This document shows positions 1 to 64,000 of a DNA stretch of 64,000 bases, piece after piece. The position numbers and the translations under genes are program-made. Positions within the stretch are counted from its first letter, which is position 1; the number at the start of each line of letters is the position of its first letter. This DNA comes from Eutreptiella sp. 'Long Island Sound 2002' (Eukaryota > Protista > Euglenida), in the NCBI GenBank assembly GCA_964036045.1, contig OZ038378.1, forward strand, positions 150,846,001 to 150,910,000. The letters run 5' to 3'. The notes under the pieces are model-generated. The model had not been told where the DNA came from. It saw only the letters and a list, made by a program, of their open reading frames with translations, and did no database searches.

Positions 1-175
1 CTTGTGCCCAATGTCCTTGCTTGCCGCAGAGAATGCACACTTTCTTTTTCTTTTCGGAACCCGATGTTTGGCCCTTTTGCTTCTTCTTCTTATAGCACTC
101 CGAGTCTTTGTGTCCCTTCATTTTGCAAAAGGAGCAATATCCACTTTTCTTGTCGTTGCTTTTCCGAGTTGGCAT
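1..175 (-). CDS. 5'-part of a gag-like ORF with two CCHC zinc knuckles; runs off the window start
   Basis: Manual translation from ATG at 175 (-): MPTRKSNDKKSGY-CSFCKMKGHKDSEC-YKKKKQKGQTSGSEKKKKV-CILCGKQGHWAQ. First knuckle is a full C-x2-C-x4-H-x4-C. Not in the supplied ORF track. Confidence 0.75.
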   Translation of the reverse strand, partial: MPTRKSNDKKSGYCSFCKMKGHKDSECYKKKKQKGQTSGSEKKKKVCILCGKQGHWAQ

Positions 176-3100
176 GACGTAAAGGTTGAACTCAAAATGT
201 CTTAGAGTTGAGAGAGTAAGTTAATGAAATGAGAATCGCACAATGATCTTGTGAACGTTGCGGTACTCGTGTTGAATTTCCAAATGGCAACTACGAGGCG
301 TGCAAGTTTTATTGAACTTAATTTCTCAATTTGGGGCAAATGCATCCACGACAGGGTATCAAGGGGGAGGCTGCCACTCGTGGGACGTTCCGCAAAATAC
401 CCCGGAAAATGGGGCTCCGCTAAACGATGTCGCGCTAAAATCGATCCCCCACCAGGCTGCAGGAGGATCCATTTCAGCAAGCAATCATTATGTTGAGTAA
501 TCTTCACCCTAACCCTAGCCCTTTTAATATTGGCGATTCCTAAGTCATCAGCCTGGGGCAGCCGAACCGGATCGAGGGACGGCTGTGTATCTCAAATCTT
601 AGAGTTGTAATGAACAAGGATCCTATGAAATAATTCAGACCAGAAGGATTCCAGTATTCACCGTGTTGTTTTTGTGCAGGGCTGTAGGGCTGTCGCGTTC
701 GTGCCTGGCATTAACCGAAAACGCGGTTCCGAAACTGCTGAGATGGAGCTCCCCTCTGCCTAGGCAAGGTTAGGGAGTGAGACACCTGGTTTGGAACTTA
801 GTTTGCGAGTTCTACAAAATCATCCCAAGAGGTTGACTTTGAAAGGATGCAAAAATTCGGCGCCTTCGGTTCGACGCTTGGATGCATGTCAAACTTCGGC
901 TACCAAAGGCCACTATGAAGTTTAGTTAGTGCCTTGTGTTGCCATGTTCCGTGTCTGCAACATGTGTCGCTCGGTCTGTTTGCTTCGAATTTTTCTCAGT
1001 ATCTATTACGGCGCTGCCCCTCACATGCCAGATGTGGTCGTATGTTGCAAAGTGGCCATGTAGGAGCGTATAAACTCTCATAGTCTATCGTCTTAAGTCC
1101 CGCGCGTTGCCATTGCTTGTCCAATGAAGGAGATCAACATATCCAACCATTGCATCCCCAAACGGTTTTATTAACTCAATCCATCATTCATCGTTTTCAT
1201 CTTTTTCATCTTTTTCATTTTGCTCATCTAAGATTGGTCCTACCACACGATACAATCTACAGATACCATATGTGGTTTTTTCCACATGATTACTGTCCAC
1301 GCAACACCGTAATAATACAATGAACAAGAGCCAATCTATACCATAGATATGGTTTTCGTTCTCTTCTTTTCTTTTCCTCCCCTCCCAACGCCCCTCTACT
1401 TGGCCACTCGTTTTATGCCCTTGGTGGTCGGACCTAATCATTGATCCTATGCTCCATCTTTTTGGAGAGTCTCCCCGAGGCCAATCAATATTGGCTTGCT
1501 TTGTACTTAGTTACACACACGCATAGAATGAAAGCACATTATATGCCGGAGAGACTGCATGGGCTCACTGAACACAACATGCTTCCATGGTGGCCATTGG
1601 GTCACACCACCCCAAGGGCTTCAGGGCTGTATGGCATGTGTTGGGTCGACAGCGTAGAATGTTTCGTGATGACTTGGTGACCATGGAAGGGCTAACTAGA
1701 GAGCAAGTCGAGAGCCCGTGGGGTAAGGCAAAATGGCCTTGCATGCAACCTCCAAAGTCATGGAGTTAGCAGTTGCGGCCTTAATTGTCACGGTGGCTTC
1801 ATGAACGGGCTCCCCAACTCTCATCGCCCATCGTCTTAAGGTCTGCGCGTTGCCATTGCTTTTTTTTTTAAGGCATGGCGGTCCCCCGCCGAAAGCATTG
1901 CACCAAAGCGGCCTGACCACGGGCAGAGCGTTCATGGCGAGCCGAAGTTCACCAAAGACAGAGGCTATTGTACACAAAATTTCACACCCAGGGTGCTTAG
2001 AGCACTGCACTGCTGCACCATAGGCCTCGGGAGGGTGTGGGTGCACAATAGAATGCCGAGGCAAGCAGTGTGCAATGGGATAGGTGCACTGATGCACTCC
2101 GAGAAAAAAAAATAGAAACGCATATAAAACGGAGAAAGCGCAGCAGTGAGTGGATATATGAAGGACTGATTCAGTCCAGTGGAGCAGGCAGAACTGACCG
2201 GGCACAACAAAAACACTGGTGCACTCGGGGAGAAAAAAATAGAGAGGAGCACGAAAAATTCCGACGGTCCAGCAGTGAAACAAGGTAAGGGGGGCTGAAA
2301 CAGACCGCTGGGCAGGCAAAATTAAAGGCGCGACGTGGGGGGCTGGCTGGGGGGCAGGGGGAAATGAGGGGGGGGGTGATGTGAAGAAGGATGCAGGTTG
2401 TGTGTTGGGGGGGAAAGTTGGGTGTGTGAGAGAGGAGTCTGGTAGCAGGTAATTGGAGACATGTGACTGGAGACAGGTGGCCTTGTGACAGGCAACTGAA
2501 GACCGGAGGGTAACAGTGGTCTGGGGCTGGTATGAGCCATCAGGAGAGCAGCGGCGGGGGTCTGGGGCAAGGATGGTGAGGTCTGGTATGTTGAAGGAGG
2601 TGTCAGGAAATAGAGGATGAGACTCGGTCGAAAGGGGGCAGGAGGCAGGTGTTGGGGGGAGGGGGCCGGAATGTGAAGGGTGAACGATGGTGCGTGAGCA
2701 TTGGCAGTTGCCTGGGGGGGGAGGCGCAGGCGCGCGTGGTGCCTGAGAAGGAGTCCAGACATCGGGGGCAGCTGTCTGGAGAGTGAGGGGCGTTGCCATT
2801 GCTTGTCCAATAAAGGAGAAATATGATGAAACGTGTGTCCGTCTTTTTAGAAGTGCCCCCTGCCTCGCCCTGCCCCTGTACCCGTTGGTTGGGTATCCGA
2901 GGAGTAGGTACTATATACGGGCACGCTATGTTTAGAGACCCTGACGTCCGCCGTTCTGTGGTGCCACACTGCTCTGTGGATGTTTACCAGCAGAACTTGA
3001 AGAATGCCACGATACCGTCGTTTAAGAGCTTTAAGAAGGCCCTTGCGCGTAGCCTGCAATGCCTTCAATCCACGCTGCCTAATCGCAGGCGCTAGGCGTC

Positions 3101-3360
3101 CTGCTGTCTGGCAAGTGCGTTGGAAGACGTGGTTGGACAATTTTACACCTCTGTTGCGCGCACGTTCCCGAAACGCCTCTATGAGCCTGCTCTGAAGGCG
3201 GCGGGTGCAAAGCTTCCTGCAGAGCTTGTGTTTGGCGTTTGATAAGGGCACAGAGGTACCTATCTTCATCTGCGTCAATTGCTGGCGCGAAGTCCACCGT
3301 CGCATTTTCCTTGACACCCCCCGTTATAAGGAATCATTACGGTGTGCGGACGCGCGCGAC

Positions 3361-3565
3361 GGAGCTTACCCCGGCGGCGGGGGGGGGGGGGGGGGCGAGA
3401 GGGCCGTGCCGTGCCACGGTGCCGCCACTGTGTTGTGTTGTGTGAGGGTGATCGGCACTTGCGTCACCTGTGTCACCATGACACGGAGGGGGGGTGGGGA
3501 GGGGGGGAGGGGGGGGGGGCATCTGAAAGTGTGCCGCGGCACGTGCCGTGACATGGGTAAGCTCC
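3361..3565. mobile_element. 205-bp MITE, TIR GGAGCTTACCC, 3-bp TSD GAC
   Basis: Perfect 11-bp TIR; GAC at 3358-3360 and 3566-3568. The empty site is visible in the paralog at ~22385 (GCGCGACACTCGG). Confidence 0.9.
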
Positions 3566-4291
3566 GACGCTCGGTTTTTGCTGCTTTGGCGGCTAGCGGA
3601 TACACTCTCCTTGAGATTCTTTGGTTAAGTACTGTTCTTTCTCCATCCAACATGCTACCTGTCCCCTCCTTGGTGCCGCTGCCACCCAGTGTGCGTGCAT
3701 GCACGGTCGCTGTCGACCATCTGCCGCTTGTAAATCACTTTATGCTCCGCTACTGGCCACTGCATGCTCCAAACTGAAGAAATTAGGACCGGGTTTTTGG
3801 GCACGGGACCTTGCTACTGCACCCCACCTGCATGACTTGCTCTCCCCCTCTGTCCTTGTGCGACGTGTGCGGAGCACCCTCCGGTCTTGTCCTGATTCTT
3901 TTCAGCCTATGGATGGGCCAAGTGTTTCCACGCCGCCCGCTGATGGCCCTGCCAGTTCTGTGGACTTCCCAAAGGCGCCGGCGAATGCACTCCCTGAGTT
4001 TTTTTTGGGAGTCCTGCCTCGCGTGTGCCACGCCGCAAGGTTAGGCGTGTAGCATGTGGGCGGGCTCAGCGCTGTCGACCACCGCGCGCGGGTGAACGCG
4101 TGTCCACCTCTGTGGCGGGTGCCCACCAATGCCTGACTAGGCACGGCCCAGCTTGCCAGGCTGGGTCAGAATGCCCCCCTAGTTCCTCGGTGCGAGTGGG
4201 ATGCGCTGTTCTAGGGCGTGGTGCGGAACCCCCCCAATTTTGGGGGTTGTTAATATGGTTGGAACCCGGACTTTCACATGTTACATGAGTG

Positions 4292-4294
<3 letters not shown>

Positions 4295-4335
<41 letters not shown>
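4295..4335. repeat. (TA)n microsatellite in the TxA left end
   Basis: About 20 TA units; absent at the equivalent position in the other left ends (~11200, ~26040). Confidence 0.95.
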
Positions 4336-4342
<7 letters not shown>

Positions 4343-4444
4343 CATAGTGCACATTGGTGCACTATGATGCAACAATGTGCCTTGCATGTCTCGTTTGCTC
4401 GATATTGCCCATTTTGCACTTTTTTGCGATTTGGTCTTTTTGTG

Positions 4445-4592
4445 CTCTAACTAGTTAGAACGGGGTTACAGCACTAGTTATCACGTGGGTTATCGCGCTA
4501 GTTATCACGCGATATCTAGTTATCGCGCGAGTTATCGCGCAGGTTATTGCGCCTCATTTTCTCTTGTTCCATGTTTCCCCTCTTCGCTTTAG
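4445..4592 (+). promoter_or_regulatory. GTTATCGCG / CTCTAACTAG motif array ending in a polypyrimidine tract and AG (putative trans-splice acceptor of cargo gene 1)
   Basis: Multiple GTTATC(A/G)CG copies, then TTTTCTCTTGTTCCATGTTTCCCCTCTTCGCTTTAG (AG 4591-4592), then ATG at 4610. Same layout at ~26105-26235 and ~11030-11115 (-). Confidence 0.65.
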
Positions 4593-5899
4593 CTCTCAAA
4601 TAATCTACAATGGCCCTTGCTGTAAGGGGAAGGGGAAGTCGGATGGTTGGTTCCCCCAACCCCTCACCCACAACACCCGCCGGGTCTGCAGTGACGACCC
4701 CGAAACCAAGCTCCCCATGCACTCACTTTGCCCCAAAAGGGAGGGGGAGCGTGAGTGGTATGGGATCACCACTCCCAACATTATTTCGGGGCAGGGGGTG
4801 ATCCTTTTTCCTTTTGGGGCAACACCCCCCCTTATTGGGGAGGCGGAGGAAGTGGTTGCGGCAGAGCCCGTGGGCCTTTAATAGGGATCCAAATGATCTT
4901 GTGGTCACCACCGGGGAAAGGTTGGTGGTGAACCACTTGATCGAGCACGAGTTTTTGAGTGTTGTGCAGCTGGACAGTCTTTTGGAAGATCTTGATAGGG
5001 TGCCTGTCTCAGAGAAGGCACCCATTTTCAATGAGAACCCCCCCATTGTGGGCAGGCCCCAAGATTCAGGGACCCGTCGCACAGTGTATGGCAACTATGG
5101 GGGCCCCAACCACCACAAGCACAACCCCCACCAGCTCCATAATCTGCCGGTCCTCAAAAGTCTAAGGGTCGCAAATCATGTGCTTGAGACTGCGAAGAAG
5201 AGTGTGGTGGGGGGGGTTGGGTGGAGCTGCACCATATTCTTGACATGGCCGAAATTTTGAGCTATGACCACACCCCGCAGCACCTCCATCGCGATCCCCC
5301 CCCCTACATTGTGCCTGAAGGCACATTGATTGTCAATTGCCTCATTATGCTTACGCATAATCATGAGGCCGAGGATGGGTCGCATTTTCTTTTTGTGCCC
5401 TCTAGTAGTTCGGGGTTCCTTGACCCTCGGGTGGAGAGGGTTGAGCCATTCAAGAGGGGCACTGCCTTTTTTTTCAATGCACTTGATGTTCACCGGGGTC
5501 GGGAACTCCAAAGGCCTCGCCCACTGGTGTGACCCATCCGCGGCTCATGGCATTCTTTGTAATTGAGCTAATAGGATGCAGCGTTCTAGGGCGTTTAAAT
5601 TGTGCAGAACCCCTAGTTAGAGCACAATTTCCAGAACACCCACCTAGCCTCAATTTTGGGGCAAACCACCTAGAAAAACGGATTCGGCACCCTGAAAAAA
5701 CCCCCCATCCTCTTTCTTTCCCCACACAACCCGCATCGTAGGGGTGGTTTTGGGGGGGGGGGTCAAAGAGTTAGAGCAGAGTTAGAACAGAGTTAGAACA
5801 CAGTTGGAGCACCTTGCTCTAACTGGTTAGAGCACTGGTTATCGCGCGATAACTAAGTTGTCGCGCAGTTATCGCGGGTATTTATCGTGCACCCCTCCT

Positions 5900-7210
5900 G
5901 ATGACCTGCTGGGATTTCTGTTTCCCAGATTGAATTCCCGTTTGTTGTGTCGTGTATATGTAAGAAGAGTGCAAGTGTTAGGATGAGACAAGAGAAACCG
6001 ACCCCTGAATGAAGGTAAGACCGTAGGCAAAATCATAAACTCATGGCATATGGGGACACGAAATTGCTCGCTTACAGTCACAGGTTATATGGCCGTCTTT
6101 TGAGAACATTGCTCGTCTTGTGCTCTCGTCAGTAGTAGTACTGCAGCTTCTACGTAGCCGCTCGTTTCCCGCGGCCTTCAACCTAGAAGTTTAATCCGAC
6201 ACGTCAGCACCAAAGGCTCACCACAGGAAGCGCAAACGTACACAGGACCCCCCCCCCCCTGCAACGAAAAAGCGCCGCACCAACCCCCACCCGCCCACAC
6301 AGCACCTACGGCGCCCCAGGTCAGCGTCCCAGTCCACAGAGAAACGGAAGCGTACCAAGCCCCAGTCCCCCCGACCCCCCACGCCTGAACCCCCCTCCCC
6401 CCCCCCCACCAGCACCCCCGGAGTCCCTGCAGCGCCCACCGAAGAAGCGCCTTGTCGAGCGCGCGTGCCGAGAATACCAACTGCCCCCCCCTCCAGAATC
6501 CCCGAGGTCGCCGATGTGCTCGGACTCCTCCATCTCCCCGCCCCCATCGCCACAGCGCACCCACAGCCCTGAGGTACCAACTGTGCTGGCCCCTCTGGGG
6601 CCACATGCAGACAGCCACCACAGGTCCATAGTTCAGGAATGGTGGCGACAAGAGATCGCACCGTGGAAGGCGCTCATCCTTGGACGCCAATACGCCGCAC
6701 AATATGATCAAATGTCCACAGAAAACAGGTGGTTGTACGAGAAATACAGGTATGATGTACATTTCCATTAGGGTACAGACACTGCCCCCCCACCCAGGAG
6801 ATGTGGGCAGACGGCATTCTGCACTTGGGCACCGCAGCAGCCCAGCACTGGTTCTTCCAGCAGGAAATGAAGGAGTTCTGTGATGCCTCCAGCAGCGATG
6901 ATCTGTGATTAGCCATCTCCCATGTCTCACCGTGAGATAAATCCTGACCCACCACAGGTGGGTCATTGACATGACGTGCTGGGATTTCTGTTTCCCAGAT
7001 TGATTTCCCGTTTGTTGTGTCGTGTATATGTAAGAAGAGTGCAAGTGTTAGGACGGGACAAGAGAAACCAACCCCTGAATGAAGGTAAGACCGTAGGCAA
7101 AATCATGAACTATGGCATATGGGGACACGAAATTGCTCGCTTACACTCACAGGTTATACGGCCGTCTTTTGAGAACATTGCTCGTCTTGTGCTCTCGTCA
7201 GTAGTAGTAG
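5900..7210 (+). mobile_element. Retroelement-like insert bounded by ~240-bp direct repeats (5901-6140, 6971-7210) ending in (GTA)n; probable TSD TCCT
   Basis: Near-identical direct repeats; TCCT on both sides; removal restores the TxA right-end sequence (cf. 15900-15930). No recognisable domain inside. Confidence 0.6.
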
Positions 7211-7274
7211 TCCTCCATCCCTCACTAGGACAAACAACACAAAACACTTGGCACAAAGCATTTGTGGTCTTTCT

Positions 7275-9687
7275 TCATACAAAGTCGTCAATGTCTGAGG
7301 CCTTGGCTGCCTCCAGTCCCAAATACCCTTGCTCCAGGGCGTTCATGGACATGCAATGGTGCATGTGGCGGAGGGACATACTTGGCCTCACCAAGGACGA
7401 ACCCTTGAAACAATTTTTGAGCCTTCTTTTGTAAGGCCCATGCCTATACTCCGTTGGGATGGAGGAAAACTGAAAAATGTTCCTCCATTTCTCAAAGTGG
7501 AATGTGCCAAGCACCAATGCATGGATCCACCTGGTGGGAGACCAACCTGAGTCTCTCCAAGCTTTTGAAAATTTTGTGGTCAACACACGGTGGCGTTCCA
7601 CTTGGGTTAGAGTGTACATCTCCCTCACCCTCCAAAGCTCATACAAACCCTCAATGCATTATACCATGACATGCACAACAACCCATAACGGAGATCCACC
7701 AGGGCTCCTCACTGTGGGGACATGATCTTTGGGACAATCCAAAAATTGCCTTTGGTACGGGGGGGGTTTAGGAAAACTTTGGTGCTTGTAAGATCAAAAT
7801 CTTTTTCCTTGGCCCTTGGGGCCGAGGGGAGACGTTCCCTGAGAGGGATGCCTGAGGTCTGATCCTTCAGGGTTTGTTTGAAGGCCTGCAAAGGTGCAAG
7901 AGCTTGGGCCTTACCAAGGGTACCAGGGGGGAGGGCCTGAACGGTGATCTCCGTCCCCTTTGCAATGCCATTTAGAATGCGGCATGCTTCATGCTGGTAG
8001 TCCCCCGGCCGTCTATCAGGGGACACACATCTCAAAAATGCCCCCCATCTTGAGGTGGACGCCACCCCCATTTGCTCAACAATACCATTGGGGTCTTTGC
8101 ACAACCAGCACTTAGACCCAGCCCCCCCATTGCTTGCATCCCCTTCCCATCCCCCGTCAAAATAACAATGCAAGTCAAAAATTGGTTTTGAAAGAGGACA
8201 ATGTCCTCCTCCACATCCCTCACCTCTTGGTTGAGGTTGGCGGAGATGTCCAGGCTTCTCAAAAAAGCCTGTTCATCCCCGCCATCCACGCAAAACCATG
8301 AGGCCCATAGCTTCACCTTCGAAGCATAGGAGCTGCACCAGGTAGGGGGGGGGGAGGGGGGGGGGAGGGGGGGGGTTTTCGGCTGGCCGCCCAGCCCGCA
8401 CCAGCCAGCCACGTAGCTAGCCACCTAGCCAACCACCATTGCTTTGTACATGCATGTCCGCCTCACCACCCTTGCTCTCAAGATCTCAAGATGATGTCAC
8501 CGATCCATGGAGTGTGTGGTAAAATTGTGTGGTAAAACAAAACATGGTGCATGATGGTGCATGATGACATGCCTGTTTCCCATGACAAGGATCAAGCTCA
8601 CGATGTTCCGACCCAAAAGCTGTATGACTTTGTGTTGGGTTACATGTCGCGGAATCAAGAGTTGGAGACGTAACTGTTTTTTGGAAAGGTGCCTTGGGAT
8701 ATGTATTGCAATATGGATGGTATATATTTCAGATTGAGGACAATTGTGTACTCTGAGGTTTACATCAGCAACAACAACATTTGCAGTTGAGCATACGTCT
8801 AATGCGGTGATTCTATGTGGTCTTTATGGGAGGTTCCGAAGGCAAGGCAACTTGGAGTATGAGGTAAGGGTTTTCTTGAAAGGTGGCCGACCCCCCCACC
8901 CTTGCAAACCCATCCCCATACCCATACCATGCATGAGAAGAGGCGGTACAATGGTGCACTACGTATTTTCGCTGTTTTCCGGGGGCACGCCAGCCAGCCA
9001 GCCAGCCAGCCGGGGGGGGGGGGGTTTCCAAAGCCTCCCAGCCACCCAGCCGCGGCTAGGCGCAGCTCCATACTTTGCCCCCCCCCCCCCCATACACTGA
9101 CCCATACATCCGCACGGGTTGAGGATGCCTTCCACAAGGAAGTCGCATCAACTGAAATGACAACAATGGCAACGCCACTATGGGGTGATAGGGGGGGGTT
9201 TCCCAATAACTCGGGCCATAGATATTGCATTATGCACAATTGACTGCTAAGGCACATGGGCAGCTACCCTACTGCGGCCTGTGGTAGACTTTACAATGGT
9301 TGCTTGGGGAAAGTAGGGCATGACCCGTTGCCGAACGGTCCTTAGGTCCCATTGGGTACAACGGCGGGGCATTCGCAAAAGGGCCCGCTGGTAAAGATGC
9401 ATGCTGCATGCCATGCGTAGCATGCTCAGGGCGTCATGCTCCTGAGCTGTGAATGCAAGATGGCCACCAAGTGGGGCAGACAGGGCAATGCACGACCCAC
9501 CACTTAAACAAACTTCTCCTTTGGTGTTGGTGCCACACACAATGTTGGGATCCCCCAATAGAACTCGCATCAGCCGCTGAACACCTTTCAACCGCCGCCG
9601 CTGGGCCTTGGGGCGTTGCAAATCGGTGCACCGCCGCGGGTTAGCTGAATTCAGAGCTCTTAGGGCCTCATTGACAGCATTATCCAT
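7275..9687 (-). pseudogene. TxA DDE transposase, RAG1/Transib-like (copy 2; split by MITE 8329-9069; frameshifted)
   Basis: IVVISVDATSLW (D1); ILTGDGKGMQAMGG-AGSKCWLC (D2 at 8149-8151, CxxC); GDYQHEACR; TRWIH...SSIPTEYRH (E at 7449-7451). Confidence 0.8.
8329..9069. mobile_element. 741-bp MITE, TIR GGAGCTGC(A/G)CC, 3-bp TSD ATA, (GCCA)n subterminal repeats
   Basis: ATA at 8326-8328 and 9070-9072. The empty site (GCAAAATATGCTTCG) is at ~41889-41903. Confidence 0.88.
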
Positions 9688-9706
9688 GAAGAATAAGGGC
9701 CTTGGG

Positions 9707-11005
9707 TTAGCTCAATTGCAAGAATGCCATGAGGCGAGGATGGGTCACACCAGTGGGCAAGGCCTTTGGAATGCCCAACTCCCGGTGAACATCAAGGGCT
9801 TTAAAAAAAAAGGCAGTGCCCCTCTTGAATGGCACAGCCCTCTCCACCCAAGGGTCAGAGAAACCCCGAACTACTAGAGGGCACAAAAGGAAAATGCGAC
9901 CTATCCTCGGCCTCATGATTATGGTTGAGCATAATGAGGCAATCAATGTGCCTTCAGGAATGGTGTAGGGGGGGTATCGTGATGGAGGTGCTGCGGGGTG
10001 TGGTCATAGCTCGAAATTTCGGCCATGTCCAGGACGGTGCATCTCCACCCAACCCCACCCCACCACACTCTTCTTCGCAGTCTCAAGCATACGATCTGCG
10101 TCCCTTTTGAGGACTGGCAGATTATGGAGCTTGCGGGGGTTGTGCTTGTGGTGGTTGGCACCCCCATAGTTGCCATACACTGTGCGGCGGGTCCTTGAAT
10201 CTTGGGGCCTGCCCACAATGGGGGGGTTCTCATTGAAAATGGGTGCCTTCTCTGGGAGAGGCACCCTATCCAGATCTTCCAAAAGACTGTCCAGTTGCAC
10301 AGGACTCAAACACTCGTGCTCGATCAGGTGGTTCACCACGAGCCTTTCCCTGGTGGTGACCACAAGATCATTGGGGTCCCTGTTAAATGCCCCCAAGGGC
10401 TGGGCGGCAACCACCTCCTCCGCCTCCCCAATAAGGGGGGCTGTTGCCCCAAAAGGAAAAAGGATCACCCCCTGCCCCGAAATAATGTTGGGAGTGGTCA
10501 CCCCGTACCACTCACGCTCCCACTCCCTTGTGGGGCAAAGGGAGTGCATGGGGAGCTTGGTTTCGGGGTCGTCAGTGCAGACCCGGCGGGTGTTGTGGGT
10601 GAGGGGTTGGGGGAACCAACCATCCGACTTCCCCTTCCCCTTAACAGATCGGATCCTTACCTTCTGGACACTAATTATGAAGGGGTTGTGCGGCTTGTCC
10701 TTCCCCGTCCCAGACCCCACCTCCACCACCTCCTCCACTTCCTCCTCCATTTCCTCCTCCACTTCCTCCTCTTCCTTTTGACCCACATAGAGGGTCGTCT
10801 TCGTCCCCGCACGCTTCTCGGCATGGGTGGTGACGGACTCCACCACCGCGTCCACATCCTCCGGATGAAGCTGGATCAAAAATCCAGCAACCCCTGGATT
10901 TACCTCTAGCAACTCGAAGATGTAGTTGCTGATAACCAGGGGGCGACGGACCCCAAGGAGCTTTTGATGGTGCTCGCACCAAGCGTGGGTAGCAGCAAGG
11001 GCCAT
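9707..11005 (-). pseudogene. TxA cargo gene 1, copy 2 (best-preserved N-terminus + PhyH-like 2OG-Fe(II) domain)
   Basis: ORF 10004-11044, likely start MALAATH at 11005 after a polypyrimidine-AG; acidic tract. Frameshifted continuation contains QHLHHD and KRGTAFFFKALDVHR..HPRLMAF. Confidence 0.75.
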
Positions 11006-11993
11006 TGTAGAGTATTTGAGAGCTAAAGCGAAGAGGGGAAACATGGAACAAGAGAAAATGAAGCGCGATAACCCACGCGATAACTAGTGGTGTAACCCCG
11101 TTCTAACTAGTTAGAGCACAAAAAGACCAAATCGCAAAAAGTGCAAAACGGGCAATATCGAGCAAACGAAACATGCAAGGCACATTGTTGCATCATAGTG
11201 CACCCATGTAACATGTGAAATTCCGGGTTCCAACCATATTAACAACACCCAAAATTGTGGGGGTTCCGCACCACGCCCTAGAACAACGCATCCCAAACCC
11301 CAGGTCCTAATCTTCGATCCCCTAACCTTCATGTCACCCGGTCCATCAAGCGGCCCCAGCTGGGGGCACCTGGGGGCCGGGTGGCCAAGACCGTCCCTTG
11401 TGAGGGGGCGGTTAGGTTTAGAGGGAAGGTTGTAGCCAAGTGCTACGGCTGCGACCGGGCGGCTTTGTGCGCCGCCCACAAAGATGGTCTTTGTGTGCCA
11501 TGCCAGGAGGGGGAGGAGCTAGAGGCGGGGGAGGAGGAGGAGGTGGTGGAGGACCCCAATGGGGTCGGCATTGAACAATGTGCTCAATGCTTGCTCCCGG
11601 TGGGAACAACCACCGAGAATTTTTTGTTGTCGGGGTGGGTGGGAGGTGGTTGCCCCCCTCACCACTGAGGAGATGGGGGGGGTCGCAGGCCACCCCGATC
11701 AGTGCCCCTTGGCCAAGGTGTGCCATGGGGAGGCACTGCCGTGGCCCACCTTGCAAGGGCATGTTGGGATTAAGGTGCCCCGGGGCACCATTTTGGTGGT
11801 GAGGAAGGGAATGCATGGAGGAGTGGTAAGGGTCGCCCTTGAGCTCGAGGGGGTGGCCCAGGTGGTGGAGTGGAGGCAAGTGGGGAAGTATGCAGCCGTC
11901 ACGGATTTCGTCTTGCTGCGGAGGATAAACTTGGTGCTGGACGACCCAAGAAGGAGGCGGGCAAAGGCATGTGCCCATGTCACTAGGTGTGAA

Positions 11994-12214
11994 TAGTGCC
12001 CACTACACCCTGCTCTAACCCTTGCTCTAACTCGTTATCGCGACAGTTATCGCGCTCTACCTACGTGCTGTAACTAGTTATCGCGCTAGGTTATCGCGTT
12101 CTAACTAGTTATCGCGGGGGTTATCGCGGGGGTTATCGCGTTCTAAACAGGTTATGGCACGAGTTATCGCGGTAGTTATCGCGTGTTTTTTTTTGTTTCT
12201 TTTGTTCTTCCCAG
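11994..12214 (+). promoter_or_regulatory. Internal motif array (TAGTG-CC-CACTA, then GTTATCGCG repeats, polypyrimidine-AG) upstream of cargo gene 2
   Basis: Paralog at 35497-35705 has the perfect palindrome TAGTGCGCACTA. AG at 12213-12214 is followed directly by a reading frame conserved between copies. Confidence 0.65.
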
Positions 12215-13971
12215 GCCACAATCCTGCAGCTGCGTCTCTTCGTCAAGGAGGCAGCCGAGGCAGCAGCAGCAGCAGCAGGAGGAGCAGCAGAAGCAGCAGG
12301 GGCACGGGCCGCCAAGCCGGTGGCTGCCCGTGTGGAGCTGGAGGGGGGGGCTGCCGGAGGGGGCCGCCTGGCGATGGGGGGAACCGGCGGACGAGGCTTG
12401 CCGGATGGGGGGGACCGGATGGTACCGGCAGGTCACCATCACGGAGAAGGAGGGGGGGGTGGAGAGGAAGACCAACCTCACCCTCCCCGGCTATGTGTGG
12501 GTTGGGGGGGGGAAACGGCCAAATGGCCGAATGCCGCTAAGGGGGAAACGGTTGGAGTGTTTTTGTGTTTGTTTGGGATGAGTGAGCCCCCCCAAAGGAA
12601 AAACATTTTTTTTGAGGGTGTGCTTCATTGATGAATCATCGGGGGAGTACAGTGGGAGGGAAGTGTGGTAGAAGCTGCACAGGGGGGGGGGGGGGCATCC
12701 ACCAGGTTAGGGGGTACAAGGCCCCCCAATTTGTGTGTCTGCCTCATGGGTCCAGGCGTATGCGCCCAAGGGGGGAAGGCCCACCAAGCATGCGAAGCGG
12801 GGGGCTGAGGTGGTGGTCGTTGAGCCGGATGCCCCCCCCACCCCGATGATAGGGCATCCACCCCCTCCCCCAAGTCGTCGAAGGTAGCCAAGGTGGCGGC
12901 CCAACCCCCCCCCCCCACAAGGCCCTTGATGTGGAGGCCTTGGGGGCCGGTGTGGCCACCCACGTGACGGACGCTTGCCAAACTTTGGTCGTGCAAACGG
13001 CCGCCACGGGGGTCGAGGCCGCACTGGCCAAGGGTCGGGCGGCCGACCACAAGTCGGCCTTGGCGAAGGCCGAAAACGTCCAGGGCAACATTCAGCGTGC
13101 CCTAGACCAGGCCCTCAACTTGGCCACCAATAGGGGGGAGCAGCTGGTGACGGTGAGGGGGGCCCGGAAGACGGCCGAGGAGGGGAGGCAGAAGGCTGAG
13201 GTGGAGGGGGCTCAGCTGAGGGTGGAGGTGGAGGCGCTGCGGAGGAGGGGGGATGACCCCCAGCACCGCCTGGGGGTGGCTGAGGCGCAGGTTTGCAGCC
13301 TCACCTCCACCCTCAGCGCCACCTACTCCGCCCACCAGGGGATGTGTCCACCACGGGTGCAGACTCAGGGTAGCGGGAGGAGGAGTGGGAGTCCACGACT
13401 AGTCGGTTTGCCCAAGGGGTTGCCTAAGGGCATTTTTCGCTGGGAGGAGCGATATGGGGCCCAAGTGGACATGTGCCACTTCGGCTTTTTGGGGAGCGCA
13501 AACCCCAACCCCTCTACTGCTACCCTGAGGCCTCCCCTCACCCCCTTGGTTGTGAGTTTGAATGAGTATTGCACTTGGAATGCTCCACCGTGGTTCACAT
13601 GGTGTAGCATCCAAGTTGTTCGCCCGCACGGGACGGACAGCATGGGCCCTCACGCCCATTTGCGTGATGGGGCGCCCATGGCGCTGATTGTGTGTGTGGG
13701 GTCTTTGACGGGGGGAGATTTCTGGGTGGAGGGTGGTGGCCTGCTGCATCCCTCCATGAGGGACAAAAAGCGGCACACCCGTGTGTGCAAGGGTAGGGCG
13801 GTGGAGGGTTGGGCATGCAAGGCCACACCCCAAGCCCCGGTATTGTTCAACACCCGGGCACTACACGCTCCATTGCCATGGGAGGGCGAGCGATGGAGCG
13901 TGATTTTTTCCAGGGGGGTTGCTGCACTCCACGCCTACGTGGCGGCAGCAGCTTGTCTACCTGGGTTTTAG
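12215..13971 (+). CDS. TxA cargo gene 2, copy 1: Ala-rich/coiled-coil N-terminal part + TET/JBP-like 2OG-Fe(II) dioxygenase (open 12931-13971; upstream part frameshifted in G/C runs)
   Basis: MGPHAHLRDGAPMALIVCVGSLTGGDFWVE...PVLFNTRALHAPLPWEGERWSVIF: H 13651, H 13657, distal H 13864, RxS 13891. Confidence 0.75.
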
Positions 13972-14000
13972 GGTGCCCAATGCTTGCTCTAACCCCTCTA

Positions 14001-14190
14001 GTTAGTGCGCACTAACCTCTGCTCGAACTAGTTATCGCGGTAGTTATCGCGCTCTAACTGGGTGCTCTAACTAGTTATCCTGCTCGGTTATCGGGCTCTA
14101 ACAGAGTTATCGCGTGGGTTATCGTGTGGGTTATCCCGCGATAACCTAGTTATCGCGGGGGTTATCGCGTAGGTTATCGCGCATGTTTTT
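14001..14190 (+). promoter_or_regulatory. 16-bp palindrome GTTAGTGCGCACTAAC + GTTATCGCG array upstream of the transposase position
   Basis: Palindrome at 14001-14016; identical one at 41106-41121 precedes the transposase in copy 3. Confidence 0.7.
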
Positions 14191-14214
14191 TGAGGCCCCT
14201 GCGCCGAAACCGCA

Positions 14215-15797
14215 GAGTAAGATGCGGATAGAATAGGCCTATGTATGGGCGGGGGGCCTGATCCTTTGCACACTTTCGATTGTACCCCCCCCCCCTTGGC
14301 AATCTCCCCCCCCTGCAATCCCCCCCCCTCATGGCGGAGACCGTCACTTCCATATTTTTGTAGTTAACATGTACTGTGCTGGTTTGTGTTGCCCATCTGC
14401 TTTACGCATGGCCTTGCAATGCTTTCCCATTTCTTCAAATCGAGCACATGTGTGTTTTCTGTGATATTCTCTCTCCAAAGGCGTTGTATGGGTGTGTGAT
14501 GGTCCAAAACATTTCTGTTGGATGAAGCATATTGGCATCAATGCAAAAGTCACTTCACACATCTTCTCTTTGATTTCATCAGTGGAGGGTACTACAGCTT
14601 GCCTTGAAATACCCTTGCAATCCCCCCCCCCTTGGGAGACCGTCACTTGCCGACCGTTTGCAAAGGAAGTTTGCAAGGGGGGGTACACCATGCCAAACCT
14701 GGGGTCACCTCTTGTGTGTGGCCAAGGTGAGTGGAGGGCAGGTCCATCAATGTTCAAAACTGGCTCCACTCCACCCGCATCCCCAGTTCTGTTGCCCTAA
14801 GATGTGGATAGAACAGGCCTGTGTATCGGCCAATACTTGGTTTCGCTCCACAGCATTGGGCTTGATCTGTTGCATACTATGGATTGTACATGATTCCTAA
14901 CCTGGGGTCATCTCTGGTGTGTGGCCAAGGTGAGTGGATGAAGCATATTGGCATCAATGCAATAGTCACTTCACACATCTTCTCTTTGATTTCATCAGTG
15001 GAGGGTACTACAGCTTGTCTTGAAATACCCTTGCAATCCCCCCCCCTTGGGAGACCGTCACTTGCCGACCGTTAGCAAAGGAAGTTTGCAAGGGGGGTAC
15101 ACCATGCCAAACCTGGGGCCACCTCTGGTGTGTGGCCAAGGTGTGTGGAGGGCAGGTCCATCAATGTTCAACACTGGCTCCACTCCACCCGCATCCCCAG
15201 TTCTGTTGCCCTAAAATGTGGATAGAACAGGCGTGTGTATGGGCCAATACTTGGTTTCACTCCACAGCATTGGGCCTGATCTGTTGCATACTATGGATTG
15301 TACATGATTCCTAACCTGGGGTCATCTCTGGTGTGTGGCCAGCGTGAGTGGAGGGCAAAATGGGGTCCATCCATGTTCCAAACTGGCTCCACCCGCATCC
15401 CGAGTTCTGTTGCCCTCAGATGCTGATAGAATAGGCCTGTGTATGGGCCAGCACTCCGTTTCACTCCACTGCGTTGGGCCTGTCCTGTTGCACACCTTCG
15501 ATTAGACACCATGTCTAAGGTGGGGTCATCTGTGTGGCCAAGGTGAGTGGAGGGCAGACTGGGGTTGATCAATGTTCAAAACTGGCACCACCCGCATCCC
15601 CAGTTCTGTTGCCTTGAGATGTGGATATAATAGGCTTGTGGATGGGCTAGCACTTGGTTTCACTCCACAGCTTTGGGCCTGATCTGTTGCACACTATCGA
15701 TTGCGCACCATGCCTAAGGTCGGGTCATCTCTGCTGTGTGGCCACGTTGAGTGGAGGACATAATCGGGTCCATCAATGTTCAAAACTAACTCCACCC
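14215..15797. repeat. Complex tandem array (~200-bp unit plus a duplicated ~140-bp block) in place of most of the transposase in TxA copy 1
   Basis: CCTGGGGTCA-like anchors recur at ~14699, 14901, 15113, 15316, 15520, 15718. Block 14521-14660 repeats at 14938-15075. Confidence 0.85.
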
Positions 15798-15905
15798 GCA
15801 AGCGCTTTTTGGACTGGAGGCAGCCAAGGCCTCAAACCTTGAGGAGTTGGTGTGGAGAAAGACTAGAAACGCTTTGTGCCAAGTGTTTTGCCGTGTTTGT
15901 CCTAG
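15798..15905 (+). pseudogene. C-terminal remnant of the TxA transposase
   Basis: LFGLEAAKASNLEELVWRKTRNALCQVF matches the 3' ends at ~42900-43000 and ~7240-7330 (-). Confidence 0.8.
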
Positions 15906-16015
15906 TGAGGGATGGCGGAGGGGTGCGCGATAACTACCCGCGATAACCGCACGATAACTCAGTTATCGCGCGATAACTAGTGCTCTAGCTAGTTAGAGCA
16001 AGGTGCTCTAACCGT

Positions 16016-16252
16016 CAGTGATGGATCTAATTTGTGCGCCACTCAGGGGGTGGGGGTGGGGGGGGGGGGGGTAGTGAATTGTGACATGTCACAAAAAATA
16101 CAATAGGCCATAGTGGGAAAACAGCTTTTCTGAAAATATTGTGACACCCAAAAGGCTGTGACCGGGTTTTTTTGTGACGCGTATTGTGACGCCTCGTCAC
16201 AAAACGGGGGGGGGGGGGGGGACACCCACCCCCCCAATTAGATCCATCACTG
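16016..16252. mobile_element. 237-bp hAT-type MITE, perfect 17-bp TIR CAGTGATGGATCTAATT, 8-bp TSD CTAACCGT
   Basis: TSD at 16008-16015 and 16253-16260; internal TGTGAC/GTCAC repeats. Confidence 0.92.
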
Positions 16253-16595
16253 CTAACCGTGCTCTAACTCTGTTCTAACTCTGCTCTAACTCTTTGACCC
16301 CCCCCAGAAAAAACTAACCAGTACGATGAGGGTTGTGTGGGGAAAGAAAGGGGATGGGGGGTTTTTGAGGGTGCCGAATCCATTTTGTTTAGGTGGTTTG
16401 CCCCAAAATTGAGGCGAGGTGGGTGTTCCGGAAATTGTGCTCTAACTAGGGATTCCGCACCACGCCCTAGAACGCTGCATCCCAAGAAATATCCTCGGCC
16501 TCTGCTGAACCCCTTCGTCGCCTGACGAAGGGGTCCTTCTCTCTCTCTCTACTAGTGATGCCTCCACTCTGCCACCCCAACATGCGTGTATACAA

Positions 16596-17768
16596 TTGAG
16601 TTTGCGTGATGTTCCTGTGCGTATGGGAGTGCCTGATGTTGAAGTCCTCGTGAAACACAAATACCGGGAGGACTTAGCTCACGCGCCGGTGAAGGTTGGA
16701 GAGATTTTGCGTCACGGCGGCCACCCTTTTCGTCTCGCAAATAGAAAAATGTCTCGCTGCCTCTCGTTGATTTGGAAGTTTGCTGAATCCTTACCGTCGT
16801 CTGTGGAAGGGGTTTCCATGGGAAATTTGAAGTCTTTTGTGCATAAGCTACGCGGTGAGGGTGCAGCGCCGGGGCTTTGGGGCGAATTGGATGTTGTAGG
16901 AATGAATCCCAATATTCCGCGCCCTCTGGTTGTGACGGCGCTGGAGCATTATTGGCGCCTGCTCTGTGGCGCGCGTGGCTGTGGCGCTGATAGACTGATC
17001 TTCCATGTCCATAAAGGTGGTCTTCGTTCGCTGGACTGCATTGGGGCGCCCTCCCGTGACTCATCTTTCCATCATCTTTCGTTTCATGATGTGTTGTCCT
17101 TCGTTGTGTGGGACCTGACATGCAATAACTGTTTCGTGCATTACAGTAGTGTGTTCTGTCAGTGTAAAGGGGTGCCCATTGGCGGATCAGTGTCCGCCCA
17201 GTATGCTGTGCTGATGTACCTGGAGCGCGACGTGTCTTGGAGTACCTTTCCACCCCGCATGCGGTACCGCGACAACTACTTGTTTTACCTACGTGTGTCC
17301 GATCCAGCGCTGCTTCTGGACCCGGGTGAGTATTTGGCTGGTGTCTCTGAGCGCTTGCAGGATGCTGTAGGGCTACCAATACAGGTTGACGGCTGGGGAG
17401 AGTCCCTGGACTTTCTTGAGTCCACTTTGTGTTTTACGGATTGTCTGCCGGATATAGGCTTGAAAGTGCCACTGGCGTTTGCTCCACGGGGCTCGCCGAC
17501 ACCACCACAGTTCGTGAAAATGGTTGACGGGCACAGCCCCAATGCTCCGCGAGTGCTGCAGTCCTTTATTCCCAACATTTTGCGTAAAGCTAGCTGGTAC
17601 CGTTTCGACGACCTACGGTTTGTTATTAATATAGGACACATGATTCGTTTGCTGTGCACTAAAGGTTACCCATCAGCGCGGTGGAGGCCCACCATGTTTG
17701 CCAAGGCGGCAGCTCTAGACATGAGCTACCTGATGCATGTGGCATGGGCCCTGGGTGCGGGTGAGTAG
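16596..17768 (+). CDS. Penelope-type reverse transcriptase (C-terminal part, PLE-1 copy A)
   Basis: ELDVVGMNPNIPR (motif A), QCKGVPIGGSVSA (motif B), RYRDN (motif C), LDFLES (motif E). Confidence 0.85.
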   Translation: MSLRDVPVRMGVPDVEVLVKHKYREDLAHAPVKVGEILRHGGHPFRLANRKMSRCLSLIWKFAESLPSSVEGVSMGNLKSFVHKLRGEGAAPGLWGELDVVGMNPNIPRPLVVTALEHYWRLLCGARGCGADRLIFHVHKGGLRSLDCIGAPSRDSSFHHLSFHDVLSFVVWDLTCNNCFVHYSSVFCQCKGVPIGGSVSAQYAVLMYLERDVSWSTFPPRMRYRDNYLFYLRVSDPALLLDPGEYLAGVSERLQDAVGLPIQVDGWGESLDFLESTLCFTDCLPDIGLKVPLAFAPRGSPTPPQFVKMVDGHSPNAPRVLQSFIPNILRKASWYRFDDLRFVINIGHMIRLLCTKGYPSARWRPTMFAKAAALDMSYLMHVAWALGAGE

Positions 17769-18107
17769 CAGCCATCTAATCTGTGTGTACCCATGACGTG
17801 AGTTTTCCACCTCGGGATTAGGCGCCGTGATTTGTTGCACGTTCATGTGGGGCTGGTTTCTACCGAACTCTGTGCTGAGTGCAGGACACCTCATGGCTAC
17901 TATCTCTCCTCGCTTGCAGAAATTGATCAATCGCCTGTTTCTTCCGCTTTTTTGCTTTGCTGGGCTGTGGGTCTGCTGTGCTAGCGTGGCCTGTACCCTG
18001 TCAACGGTGAAACACGAGTGGTGGAAATGTGGGCGGCCAGTCGACGCGAGTGAGTGATCGGACATACCAACAAGGAAAAAATATATTGTATCAGTTGAAC
18101 TCATTTC

Positions 18108-19617
18108 GTGCGGATCCGAGCGTTTTCGTACAAATCCAATATCATGTCCGACAATATCAGTTCCGCAAGTGTTGCCAGCATGTTCGCCAAGTTGATGTCC
18201 AACGATGGTGGACGAAAAGAATTCCCACCCTGTCCGGGCTGTGGGAAACATGGATATCCGTGGTCGAAATGCCGTGAGATGGATACCGCACAGGCTGCCT
18301 GTCATTTGCTATTGCAAAAGGAAGGCGAGCATACCGCTGAGGCTAACAAGAATGCAGTGAACGACATGTTGCTGCAGATTGGAGCGGATCCATGAGTGCT
18401 TCGGCATAACCAACCACGACCTGGTGACCGTAACGACACTGTGACAGGGCTGAAGCAAGCTCTGTTTGGTGGCAAAACGGATGGCGCTGGTGCTTCTAGT
18501 GCTGCCCCGACGGCTACTCCGCCAAGACCGCAACCAGGCAATATCGGTGACTGGCTCAAGTCCATTGGTGCTGTTGGTACCTCACCGACTGCCACTGCGT
18601 CCTGCCGATCTTCAGTTTCCTCTGCTGACAACCTCTCCGCCATGGACCAACTGAGGGCCGCGCTGGGCAAATCGACCGTTGCGACCCCTCCGGAACCATC
18701 CCCGTCGGCTGATCTCTTAGCGAGTATCCGCACGCGCTTGGGTACGTCCACGGGAGTCTGGCAGCTCGACGTCGTCTGGTCCTGGAGAGCGCCTCGATAA
18801 ATTGCGGTCGCCACTCGGGCTGCCCCCGCTCTCTAAGCCTGCAGAGCCTATCATCCCGCCGTCCCCCTTGGCTGCCGCACAACGCGAGGAACTGATCAAG
18901 AAGATGACCGCTGCGGGCATCATTGGGATGGATGAAGCTCACCGTGTCAAAGACCCGGACCCCACTGTCGTGGACGAATTGCGCTTGGCCTTTGGTATTG
19001 ATGACGCGCCGCCTACAGCAGAACCTGCCACCCATGCCACGCCAAACCCAGCGAAGCGGAAGAGTGATGATCGCTCCCCGGCAGATTCCTCGCCCTTCTC
19101 CCCCTTGCCGAAGCGGATGCCTGCAACTTCTGATTCCCCTATCCGCCTGGGTGCTGAGCTTAATGATGAACTGGCAGCTGAAAACGCCGCTCTTCGTGAC
19201 CAGTGTGCTACTATTGAGGCGCAGCTCAAGGCGTTGCAGGAACAGCTATCGGCCCTTGAACTTGCCCCTCCTAAACCTCGAGGACGTGGGAAGCCGAAAA
19301 AGCACGAGATCGGGGTCTTGGATGGTGCTGCCCGCAATGCTCTCTCTCGCAGTGCCCGCCACCCGAAACCTGGTGATTGCGTCTTCTACATCTACCCTGT
19401 TGACGACCAGTCCGCCTATGCCATGGATGTTGGCCACGTCGACCGCTACGAGGACCCCTGGGTTTATATCGCGCCGCCGTCGCCCGATGACTTCGACCTT
19501 ACCGTTGACCGGGACCCGGACATTAAGGTTGTTGATGTCCACTGGGCATTCACTATGGATACGCTAGCAAAGAAATCCCTGGTGGCCCTGAATGACTTGT
19601 TGTTGTTAAACGCGTAG
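18108..19617 (+). pseudogene. gag-like ORF1 of PLE-1 with knuckle-like CPGCGKHGYPWSKC, low-complexity linker and coiled coil
   Basis: Three consecutive ORF segments joined by one stop and one frameshift. A related CPGYDSHGY motif occurs at ~24715-24750. Confidence 0.55.
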
Positions 19618-20761
19618 ACGATGGGCGGCCAAGACTGGTGTGGGAGTTCTTGTGTCACGTCCACAACGACTTGAGTGCCTGCAAAGAGCACTGTCGGGCC
19701 TGAGCGAAACGTGTTCTTCAACTACTTTCCACTGCGCAGCCCCTCCTGTCGTCCCTACCGTCGTGCGGCCGCTCTCGACAGGCGGCCCGGCGGGTTCACC
19801 TGCTCTCTGCCATTACCAAGGCTCTGGTCACGTTCCCGGGTCTCCTTTCCCATTGTGGTGCCTGCCATGAGCTCTATGGCTGTCACCCTTCCCCAGTTCA
19901 GTGCAACATGCGGTACCAGTCTATTTCCTCACGAGCCTCTTCCCTTAGTGATCATCTGCGCACCACCATCCTCTCCACCAACCACAACTTGCCCTCTACG
20001 GCGTGGAACCCGAGAATGTTCTGCTTTGATGTACAGGGACCGGGGATCCCCACTGACTCATGGGACGTGTCACTGGTCTCACATTTTCGAATCTCCACCC
20101 AGGCCTCCCCGCTACTGGCCTCGGTCTTTGCGAAGTTTGCGGATGCCTTGAGCTTGGTTACGTGGTGGGACATTACCGAGGAGTTGGTGTACCAGTTTTT
20201 CGATGTAGTGCTGGGTGAGGCGACGGAATGCCTGCGCGTGATGTCGCATGACCTACCGCTGTTCCCCACTGTAACTTGGTCCTGTGTGCTTCATGGACTC
20301 CATGCGGAGACTACCGCTTCCCCACCCTCATTGTCCCTCTCCCCTTTCAAAATACCCATGGGCCGTCCCACCTGCCTGTACGGCTGTTGGTGCCCTTCCG
20401 TGGTTTTGGAGCCTAGTGCTCTTCATACTAACTGGGATGTGCTATCACGCTCCCTCAGGTCCTGGTTGGGAACACCTGCATTGCGATTTTATCTCTACTC
20501 CCCTGAACCACCTACTGTCCTTCTAGATTTTTTGAACAGCCAGCCGTTTCTCTATGGCATCTCTGCTGAGCGAGTTACATCAAGCCTCCGTGCATCGTGT
20601 CTGTTCCAGGAGCGTCTGGGGGATGCTGTTGTGTGGCCCTGGTGCTTGGCGCGTACGCCTGGGCTGACGGGTATCACACCGCACCAAAGACTGCACCTCC
20701 AGCCTGTAGTGCGTGCTAGCGGGGATGTTGTGCTGACACCGCCGGTGATTCACCGGTTGGA

Positions 20762-22273
20762 TTGCGGTGTGCACGCTGCGAGTTGCCGTCTGACACCCCC
20801 CAAGCTTGGTGTCATATGATATTTACACAGTTTGTGCATTCGTTGGCGGCAGTACCCACACCAGGCCTTGATGTGACGTGCCCAACGTTTGATAGCCTCT
20901 GGGAGACTGAACGTGAGGTGCGGCGTTCGGCGCCGGCGCTCAGGTGGAATGCAAAACGCAAACATCTAGTGTATGTGAAAAACTGGGATGCTATTTTTGA
21001 CTCGTGGGACCGCGTGAATGCCGCGCTGGGATCGGCTTCGCACTCGCACCTACGGCGACTGCATGCTATGCGTATGACGCATGTGTCCGGACGGGAGGAG
21101 GGTTGCTGGGTGTATGTGTTATGGTGTGTGTCGGATGTGCGGGTATACGTGGGTCAACCGGAGGGTAGGGACAATTTTCGCTCCGTGGGGCCACAGAGGA
21201 GGGATCATATCCGTCTGGGGTGTGACTTCCTACGGGTTAGAGGGGGTGAAAAAATTTTCATGCCACGTAACCTATATAGCGGGATTGCCATGAAGGGTGT
21301 AGAAAACTTTGTGATTACGCCGGTGCCGTTTTCTTCGAGTTTTTCTGTTAACGTTAGTGAAGGTGCCTGGATGAAGCGCTGGGGTGTAAATAAACTGTTC
21401 AACATTGATATTCCTGCTTTCGGTTCGGATAAGTGGTCTTTCCTCACCTCTAGAAAAGCGTGGACAGCTGAACTGGCCCGAGCTGGAGGTCCCATGCTGA
21501 GTATGGCGCGGTCGTTGGTTAGGGATTCTAAACCACTGCTGTGTAATGCATACTCGCCTGCTCTTCTGCTGGGTATGGTGCAGTCCACACACCGCTATTT
21601 GCCCGCCGGTGATCATCGCAAACTGTATGATAAAGTTTCTACTCTGTTTGCCCGACAGCACCATGTGCACCTGCCGTATCGTGTGCCCCTGCGGGTTCCG
21701 CTTCTCACGCTTAAGCCGGACCTCAAGTCAGTGCTCTGTGCTGCTATGCAGGGTTTTACTGCCTGGCCGGTGCACTTGCATGGGTATGTACAGGCGCGAC
21801 TGTCGTTGGTGTGTGCAAAAACCAACACTGTAGGGCGTTTGCTGGTGCCACATGACCTCCGGCGTCTACCAACGGACTTTTTAGAAGTGCCCCCTGCCTC
21901 GCCCTGCCCCTGTACCCGTTGGCTGGGTATCCCAGGAGTAGGTACTATATACGGGCACGCTATGTTTAGAGACCCTGACGTCCGCCGTTCTGTGGCGCCA
22001 CACTGCTCTGTGGATGTTTACCAGCAGAACTTGAAGAATGCCACAGTACCGTCGTTTAAGAGCTTTAAGAAGGCCCTTGCGCGTAGCCTGCAATGCCTGC
22101 AATCCACGCTGCCTAATCGCAGGCGTCAGGCCTCCTGTCTGGCAAGTGCGTTGGAAGACGTGGTTGGACAATTTTACACCTCTGTTGCGCGCACGTTCCC
22201 TAAACGCCTCTATGAGCCTGCTCTGAAGGCGGCGGGTGCAAAGCTTCCTGCAGAGCTTGTGTTTGGCGTTTGA
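20762..22273 (+). CDS. GIY-YIG endonuclease region of PLE-1, upstream of RT
   Basis: WVYVLW..VYVGQ..R..H and downstream E..W..N (SEGAWMKRWGVNKLFN); 503-aa open frame. Confidence 0.8.
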   Translation: MRCARCELPSDTPQAWCHMIFTQFVHSLAAVPTPGLDVTCPTFDSLWETEREVRRSAPALRWNAKRKHLVYVKNWDAIFDSWDRVNAALGSASHSHLRRLHAMRMTHVSGREEGCWVYVLWCVSDVRVYVGQPEGRDNFRSVGPQRRDHIRLGCDFLRVRGGEKIFMPRNLYSGIAMKGVENFVITPVPFSSSFSVNVSEGAWMKRWGVNKLFNIDIPAFGSDKWSFLTSRKAWTAELARAGGPMLSMARSLVRDSKPLLCNAYSPALLLGMVQSTHRYLPAGDHRKLYDKVSTLFARQHHVHLPYRVPLRVPLLTLKPDLKSVLCAAMQGFTAWPVHLHGYVQARLSLVCAKTNTVGRLLVPHDLRRLPTDFLEVPPASPCPCTRWLGIPGVGTIYGHAMFRDPDVRRSVAPHCSVDVYQQNLKNATVPSFKSFKKALARSLQCLQSTLPNRRRQASCLASALEDVVGQFYTSVARTFPKRLYEPALKAAGAKLPAELVFGV

Positions 22274-24057
22274 TAAGGGCACAGAGGTACCTATCTTCAT
22301 CTGCGTCAATTGCTGGCGCGAAGTCCACCGTCGCATTTTCCTTGACACCCCCCGTTATAAGCAATTATTACGGTGTGCGGACGCGCGCGACACTCGGTTT
22401 CTGCTGCTTTGGCGGCTAGCGGATACATTCTCCTTGAGCTTCTTTGGTAAGGACTGTGCTTTCTCCTTCCAACATGCTACCTCCCTCCTCCCTGATGCCG
22501 CTCCCACCCAATGTGCGTGCATGCACGGTCGCTGTCGACCATCTGCCGGTTGTCAATCGCTTTATGCCCCGCTACTGGCCACTGCATGCTCCAAACTGAA
22601 GGAATTAGGACCGAATTTTGGGCACGAAACCTTGCTACTGCACCCCCCCTGCATGACTTGCTCTCCCCCTCTGTTCTTGCGCGACGTGTGCGGAGCACCC
22701 TGCAATCTTGTCCTGATTTTCTTCTACCCATGGATGGGCCAAGTGTTTCCGCGCCGCCCGCTGATGGTCCTGCCAGTTCTGTGGACTTCCCACAGGCAGT
22801 GGCGAATGCACTCCCTGAGTTTTTTTGGAGTCCTGCCTCGCGTGTGCCACACCGCAAGGTTAGGCCTGTAGCAGGTGCGCGTGCTCAGCTCTGTCGACCA
22901 CCGCGCGCGGGTGCCCGCGTGTCCACCTCTGTCGCGGGTGCCCACCAATGCCTGACTGGGCACGGCCCAGCTTGCCAGGCTGGGTCAGAACGCCCCCCTG
23001 GTTCCTCGGTGCGAGAAAAACCCGCAGCCTCTGCTGTACCCCTTCGTCGCCTGACGAAGGGGTCCTTCTCTCTCTCTCTACTAGTGATGCCTCCACTCTG
23101 CCACCCCAACATGCGTGCATACAATTGGGTTTGCGTGATGTTCCTGTGCGTATGGGAGTGCCTGATGTTGAAGTCCTCGTGAAACACAAATACCGGGAGG
23201 ACTTAGCTCACGCGCCGGTGAAGGTTCGAGAGATTTTGCGTCACGGCGGCCACCCTTTTCGTCTCGCAAATAGAAAAATGTCTCGCTGCCTCTCGTTGAT
23301 TTGGAAGTTTGCTGAATCCTTACCGTCGTCTGTGGAAGTGGTTTCCATGGGAAATTTGAAGTCTTTTGTGCATAAGCTACGCGGTGAGGGTGCAGCGCCG
23401 GGGCTGTGGGGCGAATTGGATGTTGTAGAAATGAATCTCAATATTCCGCGCCCTCTGCCCATTGGCGGATCAGCGTCCGCCCAGTATCCCAGCACTGTGC
23501 TGATGTACCTGGAGCGCAACGTGTCTTGGAGTACCTTTCCACCCCGCATGCGGTACCGCGACAACTACTTGTTTTACCTACGTGTGTCCGATCCAGCGCT
23601 GCTTCGGGACCCGGGTGAGTATTTGGCCGGTGTCTCTGAGCGCTTGCAGGATGCTGTAGGGCTACCAATACAGGTTGACGGCCTGGGAGAGTCCCTGGAC
23701 TTTCTTGAGTCCACTTTGTGTTTTACGGATGGTCTGCCGGATATAGGCTTGAAAGTGCCACTGGCGTTTGCTCCACGGGGCTCGCCGACACCACCAAAGT
23801 TTGTGAAAATGGTTGACGGGCACAGCCCCAATGCTCCGCGAGTGCTGCAGTCCTTTATTCCCAACATTTTTCGTAAAGCTAGCTGGTACCGTTTCGACGA
23901 CCTCCGGTTTGTGATTAATATAGGACACATGATTCGTTTGCTGTGCACTAAAGGTTACCCATCAGCACGGTGGAGGCCCACCATGTTTGCCAAGGCGGCA
24001 GCTCTAGACATGAGCTACCTGATGCATGTGGCATCGGCCCTGGGTGCGGATGAGTAG
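22270..24057 (+). pseudogene. RT of PLE-1 copy B, frameshifted, with a deletion between motifs A and B
   Basis: DKG start, ELDVVEMNLNIPR joined directly to PIGGSASA, then RYRDN. The segment at ~16925-17170 of copy A is missing. Confidence 0.85.
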
Positions 24058-25134
24058 CAGCCATCTAATCTGTGTGTACCCATGACGTGAGTTTTCCACC
24101 TCGGGATTAGGCGCCGTGATTTGTTGCACGTTCATGTGGGGCTGGTTTCTACCGAACTCTGTGCTGAGTGCAGGACACCTCATGGCTACTATCTCTCCTC
24201 GCTTGCAGAAACTGATCAATCGTCCGTTTCTTCCGCTTTTTTGCTTTGCTGGGCTGTGGGTCTGCTGTGCTAGCGTGGCCTGTACCCTGTCAACGGTGAA
24301 ACACGAGTGGTGGAAACGTGGGCGGCCAGTCGACACAAGTGAGTGATCGGACGTACCAACAAGGAAAAAATATATTGTATGTGACGTGGCTCAGAGATAA
24401 ATAAGCAATGAATAAGCAATGAACCTGGCAACCGGAAAAACATCTCATTTTCAGTCTGGCTCTTCGCTCCATGTTGTGCCACTGACGAGGGTTTTGCCAC
24501 CCGATTGTGTTGTACGTTGCTTGTTGCTGTAGTCGTATTTTATCTCGTTCGCTTTTGGTCACGTCGTGCCACTGACGTGGGTTTGCCGGCCTGCTGTGTT
24601 CACATTTGCTGGTTGCTCAAGTCGTGTGCCAATGGCTCGCGACTCACAACGGTGCTCGGAACCCTCGTGTTATATTTGTGGCAAGGGCCCGAGGATATTG
24701 ACAGATATCCGTGGCATATGCCCGGGATACGACAGCCACGGATATCAGCCATGTGCTGAAGGTCTCGTCAATAGTCACACATGGGAACACGCGAGGCAAA
24801 TGCCCCGCCGCAAACTATGGAGAGAGTGCAATTGCGGTCCAACAACAGCCTACAATTCAAATCTTTTGGATGGACGCTTTGTAAAATGGCCACTTATCTC
24901 CCACCGCCTGCAGGGTGATAGGAGGAGGTGGGGTGGACGACAAGGGGGGCTCCGGGGACCGGGTTGCCTTGAAAGTGATATGCGAAGCACAACCGTTTGA
25001 CCTTGGCTGAAGTGCATATCACATGCCATTGGAGGAAAGGTGTTGAAGCAAACAGAGTTCTTGAGTTTTTGAGCATAAATTTCCTCCGCTTTCTATAATT
25101 GGCTTTACACGTTACATGTCAATTTCAATGAAAC

Positions 25135-25797
25135 ATGGAAACTCTCCGACATTTGTTCAATGATCTACCTGAGTCAGTGTGTGATGTTGTTGCGCATTAT
25201 TTGATGTTAATGCATGAACAAAATATACAACTATGTACCATGAGGGACAAATTGGCCAGTTTGGAAGGATCACGGGCTATTGCTGTAATCCCGCTATCTG
25301 GTACTACGTCCTTTGAGCAGCACATGCATGTACCTGACCTGTCTGTTGCACTGTCCTGTGGAGATAATAGCGAAACATTGACAGGTTCTACATCTGCTTC
25401 ACTTGCTACAGATGACAGCTCCTGTGATGCTTTTGTGGGGGACCCCCATACAGAGATGGAGCCAGACGAGTTGAATGGTAGACTGCATGATATAATGCGA
25501 TACAATAGATGTTGGGGGCGAATGTGGGAAGGGTTCTGTGATTGTGCTAACCTGAGGCAATGGGACACCATTGGCCACGTAGAGATTGCACGTTTCCTGC
25601 CAGATGCACAAAACGTTTTGTCCACGTCACACCCTGATGCTGCTATTCCTTTATCTACCAGGATACGGGGGGGGGGTCCGGAGGCTACGGGTGCCTTTTT
25701 TTTTCTCAACACCGTTGGGGGTTTTTCGAGGTGGTGGATCTGGGCTACTTACCTGTTTTTTTTTTCAATCCAACACGCATCTATTGATTTCTGCTAG
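25135..25797 (+). CDS. Unknown protein (ORF X), paralogous to ~49490-50138 and partly ~50640-50690
   Basis: Shared LCTMRDKLASLE..DLSVALSCGD..EMEPDEL..RCWGR..W..IGH.EI..HPDAAI; both copies adjoin CTGCGGCTACGG motifs. Confidence 0.5.
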   Translation: METLRHLFNDLPESVCDVVAHYLMLMHEQNIQLCTMRDKLASLEGSRAIAVIPLSGTTSFEQHMHVPDLSVALSCGDNSETLTGSTSASLATDDSSCDAFVGDPHTEMEPDELNGRLHDIMRYNRCWGRMWEGFCDCANLRQWDTIGHVEIARFLPDAQNVLSTSHPDAAIPLSTRIRGGGPEATGAFFFLNTVGGFSRWWIWATYLFFFSIQHASIDFC

Positions 25798-26280
25798 TTT
25801 TTTGTATTTTTGTGTCAAGTGTAACCTCATCCGTAGCCTCGGAGGACATAGCCTCCATGGTCATGATGGTTCATCGGGGCTACGCATAGTTGTCTGCGGC
25901 TACGGCTCGCTTTTTTCCGTATCCTCCGCCACTTTCCCCCTATTGGGATGTGATGTTCTAGGGCGTGGTGCGGAACCCCCCCAATTTTGGGGGTTGTTAA
26001 TATGGCCGGAACCCAAACTTTCACGTGTTACATGGGTGCGCTGTGATGCTATGATGATCGTTTGCTCGATATTGCTCGTTTTGCACTTTTTGCGATTTGG
26101 TCTTTTTGTGCTCTCACTACTTAGAACGCGGTTTGAGCACTAGTTATCGCGGGTGGTATCGCGCGATAACCTAGTTATCGCGCAGGCCATCGCACTTCAT
26201 TTTCTCTTGTTCCATGTTTCCCCTCTTCGCTTTAGCTCTCAAATACGTTATATTGGCCCTTGCTGCTGCCCGCGCTTGGT

Positions 26281-29200
26281 TCCGGGCCGGCGAGTGCTGC
26301 GCACTGCGCAACGCCCCTCCACTTCCCCTCCTTCACATTTATGGTGTATGAGTCACTGTTTCATTAGAACTGGCAGGACCACAGCTAGCGCTGTGAGGCA
26401 CAAGCGACCATCGGCGCCGGAAAGAATCCGCAGATCCCAGAATCGCATGTTCAAAAGTGAGGTCTGGGACTGAACTTCGGTTTCCGTGGTTCAATTTCTG
26501 ATTTTTTTAGCAATAATTTCTTTTTTGATGCATGTTTGATTTCCTGACACCTTCAGATCGGCTTTTCAGACATGCAGCGGAATGACCGAATGTTGTTAAG
26601 TACTACTGTGGTTTTCCCTGCCGCTCTCCTAAATTGACCCGACACACCATCCATCCTGTCCGTGCAGATTGGTCGTTGGGTATGGCGAGTGAAAGCATGA
26701 TACACTACGGTAATACATGTGAACATGGTATGTGCTCAAGTAAACTGCATAGGCCAAGAGGAACACCAAATGAAAGCGATAGGCTGCAGAGTTAGTGTGG
26801 AACGCGGTAGCGGTGATGTGCTTTGCATGGAGAACGCGACGTTCAATACTATCTGCAGATCATGTACATGTGAACATTCTTGGTGTTTGCACTCGTCTTG
26901 CCCCTCTTGGCTCTCTAACAACTGTGGTTTAGACGCTGCTGCAATTCAAAGCGCCGTTCATAAGGTCTCCCACAACAATACCACGGAACGACAGGTCGAA
27001 CCAAGCAGAACTGTTGCAGCAGGTACTCCAGCTCTTGCAACATTCGATGAATGAGCATCCACGATCTTCGAGGTTACGAGCAGCGCAGCCCCGAGGCGGG
27101 CAAAACACGAACACACGTGATCAAAGAGCTCCTTCAAACAGTACGCCAAGACCCCAAGTGCATCTCAGTGGCGTTCAAGTTCATCAGCAGGGCAGTTCAT
27201 ACGAAATGAACAAACCGTGTTTCTTCGACTTTATGTGTGGGCACTGGAGTGGCAGCCATACGGAGATACCATCGCCCTGGCCTTCAGAGATCGAAGCCAG
27301 GTTCAAAGGTGGCAAACCAGCATGGTTTGCAGTGTTTCATGAACACCAGGAAGGAAAATGAATACAGCGCGTTGCGGAGGACCGCGATGTGGACATGTCC
27401 AACTGGCCTGAAATGAGTGAGCTTGATAGGATAATCTCCATTGCAGAATGGTCATGTTTGGTTAAACATAGTTGGAAGCGCATGACAGACGGTTCCGACC
27501 AACATACCACACCTCCGCCACCCCGTAGGCTGTTTACGGCTGATGACCTTGCTGGTGCGAAGAACAAACGTAAGAAGAAGAAAGCAAAAGGCAAGCAGCA
27601 GGCAGATCCGGCAGCGGCACCGAACCTACACGCTGAGGAACAGCCACGCGCAGCTATTGAGCAGACATCAATGCATGCCCAGCCCAAGACACGGCGCGAC
27701 ATGTCGCACAACGTCCTTGTCGAGGCGCAGCTCTAGGTGAGGGCTACGGACAGTGCAGCGGACATGGCAACGCGGCATAAGAGCCGACGTGACGTCCTTG
27801 AAGGTGTGCAGGATATGGATGTAGATTTCACGGCCGGAGCTTTCTTACCGAAGGGAACTGCAAAAAGGCGGCCTGGCGAGCGTGAACACAAACAAGGGGC
27901 CTTCAAATTTCAGGCAAATGATGTGAAGGTGCCAACGAGTCGTCCACCCACAAGCATAAGTTTGGCATCTGCTCTCAATCTTGCGCAAGGTGTCACAGCC
28001 ACTGTGGATGTAGAACAGCTCGAAAACGAAGTCCGCGGGGTAATAAGTGACGTGCCTGTCCTCAAAGACTCCGTTGCTTCACTGGAACATAGCGAAGTCA
28101 AGGGTGACGTGTATATGGAAATGCTGCTGCAAGCTCAAGGGCTTTTGCTGGACCAAGCCAAGTCTTGTATTGAAGCAGGCAAGCAGCATTTGCGACTCTC
28201 ACAGCAGCATCGTGGTTTATTCACGCCCTCAGCACCCCCGACAACGCACGAGCACCCGCCCAAAAGCACGAACCTTGCCAAGGCGTCACCGCAACCCCGT
28301 GCAGAAGGACTTGTCGGGCCTAGTCCTCAGCAGGGCAAGGACCATGCCGCCATCGAGGTCGAAGACCTCTTCCAATCGGATTCTTCACAGAGGACTTGCA
28401 AACGCGAGATAATGGAAGGGGATGCACAACCCTCTTTGGTCATGATCTCCACAATGAACCCACGAGATGCAAAGCCCTTTTAGGCGTGGGAAGAAGCGGC
28501 AATCATGGGTGCACTTGTACAACGAGGTGGTGAGCAAGCCCTGCAAAATCTCAAGTACAAAACGAAGCCGGACGTAGTGGCCACCTTGAGTCATCTGCAG
28601 AGGCAGGACTTCCCTTTATTACTGGAATCCTTGAGGGCAGAACATACACACAGTGGTGGACCACAAGGTGGGGACAAGTCTGTGTAATTACGACCAAGGG
28701 GGCACTCGGTTGGGCCGTAGGTGTGCCAGCGCAGCGGCCGTTTTTGGCAGGGTGATGATGGTCCCACATTGTTAACGCCCGCCACCAATATGACATTGGA
28801 CTCACGCATGTCTTCTCCACGGCGGAAGCCGCCGACATCAAAGTTCAGCAGCTAAACCCTCCTCTCAAGAAGCCGTGCACGGAACAGAGCAAGGACCACG
28901 GCCTGCCTGAAGGGCCGGAACGTGCGGGGCCAGACCAATTCCTGCAGCGGGACAACCCACAGGAGCCTGCAGCATCAAGCGGGTGAAAGCGTCGACCAAA
29001 CCCTCTCCCCGACGACGTGGCTTCCAAGAGTGGAAACCAAGGATCCAGGGTGCTCAGCTACGCAGCTGCACTTGTCCCCGACGGGATATGTACGGAATGA
29101 TGAGTTCAACCGAACGCCTGAGTTCGACGTCAGCAGCAGAGAACTGGTCTAAACATCCGAGACCAGTCCATGAAGACCCATTGTCTTTGATATCATTGTT

Positions 29201-32200
29201 ACAATAAGTGAGTACTTGCAACGGCTGTTTGCCGACTTGCTTGAAGCTGGCCGTCATGCCGTTGTGTTACAACTGCAAAAAGTCGTGCAAAGGGAAACCT
29301 TGATTACTGCCATCATGACAAACCTTGGTGCAGCCAGGCATATTGAGCTGCGTCCGCCAACCCATGTTGAGTCAAACCCCCCGGTACCAGCAGATGACTT
29401 GCCTGCTGATGCCTTAGAGAGTCCTGAGTCCGGTGCCAGGTGTGATCACACAAGGGCCTTGGCCCGGGGGAGCTTCGGCGCCCCGTAGGTGTGGACTGGC
29501 TTTGGCTATTAGTGGTTCTGAGGTATCCAGAGTGTTTTGGGTACGTGTGTACCCCCCCCCCCCCGTTTTCCGCACAATTCAGTGCGTGCTGCGACAGCAG
29601 AGCGGTTCCCCCACCCCCCCCTTATTTCCCCTTGGCCGCCGGCGGGGACTGCAGTCTCCCTCCCTGCCTGTAAATAGATGACTCTGAACGTTCTTTATGT
29701 CAGTATGGACCTGAGCTGATACGGGGGCCGAATGAGTGCCAGCGTGACCTTTGTGTGATCGCACCGTGTGGGCAGTAACCAGGGGTAGGTGGTGCATGTA
29801 GCGTGGTGGCGTGCGTTTTGCGGCCGCGTGCGTATTGATGGAGCGCCTTTCGGCGCGTCGCTGGGTTGGGGTCTGAGCCCGGGGGAGAACTCGGCACAGA
29901 GGAGCCTGGTTGGGTTGGTTTCCGGTGGCACGTGGAGAGTAGCGGCGCTTCCCTCTTGGACGTGGACGCTGGCTGTTGTACACATATGCAAGGCGAGTGT
30001 ATGATATGCCAGACGGCGTGAACATGGAAGGATGCAATGGCTGCGATGGCTGTGGGCGGGGTCATCCAGCGGCTCAGTTTCCGACCCTTGTGAGCCAAGG
30101 GCAGGTAATGGTAGTGCACAGCACAGAGCCCACAAATGCCTCCCACTGCTAACTGACCCTGATGACTTGTGGATCACCCAACTACTAAATGCACGTACAG
30201 CACCTAAGAAGAAGCTGCTGCTTTGTCGCACGAGCACAAGGTTGTGGGACCTATATATGCAAGCCCATGGCTGTACCACATGGAACCAGGTAAGTTTAGA
30301 AATGATCGATGCCTTCTCCACAGATGGAGCAGCGATCTTGTACGATACGAGGAGGCACCGTCTGTCGAGTATCTGGGATAGGTTCACAGGTGGATTTGAA
30401 GCGATGTTACAAAGTGCCTTAGGGGTGAGTGGCCCCTTCTCGGGGGCCCCTCTAACCACAATTTTAGCAGCGTTTCATACGCCGGCTACAGAGTTTATGC
30501 CCTTTTCCACGATGCACTCCCCTTTATCTGAAGTGCTACAGCAGCACGAGTTTGTTTTCCTGAGATCAAACCACCGTCCCTCGCCCTTGTCATCCAGGAA
30601 TTGAAAATCCTGGATGACAAACTGCGAAATCCCCTACCCTTACGCGGTGTTTTGCTCTTGAAGCGTGACGTCAGTGAGACATGGAACGTGTGGGTTGAGA
30701 ACTGGGTAGAGAAGGGAAGAGCACACCTGCTCATCGCAACACGGACGATGAAGGTTAGACACTCTCACCCGGCTCAGGTGAAAGAAAGCGGCGGTTTGCA
30801 GATGGGCCGTGGGAATTGTACATTATTGAGGCAGGTTCACGGCCCCTTGGATCTATGGGACCCAAGTAACAGATGCCCTGCAAGGGTTTACTAGGTGCAA
30901 AAGGTATAAATTTGAGCACTTCCCCCTCCCGGCACATACACACACGCCTGACACCGGCCACCTACAGCATGCTGAATTTTGGAGACAATGGGATGAGATC
31001 GCACATGCACGTGCACAACTTCTGGCACAATACCCCTGCCCATGGGACGGCCTGGCGGCCACGCTTGTGCAGTCTCACCGGTTACTTCCGGTTACTTCCG
31101 AGTTGCCCGGACCGCAGGCTTAGGCGGATTGCTAGGCTGTCCCACTTATCTGACTTCGGGGATCTGAATGAAGAAGATACATTTATATATGTTCTATTTG
31201 GCCCCTTTGCCCCCGATGTTGGTCAGACCGGCTGCATTACCACAGCCAGATTGCTCATGCAACGCTACAAAGAACACCTCAGGACAGCAAAAGCATTATA
31301 CAAGCATTTTCAAAGCCCAAAACGGCGCAGATATCGGAAACTCTTTGCCTCCCTCGCGCACCTTTTGACACGAAACGGACCCGCCCCTCCGACCATTTTT
31401 ACGTTGTTGAAACTAAAGCCTAATACACAGGGGAGACAGCCGGAACGATGGTGGGTAAGAGTCCCGGCTCCCACGCTCAAGAAGGTATTACCATTTGGTG
31501 GCACATATAGACTTAGATCGGAGGCTTTGTTGCAGCAGAAGCCACCCAAGGCTGGGAACAGAACACTAACTGCGTGGATTTAGGACATCGTGAACGCGCA
31601 AGGTCAAGGCTACTCCGCCGAGCACGCGCTTGTGGTGGCCACCAAGGCGGTGGGACATGTAGGACACAAGCTTTTTGACTGTTTCTTCCATTGCGTACAG
31701 AACCTTGCGAAGGCAGCATGGGGGATCCCGCTGTTCAGACGCCTGTTGATCCGGATACCTTGCTATGATGACCAGGCAATCAAGCAGGTACAGTATACCC
31801 TCAAACGCTCCCTGTTTACAAGTCTACAAGTTGACAAGTCTCCCGCTTGTGGTATTAACGTGGTACGCACAAGCATTGACATTACTGCCCTAATCTCCTA
31901 ACACGGTGGCGGCTGCGACGCGGCCCATGGCACGCCCCAGCACCCCCTTGCGTGTTGCGTGATTGCTTTCCACCAACCAAGTTGCGCTGCAGGCGCAACA
32001 GCAAGTTGTGAACTTGGCTGAGACCCCTGTGTTGAAGTATACTACGTTGCTGGACCCGAATGCTTGGAAGCAATTAGGTCAAACAATACTTGCCAACCAC
32101 CGTTAGTGTTCTTGTACCTACCTACCACAGCAGCATGATTTGCTGCACAATAATGTAGGGCATCTAGTGTTAAGGCACTCGTGGCAGTGGGGGCTGAGAC

Positions 32201-34278
32201 TGTCCAAGCTGCCGGCATACGTGATGCGCAGTATTGCAGGAACCAAAGTTCTTCACTGCGCTCACTCCCTTGTACCTCCCATGCAGACTTTGCAACACAG
32301 GTTGCCGAAAAAACTGACTCCATAGTGCGCGTACAGCCCCTCTGATGCCACATCAGATGGCACAGCACTGATGCAACCAGAGCAGGCAATTGACACCGTG
32401 CAGGAGTTAAGTGGACTCGCTGAAGCTGAGGCTTATTAGCGTGCACGCGAAGCCCCGCATCTGCAAGCAGAAGTGGCAAAGCAGGCAAAGCTGGAACTGC
32501 CAACCCTGCAAATTGCTACTGGGCAGTTTGATAAAAAGCTAACACGGTTGTGGGGATTGTGCTCCACACTACACAGAACAAGGATCCTACGCAATGGCCT
32601 GGTGGGTGATAGATTCCAGGTGTGGGGCTGGGCAGCCTCACCTGCCATGGCAAAGGCAGTAGCCCTGTTTCAGACTGTTGACAGGGCCAGGAGTCGGGGA
32701 GTGGTTTCACACGCCCTCAGGCACGTATGGGGCGTGCCTTTCTTCGCAGTGAAGCTACTTTTTTGCAGTTGCTTGTGGGGGTCCTGTCTAAAAAAGCTAA
32801 ACACGGCACCACGCCACCTCCCTGGGACGTGGCACCACCGTCCTTTTTCAATAGGCTGGAATGGAAGTCACAGTACTGCCACCCCGATACCCCCCTCCTC
32901 AAATGGCGTGATGTCACCTCTTTTTTTAGGCACTCCTTTCGGGGACGGGGACGTCTAGTAGGACGTGCACTACAACTGGTTGTTCTCGAAATAGCAGGTC
33001 GGGTGTTTTCCTTCGGGGTTCAGAATATGTTGGGTGTCGGGGACCAAATTATGGCAGCTACGAGGTTAGTTGGCCATGAGGGGGAAATGCAATGCCTTGA
33101 GCAAGACATCGAAGAAATTTATTGGGGGGTACCCAAAGATGAAATGCCACAGAGTCTTAAGTGGGCGCTAGCCCTGTTGTCCAAAGAAAAAACTGACTTG
33201 TTTTCCTCCCTTGCCAAAGATTGACTCAACGAGCTGAACAGAGTGGGTACAACGTCCGGCGATCACTTCGCGGTGCTTACTGGGCGGCAGGTGAAAACCT
33301 ATGTTGAATTTAAGCTATTTGATAACTGTTTTTGCACCATGGGGCCGCTGATTTTTTTGCAGGGAACCACAGGGATCCCTATTGAGGGTTTCTTGAGCGC
33401 ACGACTGACAGAAATGTGGTGCATCTGGCGGGAGGTCACAGCTTTGCAGCGGGACAGTACAGTGGAGACAGAGGGCAACTTCGCTGCACACTGTACTGAC
33501 CACTTTGCACTACCTGCCACCCTGCACCTTGCTGACCTGTCAGATTTTTCTATCAGTCCTGATGACCAAGGTATGCTAAGTGAGGTAGACATTCAGCACT
33601 CCCCGAACGTCCCGGAGGTCACACATGATGACCTGGTGGAGGGAGCCTTTCAAGGGTGGGTGGTACAGACCAATGGAAAAGTTGGTTGGCTGCATTCAGC
33701 TGCCAGGTCTGACACTGTCCCTCATCTGCTCTACCCCCTGGGATGTGTCGCCTATTGGTAGACTAGGTGTCCCGTTGAAGAACTGCCCCAACAAACATAG
33801 GGACAGGGTTCGTGAATTTTACTTTGATTTCTCACCAGTCTCCGCCCTACTGGGGGAGATGTTGAGTAATGAGAGAACACCCACAGTGCAGACAGTTGAT
33901 GCTCCCCTGTGCCTCATCTCTCGCTTCCGCGACAACAGCTATCTGCTGCTGTGTAATGTTCCTGCAAACTCCCTACCACAAGTCATGCAAGCACTGTGCG
34001 CGTTACTCAGAGTGATATATGCTATTCGGCTAAAATGGGAACTGCATGGTGAGTACGTCACCCGGGGGGACGGGAAAGTTTCTAACCAGCAAGGTAGCTC
34101 TGTCAGACTACTGTGGAAAGCATGTACCTTGTTGCTGGCGGACCCGCCGAGTGATGTGGAATTGGGTTCCCGGGTTGATAGGGTTGGCCCCCATGCGAAA
34201 CAAGTTTGGAAATCCCAATTCCCGTCCCTGCTGCTGAAATGTATGTGGTATGCCCCCACCACGACAGACTTTGTTACG
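26281..34278 (+). mobile_element. Penelope-like element PLE-2 (decayed) replacing ~0.7 kb of TxA gene 1: upstream Cys-rich/gag-like ORFs, GIY-YIG, RT
   Basis: TxA homology stops at ~26280 and resumes at ~34279. Contains GIY-YIG and RT motifs. The 5' ~3 kb is assigned by position only. Confidence 0.65.
30873..31583 (+). pseudogene. GIY-YIG endonuclease of PLE-2
   Basis: FIYVLFGPFAPDVGQTG..QRYKEHLR..PERWWVR..PTL. Confidence 0.8.
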
Positions 34279-34293
34279 TTTGGAAGATCTTGA
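32727..34293 (+). pseudogene. Penelope-type RT of PLE-2 with a long B-to-C spacer
   Basis: EQDIEEIYWGVPK (A), QGTTGIPIEGFLSA (B, ~33372), SRFRDN (C, ~33922); stops and frameshifts. Confidence 0.75.
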
Positions 34294-35499
34294 GAGGGTG
34301 CCTGTCTCAGAGAAGGCACCCATTTTCAATGAGAACCCCCCCATTGTGGGCAGGCCCCAAGATTCAGGGACCCGCCGCACAGTCTACGGCAACTATTGGG
34401 GCCGCAACCACCACACACACAATCCCCACAAGCTCCACGATCGGCCGGTCCTCAAAAGGATCGCAGATTGTTTGCTTGAGACTGCGAAGAAGAGAATGGT
34501 GGTGTGGGGGGTTGGGTGGAGCTGCACCATTCTCAACATGGCAGAATTTTCGTGCTATGACCACACCCCGCAACACCTCCATCGCGATGCCCCCCCTTAA
34601 AGTGTGCCCGAAGGCATATTAATTCCTCCAGCAGTTCGGGGTTCCCTGACCCTTGGGTGGAGATGGCTGTGCCATTGCAGAGGGGCACTGCCTTCTTTTT
34701 TAATGCCCTTGCTGTCCACCGGGGGTCGGGCATTTCAAAGGCCGCGCCCACAGGTGTGTCTGATCCTCGCCTCATTGTATTTTTTGTGATTGAGCTAACC
34801 CAAGGGCCCAACCTAAGGTTCCCCTACCTGCATGTCAGCCAGGCCATTAAGTGGCCCCACCTGGGGGCGCCTGTTGCCTGGGCTACCAAGACAGCGCCAT
34901 GTGAGGGGGCGGCTAGGTGTAGGTGGAAGGTTGTGGCCAAGTGCTACGGCTGCGAGCGGGGTTTGTGCGCCGCACACAAAGATGGTCTTCGTGTGCCATG
35001 CCAGGAGGAGGAGGAGCCGGAGGGGGGGGGGGGGGGAGGGGGGGGGTGACTCCAATAGGGTCAGCATTGAGCAATGTGCTCAATGCTTGCCCCCGGTGGG
35101 AACAACCACCGGGCATTTTTTGTTGAGGGGATGGGGGGCTGGGAGGCAGGTTGTTGCCCCCCTCACCACTGAGGAGGTGGGGGGGGTGGTAGGCCACCCC
35201 GACCATTGCCCCCCTGGGCCAAGGTGTGCCATGGGGAGGCACTGTTGTGGCCCAGCATGCAAGAGCATGTTGGGATTAAGGTGCCGGCGGGCCCCATTTT
35301 GGTGGTGAGGAAGGGAACGTATGGAGGAGTGGCGAGGGTCCGCCCAGAGCTCGAGGGGTTGGCCCAGGTGGTGGAGTGGAGGCAAGTGGGGGAGTATGCA
35401 GCCGTCACGTCGTCTAGCTGCGGAGGATGAACCTGGTGCTGGACAACCCCAAGGAGTAGGCGGGCAAAGGCATGTGCCCATGTCACTAGGTGTGAATAG
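34279..35499 (+). pseudogene. TxA cargo gene 1, copy 3 (dioxygenase core, B-box-like finger, C-terminal domain)
   Basis: QHLHRD, RGTAFFFNALAVHRG, DPRLIVFFVIEL, CEGAARC..CYGCERGLCAAH, ...AKACAHVTRCE*. Confidence 0.8.
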
Positions 35500-36438
35500 T
35501 GCGCACTACACCCTGCTCCAGCCTGTGCTCTAACTAGTTATAGCGGCACTTTTCGGGCTCTAACGGGGTGCTTTAAGTAGTTATCGCGCTAGGTTATCGC
35601 CTTCTAACTAGTTATGGCGGGGTTATCGCTAGAGGTCCTCGCCGTCTAGCTAAGTTATCGCGGTAGTTATCTCTTGTTCTTTTTTATTTCTTTGCTCCTT
35701 CCCAGTCAACAATCCAACAGGTGCCGCGTCTGTTCACCAAGGAGGTGGCCGAGGCAACCACAGCAGGAGCAGCAGAAGTAGCAGTGTACCCTTCGTGAAC
35801 GGGGGTTAACTGGTCGATTGAATGAAGCGTGAATTTCATGTGAGTTTGACTTATGTTTCGTGTTTTTTTCTTCTGAGGAAACACTACATTTTGGCTTCAA
35901 TATGACGTATTAGATGGGACAAGGCTCAAGCCCCATTTCCCCTCCCCGTGATTAAGTGAAAGTCCCACCCCAGACGGACCCATGAGGCCCAAACGGCGCC
36001 CAAAAAATAATCCCGGCAACATGTTACGGTACCGTTGGGCCCGAATTTGCGAAATTCTTACGAATTTCGTCCAAATTTCCACGTAATTTGTACGAAATTT
36101 GTGGGAATCCGGCAGATCCGTACGGAATTTGTGCGAATGTCGCACCCACTGCCTTTCACCAAAATCTCTAGATTCGTACAAAATACGTGCGAACTTCGTA
36201 CGAAATTCGTTAGAATTTCGTATCACTTTCCCAAAAAAATCCAAATTGCAGCAAAAACTCACCCGAAATCACTCGAAATTCACGGATGCGTGAATTCGGT
36301 AAACTCGTGTTACGCTCGACGTGATTCAGCCGAACATTTGCAAGCTACCAACAAGATCAAATTTCAAGACATTTCTAGCGACAATGTTTTGGCGAAGATG
36401 ACACAAGAAACGCAAATGATGGCACCAAGGTATCTCTC

Positions 36439-36464
36439 ACTTTCTGAGTGTCAATTTTTTTTGG
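36439..36464 (+). ncRNA. Genomic copy of the euglenid spliced-leader exon (retro-inserted)
   Basis: ACTTTCTGAGTGTCAATTTTTTTTGG vs Euglena gracilis SL ACTTTCTGAGTGTCTATTTTTTTTCG as I recall it: 24/26. Followed by a 16-nt UTR and ATG, not by an SL-RNA intron. Confidence 0.88.
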
Positions 36465-36480
36465 TGCTATTTCTTCGTCC

Positions 36481-37515
36481 ATGGAAGACCCCAAAGTGGG
36501 GCAGAATGCAATGCCGCACTTCCCGGAAGTGACAGAGAGTTACCCGATCGTCCCGGCCTGCACACCTGCCGCTGTGGGATCGGATGGAGGCACCTCGGTC
36601 GAAGGAGTTGCCGGTACGCCCCCCACTCAATTTCTGACTATTTTGACTCCAACGAGAGCAGCAGCTGTCGCCATGGACACCGCAGGCAATTCCGTCAGAC
36701 CCGTCATGGCCGCCACCTCAGGTGACTACGGTTGGGACACCGATGGTGTGAGTGCTGTCATTTTCAACCCTCCTGATCTTTCTGACGATCCCGAGGCCGT
36801 CGCTCGGCCGAAGGGGAATGAGATCAAGAACGCCCGCTTGGCTATGATCCCCATGCTGCACTACTACGTGCAGGCCTTGGTCACCAGTGAGGGTTCCAGC
36901 GCTGCCTATGGCCGCGTGGCTGACAAGTTGGCTGACTGTTTCAACCCCTCGGGTCTCTCTGACGATCCCGAGACCGTCACTGTGCTAAAGGGGAACGAGA
37001 TCAAGCACACCCGCTTTGGCCAAGCGACGGACAAGTTAATCGACAAGTCCGGTGTCCCGAGGACAGAGATTGACAATGCCGAAAAAGGACAGGCAATTGT
37101 GCAGACGGCCACCAGCCAGGATATCAAGTATGCCTTCTGTACTTCTGCCCTGCTCAACGCTGGGAACGCCGGCGAGGTGATGGACATAACTGAGACCACG
37201 GATGAAAATGAGAATGCACGTGAAGAGTATCCCGGGGACTACGGGACTATGGAGAATTATTATGACCCGGAACACCACGACATATGGGGGGACAGTGAGG
37301 ATGGTCAACGGTACCAAAAGGCCCCAAGGGCTTCTGTCAACGCTGACTCCATGAACCCCAAGCAGGCCGCTCAGTTGCTGATGTACAACACTGTCCCGAC
37401 CAATTTTGAGGGTGCTCCACCGGTCATTGAATCCAACTACTCCGACCCACTAATCAAGGACACCTGTGGAAGTGCTTCTTATCATGTTGCAGACGCTCGC
37501 CGTTCGGATGGCTGA
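36481..37515 (+). CDS. Processed retrocopy of a trans-spliced mRNA encoding a rearranged light-harvesting-complex (LHC)-derived protein; 3' end fused to a LINE
   Basis: Open frame from the first ATG after the SL. GDYGWDT (36721), FNPPDLSDDPE..EIKNARLAM..YYVQALVT.EG (36820), a second FNPSGLSDDPE..EIKHTR, and EEYPGDYG match Lhcb/Lhcbm signatures. Confidence 0.75.
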   Translation: MEDPKVGQNAMPHFPEVTESYPIVPACTPAAVGSDGGTSVEGVAGTPPTQFLTILTPTRAAAVAMDTAGNSVRPVMAATSGDYGWDTDGVSAVIFNPPDLSDDPEAVARPKGNEIKNARLAMIPMLHYYVQALVTSEGSSAAYGRVADKLADCFNPSGLSDDPETVTVLKGNEIKHTRFGQATDKLIDKSGVPRTEIDNAEKGQAIVQTATSQDIKYAFCTSALLNAGNAGEVMDITETTDENENAREEYPGDYGTMENYYDPEHHDIWGDSEDGQRYQKAPRASVNADSMNPKQAAQLLMYNTVPTNFEGAPPVIESNYSDPLIKDTCGSASYHVADARRSDG

Positions 37516-39860
37516 GACCAGAGCGTGGCTGGATGCCGGAAGACGCACCGCCCCGAGCCAGATTTGTCCCCCGCCCAAACACGCCCCAAACGGCGGTGGG
37601 TCAGCGAATATCCCAACCCAGGCAACATCGACCCCCGTCGGCGGGACTATACGACTCGGAGAGCTCGGAGGAGGGTCAAGAGACACACACAGGGAAGACA
37701 CGGCCGGCGACCAACCGTCTGGACTACGGCTGGATGAACCCGCCAGACGAACGAACCCCTCAAGAAAACCCACGAGGTTTGTCAGGCGCTACCCCACGAG
37801 CGGAAGATCCACGGGATCACCGTACACTACACGGGAGAACCCACCACCACACGGTGGTATACAGACGGGTCGAAACGACACGGACGAACGGGAGGGGGTA
37901 TTTACAACGGGACCTACCACGCGGCTTTCCGGGTGCACGGGCCTCAGCAAGTGTATCGGGCCGAGACAATCGCTTGCGCTCTGGCCTCTGAACCGGCCAG
38001 ACCAGGGGACGACATCATACTTGACAACCAGAGTGTGGTGAAAGCCACACCTATAAAACGCAAAGGAGTGGTCAAGGACCAGGACTACCGCGACATAGGT
38101 TATCTCAACATCTCCTCGAAACGACTGGCGATACGATGGACACCGGGACATTGTACCCTGGAACAAGCCGCCACGTATAAAGACTCCCAAGACATACAGG
38201 GGAACAACCACTCCGATGTCCTTGCCAATATGAGCGACAACCTGTTCCTGGACTCCCAACAACCATAACCCCATGATATTGTCATCACCGGACAAATCAT
38301 GCCCAGGCCTGCCAAGGCATAGATTATGCAAGTGCGTAGACAAAAAAAAACAACAGAGGTACACTGAGTGAGCTGGCTCCCCATGAAACACTACAGACGA
38401 AACACGGGGACACCATGGCTGTGGGGGCAGGTAAGGTGGTGGGGAGTAGGTGCCCCTTGGGGCCGAACACCCAGCCTCTGCTCCCAGTGTGGCCAACAAC
38501 ACGGAGCATCAGTGCAGTCGAGAATGGCTTACTGTCCCGCCTGGGGCGATTTCTGGGACCTTTGGCGCAGGAGCTGGACTGATTGGGCCCAACACACATA
38601 CCAATGGCAGCAAACGGCCAACAGCCAAGAACTCTGGCTCCGTGCCAGGCTGCTCGTACCACTGTCTCTCATCGCCGCCATACCCACCACAGAACGGCAT
38701 AACCTTCGGACGGAGGTGGGCCTTTTTCAGTTTCACATGATTTAGTCTGTCCAAACGCTAAGACTGAAATACGCAGACCCTACACCTCACCAGCCGCCGT
38801 CACCCCTATGGCTGACCAAGTACGTCGCTCAGGCACTCCCACCACGAGAAACGCCGCAAAACCTACGGAACCACGTCGGGGCGCCCATGCGGAGCGGCAC
38901 GAAACGCAAACGTAGGACCGAGGTCGCGACGGCGGAAACGATCGACCCCGACCAATGGATACGTGATGCGCGCGGCGCAAACGACGATGAGGCAGTGGCA
39001 TGGTTCGCAAGAATACGAGCAACTAACACAGCACAAGACGAACCCACCCAGAAGCGTCACCGTCTCAGCGTTGACGCACAACGATAGGAACAGTACCGAA
39101 ACACAGCAGGCAGGTTGGCACAAGAACACGCACAGCAAACACACGACATATACCACAGGGCACACGCCGCTGCGCTGGCACGGCAACACCTACGCAGCCT
39201 GCACACGCACTACACCAACACACTAACGGCCAAAACGGACTATCACATGCTCGTCACAAAACTAATCCAAGACCAGATGACAGCACAACGACTGCAAGAC
39301 ACACACGCACACCTGTGCCAAATAGGCAGGCAATGGTATGAACAAGCAAAGTACGACACAGGGACGTGGTATGCAGATGCAAAAATGCTGCTGCTGATCT
39401 GCGGACGATACCGGAGGCTGTGCGCTGGCACCGAGAAGCCGCTGGACCTTCATCTACGACAGGCACTCTATATGTGGTGCCAGCAGAAATACTTGGCAAC
39501 ATGACACAGTGCTACCATGACGCCTGCAAACAGAAGACGACACAATACTGGCAAACAATTCGACCAGCACGACAGACGATATACCTCATACAGAAACGGC
39601 CAAACGAACCTTGAGACCCCACCTTGTGGGAAGTCCGGATGCAGCCACTACCAAAACGCCACAAAACGCACTAGGGTCCAAACGAGTGAAAAATACCAAT
39701 GACATGACCACAACCACCCCAACGGGAAACCATGGGGGCGCAGTCACGAGCTGCAGCCCGTATGCACACCCCGGCTTTGCGGAAATCTGTACTCTGCATC
39801 GAACCTGGCCCACAGTGGCCCTTGGCACATTATGAACTGGCCCATTTGATAAAAAAAAAA
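37505..39860 (+). mobile_element. 5'-truncated LINE: RNase H, C-terminal Zn motif, further 3' ORF remnants, poly(A)
   Basis: WYTDGS..VYRAETIA..ILDNQSVV..RWTPGH..GNNHSDVLA; CSQCGQQH..YCPAW; A10 at 39851-39860 followed by GGTATC. Confidence 0.85.
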
Positions 39861-39941
39861 GGTATCAGCGAAACAAAGCAAAATTTCGTCGAATTCACGC
39901 TACCGTGAATGTCCCAGTCAAAGCTTCAAGAAGGGTATAAG

Positions 39942-41090
39942 GAGCACGGGCCGCCAAGCCAGCGGCGGCCCGTGCGGAGCGGGAGGGGGAGGGGATCAAG
40001 AGGTTGCCGGAGGGGGCAGCCTCGGGGTGGGGGGGCCAGCAGACGAGGCCTGCCGTCAGGGGGGGACCGGATGGTACTGGCAGGTAACCATCACGGAAAA
40101 GCAGGGGGGGGGGTCGATAGGAAGACCAACCTCACCCTCGCCTCCAATGTGTGCTTTGGGGGGCAAACGGCGAAATGGCCAAATGTGCCTGAGGGGCAAA
40201 CAGTTGGAGCGTTTTTGTTGTTGTTCGGGATGAGCGACCCCCCCCCCCCAACGCAAAAACCGTTTTTTGCTGAGGCTGCGCTTCGTTGATGAAGCAACGG
40301 GGGAGTACAGTAGGCGGGAGGTGCTTCAGCTGGGCACGGGGAGGGGGGATGACCTCAAGCAGCGCCTGGGCGTGGCTGAGGCCCAAGTGCGCAGCCTCAC
40401 CTCCACCCTCAGTGCCACCTACACCGCCTGGCAGGCAGGGGTGCAGTGTCAAGGTACCGGCAAGAGTGGGAGTCAATGACTCGTGGGTTTGCTCAAGGTG
40501 TTGCCTAAGGGCATTTTTCGTTGGGAGGAACGAGATGGAGCGCAACGGGACATGTGTCACTTGGGCCTCGTGGGAAGCGGAAACCCCAACCCCTCTAATT
40601 TTAGGTCGACCAGGATGGCTACTGCTACCTTGAGGGCTGCCCTCCCCCCGTTGGTTGCGGGGCTCAATGAGTATTGCAGTCGCAATGCACCACGATCGTT
40701 CACATGGTGGAGCATCCAAATTGTTCGCCCCCAAAGGACTGACACCATGGGCCATCACGCCCATTTGCGTGATGGGGTGCCCATGGCGCTGATTGTGTGT
40801 GTGGGGTCTTTCAAGGGAGGAGATTTGTGGGTGGAGAGTGGTGGCTTGAAATATCCCTCTAAGGGACAAAAAGCGGCACACCCGTGTGTGCAGGGGTAGT
40901 GAGGTTGGGGGTTGGGCATGCAAGGCGACGCCAGAAGCCCCGGTGCTGTTCAACACCCGGGCACTACACGCTCCATTGCCATGGGAGCTTGAGCGATGGA
41001 GCGCGATTTTTTATAGGGCAGGGGGGTTGTTGCATTGCACGCCTACGTGGCGGCATCAGCTTGTGGACCTTGGTTTTAGGCTGCCCAAAG
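39942..41090 (+). pseudogene. TxA cargo gene 2, copy 3 (TET/JBP-like; 5' part at 35706-35784)
   Basis: MGHHAHLRDGVPMALIVCVGSFKGGDLWVE..PVLFNTRALHAPLPWELERWSAIFY; coiled-coil segment deleted; frameshifted. Confidence 0.8.
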
Positions 41091-41306
41091 TGCACTAACC
41101 CTCCAGTTAGTGCGCACTAACCTTTGCTCTAACTAGTTATCGCGGTAGTTATCCCGTGTAACTGGGTGCTCTACCTGGTTATTGCGCTAGGGTATCGCGC
41201 TCTAACTGAGTTATCACGCGGGTTATCGCGGGGGTTATCGCGCGTGTTTTTTGGGCCCTTGTGTCAAAACCAGCCCTCATTCCCCACCCATGACCTCTTG
41301 TTGTTC

Positions 41307-42956
41307 ATGGATGCTGTTGTTAATGAGGCCTCGAGGGCTCTGAATTCAGCTAACTGGCGGCGGTTCACCGAGTTGCAATGTTCTAAAGCCGGGCGGCGGC
41401 GGTTGAATGCTGTTTCGCCGCTGGTTCGAGTTCTCTTTGGGGATTTCAACATCGTAACACCAAGGGAGAAGTTTATTTAATTGGTGGGTCTTGCACAGCC
41501 CTCTCTGCCCCACTTGGTGGCCATCTTGCATTCACAGCTCAGGAGCATGAGGCCCTGAGCATGCGACGCATGGCATGCGGAACCTTTCCAGCAACCCCTT
41601 TTGCGAATGCCCCGCCGTTGTACCCAACGGGACCTAAGGACCGTTCGGCAACAGATCATGCCCTACTTTCCCCAAGCAACTATTATAAGGTCCACCACAG
41701 GCCGCGATAGGGTAGCTGCCCATGTGCCTTTGCGGTCAATTGTGCATAATGCAATATCTATGGCCCTGGTTATTCGGAAACGCCCCCTAGCGGCGCCGCC
41801 ATTGTCGTCATTACAATGGATGCGACTTCCTTGTGGAAGGCATCCTCTACCTGTGCCGATGTATGAGTCAATATATGGGGGGGGGGGGGCAAAATATGCT
41901 TCGAAGGTGAAACTATGGGCCTCATGGTTTTGCATGGATAGAGGGGATGAACATCGTTTTTTGAGAAGCCTGCATGTCTCCGCCAACCTCAATCAAGAGG
42001 TGAAGGAGGTGGAGGAGGACATTGTCCTATTTCAAACCGAATTTCTGACTTGCATTGTTATTTTCCCGGGGGACCGGAAAGGGATGCAAGCAATGGGTGG
42101 GGCTGGCTCGAAGTCTTGGTTGTACAAAGACCCCAATGGTATTGTTGAGCAATTGGGGGTGGAGTCCACCTCAAGATGGGGGGGCATTTTTGAGATGTGT
42201 GATCCCTGACAGACGACCTGGAGACTACCAACATGCAGCATGCCGCATTCCAAATGGCATTGCAAAGCGCACTGAGACCACCTTGTAGGCCCTCCCCCTT
42301 GCTACCCCTGGTAAAGCCCAAGCTCTTGCAGCTTTGCATTTCTTCAAACAAGCCCTCAAGGAATGAGACCTTAGGCACTCCTCTGAGGGAACGTCTCCCC
42401 TCGGTCTCAAGGGCCAAGGGAAAAGATTTTGATCTCACGAGCACAAAGGTGTTCCTCATCCCCCCCCACCTTCCAAAGGCAATTTGTGGATTGCGTCAAA
42501 GAGCATGTCCCTTTCGAGATGTCCCCTGGTGGACCTCCATTTTGGGTTGTTGTGCATGTCATTGTGAAATGCATTGAGGGTTTGTATGAGCTTTGGAGGA
42601 TGAGGAAGATGTACGCTCTAACCCAAGTGGAACGCCACCGTGTGTTCACCACAAAATTTTCGAAAGCCTGGGGAGACTCAGGTTGGTTCCCCACCAGGTG
42701 GATCCATTGGTGGTTGGCACATTCCACTTTTGTTGCTCAGAAGTGGAGGAATATTTATCATTTTCCCTCCATCCCCACCAAGTATAGGCATGGGCCTTAC
42801 AAGAGGAGGCCCCAAAATTGTTTTAAGGGTTGGTCGTTGGTGAGGCCAAGTATTTCCCTCCGCAACATGCACCATTGGATGTCCATGAACGCCCCGGAGC
42901 AAGGGCTTTTCGGACTGGAGGAAGGCAAGGCCTCAGACTTTGAGCAGTTTGTGTGA
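41307..42956 (+). pseudogene. TxA DDE transposase, RAG1/Transib-like (copy 3, full length ~550 codons, several frameshifts)
   Basis: MDAVVNEA start; ITMDATSLW (D 41819); GDRKGMQAMGG (D 42072); GDYQHAACR; WIHWWLAH (H 42705, 42720); catalytic E position is AAG (42780) here but GAG in copy 2. Confidence 0.8.
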
Positions 42957-44701
42957 AGAAAGACCAAAAATGCTTTGTGCCAAGTGTTTTGCCTTGTTTG
43001 TCCTGGTGTGGGATGCAGCAGGGGTGCCCGATAACTACCCGCGATAACTGCGCGATAACTGAGTTATCGCGCGATAACTAGTGCTCTAACTAGTTAGAGC
43101 AAGCCACCTCTGCTCCAACTCTGCTCTAACTCCAAAGATCACTTTGCCCCCCCCCCCCCCCTAGAAACCACCCCTACGATCAGGGTTGCATCGGGAAAGA
43201 AGTGGGATGGGAGGTTTTTGAGGGTGCCGAATCCATTTTTTTAGGTGGGTTGCCCCAAGTTTGAGGCTAGGTGGGTGTTCTAGAAATTGTGCTCTAACTA
43301 GGGGTTCCGCACCACGCCCTAGAACGCCACATCCCAACAGGTCCATTTTTTGTCATGGACATGCCGGCACCACCTTGTCCGGTCGACTATCAGCTGGCAA
43401 GCGCCGAGATGATGACCTGCAACTTTTCCGACCTGGAATATGGGAGCTCCGTGGTGCTGCAGGTAATCCTTCCTTGCCTAATGGGCGTTGCAATCTGATA
43501 ATGCACCGGGGTTATGGACACCAGTCTGCGGCTACGGGTAAGGTTACGGTTCGGCACGTCCGGGGATACGCAACGCTGTCTGCGGCTACGGGAGGTTTTA
43601 CGTGTCTTGGCTCTTTGTTTGCACACCAAAGACCCTCGCAACATCTTCGTCGCGAGTTGGATCAAGTTGCTCGGCAAGACGGTCCGACATTTGGAGTCGT
43701 CCTGCTCATAACTACAACGCCGTGGGCGTGCATGGGGGACTGGACCTGAATGTTACCGACGTCACCAACGTATAGGCCCTTAAGGGATTTGTGGACGCCC
43801 AGGGTAACCACGGCGCCGTGGGCGTGTATGGGGGGCTCAACCTGAATGGTACCGACCTTATCAACGTGCAGACGCTGAGGGGACGCGTGGACGCCGGCAC
43901 GTGGACGTTGTGTCTTGAACCTCTTCGTTGAGGGTCTGTTGGTCACCGTCTGTGTCCAACAACGGCCAACCAAACCACACCTCAACACCCTAACCATTTT
44001 CAGCAAGCCATATACTGGCATTTTCTAGGACGCGCGGTACATCCCTGAAGACGTGTGAAAGGTTGTGGTGCTGTCTAGAGTCTTGTTGCTGTCTAAAGTC
44101 TTGTTGCAAGTCTTCTAGTTGCTCTGCTAGGCTACGTTGTTCTCTCTGCAAGCCTTGTAAGCCGGCATATATGCGGCATATGAGGATGGCATTACAGGAG
44201 TGGCAACATTGCCGTTGCAGTCGGTGGATGTGCTTTTCCGATGTCCGGTGTTTGGTCTGCAGTGCGTTGATCATCGATGTGATGTTCGTGTTGCCTTTTT
44301 TTTCTACTTGCCGAATCGGTATCATCACGGTATATCGACGTCATCGTCCGGGGGGGGGGGGGTGTATACATGTACAGAGGAGCATGGTTTGGTACGATAT
44401 AGGCTTCTCAGCAAGTCGACAACATCACACCGGATCCTAAATAGAAACGGATGCACAACCGGGAACACTGCCCAGTGATAGACCGAGCGATGCCATTTGG
44501 TGAACTTTATCAAACGACTATAAAGGGTTATGGGTATGAGGGGGTTGTAGAAGCAACTAGCAGTATCCCTCCAAGGAACACAACAAAACAGTCTATCAAA
44601 GACACAACTACACTTAAGCTCACCGGCGCCAAAGAGATGGACGTCCCCACATTGGAGGAGTTGGGGGACCGCAAGTTCATGAACTCCCAGGTCCTCAACA
44701 T

Positions 44702-46540
44702 TTGGAGCGGGTTTCGGGTTACAAAACCGAAGAAGACGAACATTCAAGCCACCAGCAGCGCTTCTCCAGCCCAGAAGGTCTTGGCCAAGCAAGCAGCTCC
44801 CCGGAAGAACCGCCAAGCAACTGGCCCCAAGGCTCACCTCCGCTGAAGCAGCCCGCCATAAAGCAAGGGTGCAGCAGCAGTCCGATGCAAGGGTTTCTTG
44901 CCGCCGCCGCTGCCGCCGGTGAAGCCGAGCAGAAGGAGAGGGAGCAGCAGAGGGAGCAGAAGAAGAGGCAGCAAGAGGAGGCCAAAGTGAACCAGTTGCC
45001 GCGAGCGAAGCGGTTGAAGGCACAAGCTTTCCAAATGAAGTTCAATGCACAAGATACGGACGAGGATAAGCAGGAGACGGAGCAGCACAATCGTGAGGAA
45101 GTCTCGTCTGACGACGATGCCGGCGACGACGAGAACGTCCACCTGGAACCGAAACCCGAGCCGGTCAAGGGAGCACCACATTTCGTGGTGGCGCGGCCCG
45201 CCAAAGGCGGTGTGAAGACGATTAGCGCCAAGGAGACCAGAACCGAGGCCAACCGCAGGGGTGTTGCGTATCAACACAATTTGGTGGCCTTGCAGGAGAC
45301 CCTCAAGGACATGTACCTGCACACCGCAAGCATACGGTACTACTACCGGAAATGTTTGGAGATTCGTGGACCGATCGTCAAGAAGAAGAAGCGCGAGGCC
45401 GGCCGAACGGAGGGGAATGATTTGCGGGAAACACTTGGTTACGCCCTATGTTGCGCGTGAAGTGTTCGCAACCACTCCGCATGGCTTTCCTCCGAGTCCG
45501 CGCACAGTACGCACCACGGGTGGGGAAAGGAAGGACCAAGCTGATGCAGAGATGCCAGATCATCGCCGCCCAGGCAGATACATTGGCAGGCATTTCCACT
45601 TTGCGACCGTAACCCCACCCGTAGCCGCAGACAGGTAGCCGTGGCCTCTTGTGGTCGAGTTCGTAACGTCGGCCGTAGCCGCAGACACTTTGTCGCAACC
45701 TCGCTGAATTCCACCGTATCTGGAGCTGTAGCCGCAGACACTTTGTCGTAACCTCGCAGAATCTGAATTCATTTGTATCCACAGATGAGAAAGTGAGGGA
45801 GAATGTCGGCTGTCATACGTGCGCCGATGTCCCCAGAGGACGACGAGAGCAAGCCGCCGACTTCAGTCATCGGTGAGGGTATTGCACTAGCGCCGTGGTC
45901 TGATACTCTTCGGTCAGAAGGATCGGCTGCGCCGGTGGAGCCGGTAGTGCCGAAGGGGGAGTTGGAGTTGTACGAGGGCTTCTCAGAACTAGCTGCAATG
46001 CAGCCCGGATGCCGTGGGCCGCGGTCGTTGCATTTGAGGACGCATGTCCTCGTCGATTTGCCGTTGGACGAGCTGAGCGACAAGTGCGTCTAGGTCCTGA
46101 AGCACGTCCACGTGATGGCCAGTATGCTCACCGGCATCCACAACATTGAGATGGCTGTGGCACGGAGTTACCGCTTGGTGTCTGAGGCGGGTTGGGATCA
46201 ACGATGACGATCACAAAAGAAAGCGCAAGGTGCGGACACAGCGCGTGCAACTGGGGCATGATGTGCAGGAAGACTGCATGTCAAAAGCTCGAGCGACAGT
46301 ATGGCTAATGAGAGCACGCGGGTGGCCGATTGGGAGCGCCGCCAGAAGAGGAGCAAAGCCAAAAGGAAGTGTCTTGCCACTGAGCAGGCCATGAGGGACG
46401 AAGCCCAGCTGGTGAAGATTCAACAGCTGCAACGGAAGCTTGAGGAACTGGAGAAGGAGAGGGCGGCAGCGCCAGCAGCAAGTGGAGACGGCGCGGCACT
46501 GGTGAAAGGGGAGGCAGCAAGGACGGGCGTGGCACCGTAG
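44702..46540 (+). pseudogene. Two charged/coiled-coil ORF remnants of unknown function (44702-45460; 45803-46540)
   Basis: Long open stretches between motif clusters; no family recognised. Confidence 0.35.
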
Positions 46541-47767
46541 GTGGGGCACTGGAGGCACCGGAGGCAGCAGAGGCAGCGGAGGCCGCAACAGCGGAGGTGA
46601 CGCAAGCCCAGGCACAGGAGACGCACGAGGACCCGCCGGTGGCAACGGGTACGAATGGGGAGTCCATGCCCTAGCTCTTCGAGGGTGCTGACGTCGATGA
46701 CCCCGATGAGGTGCCGTACCACAGGGTATGTCATTGCTGAAAGGCATTTAGGGTCCTTGACTACGCACAGTCTGTATGTGGCTACGGGCGAGGTTACGCT
46801 ACGATTTATCGGGGATACGGATAGTTTTGTGCGGCTACGGCTGGGAATACGATACGGTTGCTCCGAGGTTGCATCGGCCTGTCTGCGGCTACCGTCAAGG
46901 ATACAATATATTGAATCTGCGGTTGCGCAAACCTTTCCTCCGGCTACAGGTGGGGTTACATGCCATTCCACCGTATGATGCTTTTCCCTCAGACCATGGA
47001 TGACTTGGAAGAGAGGTGACGACGACCAGTGGGAGGCCACACTTTAATGTGCCTGCGTAGTCGGCGTTCACACTTGCTTGCATGGTCCACAATTTTCCCA
47101 GGTGGACAGTATTTTTACACTATGGACATTGTCCAACTTTTTTGGCGGCGGGGGTGCCTGGATGTGGTGGCCCCATTCTTTGTACATGCGCATGCCACCC
47201 CAGCAGCATGGGGAGGATTGGGTGTCATCGACGTATCTCAGCAGTGGCGAGGACTAAATTTTTCTGTTGAAAGGCCCCACTCTGGCCCACCGACACTTTT
47301 TCGGTACATCGTTTCACACACAGTCCACTGTCTACTAATTTTTGCCACGGGGCTCGCTGGATGTGCATGCCCCTCACGCGATGTATACCTAGGGCCAAGT
47401 TTTTGCAGGGAGGCCTGGGTTTCATGGTAGAACGTTAGTAGTGGCTCCGACTGAACGGCGGACTGATTCAAATTGTTTTGCGGCAAGAATTCACTGTGCA
47501 TGTCCCTTGCAACGAGCCCTTGCCCTTCTGATCCGCTTCCGTGACTCGAGGTTACATCAAAGTGTCCGCGGCTACGGGTGAGGATACGTTAGGTAGTGTC
47601 CAAGGTTACATAGACTCGTCGGCGGCTAAGGGTGAGGATACGGTAGGTAGCGTCCAAGGTTACATAGACCCGTCTGCGGCTACGGGGCAGGTTACGATTG
47701 CTACTAGGGTTTCAGGTTAGTCACTAGGCCCGCATGTATGTTTCATGGTTTGAATAGGTGCCCCGCT

Positions 47768-49250
47768 ATGGGATTCGAAGCTCGGGGGCTCTTAGACTAA
47801 GAGAAGGCGGCAGACCTCTTCTCAGACTACGTGGAGGCTAGGTGGAGGCCTGCGGAAGGAATACCACACACTGCAGGAGATCTGGTCCGATGTCATGACC
47901 CCCTTTATCGACTTCCTTAGCACGAAGGCAAGGTTAGCGGGGATTACAACTGGTGTGGAGCAAACCATTGTCCGCTTCTTACTATTCAGACGCCTGCTGG
48001 GCATGGTCCAACCACGTTGAATTGACAACGCTTGGGTAGCCAAGGCGTTGTCGTACAACGCTAGGCATAGCCAGCTGCTCACAAGCCACGAGTGCTACGC
48101 CTCGAATCCAGTACTACGGCCTGATGCGACGCTTTTTATGGAGCGTTGTAATGAGGTTTGGGGTAGCTTATGGAGGCTTGGGGCCGTCGCCAGCGGCGAT
48201 GAAACTATAGTGCCCCATGAGGGGATTCAAGCAGGGCCTTTGCGGCAGTTCATACCGCCAAAGCCCCACTCGACCGGGCAATAGACTGGCAATACACGGG
48301 CATAGAAATACACTGAACGGAATTGGATTAGTGATGTGAGAGGTCACTCGACCGGGGTCAAATGATGCGTTTTAGCAGATGCGGTTGAGCCATACGTTAC
48401 CAACGTCTATCTGTACGTTGGTGCGTGTGGTCAACTACGGCGTGCATCCACTGTCCAAGGCAACATGAACACACACCAGTTCGTAAATTATTGGGCCGAT
48501 GTCCTGCCCGAAGGCACCATTTTCGTTGCCGACAGTTTTTTTTTCAATCACGAAGCTGCCAAGGGTTTGGCTCCCCGAGGCACTCCCTTTCCAATGTTAT
48601 GCAAGAGCGATGAGCGTGGTGTAAGTGAGGTGGGGGAAATACTTGAGGAGGGATGTCCGGCCAACGCCAAAGTCTACAATGCCATCTACACTTTGCAAGT
48701 CTACAAAAATCCCAGGGTTGGCCATAAACCGCCTCGAGTTGTGCCACTACTGTCACATCGTGGGTTTCCACAGGAGGTGGTGGTACACAAAAGACGCGGG
48801 TACGAAACGCCAGCCATTATCAGTCGTTACCGTGCCTTGGCAGGCTGAGTCGATACCGCAAATCAACTTGCTTTACAGCACTGTGAAGCAGGTAACTTTC
48901 GGAAATGGAGCGCTGCCGACGCTCGTTCCTCATGCGCTATGCTATGATGAACATTTTTGCAATTACGAAGTGTTCTAAACTAGTCAAGCCGGGGACAACT
49001 ATGTGGGAGTTTGTTCTGATGGGACCTCCTGACCGCATTGATTGGCAGTAAAGTGCCTAAACCCCCCCAGGCCGTCCATGTCCCTGTGGTAGCGAATCCA
49101 GCAGCTTGTGTTCATTGTGGGGAACGTTGTTGCACACAGTGTGCCACGTGCCAACAATACCTTCTTGTAAGATGCTTCGCATAGTGGCATTTGAACCAAT
49201 ATTGTTGTGCGCTACGCAATCAAGTTTGCGGCTACGGTTGGGGATACACA
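47768..49250 (+). pseudogene. piggyBac-like transposase (decayed)
   Basis: ASGDETIVPHEG...LRQFIPPKPHSTG (D 48198); IFVADSFF (D 48531); SRYRALAG*VDTANQ (D 48852); Cys-rich tail remnant. Confidence 0.85.
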
Positions 49251-50118
49251 AAATGAGGGCAATTGGTGATCCCGGGGTTGCAACATGTTGTCTGCCGCGA
49301 CGGTTGAGGTTACGAAATTTAGTGCCCGAGGTTACATAAAAGTATCTGCGGCTACAGCCAAGGTTACACGCAAAATACTGAATTGTATCCTCGCCAAAAG
49401 CAGAAATATTGTCCGTTTCCCAAGTTAGTTAACAGACAAAAAAGGCGTACCCTCGAGGCTGGGCCAACAAACGGTGTCTCCTCAGATAAAGGATATACAA
49501 ATATACGACTATGTACCATGAGGGACAAATTGGCCAGTTTGGAACCATCACTGGCTATTGCTGTAATCCCGCCATGAGGCACTACCTTCTTTGAGCAGCA
49601 CATGCCTGTCCTTGACCTGTCTGTTGCACTGTCCTGTGGTGATCATAGCGATGCAGGTTCTACATCTGCTTCACTTGCTACAGATGACAACTCCCGTGAT
49701 ATTTTCGTGGGGGACACCCATAAAGAGATGGAGCCAGACGAGTTGAAGGATAGACTGCATGATCGAGTTCCACACGATAGATGTTGGGGGCGACTGTGGA
49801 AAGCGTTCTGTGACTTTGCTAACATGAGGCAATGGGAAACGATAGGCCACGCGGAGATTCCACGTTTACTGCCAGCTGCACAAAAGGTTTTGTCCACGTC
49901 ACACCCTGATGCTGCTATATATGTGTCCGGTGATACACCTTGGCTAAGTCTCATGACGGGATGTTGGGAACAGTTTCTTGTGGATACACTACACGTGCAA
50001 GATAGTTTGTTTGTGTCACCTTGGAGTGCCGTGACCACCCCCTGTTTGTCCCCCGTCGAGTCCTACCAGGACCTAGGTGCACTACCTGTTTCTGCACTAC
50101 AGGATGTGGTAGCCCACG

Positions 50119-50480
50119 GTGACACAGTGTATTTGTGACACTCATATACACCCATCTGACGCTGACTTGTCCGCACTTGACACAGCGCTCAACGGCCCTC
50201 ACCCTTTCATAGTTGTTATCATGTTGAATACAGCGATAAGCGCTGCTTGGAACATGGGGGTTGATAATTGGGAACAGAAACGTCGTGCGGCGCTGTTGTG
50301 GAGTAGTGACACGTTGAGATTGAAGACGTACCAGATACAAGAAGGGTCTGCGGCCTGGTCGAACGTGGCTGGCCCTTGGGAATTGTAACTTATAGAGTCT
50401 GGTGTGCAACCCGTTGGTATGAACATATGTGGAGACACATGTGTGAGAGCTTTACACAACTTCTGTAGGCGGAAGGCATA
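50119..50480 (+). pseudogene. Possible Ulp1/C48-like cysteine protease C-terminal half (3' part duplicated at ~50700-50870)
   Basis: FIVVIMLN..DNW..ALLWSSD..GVQPVGMNICGDTCVRAL resembles the Q-x6-CG signature; no clear catalytic His. Confidence 0.3.
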
Positions 50481-50889
50481 GAGATCTTTCTACTACTACG
50501 GCCAAGGTTACACCCAAAATAGTGAATTGTATCCTCGCCAAAAACAGAACAATCTCCGTTTCTGAATGTACACAACAGACAAAAAAGGCGTACCCTCGAG
50601 GCTGGGCCAAAAAACAGTGTCTCCTCATATGAAGGATATACAAATATACAACTATGTACCATGAGGGACAAATTGGCCAGTTTGGAACGATCACTGATTG
50701 AGACTGAGGACGTACCACATACAAGAAGGTTCTGAGGCCTGGTCGAACTTGGCCGGCCCCTGGGAACTGTACATTATAGAGTCTGGTGTGCAACACGTTG
50801 GTATGAACATGTGTGGAGACACATGAGTGAGAGCTTTACCCAACTCTTGTAGGCGGAAAGTATAGAGATCTTTCTACCACCCACCCCCT

Positions 50890-52250
50890 GCATATTCCGT
50901 GCAACATCATATCCACGAACATTTGGACGCTAGAGTGCCACGTACATAGCTATGACCCTATCTCTGTGGATGCCTGTGGGAAAAGTGAACCAGATAGCGC
51001 TGCGACGTGAACACCTCATGATGCTAAAACGAGTCAACTGGGAGCAAGTGAAACAGACACTGCATGAGTCGAACCAGGTACTGTCCGACTTTCCTCACAG
51101 AACGCTGCAACGCATCGCACGGCTAGCGACGTTGCCATTGGATTGGGACATCGACAAGCCTGATAGGTTAATCTATGTTATGTGTGGCCCGTACCCTACT
51201 TATGTAGGCCAAACGGGTTGCATTACAGGTGTTAGGTCCCTGTTTGCACGTTACCGTGAACACGTACGTGCTGCACGGGCGCTTGCCAACCACTTTTTAG
51301 GCCTGCGCCATCGGCAGGTAAAATGTATGATGTCGTTCGGTAAACTGCCCAGCTTAGCCCGAATGGTGGCGAAGCATGGACCGCCACCAGTTACGATCGT
51401 TGGCTTGTAAACGGTCCCTAACCACAAACAGTGGCGCCAACTTGAACACTGGTGGGCCAGAGTTCTTGCTACCACACTGAACCGTGTCCTGCCTTTCGGA
51501 CTTGTAGATCGAGTACCATTTACAACCATGCCGCATAAGCGACAGACGGATGCTACATCCGGATCCATGACTGCACTCCTACAGAGTCTGACCAATTCCC
51601 AATGCCGCGGATACAGCAGCGATGAGCTTTTATCCCTGGCCAAAGCCTGTGTAGGGCATGTTGGACCGCGACTGTTTGATAGTTTGTTTGTGCATGTGCG
51701 AAGAATCACTGTTAGGGAAATAGGCTTTAGGATCAAACGCCGTTATGTGGTATGTGTTCCTACGTACAAGCACATGTGGTAAAACTGGTACAGTCCAGGA
51801 TATGCAAAGCCTTAGGGTACATGCACATGCCACTCTCTGCTAGAGCATGGTATCAATGTGTGCTAATTGTCATACCGTCGACCTCACCCCAGGCATCAAT
51901 TGCAAGTCGATCTTCGACAGGCCTGGTGGCACCAGTTTTGGCTAGGAAAGCTTTGTTGAGACATGTGCTCCCTGAAGAACTTGTAGAATGGCGTGTACCT
52001 GTCACGCACAGCCAATCCTTCTATGCTTTGCCTGTCGATACTGACCTGAGCCTGGTGCATGCTACTGTGCTGTAGGAGCTAGACTGTATGCCCTGCGAAT
52101 GCAGTGCACTGAAATTTTTCCGGTGCTCGCTTATGTCTTGCTTTGTGTGCAGGACAGTGTGTGGTACGTATGTCTGGGCAGACCGATCACATGACTCTAG
52201 AGTAGGCACGGTCGTACACCAATTGTGTCTGTATGTGGTGTTGAGTATGA
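50890..52250 (+). mobile_element. PLE fragment (PLE-2 family): GIY-YIG and following linker
   Basis: LIYVMCGPYPTYVGQTGCITG..ARYREHVR and GYSSDELL..VGHVGPRLFD align with 31170-31750. Confidence 0.8.
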
Positions 52251-52389
52251 TGGTGGGGAGACCTGTATGCATGGAGTATGGGACCTGTGTGTGACCCCGG
52301 CCTATGTGTATTACGTGCTGTTGAGTATCAGTGTGGGGAGACCTGTATGCATGGAGTATGGGACCTGTGTGTGACCCTGGCCTATGTGT
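52240..52389. repeat. 80-bp tandem duplication
   Basis: GTTGAGTAT..GGGGAGACCTGTATGCATGGAGTATGGGACC.. starts at 52240 and 52320. Confidence 0.9.
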
Positions 52390-52674
52390 CTAGGAGGTGA
52401 GAGACAGAAAGGAATGGGTCATGTGTACCAAGAGCAGCGAGGTGACCGATGGTTTGAAAGTAAAGGCTTCCCGATGAACGTACCTAGAGCGCACAATGCA
52501 CTGTTTTCCTCTGTACACAACCTTTTGGAATTATGCTAATGACGGCTTTCACCTTGCGTGCTTGCTAGCGCCCTCTTCTTCTTTTTCAACACCCCCGCCC
52601 GGAGACTTCTTCACGCCTGTTGGCGTTTTTAAGGCCTTCAGAGACACAAGTGTTTCCTAATCTTGCCCACTACC

Positions 52675-55600
52675 ATGTCTCATAACTTGACGCCCGAGCA
52701 GCTGGCTTAGATTATTTCTAAGCCCGTGGTGAAGGCCCTGAAGACACCAAAGGTGAAGAAGGCTGGCAAGACCAGTGTGGTACCACAACAAGTACCAAGA
52801 CGAGCAATACTACGAGTGGAGGCGACACAACACGCAACAACCTAGGCCGCAGTTCCGGTGAAGTGGACGGCCAAGGGCGAAGGAGGAGCGGTTGGAGCGG
52901 CCAAGCGGGCGTGGGCACAAGGTAATCCGTGCTATCTGTGCAGGCATTTTCACCACCGTGCCGGAGACCACCAGGAGACGCCTAGGGGACAGTGGCCACC
53001 AGATGATGTCCGGCGCTAGGAGAAGCATCAAGCCGAGTGGGGTGAGATCTAGGACCTCATTTTGTCGCGCCACTCCAGAGTCCTGGCTGCAGAGGCCCTG
53101 GATGTCAACATGACGGATTTCTCAACCCTGGGAGAGGAGGACTTTCGCTCCCTGCTCCTTGCACGCTTGAGGGGGATGCATGACTAGGAGACGGGCAAAC
53201 TCCCACTGTATGCGCCCCCAAACGCGAAGAGATCACAGGGCGCGCAGAGCGGGCGCCAGGCCCCTGTACCGATGGCGATCGACCCGTCTGACAGCTCGTC
53301 TACTGCTTCTCTAGTGGATGTACCACCTGGTAAGGACCTGGGGGCGACACATGTTGTGTTCAATGTGTCCTCACCGACTGTAAAGACGTCACGAAAGAGA
53401 TGTTGAGGAAGATAAATTAAAGGACAGCACGAGTTCCGATGATAAGCAGCTTATGCAGCTGGCTTTCTGTCCAGACCAGAAGACGGACCTGTGCTTGGCG
53501 ATGGGACAGTACCGCCTTCCCTGCAGCTAGGAAAACCGAGAGTCTCTCTTGAGATGCAACACCTTGAATCACGCGTGGCCGCGGTCGAGAAGGACATTAG
53601 TGGCTTGAAAAAGGGATTTTGCAGCTTCGCTGAAGTTGCTGACCATGCCTCTGGTGCACAAGACGCTTTCTGAAGATGATATTGGGAAAGAGATCGAGTC
53701 CACAAAGCGGTCGTTGGATCAGGAGCACAAGTACATTCGTCGGCCACCGGCTCAGCCACAGGAGAATGACCCAGTAACAACTGATTCGGAGGGCGGCCGG
53801 CAGACTAAAGGCCCAAAGTCCAGGAGCTCCTCGCCAGACTTGATCCCTCAGGAGCTGGATACAACTCCGCCAGTCGCTGACTACCGCATTGTAGATATAG
53901 TGGCGTCTATGGCGAAGCTCGGTGCCCGATTTGAGAAAAACTGTAGCAGGAGAGATGATACGATCTTCGCTTTGTCGCATGTGGTACCTGATGGCCTTTA
54001 TGCTGTGCTGCAGATTACGGACCCATACACGCTGGCCGATGCGACTCTATGGGTTGTACGCTGTGTACGTGCCGCAGGTTTCATCAATGCGATGTCCGGA
54101 GAGCGCTTGGAAATCGCATTTGAAGTCGAATGTAAGCCTCTCCCAGCCTCGGATGTCGGGGACAGACCACCCACGGTGTCACCGAAGGAGGGTGATTTCG
54201 TGATTGACTATGTTCGTATCCTATGAAGGAGCTCAACCCAAGGTTGAGGACGTTGACCCGGCGAAGAAGAAGCCGCACACTGAGGGGATGTAGACGCCAT
54301 GCTAGAGCACGAGATTGCGAGATGCCTTCGTGGCTTGTTACAGTCACACCAAGACGCTCTTGCTCGGGCGGAGGATTCCCTTGCGGCACTGAGGGCACAG
54401 ATTGCAGCGGAGAAGAGGAAGGAGTCTTCGATCGCGAGGCTGCGTGCCCAATGGCGGTTTCTTCTACCACCTTCGACGATGTGGCACTGTGCATTATCTC
54501 TGAGGGGGACGTTGTCACTAGCGCGGCTGCATACCGTGTTCGCCGACCCCCCACGAACGCGGTGCAATCGACAGACCGTTATACACGTCCTTTTTTGACG
54601 ACTATTTAACGTGCCGGAAATACCGATTTGTTCGTCGATGTTTGTCTTAGAGATAGAACCGCAGCGAGGTTGTGGGAATCTTGGCGTTTCGTTGGCACAG
54701 GAGTCGAGGGCGACCTCCGGTGCGGCAGTAGCGTCTTTAGATTCTTTTGTTTCATGTCTTACAAAAATGGATCTGCTCGAAGTGAGCCTACCAGCGAGGT
54801 TGAGACTCGCAGGTGAGTTTGAGACGTTTCTTAGTGATGTCCTGAATATCCAGGTGTCTATTGGTACAAATTTACCACATAATCCCCTTTGTTGTGGAAG
54901 GGCTTGTCAGACCGAGCTGTTGGACAACAAATGGTTTTGGTGCATCCAGACAGAGTTGTAAGGGTGCAGGATGCGATCGATGGGAGATCCCCACTGGGAC
55001 CTGAAAGCATCCGACTCACGCTTACAAGACAGGGCCTTTGTTAAATCGGATCTTTGGGAGCCTGACACGTTTGCCCCCCTCGAGGCGTTTCTACGGAGTG
55101 ATGGGAGGTGCTTGTTTGTACTGTACGAGAGAACAGCCTCAGTGGGGTGGTTAGCGTGGTTGCAGAGGATGGCAAATAATGGCAAGACCGCTTTTTTTGT
55201 TGGATGCGATAGGATTAAGTTGAGAAGCTATCTGGCCCGGCCGAACGGTAGCGAGAAGTGGACCTGGTATAAAGGGTTGTGGGAGATTTGGGTTGTTAGG
55301 TTAGACGATTGTGGCCCGAACAAGGGAGTTGACCAGCGGCAGTTCCCCATTCGCGTGTCAGGGCTTTTTTGGGCGACTAAAGTGCTGGGACCTCAATGCC
55401 TTCTGGTCGCCCCTAAGTGGGGACCCCCTGCCCCCAAATTTTCAGCCGCCTGCGGATGAGGATAGAGACGATGACGGGGAGGGACAGGGTTTTATGAATA
55501 GCCTTAATAGGTCTGTGTCAGGGATTGACGGTGTACCGGTTCAATCGTGCAGTCAAAAGTCAGAGAAGGAGGTTTGGTCGAATGGGACCCCATTTGCATG

Positions 55601-56340
55601 GCAGAGGGTACGGATCTTTTGGGCTAACTGGAACAAGGAGGCGCAGGAACGCTCTTTTCTGTGCGCGCAAAATCGCATTGATTGGGGGGCAGTTGAGCGG
55701 TCGCTCAAACGTTCTAATTCCTTGTTAGCTACCTCTCCGGATGCCAGGTGGCAGAAAATTGCCAGACTGCCCAAATTACTGGCTGACACTCCGCTGCCCA
55801 CAGCTCAAATCGTGATTTATGCAATGCTGGGGCCATGGAGCCCCTATGTTGGCCAGTTGGGGGCAATTGTGGCGCCGCGTGTGGCACCCTTGCTTCGTCG
55901 GATGGACAGGGTGTGTGTGTGTGTCCGGAGCTGGCTTCCCAATTGGCGGGGGCCTACTTGACTTTTCTGGCAAAGTCTGCCCACAAGTGTATCGTCGTCA
56001 GCATGTCTCCGCGTGTACACCCGAGTCTGGCTACCCGTGAACGAATCCCCACAACCTTTCTCGCGGATGAAAGGACGGTCTCGAACCTGGTGACCAGGTT
56101 GCGGGCGCAGTTGTCGACTGGTTTGGGTTGGTGGGAGGAGGGCCACACGAAGATTGGGGAGGTGTCTTCGCGGTGAGAGAGGACACATCGTCCATGCGGT
56201 TTTCCGGAGGCGGCGGCTTATCTAAGATCGAGCACTCGGCACAGGGTCTCTGGGGAGGCGTGAGTTTTTGGGACACAAGGGGTTTCACCCGTCTACGGAG
56301 GAGGTGGCTTACTCACAGCAAGTCGCGCTGTCTGAGCGTG
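52675..56340 (+). mobile_element. 5' part of another PLE: gag-like ORF (CYLCRHFHH), Trp-rich domain, GIY-YIG
   Basis: ATG at 52675; knuckle-like motif ~52930; 54971-55330 aligns with 30600-30830; IVIYAMLGPWSPYVGQ at ~55810-55860. Confidence 0.65.
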
Positions 56341-56399
56341 AACAACAGGATAGGACGGGCTTACAGGTGCTGCAGTCTTTGAAGGAGGTGCTCGCTTGT

Positions 56400-59300
56400 G
56401 AGGCGTCCCCAAAGGCGCGCGGAAAGCGGAGAGCGCCAGGTTAGTTCGGGAGCTCCAGAACCGTCGCCGCCTTTGTGTCATAACACAACACGGGGGACAA
56501 CTCCTTACGGATCCTTTGAAGATGGCCAAGGCCCTATCCGAGTATCGGGGCGGTTTTATTGACGGTACTGGGTCTAGCGCCTCTGTTTGTAAGGCCTTCC
56601 TCCAGACCTTGGGCCTGCCTCGGCAGTGGCGGGGGGTTGCCCAAAAGCTGTTGCGGACACTGACCGAGGAAGGTGTGCTCACGGCATTGGAGCGCATGCA
56701 TGCCACTTGCTCGCCGGGGTTAGATGGTGTGTCAGTTGCGGTGTACCAACGGATGTCGTCGGTTTTTGCCCCACAAATGCTGCATATGGTACAGACCATG
56801 TGGTCCTCTGGGTGGTTCCAGAGTCCTGGTCGGTGGCTATCATGGATTGCATCCCGAAGCGACCGGGGGTGCCTGAACTGTTGGCCCTACGGCCCATCTG
56901 CCTGCAAAATTCCGTTTTTGAGTGGTTCACTGGCACGCTCTTGCTGTTACTCGAGGACTTGATCGCTTTTGTTACCCCGAAGGAGCAAAAGGCATTTTTT
57001 CAAGTGGCGGTCTATTTTTGACCACGTTTGGGGCTCTCGGGGGGCTTGGGAGCATTACATTGTAGGGGCTTTTCTTACGGTGGACTTCGGTAAGGCATAT
57101 GACAGCGTTCAACATGCCTATATGCGCGTTGTCTTGGAGTACCTGGGGGTCTATCAGGCGTTGTTTACCCTCCTTATCCACCTTTTTCAAGCGCCTTTTG
57201 TCTTTGCGGTGGGACGTAGGGTTTTTCAGGAGGAGCATACCCCTGCTCCGGTGTTCGACACGGTGATCCGTTGTCGCAAGCTTTGTTCGTGGTTTTCTGT
57301 TCTCTGCTGATCTTTCAACTTCAGGCGCTCTCCCCTTTGCTGGTGGTCCGTCTGTATGCTGATGACCTGCTTGTGCATCTTGAGGCCATGCCTCGACCGG
57401 CTGTCCGTGTCATGAAAGCGGTCATTGCGGGTCTTTCACGGTTCGGCGATTTTTCTAGCTTGCGACTAAAATTTGATAACACTAGGTTTCTTCTGCGGGG
57501 GTTTTGGCCCGACCCGGTTCGCCAGCAATTGGCGGAACTGGGCTGTAAGGCGGACTCCTCGACGCAGTACCTAGGTATCCAGCTGGGTGATGTCTCTTCT
57601 GAAGAGGCGTTGGCGCCGGCTTTGGCGAAAGCTATGGCTCGCGCAAGTTCAGTAGCCCATTTTAGCCTGGATTTGTGTGAGCGCTCTGAATTGCTCCGGG
57701 CATGGATCCTTCCCATCTTTGCTTTTCCTGCAAAGGCGTATTTCCCTTCTCCGTCCGTATGCTCGTCCTTGCGGTCTGTGTACCTGGCTGCGCTTAGACT
57801 CAATAGCTGGTCACTCACTTTGCCACATTTGGAGCGCACAAAGCAACAGGGGGGTTTTTAGTTACCCCAACCCCGTACGTACCTTTTTTGGCAGCATCTG
57901 TCAGCGTTTGGTTCTTACGTACAAGCACCTGATCGTTTTTGGGGGGGGCGGCAGGGATCATTTCCAGAGATGGGCGTCTGATCATGGGGTGTCTGTTACC
58001 CCGGAGACCCTGCCATGGTTTGAGCTGGCTGTGGTCCCGTTGGCAAACATCCCCATTCTGGCCTCTTCCGCGAGAGCGTTTTCCCTACTTCGACAGGCGT
58101 TTCCTGCGGCCCTCCCTACCGCCTGCAGCTCTACCGCACGGCCTACCGGGACCAGCATGGGCATGCGTATTTCTCCCCCTTCCTGGAGCGCCGGGGGGTT
58201 CTGACGCTGACGCATTTGAGGTTGCTGGGTAACTTCCCTGGATGTCTGCCGCCCACGTGGGAGCCCCGTTATCGGAAGGCGTTGGCCCCAGCCACCTCTG
58301 CGGGGGAGTTCACCCGAGATCTGGTTTCGAGTTGGGGTACTACGTCCACATTGCGAGCTGTGTCTGAGGAGACGTGGGGTTACCTCAACGCCTTACGCCT
58401 CGAGGGGCCTGTCCGCGATTTCTTGCGTTCAGCGCTATGGAAGAAGCTCCCGGTGGGTGATCGGATCGCGGTACGGGTGCCTCATGCAAGAAGCTGCCCC
58501 CTGTGTGGGAGTGTTGAGACACATGATCATGCTATTTCGGCTTGCCCTACCTTGGGACCGGCGTTGGCCCTCATTTCATGGCTGCCTCCCCGGCCAGAGC
58601 TCGGGGTGATCCCGCGGTATGCGCCTGATTTAGTACTGAATAATGCCCCCACGTCGTTGAGTTCGGCGGCTGGCCTATTGTTTTGGTGTGTTGTGTCTGT
58701 GAATTGGTCCATTCGCTGTGCCGTTTCCATGAGCTGACCTTCGCGGGTCCCTGATACGGTCTTCCTACGTAAATGGCTGCAGGCCTTGCGCACTTGGTCG
58801 GGTGCGTCGCTTCTGTATTTGGCTGAGTCGGAGTTGGTTTTGTTCGAGAAAGCCCTGCGTGCACGTGTCGAGGGTGCCCCGCTGGTACACCCTCGGTTGC
58901 TGGAACCGGGCCTTCCTATACCAGGGGCCCCGCCCTTAGTTCCGGCGTTTCCCCTAGGTCGCCCGAGGTTGAAGCCGAATGCCTCTACCCTGCGACCCGG
59001 CTTTGCTCTTGCCATTGAACCCTTCTTGCTGGCTGGTTGGGTGGATGTCTACCTGAATGGCTCGAGCGAGTTGGTTCATGGTGTACGGATTGGAGGTTTT
59101 GGGGTCTGATTTGATACTGGTCTCAGTTTCTCTTCCCCTGTGCCGGTGCAGGATCCACCAACTAACATTAGGGCGGAGCTATGGGCTGCGCCGTGGGCGC
59201 TTCGGCGCCATCAGCCGGGGGTTCGAGAGGTGTTTTGCACGAACTGCAACCTTGTGTATTTGGGCGTCACGGGGGGGGGGGGGGCGCGCTGGAGGCGTCA

Positions 59301-60500
59301 CTGGTGGTGCAATGTGTCAGGCCCGGTTTCTCATGTGGACATTTGGGAACAGACTTTGGTTTTGTGTGTGCACTTTGTGGGCGAGGTGTGCTGGCTAAAG
59401 GTGGCGGCGCATTCTGGGGTTCCGGGTAATTAGGAGGCCGACACCCTCGCTAACGAGGGTCGGCTGGACAGCCCATTGTACCTGCTACCGGCAGCTACCG
59501 GTGGGACGTTTGTGTACCTTGATTGTGAAGACAAGTCAGCCCAGCTTCAAGATATGATGGAAGGCTTGTCTTTTGTGGAGCAGGCCCCGTGCCTCGATAC
59601 GGTGGAGGGTTGTCTAAATTTCGCTTCCAACTCAGATGGTGAGCCCCATGATGGGGAGGGAATGGGGGAGAGGCCCTGCACCCCCCCTCCGTTGTACCCT
59701 CGCGATTTTTGGTCCCCGGTGTCGGTGTCCCCAGGCGCCACATCCCTACCACGTTTGGCGAGTCTGTCCCTGAACTTTGAGTTTGGGTTCGACTGAAGGC
59801 TGTCTCCTTTTGTGCCAGCTTGCTTTTCTTTGTGCGGTTGTTTGAGTGGCCCCGGGATAATGGCTAAGCGCCCCCGAGGCTCTCCAGCGGGCTCCGAGGA
59901 GCGCCGCGCGAAGCGCTGGAGGCGAGAACTTAGACAGCTGCAGCAGTTCACGTTTGCTGAGGTGAAGCACATGTGCCAAGACGGCCACAGGACATGGACG
60001 GTCAAGCCGGAGATCCTAGCGGCGAAGCGCTTTGCGACGGTCACCTAGCTTGTCCGGGAGTGCGTGGACGCCTGGTAGCGCCACGCTGGACGGCAGGTGC
60101 AATCCCATGACGAGGGTGCAGCACACGCGATGGAGCGGGTGGTCCTTGTGCCGGGGCGCGACAGAGCGGCCAGGGGCATTAGGGTGTCGATCACCACGCA
60201 GAAGCCGAAACGAGGATCCGACCGGGGCATGAGGCTCTGGTTGCAGCGGAGGCCGGAGATGGTGGCTGTCTTTGGAACGGTGGTGTCAGAATGCGCTGCT
60301 GTAGACGAGGACGGAATGCCTCCGGTTTCGGTTTGGGTATCTGGTGCAGTGCACTGGCGACTTTGCGATGGCCACAGTGCCGGCCGTATTCCGGTGCGAC
60401 CTGGCTGACTTTCCACGTGATGTCAGAGCAGCGGCTGGTCAGTAGTGGGGGCCCAGGGGGTGTGAGGACCCTCCCGGCCGGCAGCAAATGCCTTGGATGA
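56400..60500 (+). mobile_element. 5'-truncated LINE: RT, zf-RVT, RNase H and a further 3' ORF remnant
   Basis: SPGLDG, RPICLQN, VDFGKAYDSV, DPLSQALF, RLYADD; CPLCGSVETHDHAISAC; VYLNGSS..TNIRAEL..KVAAHSGVPGN*EADTLA; frameshifted. Confidence 0.85.
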
Positions 60501-60721
60501 GGGCCACTCCCATCGTGGCCCCTGTCTTACCCTGTCTTTACTTTTTGTGTGGACGCACAGCGGGCATGTTGGTCTTCGCGGGTGAATCTCTTTTCCCCCC
60601 TCTTCAATTGAACCCGTTAGCGGGGCGCTGCCTTGCTTTGTTTTCCCAGACTCTCCTATCCGTGGGGACTGTTTCACCCTCTCTGCTGTACATAGCTGAC
60701 CTTGATTGTTTTCATGTCGGT

Positions 60722-63700
60722 AAGGACCTGAGCTGATGCGGGGCCGAATGAGTGCCATCGTGACCTTCGTGTGAACGCACCGTGTGGGCTGTATTCAGGG
60801 GTAGGTGTTGCATGCAGTGTGGTGGGGTGTGTTTTGCGGCCAAGTGCATAGGAATGGAGCACCTTCGGCGGGCTTAGGGAACGGGTTCGAGCGCTGGCGG
60901 TTTGCCTAACATAATGGCGCTTGTGTCGTTGGTGACAGGTGACGTGTGACAGGTTGTTGCCCTTCCCTCATGGGCATGGACACTGGCTGTTGTACACATA
61001 TTCCGGGCGATTGTATGATACTGCAAGACTGCTTTGCACTTGGATGGATGCAATGGCTTTGATGGCTGTGGGCGGGGTCATCCAGCGGCTCAGTTTCCAA
61101 CCCTTGTGAGTCAAATGTGGCGCCGCATAAAGAGATGGGACGAGCATATGAATAGAGCGGAGGCACTGGTTGGTAAATTTTTAGTTCAGAGACGCAGGAG
61201 ACTGCGGATGTTTAAGGGTTTTGGAAAGACCCCGTCCCTCCCGCGCGTGTTTGCAATGCATGGACCCGCGACCGCATGCATGCTTTTGCTTGAGGCGGCC
61301 ACACCGCAGAATGCATGCCAGCTGGAGAATGGGTGGGAGAAAGCGCTTGCCCCTCCTACTAACCAAGTAGCACCAAGAATGGATTTCGCTATTATTTTGT
61401 GGGAGACAATATCCAATAAGACCATCAATCCAAGGAAGTTCAGGGACACAGCCTCAAGAGTGAATAGTGTACTTACTGCGCAGCACCATGTTTGTTCTGC
61501 CCACAATGTGTGTCATCTAGTGATGGTCTCAAAGGGCTACCCGGATGAAAGAGGAACACTCAGAAGGCTAGCAATACCCTTACCTCCATTGTGTGACCCA
61601 GCGAAGCAGGCAGTACATCTGTTCCTTTCTGGTGTGGTGCTCAGGGTTGCTCAAGGGTGCCTTAGCATGTTAGGCGTCTGCTGGGGTCGGTGGTTATGTG
61701 GGCCCCTGCGGCAGCGGTTAAAGTGGGGGATATCTTTACGGGTGGCCCTAAGCCGCGGTCCCCAGTACGGGTCGTGCAAGCCCTGAGACAGAGAGCTGCT
61801 CGTCATTTGGGAGGGTAAAGCTAAACCAGTAGGCTATAGGGTGCTCCGCTGGCATGAGAATGGTCGAGCTGGTCTTACATCGGAAGTGATGGCGAGAGTA
61901 CTCTCGGAGCGATGTGACTGCAGATCGCTGATGACGGCCGCCCCAGAGCTGTAGAATGAATGTGGGTCTGAGTCGAAGTGGGGGCATATGTCAGACTCCC
62001 CCCCCCACTGAAATTTACGCGCCATGCACTGCAAGCGCTCGTTCCCAGCCCTTACGAGTTGATGAAGGGTATTGAGCACGGGGGGGTGGCCGGGCCCGGT
62101 CCTTGTATGCGACACCCCCCAGCCCCCCCCCCCCCCCGGGTTTTGAGAGATAGTGGGCTGGGGACATGGAGCCAACGGCGCCCCCCTTTTTTCCGCCTGG
62201 CGCCAACGGCGCCCCCTTTTCTAGTGTGAGCGCCAGATTTTGCAAGACGAGGCGCTATACAAATGTCGTTTGTTGCCCAGACATGTTAACTGCAAACGTC
62301 AGCCCGCGGACAAGGGGCCCCTGGCGCGGGATGCTGCCACCCACAATGTGAAATGTGGGGTGTTCCACTTGTTTGTTTGACCCAGAAATGTCAACTGCCT
62401 GGGGAGGGGGGCGGGGGGAGGGGGGCGGGGGGCAACACGGCGACCCTTAAGACTTTCTTCTCGGCAAGGACGAGAAAGCGCTATTATCGCATACATACCT
62501 CCGTACCCCCCAACCCCCAGACACACAACCCCCCAGGAGGTATGCATGTGGTAGTAGTGGGTCGCGCGCAAGCCCCCCCACCTTGGGAACCCCCCCCCCA
62601 GCCGAAATCCCCCCCCCTACAGCCCCCAGCCGACCCCCCCCCCAGATCCACCCCCTGCCCCCCCCCCCCCGAGTTTTGACAGATAGCTGGGGGGTATGTC
62701 GCATCAGGACCGGTTGTAGTCACCCCCCCGTGGTATTGAGGCCACGTCCGCGCGCCTTTCGAGTCTAGCCCTGTGTGAGAACTCTTCGGGGGAGGAGATC
62801 AGAGCAAGTGAGCGTCTTTTGACAGAGGAGCTAACGTAGTTTGGAGACAGAGTGCGACGTATATGTGAGTCACATTTAGGCAGACTCCGTGAGAGAGCGC
62901 CCGACCTTCGGAGCGAGCATGTGCGGGAAATGGCGGCCACAGCCCATGCGAAGAAGCTGGTGGGTGGTTGCTGGGATAAGAGGCTCTAACAAATTTATGG
63001 GGTCTGCGATGTCTTAGTTGAACCGCGTATAATTCAAGGTCTCTTGTTGGGCCCGAGGTTTACCGTTTGGGGGTGGGCACCTACTGAGCGTCACGCGCGA
63101 ATAATGGCTGGATCTTATTATTGAAGGAGCGAGAGTGGCGGGGATTTTAGACATCGCACGCTCGCACGGCATTGATCATGCCCGGCATCGTGCACAACAG
63201 AAGAGCCGCAATGTACCGTGGTTCCGGAGCTTGAAGTGTGACGAGGGGTGTCAGGGTTAGGGCGCCACCGAAGTGATAAAGGGAGGCAAAGGGAAAGGGC
63301 GGCCTGTTGTACGTGGCCTTCGGCGTCTCCATCCCCCATCAGCGCTTTTGAAATAGCGATATAAAGAGCTGGTGATACCCCAGTAATTAAATGGCGTGAT
63401 GCGTTCGCTTTTACCAATGTGGTCGCTCAAAGCGTGGGTAAACTTGTAGGCTGGGCACCGAGGCTGTTGTTGCATGAGATGTATAGGACACTGGCGTCCC
63501 CTGCACTTCCCGTGATCATTGGGGTGAGGGACGTAGTCGGTGCGGTCTCAAAGGCGTGGGGGAGATCCAGTGTACGGCCTGTGGAGGCGCCGTGCATGAA
63601 ATGTTTTGGGAACTGGATAAGGAAGTCTGTCTGACCGCCATCTCACATGCCAAGGATGTAGCTAAAACGACCAGAAAGGAGAAGAGTATCTGGTTGCTCT

Positions 63701-63830
63701 GCACAGAGGAGGTGACAAGATACTTGACGGGATTGGGGCGTCTACTTCAGAGGAATTTCGGATCCTCACGGAGGAGGAGATCCCGATGTACTTTGTATTC
63801 TAGTTTAGACAGAGGATGTCGGTAAGCAGG
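60722..63830 (+). mobile_element. Decayed PLE-2-family copy (Cys-rich upstream piece, GIY-YIG C-half, RT N-part to motif A)
   Basis: 60722-61115 is homologous to 29705-30100; PSLPRVFAMHGP..LENGWEKAL; GCWDKA; HEMFWELDK. Confidence 0.65.
62077..62732. mobile_element. 656-bp MITE with long imperfect TIR (CACGGGGGG...CCGGTCCT..ATGCGACA) and 8-bp TSD GTATTGAG
   Basis: TSD at 62069-62076 and 62733-62740. An 8-bp TSD suggests hAT-type mobilisation. Confidence 0.85.
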
Positions 63831-64000
63831 GTCCGCAACAGTCACAACCATAGCTGTAGTCTGGACTGCATGTTCATGGGTTGTCCGTGTGCAGTGTGTT
63901 TTTCATTTTTACTTGAGCAGACAGGCCCCGTCAGAGGCACCCCGCTACTACGGGTGCCTTTCTCATGACGTGGGAGCGTCACCATCCTCGACGGCTCGCC

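Follow-up and report, generated by a model that had tools for sequence, protein, structure and literature searches.

Results

The analysed window, a 64,000-nucleotide stretch of contig OZ038378.1 of the euglenid Eutreptiella sp. 'Long Island Sound 2002', contains three copies of a transposon family, TxA, with terminal inverted repeats (TIRs). Copies A, B and C were delimited by self-BLAST (Table 1). In copy A, the left end is followed by remnants of ORF1 and by ORF2, with tandem repeats in place of the transposase. Copy B lacks the ORF1 end and any ORF2, carries extra DNA at about 5900–7211 and 8329–9069, and has a frameshift immediately 5' of the HRD motif of ORF1. Only copy C keeps all three gene regions, in broken form, and none of the three copies is complete. 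The window copies are decayed, nested and dead. A palindromic repeat array is located upstream of each gene, and the palindrome differs between lineages.

Table 1. Positions of TxA copies and their parts in the window.
Feature	Position	Strand	Remarks
Copy A	4197–16484	+	4197–5571 plus 11296–16484; 6,564 bp without copy B; target duplication AG
Left TIR, A	4197–4232	+	0 mismatches to 36-nt pattern
Right TIR, A	16449–16484	-	relaxed pattern search
ORF1 part 1, A	4622–5569	+	oxygenase core HLHRD ... ALDVHRG, open piece 5188–5529
ORF1 part 2, A, beyond copy B insertion	11309–11996	+	Cys/His zinc-finger region 11381–11668 and C-terminal domain
Array of 12-bp repeats, A	12012–12190	+	GGGGTTATCGCG / GTTATCGCGCGATAAC; 5' of ORF2
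Matching arrays, A	4454–4557, 13984–14189, 15920–16012 (inverted)
ORF2 N-terminal part, A	12610–13395	+	coiled-coil type matches only
ORF2 recoding position, A	13396–13398	+	CGA, then CTAG; nearly all other copies TGA
ORF2 C-terminal domain, A	13399–13971	+	H-x-H-x-R-D ... H ... R-x-S motifs
Tandem repeats, A	14519–15800	.	units about 200 and 414 bp; at transposase place
Copy B	5572–11295	-	5,724 bp; inserted within copy A ORF1; target duplication AA
Left TIR, B	11260–11295	-	1 mismatch to 36-nt pattern
Right TIR, B	5572–5615	+	degenerate (TAGGATG..., small insertion)
Matching array, B	5770–5895
ORF1 (PhyH-like oxygenase), B	9700–11005	-	longest open piece 10004–11044
Transposase gene, B	7275–9687	-	frameshifted; blocks 9083–9687 and 7275–8328 around 740-bp insertion
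Copy C	25944–43336	+	flanks AT/AC; large insertions 26281–34278 and about 35785–39939
Left TIR, C	25944–25979	+	pattern search
Right TIR, C	43301–43336	-	pattern search
Matching arrays, C	26121–26193, 35525–35671, 41091–41250, 43021–43131
ORF1 remnant, C	34279–35105	+	gene start at 26254–26280
ORF2 in-frame TGA, C	40477–40479	+	then CTC
ORF2 C-terminal domain, C	40480–41112	+	frameshifted
Transposase gene, C	41307–42956	+	frameshifted; CxxC changed to SxxY; first-Asp region deleted
Empty paralogous site for copy A	23014–23015	.	one AG; self-BLAST and flank comparison

The initial annotation had proposed TGGGATG TIRs of about 35 bp on all three copies and, for two of them, 2-bp target duplications (AG, AA) with restorable empty sites. 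Using a pattern search and self-BLAST, we confirmed that copies A, B and C have a TGGGATG TIR in common, which is 36 bp long. The 36-nt pattern TGGGATGCGCTGTTCTAGGGCGTGGTGCGGAACCCC occurs four times at no more than three mismatches in the window (4197+, 11295-, 25944+ and 43336-) and not once in the shuffled sequence; a relaxed pattern search gave one further site (16484-). The signal is carried only by the long TIR, because the heptamer TGGGATG by itself shows no enrichment in the window (15 found versus 15 expected). The target duplications and empty sites hold for copies A (AG/AG) and B (AA/AA), and the flanks of copy C form an imperfect duplication. Related copies in the same assembly have duplications CA, TT, GC and TT. 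Perfect 2-bp duplications thus flank six of the seven complete copies from the window and related loci, with 1/16 expected for each. The flanks of copy A (2843–4196 and 16485–18091) match 21877–24380 at 91–97%. The insertion point of copy B has an uninterrupted equivalent inside copy C, GAGCTAACCCAAGG, at about 34797–34808.

An intact TxA copy was found in the same assembly (L005, 5410–12040). It is 6,631 bp long, has identical TIRs and carries ORF1, ORF2 and the transposase in this order, which agrees with the length of 6–7 kb and the gene order reconstructed earlier. TxA, a TIR transposon family of the euglenid with three genes in 6.6 kb, is probably an autonomous cut-and-paste element. Clustering at 90% gave 275, 174 and 137 members for the transposase, 491 and 220 for ORF1, 219 for the N-terminal part of ORF2 (ORF2N) and 235 for its C-terminal domain (ORF2C). 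Identical TxA sequences are present on up to 18 contigs. There are hundreds of copies of TxA, some of them identical, and the family is abundant and apparently recently active, activity being judged from the identical copies alone.

We also determined the dN/dS ratio (omega). ORF1, ORF2C and the transposase gave in-frame values of 0.35, 0.40 and 0.32, respectively, versus 0.9–1.4 in shifted frames. The pairs compared are non-independent, and they combine changes from neutral decay of inserted copies with those that arose as the active lineage evolved. In a paralogous family, TxB (L010), ORF1-like, ORF2N-like, ORF2C-like and transposase-like genes follow the TxA order, with matches to TxA at E 8e-28 (ORF2C-like) and 1e-65 (transposase-like). 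The companion genes of TxB and TxA are 27–32% identical. In a metagenome relative (L006), an ORF1 homologue (E 3.5e-23) adjoins a transposase 36% identical to that of TxA. ORF1 and ORF2 are old core genes under purifying selection rather than casual cargo. The earlier label "cargo" understated their position; a paralogous family about 30% identical keeps the three genes in order. The companion reading frames are neither neutral nor rare.

The transposase consists of 552 aa, and its AlphaFold model has a pLDDT of 90.5 and a pTM of 0.84. In a Foldseek search of the PDB, the top 49 matches were all RAG1, BbRAG1L or HzTransib (E 7.5e-11 to 1e-5, TM 0.4–0.58, about 580 aligned columns), and the next was Hermes (E 4.6e-3, TM 0.24). 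RAG1 is the enzyme by which vertebrates assemble their antibody genes. Eight homologues with 29–37% identity share invariant D177, D260 and E495, a CxxC (C274/C277) that follows the second Asp, and an Hx4H (H470/H475), with the Glu 20 residues beyond its second His. By this motif spacing, we take the triad to be equivalent to D600/D708/E962 of RAG1. There was no Pfam RAG1 match and no PDB HMM match to RAG1 or Transib, even with a 59-sequence profile, and the Pfam CACTA and Plavaka transposase models gave no match either. The structure model supports a whole-chain RAG1/Transib fold.

ORF1 of TxA matches Pfam PhyH at E 0.008–0.02 and 2OG-FeII_Oxy_3 at E values down to 3.9e-4. Its PhyH scores of 15–17 bits are below the Pfam cut-off of 22, and the L006 homologue exceeds the threshold with 27.9 bits. 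A profile search of the PDB matched 4nao_A ("putative oxygenase"), with the HRD and hRG motifs in alignment, and the motifs WHRD and HRG are kept across three lineages. This supports reading ORF1 as a PhyH-like Fe(II)/2OG oxygenase that carries a Cys/His zinc finger; the oxygenase call rests on weak matches of TxA and the above-threshold match of its relative. This agrees with the initial annotation of the first gene as PhyH-like. The B-box that it also named was not recovered, as the Cys/His cluster gave weak IBR, C2HC5 and RING-like matches only.

ORF2 is interrupted by an in-frame TGA in six of the eight TxA copies; the other two have TAA and CGA. The context is CAA TGA CTA in both TxA and TxB, and TGA CTC in a third lineage. 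P0175 carries TGG at this codon. Past the TGA, the reading frame continues unbroken for about 210 codons, at an omega of 0.40 versus about 1 in the other frames. The conserved TGA-CTA points to programmed readthrough; alternatively, the in-frame TGA could reflect the synthesis of two distinct products or recoding by some other mechanism.

The conserved motif of ORF2C, H-x-H-x-R-D, has the spacing H-x-x-D, versus H-x-D in 2OG oxygenases. TxA and TxB share conserved H...D residues, a distal H and the tail R-x-S-(V/I)-(I/V)-F-Y. The initial annotation had called the second gene TET/JBP-like. It turned out that neither 13 TxA members nor TxB matched Pfam Tet_JBP or any other 2OG family even at E 10, and that ORF2C had no PDB match with single sequences or profiles. 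In hhalign, the probability of similarity between ORF2C and the ORF1 oxygenase was 0.1. The structure model of ORF2C has a pLDDT of 34, and the Foldseek matches of this low-confidence model are noise. The TET/JBP label thus had support from none of these analyses.

Discussion

The transposase raises the question of whether TxA belongs to the Transib superfamily proper, as a direct relative of RAG1. Its best structural matches and the whole-chain fold (Foldseek E down to 7.5e-11, TM about 0.5–0.58) point to HzTransib, BbRAG1L/ProtoRAG and vertebrate RAG1, with which it shares the DDE triad, the CxxC and the Hx4H 20 residues before the Glu. However, TxA is not Transib proper, because its target duplication is 2 bp and not 5 bp, its termini are TG..CA (TGGGATG) and not CACWRTG, and profile similarity is undetected. 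It also differs in its shorter protein and in having oxygenase/zinc-finger and coiled-coil proteins instead of a RAG2-like partner. To our knowledge, no solved structure exists for CACTA, Mirage or Chapaev transposases; therefore, Foldseek cannot tell the closest branch of the CACTA/Mirage/Chapaev/Transib (CMCT) clade. This wider clade, which TxA fits, includes EnSpm/CACTA, Mirage, Chapaev, Transib, Plavaka, ESTA as well as Lanisha (Kojima 2025, PMC12730594). All lineages of the clade have C(2)C and H(4)H motifs, and PlavakaA has 2-bp duplications, as TxA does, and termini TGT..ACA (PMC12730594). Membership of Transib itself is very unlikely. The initial term "RAG1/Transib-type" was correct as to the DDE transposase and the fold, but "Transib-type" is too narrow. 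With the clade TxA shares target duplications in the 2–5 bp range and a multi-gene structure, and with CACTA arrays of short subterminal repeats; it differs in its lack of matches to the Pfam CACTA/Plavaka models, in its euglenid host (not plant, animal or fungus) and in the repeat arrays also present upstream of each internal gene.

The companion genes can be explained in other ways. They may be host-captured passengers without a role in the element. In favour of this, deleted copies without ORF2 (window copy B and L003) bear target duplications and so have transposed, possibly helped in trans. Against this stand the same gene order in a family only 27–32% identical, the pairing of the ORF1 homologue with a distant transposase on the metagenome contig, omega values equal to that of the transposase and similar copy numbers. 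The passenger explanation is largely refuted already, and we give it hardly any weight. The TGA of ORF2 may be an inactivating mutation or the true gene end, so that the downstream domain is not made. Sense variants do exist (CGA in copy A, TGG in P0175), but each is one step from TGA and two steps from the other, and TGA is found in old and young TxA copies and in two further lineages, followed by a frame under selection. We regard this explanation as improbable. Finally, in line with the initial annotation, ORF2C may be a very divergent TET/JBP dioxygenase that acts together with ORF1 to add or remove modified DNA bases, through oxidation of 5mC or through hydroxylation of thymine as in base J, either on the element itself or at its target sites. 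ORF2C is under purifying selection, and its conserved tail resembles, as we see it, the C-terminal strand of TET. Moreover, transposon-borne fungal TET/JBP proteins can evade sequence methods (HHpred E 1.4–19) and yet be clear by structure (PMC12730594). The negative Pfam, PDB and hhalign searches, the two residues instead of one between His and Asp, and the uninformative structure model all speak against such an enzyme, which we consider rather unlikely.

TET/JBP-carrying transposons of fungi were reportedly described by Iyer et al. in 2014. Fungal RAG1-like (CMCT) transposons with a TET/JBP gene are already known among ESTA, EnSpm and Plavaka, and ESTA transposases match RAG1 by HHpred (PMC12730594). 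Our literature search found no fungal element described with the gene set of TxA. In the fungal elements (KDZ, Plavaka, ESTA, EnSpm, PHISTA), as in TxA, a gene for a 2OG-Fe(II)-type oxygenase accompanies the DNA transposon. In TxA, in contrast, the supported oxygenase is PhyH-like, fused to a zinc finger and co-diverged with the transposase across lineages, and the second gene is probably read through a stop codon. En/Spm (CACTA), with TnpD and TnpA, resembles TxA in having a transposase, an accessory protein and direct and inverted arrays of 12-bp motifs near the ends. In En/Spm these arrays bind TnpA. The accessory proteins of TxA are unrelated to TnpA and are encoded by separate genes, not splice variants. 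The ORF2 stop resembles the retroviral gag-pol UAG and cellular UGA-CUAG readthrough, with an in-frame UGA, then CUA(G), and a selected open frame behind it. We know of no programmed readthrough in an accessory gene of a DNA transposon or in euglenids, and that of ORF2 is putative. Readthrough is known to occur at UGA CUAG (bioRxiv 10.1101/2021.04.18.440353).

Taken as a whole, TxA is probably best explained as an autonomous RAG1-fold euglenid transposon with oxygenase and readthrough helper genes. The transposase would bind the TIRs, and probably also the lineage-specific palindromic 12-bp arrays, cut the element out and reinsert it with a 2-nt stagger. ORF1 would act as a PhyH-type Fe(II)/2-oxoglutarate hydroxylase fused to a zinc finger. 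The short form of ORF2 would be a coiled-coil protein, and a rarer long form, made by UGA readthrough (CAA-UGA-CUA), would add the C-terminal metal-site-like domain. The ORF1 and ORF2 proteins would be obligatory helpers, which most likely hydroxylate a putative substrate on chromatin, either protein or nucleic acid, at the element itself or its targets. Such hydroxylation would permit transposition or evade host silencing.

Termini, Target Sites and Decay of the TxA Copies in the Window

With a GC content of about 55% and fragmented open reading frames, the window looks eukaryote-like. A 36-nt terminal inverted repeat (TIR) occurs in it four times with no more than three mismatches and never in shuffled sequences, and a fifth occurrence closes copy A of the TxA family (see the table). 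The bare heptamer TGGGATG is not enriched in the window, and only the long TIR was taken as evidence. The ends of the element read 5'-TGGGATG...CATCCCA-3'. Copy A is flanked by AG on both sides, and an empty site, where AG occurs once, lies at 23014-23015, in the second copy of a duplicated host segment. Copy B is flanked by AA on both sides, and the equivalent point of copy C is uninterrupted. The flanks of copy C are AT and AC. Further copies from the same genome have the target site duplications (TSDs) CA (L005), TT (L003), GC (L004) and TT (L010). A perfect 2-bp TSD was thus found in six of the seven complete copies, and it has no sequence preference. The initial annotation had described a TIR transposon with the TSDs AG and AA; the long TIRs and the uninterrupted counterpart sites of copies A and B bear this out.

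None of the three window copies is intact. In copy A, tandem repeats (units of roughly 200 and 414 bp) take the place of the transposase, copy B has lost the end of ORF1 and the entire ORF2, and copy C carries frameshifts and interruptions. Searches of Pfam and of PDB sequences with ten ORF pieces from the window gave no matches. Because the window copies are too decayed, we analysed their intact relatives instead.

Coordinates of the features of TxA, its relatives and their surroundings
Feature	Locus	Position	Strand	Remark
TxA copy A	window	4197-5571 + 11296-16484		self-BLAST
TxA copy B	window	5572-11295	-	inserted into A; self-BLAST
TxA copy C	window	25944-43336		two large insertions; self-BLAST
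36-nt TIR	window	4197, 25944	+	
36-nt TIR	window	11295, 43336	-	
Fifth TIR occurrence	window	16484	-	
Tandem repeats	window	14519-15800		in copy A
GTTATCGCGCGATAAC arrays	window	4454-4557, 12012-12190, 13984-14189, 15920-16012, 26121-26193, 35525-35671, 41091-41250, 43021-43131		
GTTATCGCGCGATAAC arrays	L005	5598-5740, 7534-7652, 9775-9942, 11730-11852		
ORF2 stop-codon position	window, copy C	40477-40479		TGA
ORF2 stop-codon position	window, copy A	13396-13398		CGA
ORF2 stop-codon position	L005	8892-8894		
ORF2 stop-codon position	L010	~13405-13407, 20439-20441		
Intact TxA copy	L005	5410-12040		6,631 bp
Intact ORF1	L001	223-2259		679 aa
TxB piece	L010	10497-16597		
Third ORF2-like lineage	L010	20142-20900		fragment
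Host segment, present twice	window	2843-4196 + 16485-18091; 21877-24380		
ORFs of host segment	window	16596-17768, 20762-22273, 22948-24057		
8-kb insertion	window	26281-34278		in copy C
LHC retrocopy	window	~36439-39860		in copy C
Spliced-leader relic	window	36441-36464		
Chloroa_b-bind ORF	window	36448-37515		
Repeat outside copy C	window	25221-25646, 49499-49918		
TACGAAATTCGT-like repeat	window	36040-36230		
TACGAAATTCGT-like repeat	L001	4638-6300		
Other mobile elements	L005	12640-13962		
Other mobile elements	L002	369-3266		
Other mobile elements	L003	1-4982		

Gene Content, Abundance and Selection

The close relatives of TxA all came from one ENA assembly with Mb-scale contigs (ERZ25074135), where gene calling splits the element into hundreds of short, unnamed proteins that are listed separately. 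Locus L005 holds an intact copy with two identical TIRs. Its genes are ORF1, of about 607-680 aa, ORF2, in which a TGA separates an N part (ORF2N) from a C part (ORF2C), and a 552-aa transposase, P0121, and this matches the predicted order of a dioxygenase gene, a second gene and a transposase. At 90% identity, pieces of the transposase formed clusters of 275, 174 and 137 members, ORF1 of 491 and 220, ORF2N of 219 and ORF2C of 235. Identical TxA proteins were found on up to 18 contigs. Judging by these copy numbers and identical copies, TxA is abundant and apparently recently active, and its companion genes are as common as its transposase.

Pairwise dN/dS was calculated for seven TxA copies, and omega was summed for five of these against L005. 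In frame, omega was 0.35 for ORF1, 0.40 for ORF2C, 0.32 for the transposase and 0.71 for ORF2N, and in the two shifted frames it was 0.9-1.4. Neutral evolution of the cargo or its presence in few copies, which would have spoken against the initial annotation, was not observed.

Locus L010 contains a paralogous family, TxB, with the same gene order, a coiled-coil ORF2N-like gene and the same right terminus, CATCCCA. Its ORF1-like protein is 27% identical to that of TxA, the ORF2C-like protein 32% (E 8e-28) and the transposase-like protein 30% (E 1e-65); the TxB transposase cluster has 107 members. ORF1 and ORF2 are core genes of the element rather than casual cargo. In L010 the TxB piece interrupts the transposase gene of a TxA copy, and the junctions of the piece do not look like those of normal transposition. 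It is 5'-truncated, has about 80 bp of foreign flank and is not a clean insertion, so it yields no TSD for TxB. Four gene calls (P0143, P0218, P0235 and P0144), in which ORF1 is fused to the transposase or to ORF2C, represent versions of the element with internal deletions; two of them have their break points within or beside the two oxygenase-like cores.

The Transposase Has the RAG1 Fold

P0121 did not match any Pfam family at E up to 10. Its 59 homologues share no Pfam family at E up to 0.1 and gave only scattered chance matches of single members, and the PDB returned no match to a single transposase sequence or to an HMM from the 59-sequence profile (A3). A search of 1.84 billion representatives found 538 transposase homologues, among them full-length proteins of 29-38% identity on short metagenome contigs. 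A scan with an alignment of eight diverged members (A5) returned two short contigs without context. In the PDB, structure comparison was the only method that gave matches. The AlphaFold model built from the alignment of the 59 homologues has a pLDDT of 90.5 and a pTM of 0.84. All 49 Foldseek matches in the PDB at E <=1e-5 were RAG1, amphioxus BbRAG1L or HzTransib, over about 580 columns, or nearly the full length of the protein, and with TM of 0.4-0.58. The next match, Hermes, had an E of 4.6e-3 and a TM of 0.24.

In the eight-member alignment D177, D260, C274, C277, H470, H475 and E495 are invariant, and they follow one another in the order D, D, CxxC, Hx4H, E, with the CxxC and Hx4H motifs between D260 and E495. 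The second His lies 20 residues before the Glu, the same spacing as between H942 and E962 of RAG1. The initial annotation had proposed a transposase of the RAG1/Transib type. The RAG1-core fold and the DDE triad hold, but membership of the Transib superfamily does not: the TSD is 2 bp and not 5 bp, the termini are TGGGATG and not CACWRTG, and sequence or profile similarity is absent. EnSpm/CACTA was rejected as well, with its TSD of 3 bp, its CACTA termini and no match of TxA to a Pfam CACTA transposase; the likeness is limited to the arrays of 12-bp subterminal repeats in TxA. We know of no CACTA-type transposase with a solved structure, and Foldseek is therefore unable to choose among the lineages of the CACTA/Mirage/Chapaev/Transib (CMCT) clade.

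The motifs C(2)C and H(3-4)H are common to EnSpm/CACTA, Mirage, Chapaev, Transib, Plavaka, ESTA, Lanisha and RAG1 (Kojima 2025, PMC12730594), and TSDs in the CMCT clade measure 2-5 bp (PMC12730594). The C(2)C and H(4)H motifs and the 2-bp TSD of TxA fit this clade. Most of its lineages have 5'-CA..TG-3' termini, in contrast to the TG..CA of TxA, but these are not universal: PlavakaA has 2-bp TSDs and TGT..ACA termini (PMC12730594). We therefore file the transposase, on its unmatched Transib features, as a RAG1-fold protein and a probable member of the CMCT clade outside Transib.

ORF1 Resembles PhyH-Type Oxygenases

The TxA ORF1 proteins matched Pfam PhyH over nearly the whole model with 15.4-17 bits, below the cut-off of 22 (E 0.008-0.02), and 2OG-FeII_Oxy_3 also below threshold (down to E 3.9e-4). 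On the metagenome contig L006, the gene behind a transposase of 36% identity to P0121 encodes 529 aa. It is a homologue of ORF1 (E 3.5e-23), and its product matched PhyH above the cut-off, with 27.9 bits. The H-x-D...H iron triad is conserved in TxA, TxB and L006 as W-H-R-D with a distal H-R-G. A profile of the three ORF1 lineages found 4nao_A, a 'putative oxygenase', in the PDB (E 0.027), in an alignment that pairs the HRD motifs and the distal HRG motifs of the two. Behind the oxygenase core there are a conserved cluster of eight Cys/His ligands and a further conserved domain. The gene had been called PhyH-like with a B-box. Its PhyH-like part is supported by these matches and residues, but zf-B_box did not match the C-terminal region, where the weak matches were to IBR (E 0.1), zf-C2HC5 (E 0.04) and RBX1 RING (E 1.5).

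ORF2 Is Divided by a Conserved Stop Codon

ORF2N is a coiled coil, and an in-frame stop separates it from ORF2C. The stop is TGA in six of eight TxA copies (L005, L010, L001, both copies of L002 and window copy C); L004 has TAA and window copy A has CGA. Its context in TxA is CAA TGA CTA G. TxB has CAA TGA CTA at the matching N/C boundary, and a fragment of a third lineage has TGA CTC. This fragment, 28% identical to ORF2C, lies in L010 immediately ahead of another TxA copy (start at 20917). Termination at UGA CUAG is known to be leaky (bioRxiv 10.1101/2021.04.18.440353). A nonsense mutation of a young subfamily would also put a TGA here, but old copies and two further lineages have this codon too. 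The context is leaky and conserved, and the frame behind the TGA is open and under purifying selection, with the low omega of ORF2C. Putative programmed stop-codon readthrough is thus the most economical reading of the sequence.

The 210-aa ORF2C protein (P0178) has a conserved H-x-H-x-R-D, a distal His and, nine residues after it, R-x-S/A; its His-Asp spacing differs from the canonical H-x-D. Thirteen TxA members and TxB gave no match in Pfam, Tet_JBP included, at E 10, and neither single sequences nor two profiles matched the PDB, with its solved TET/JBP proteins. The TET/JBP label given earlier to the second gene thus has no support in these searches and is a less likely reading. ORF2C is not a detectable paralogue of ORF1 either (hhalign probability 0.1), and a metagenome scan found no relatives of it. 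The AlphaFold model, made from a shallow alignment of 13 near-identical sequences without the TxB homologue, has a pLDDT of 34, and its Foldseek matches are noise. In fungal transposons, TET/JBP proteins are reported that come to light solely by structure comparison (Kojima, PMC12730594).

Palindromic Arrays Precede Each Gene

Each of the three TxA genes has an array upstream of it, in which roughly ten units of 12 bp are based on the palindrome GTTATCGCGCGATAAC; close to the right end there is a fourth array, in inverted orientation. Behind every array come a polypyrimidine tract and an AG. TxB, L006 and the relative L007 have arrays at matching places with their own palindromes, GTATACGGCCGTATAC, TTACTGCGCAGTAA and GTAAGCGCCGCTTAC, respectively. 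Since the array motif varies along with the proteins, analogy with the CACTA subterminal repeats suggests that the arrays are candidate protein-binding sites. They may also have a role in gene expression.

Other Features of the Window and Neighbouring Loci

Copy C contains a retrocopied chlorophyll a/b-binding (LHC) mRNA. It begins with TTTCTGAGTGTCAATTTTTTTTGG, a relic of the Euglena-type spliced leader with two mismatches (none expected by chance), placed directly before the Chloroa_b-bind ORF, and it has an A-run near 39850 at its end. The window lacks the dinoflagellate spliced leader, and a dinoflagellate host was therefore rejected; the Euglena-type leader marks the host as a euglenid. 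Three ORFs of the 8-kb insertion in the same copy have no Pfam match. A sequence just outside copy C is repeated further along the window.

The host segment of about 2.5-3 kb that is present twice (91-97% identity) carries copy A in one of its versions. Its three long ORFs did not match Pfam, and it may be another repeat family. A dispersed simple repeat of TACGAAATTCGT-like units, which translates as FVRNSYEIRTKF, is found beside or inside TxA copies. Close to TxA copies there are also genes of other mobile elements, one for a DDE_Tnp_1_7 transposase of the piggyBac type and others for reverse transcriptase/integrase. The genome is dense in repeats.

Discussion

TxA is a mobile TIR element. 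It encodes a DDE enzyme with the RAG1 fold, and its two partner genes are under selection. It would transpose by cut-and-paste with a 2-nt stagger. ORF1 would encode an active Fe/2OG hydroxylase, and ORF2 a short form and, via readthrough, a long form. Both partner proteins may act on chromatin or on the transposition complex. Euglenids make base J, and thymine hydroxylation is for this reason a candidate mark; that the companion genes modify DNA bases is nevertheless a minority reading, which we consider unlikely. A broader proposal is still less probable in our estimation. According to it, TxA would belong to a deep, unnamed RAG1/CMCT branch in euglenids and their relatives, whose transposase needs two co-evolving partners: a zinc-finger-bearing hydroxylase of the PhyH type, and a coiled-coil protein with a second, cryptic oxygenase reached by readthrough. 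These partners would place chemical marks on DNA bases or on chromatin proteins, at the palindromic arrays that the element itself carries, and so control excision or silencing.

In the literature searched we found no description of the TxA family, no CACTA- or Transib-like element in Euglena and no PhyH-type oxygenase in a transposon. Only Merlin elements have been reported in E. gracilis (PMC8101967). The nearest systems already described are CMCT elements of fungi that carry TET/JBP genes. One of them is ESTA, whose transposase has an HHpred match to RAG1 (PMC12730594).

RAG1 relatives are studied for the origin of V(D)J recombination, and the confident prediction of a RAG1 fold for a euglenid transposase extends the range over which this fold is known. 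With a 2-bp TSD instead of a 5-bp one and with different ends, TxA is a natural case for comparing what determines the spacing of target sites. TxA, with hundreds of copies, and TxB are worth adding to euglenid repeat libraries. The conserved UGA-CUA of ORF2 is a candidate case of programmed readthrough, both for DNA transposons and for Euglena. The partnership of oxygenase and transposase is long-lasting and not a recent capture, and what transposon-borne 2OG oxygenases do can now be tested beyond fungi, in a host whose base chemistry is unusual.
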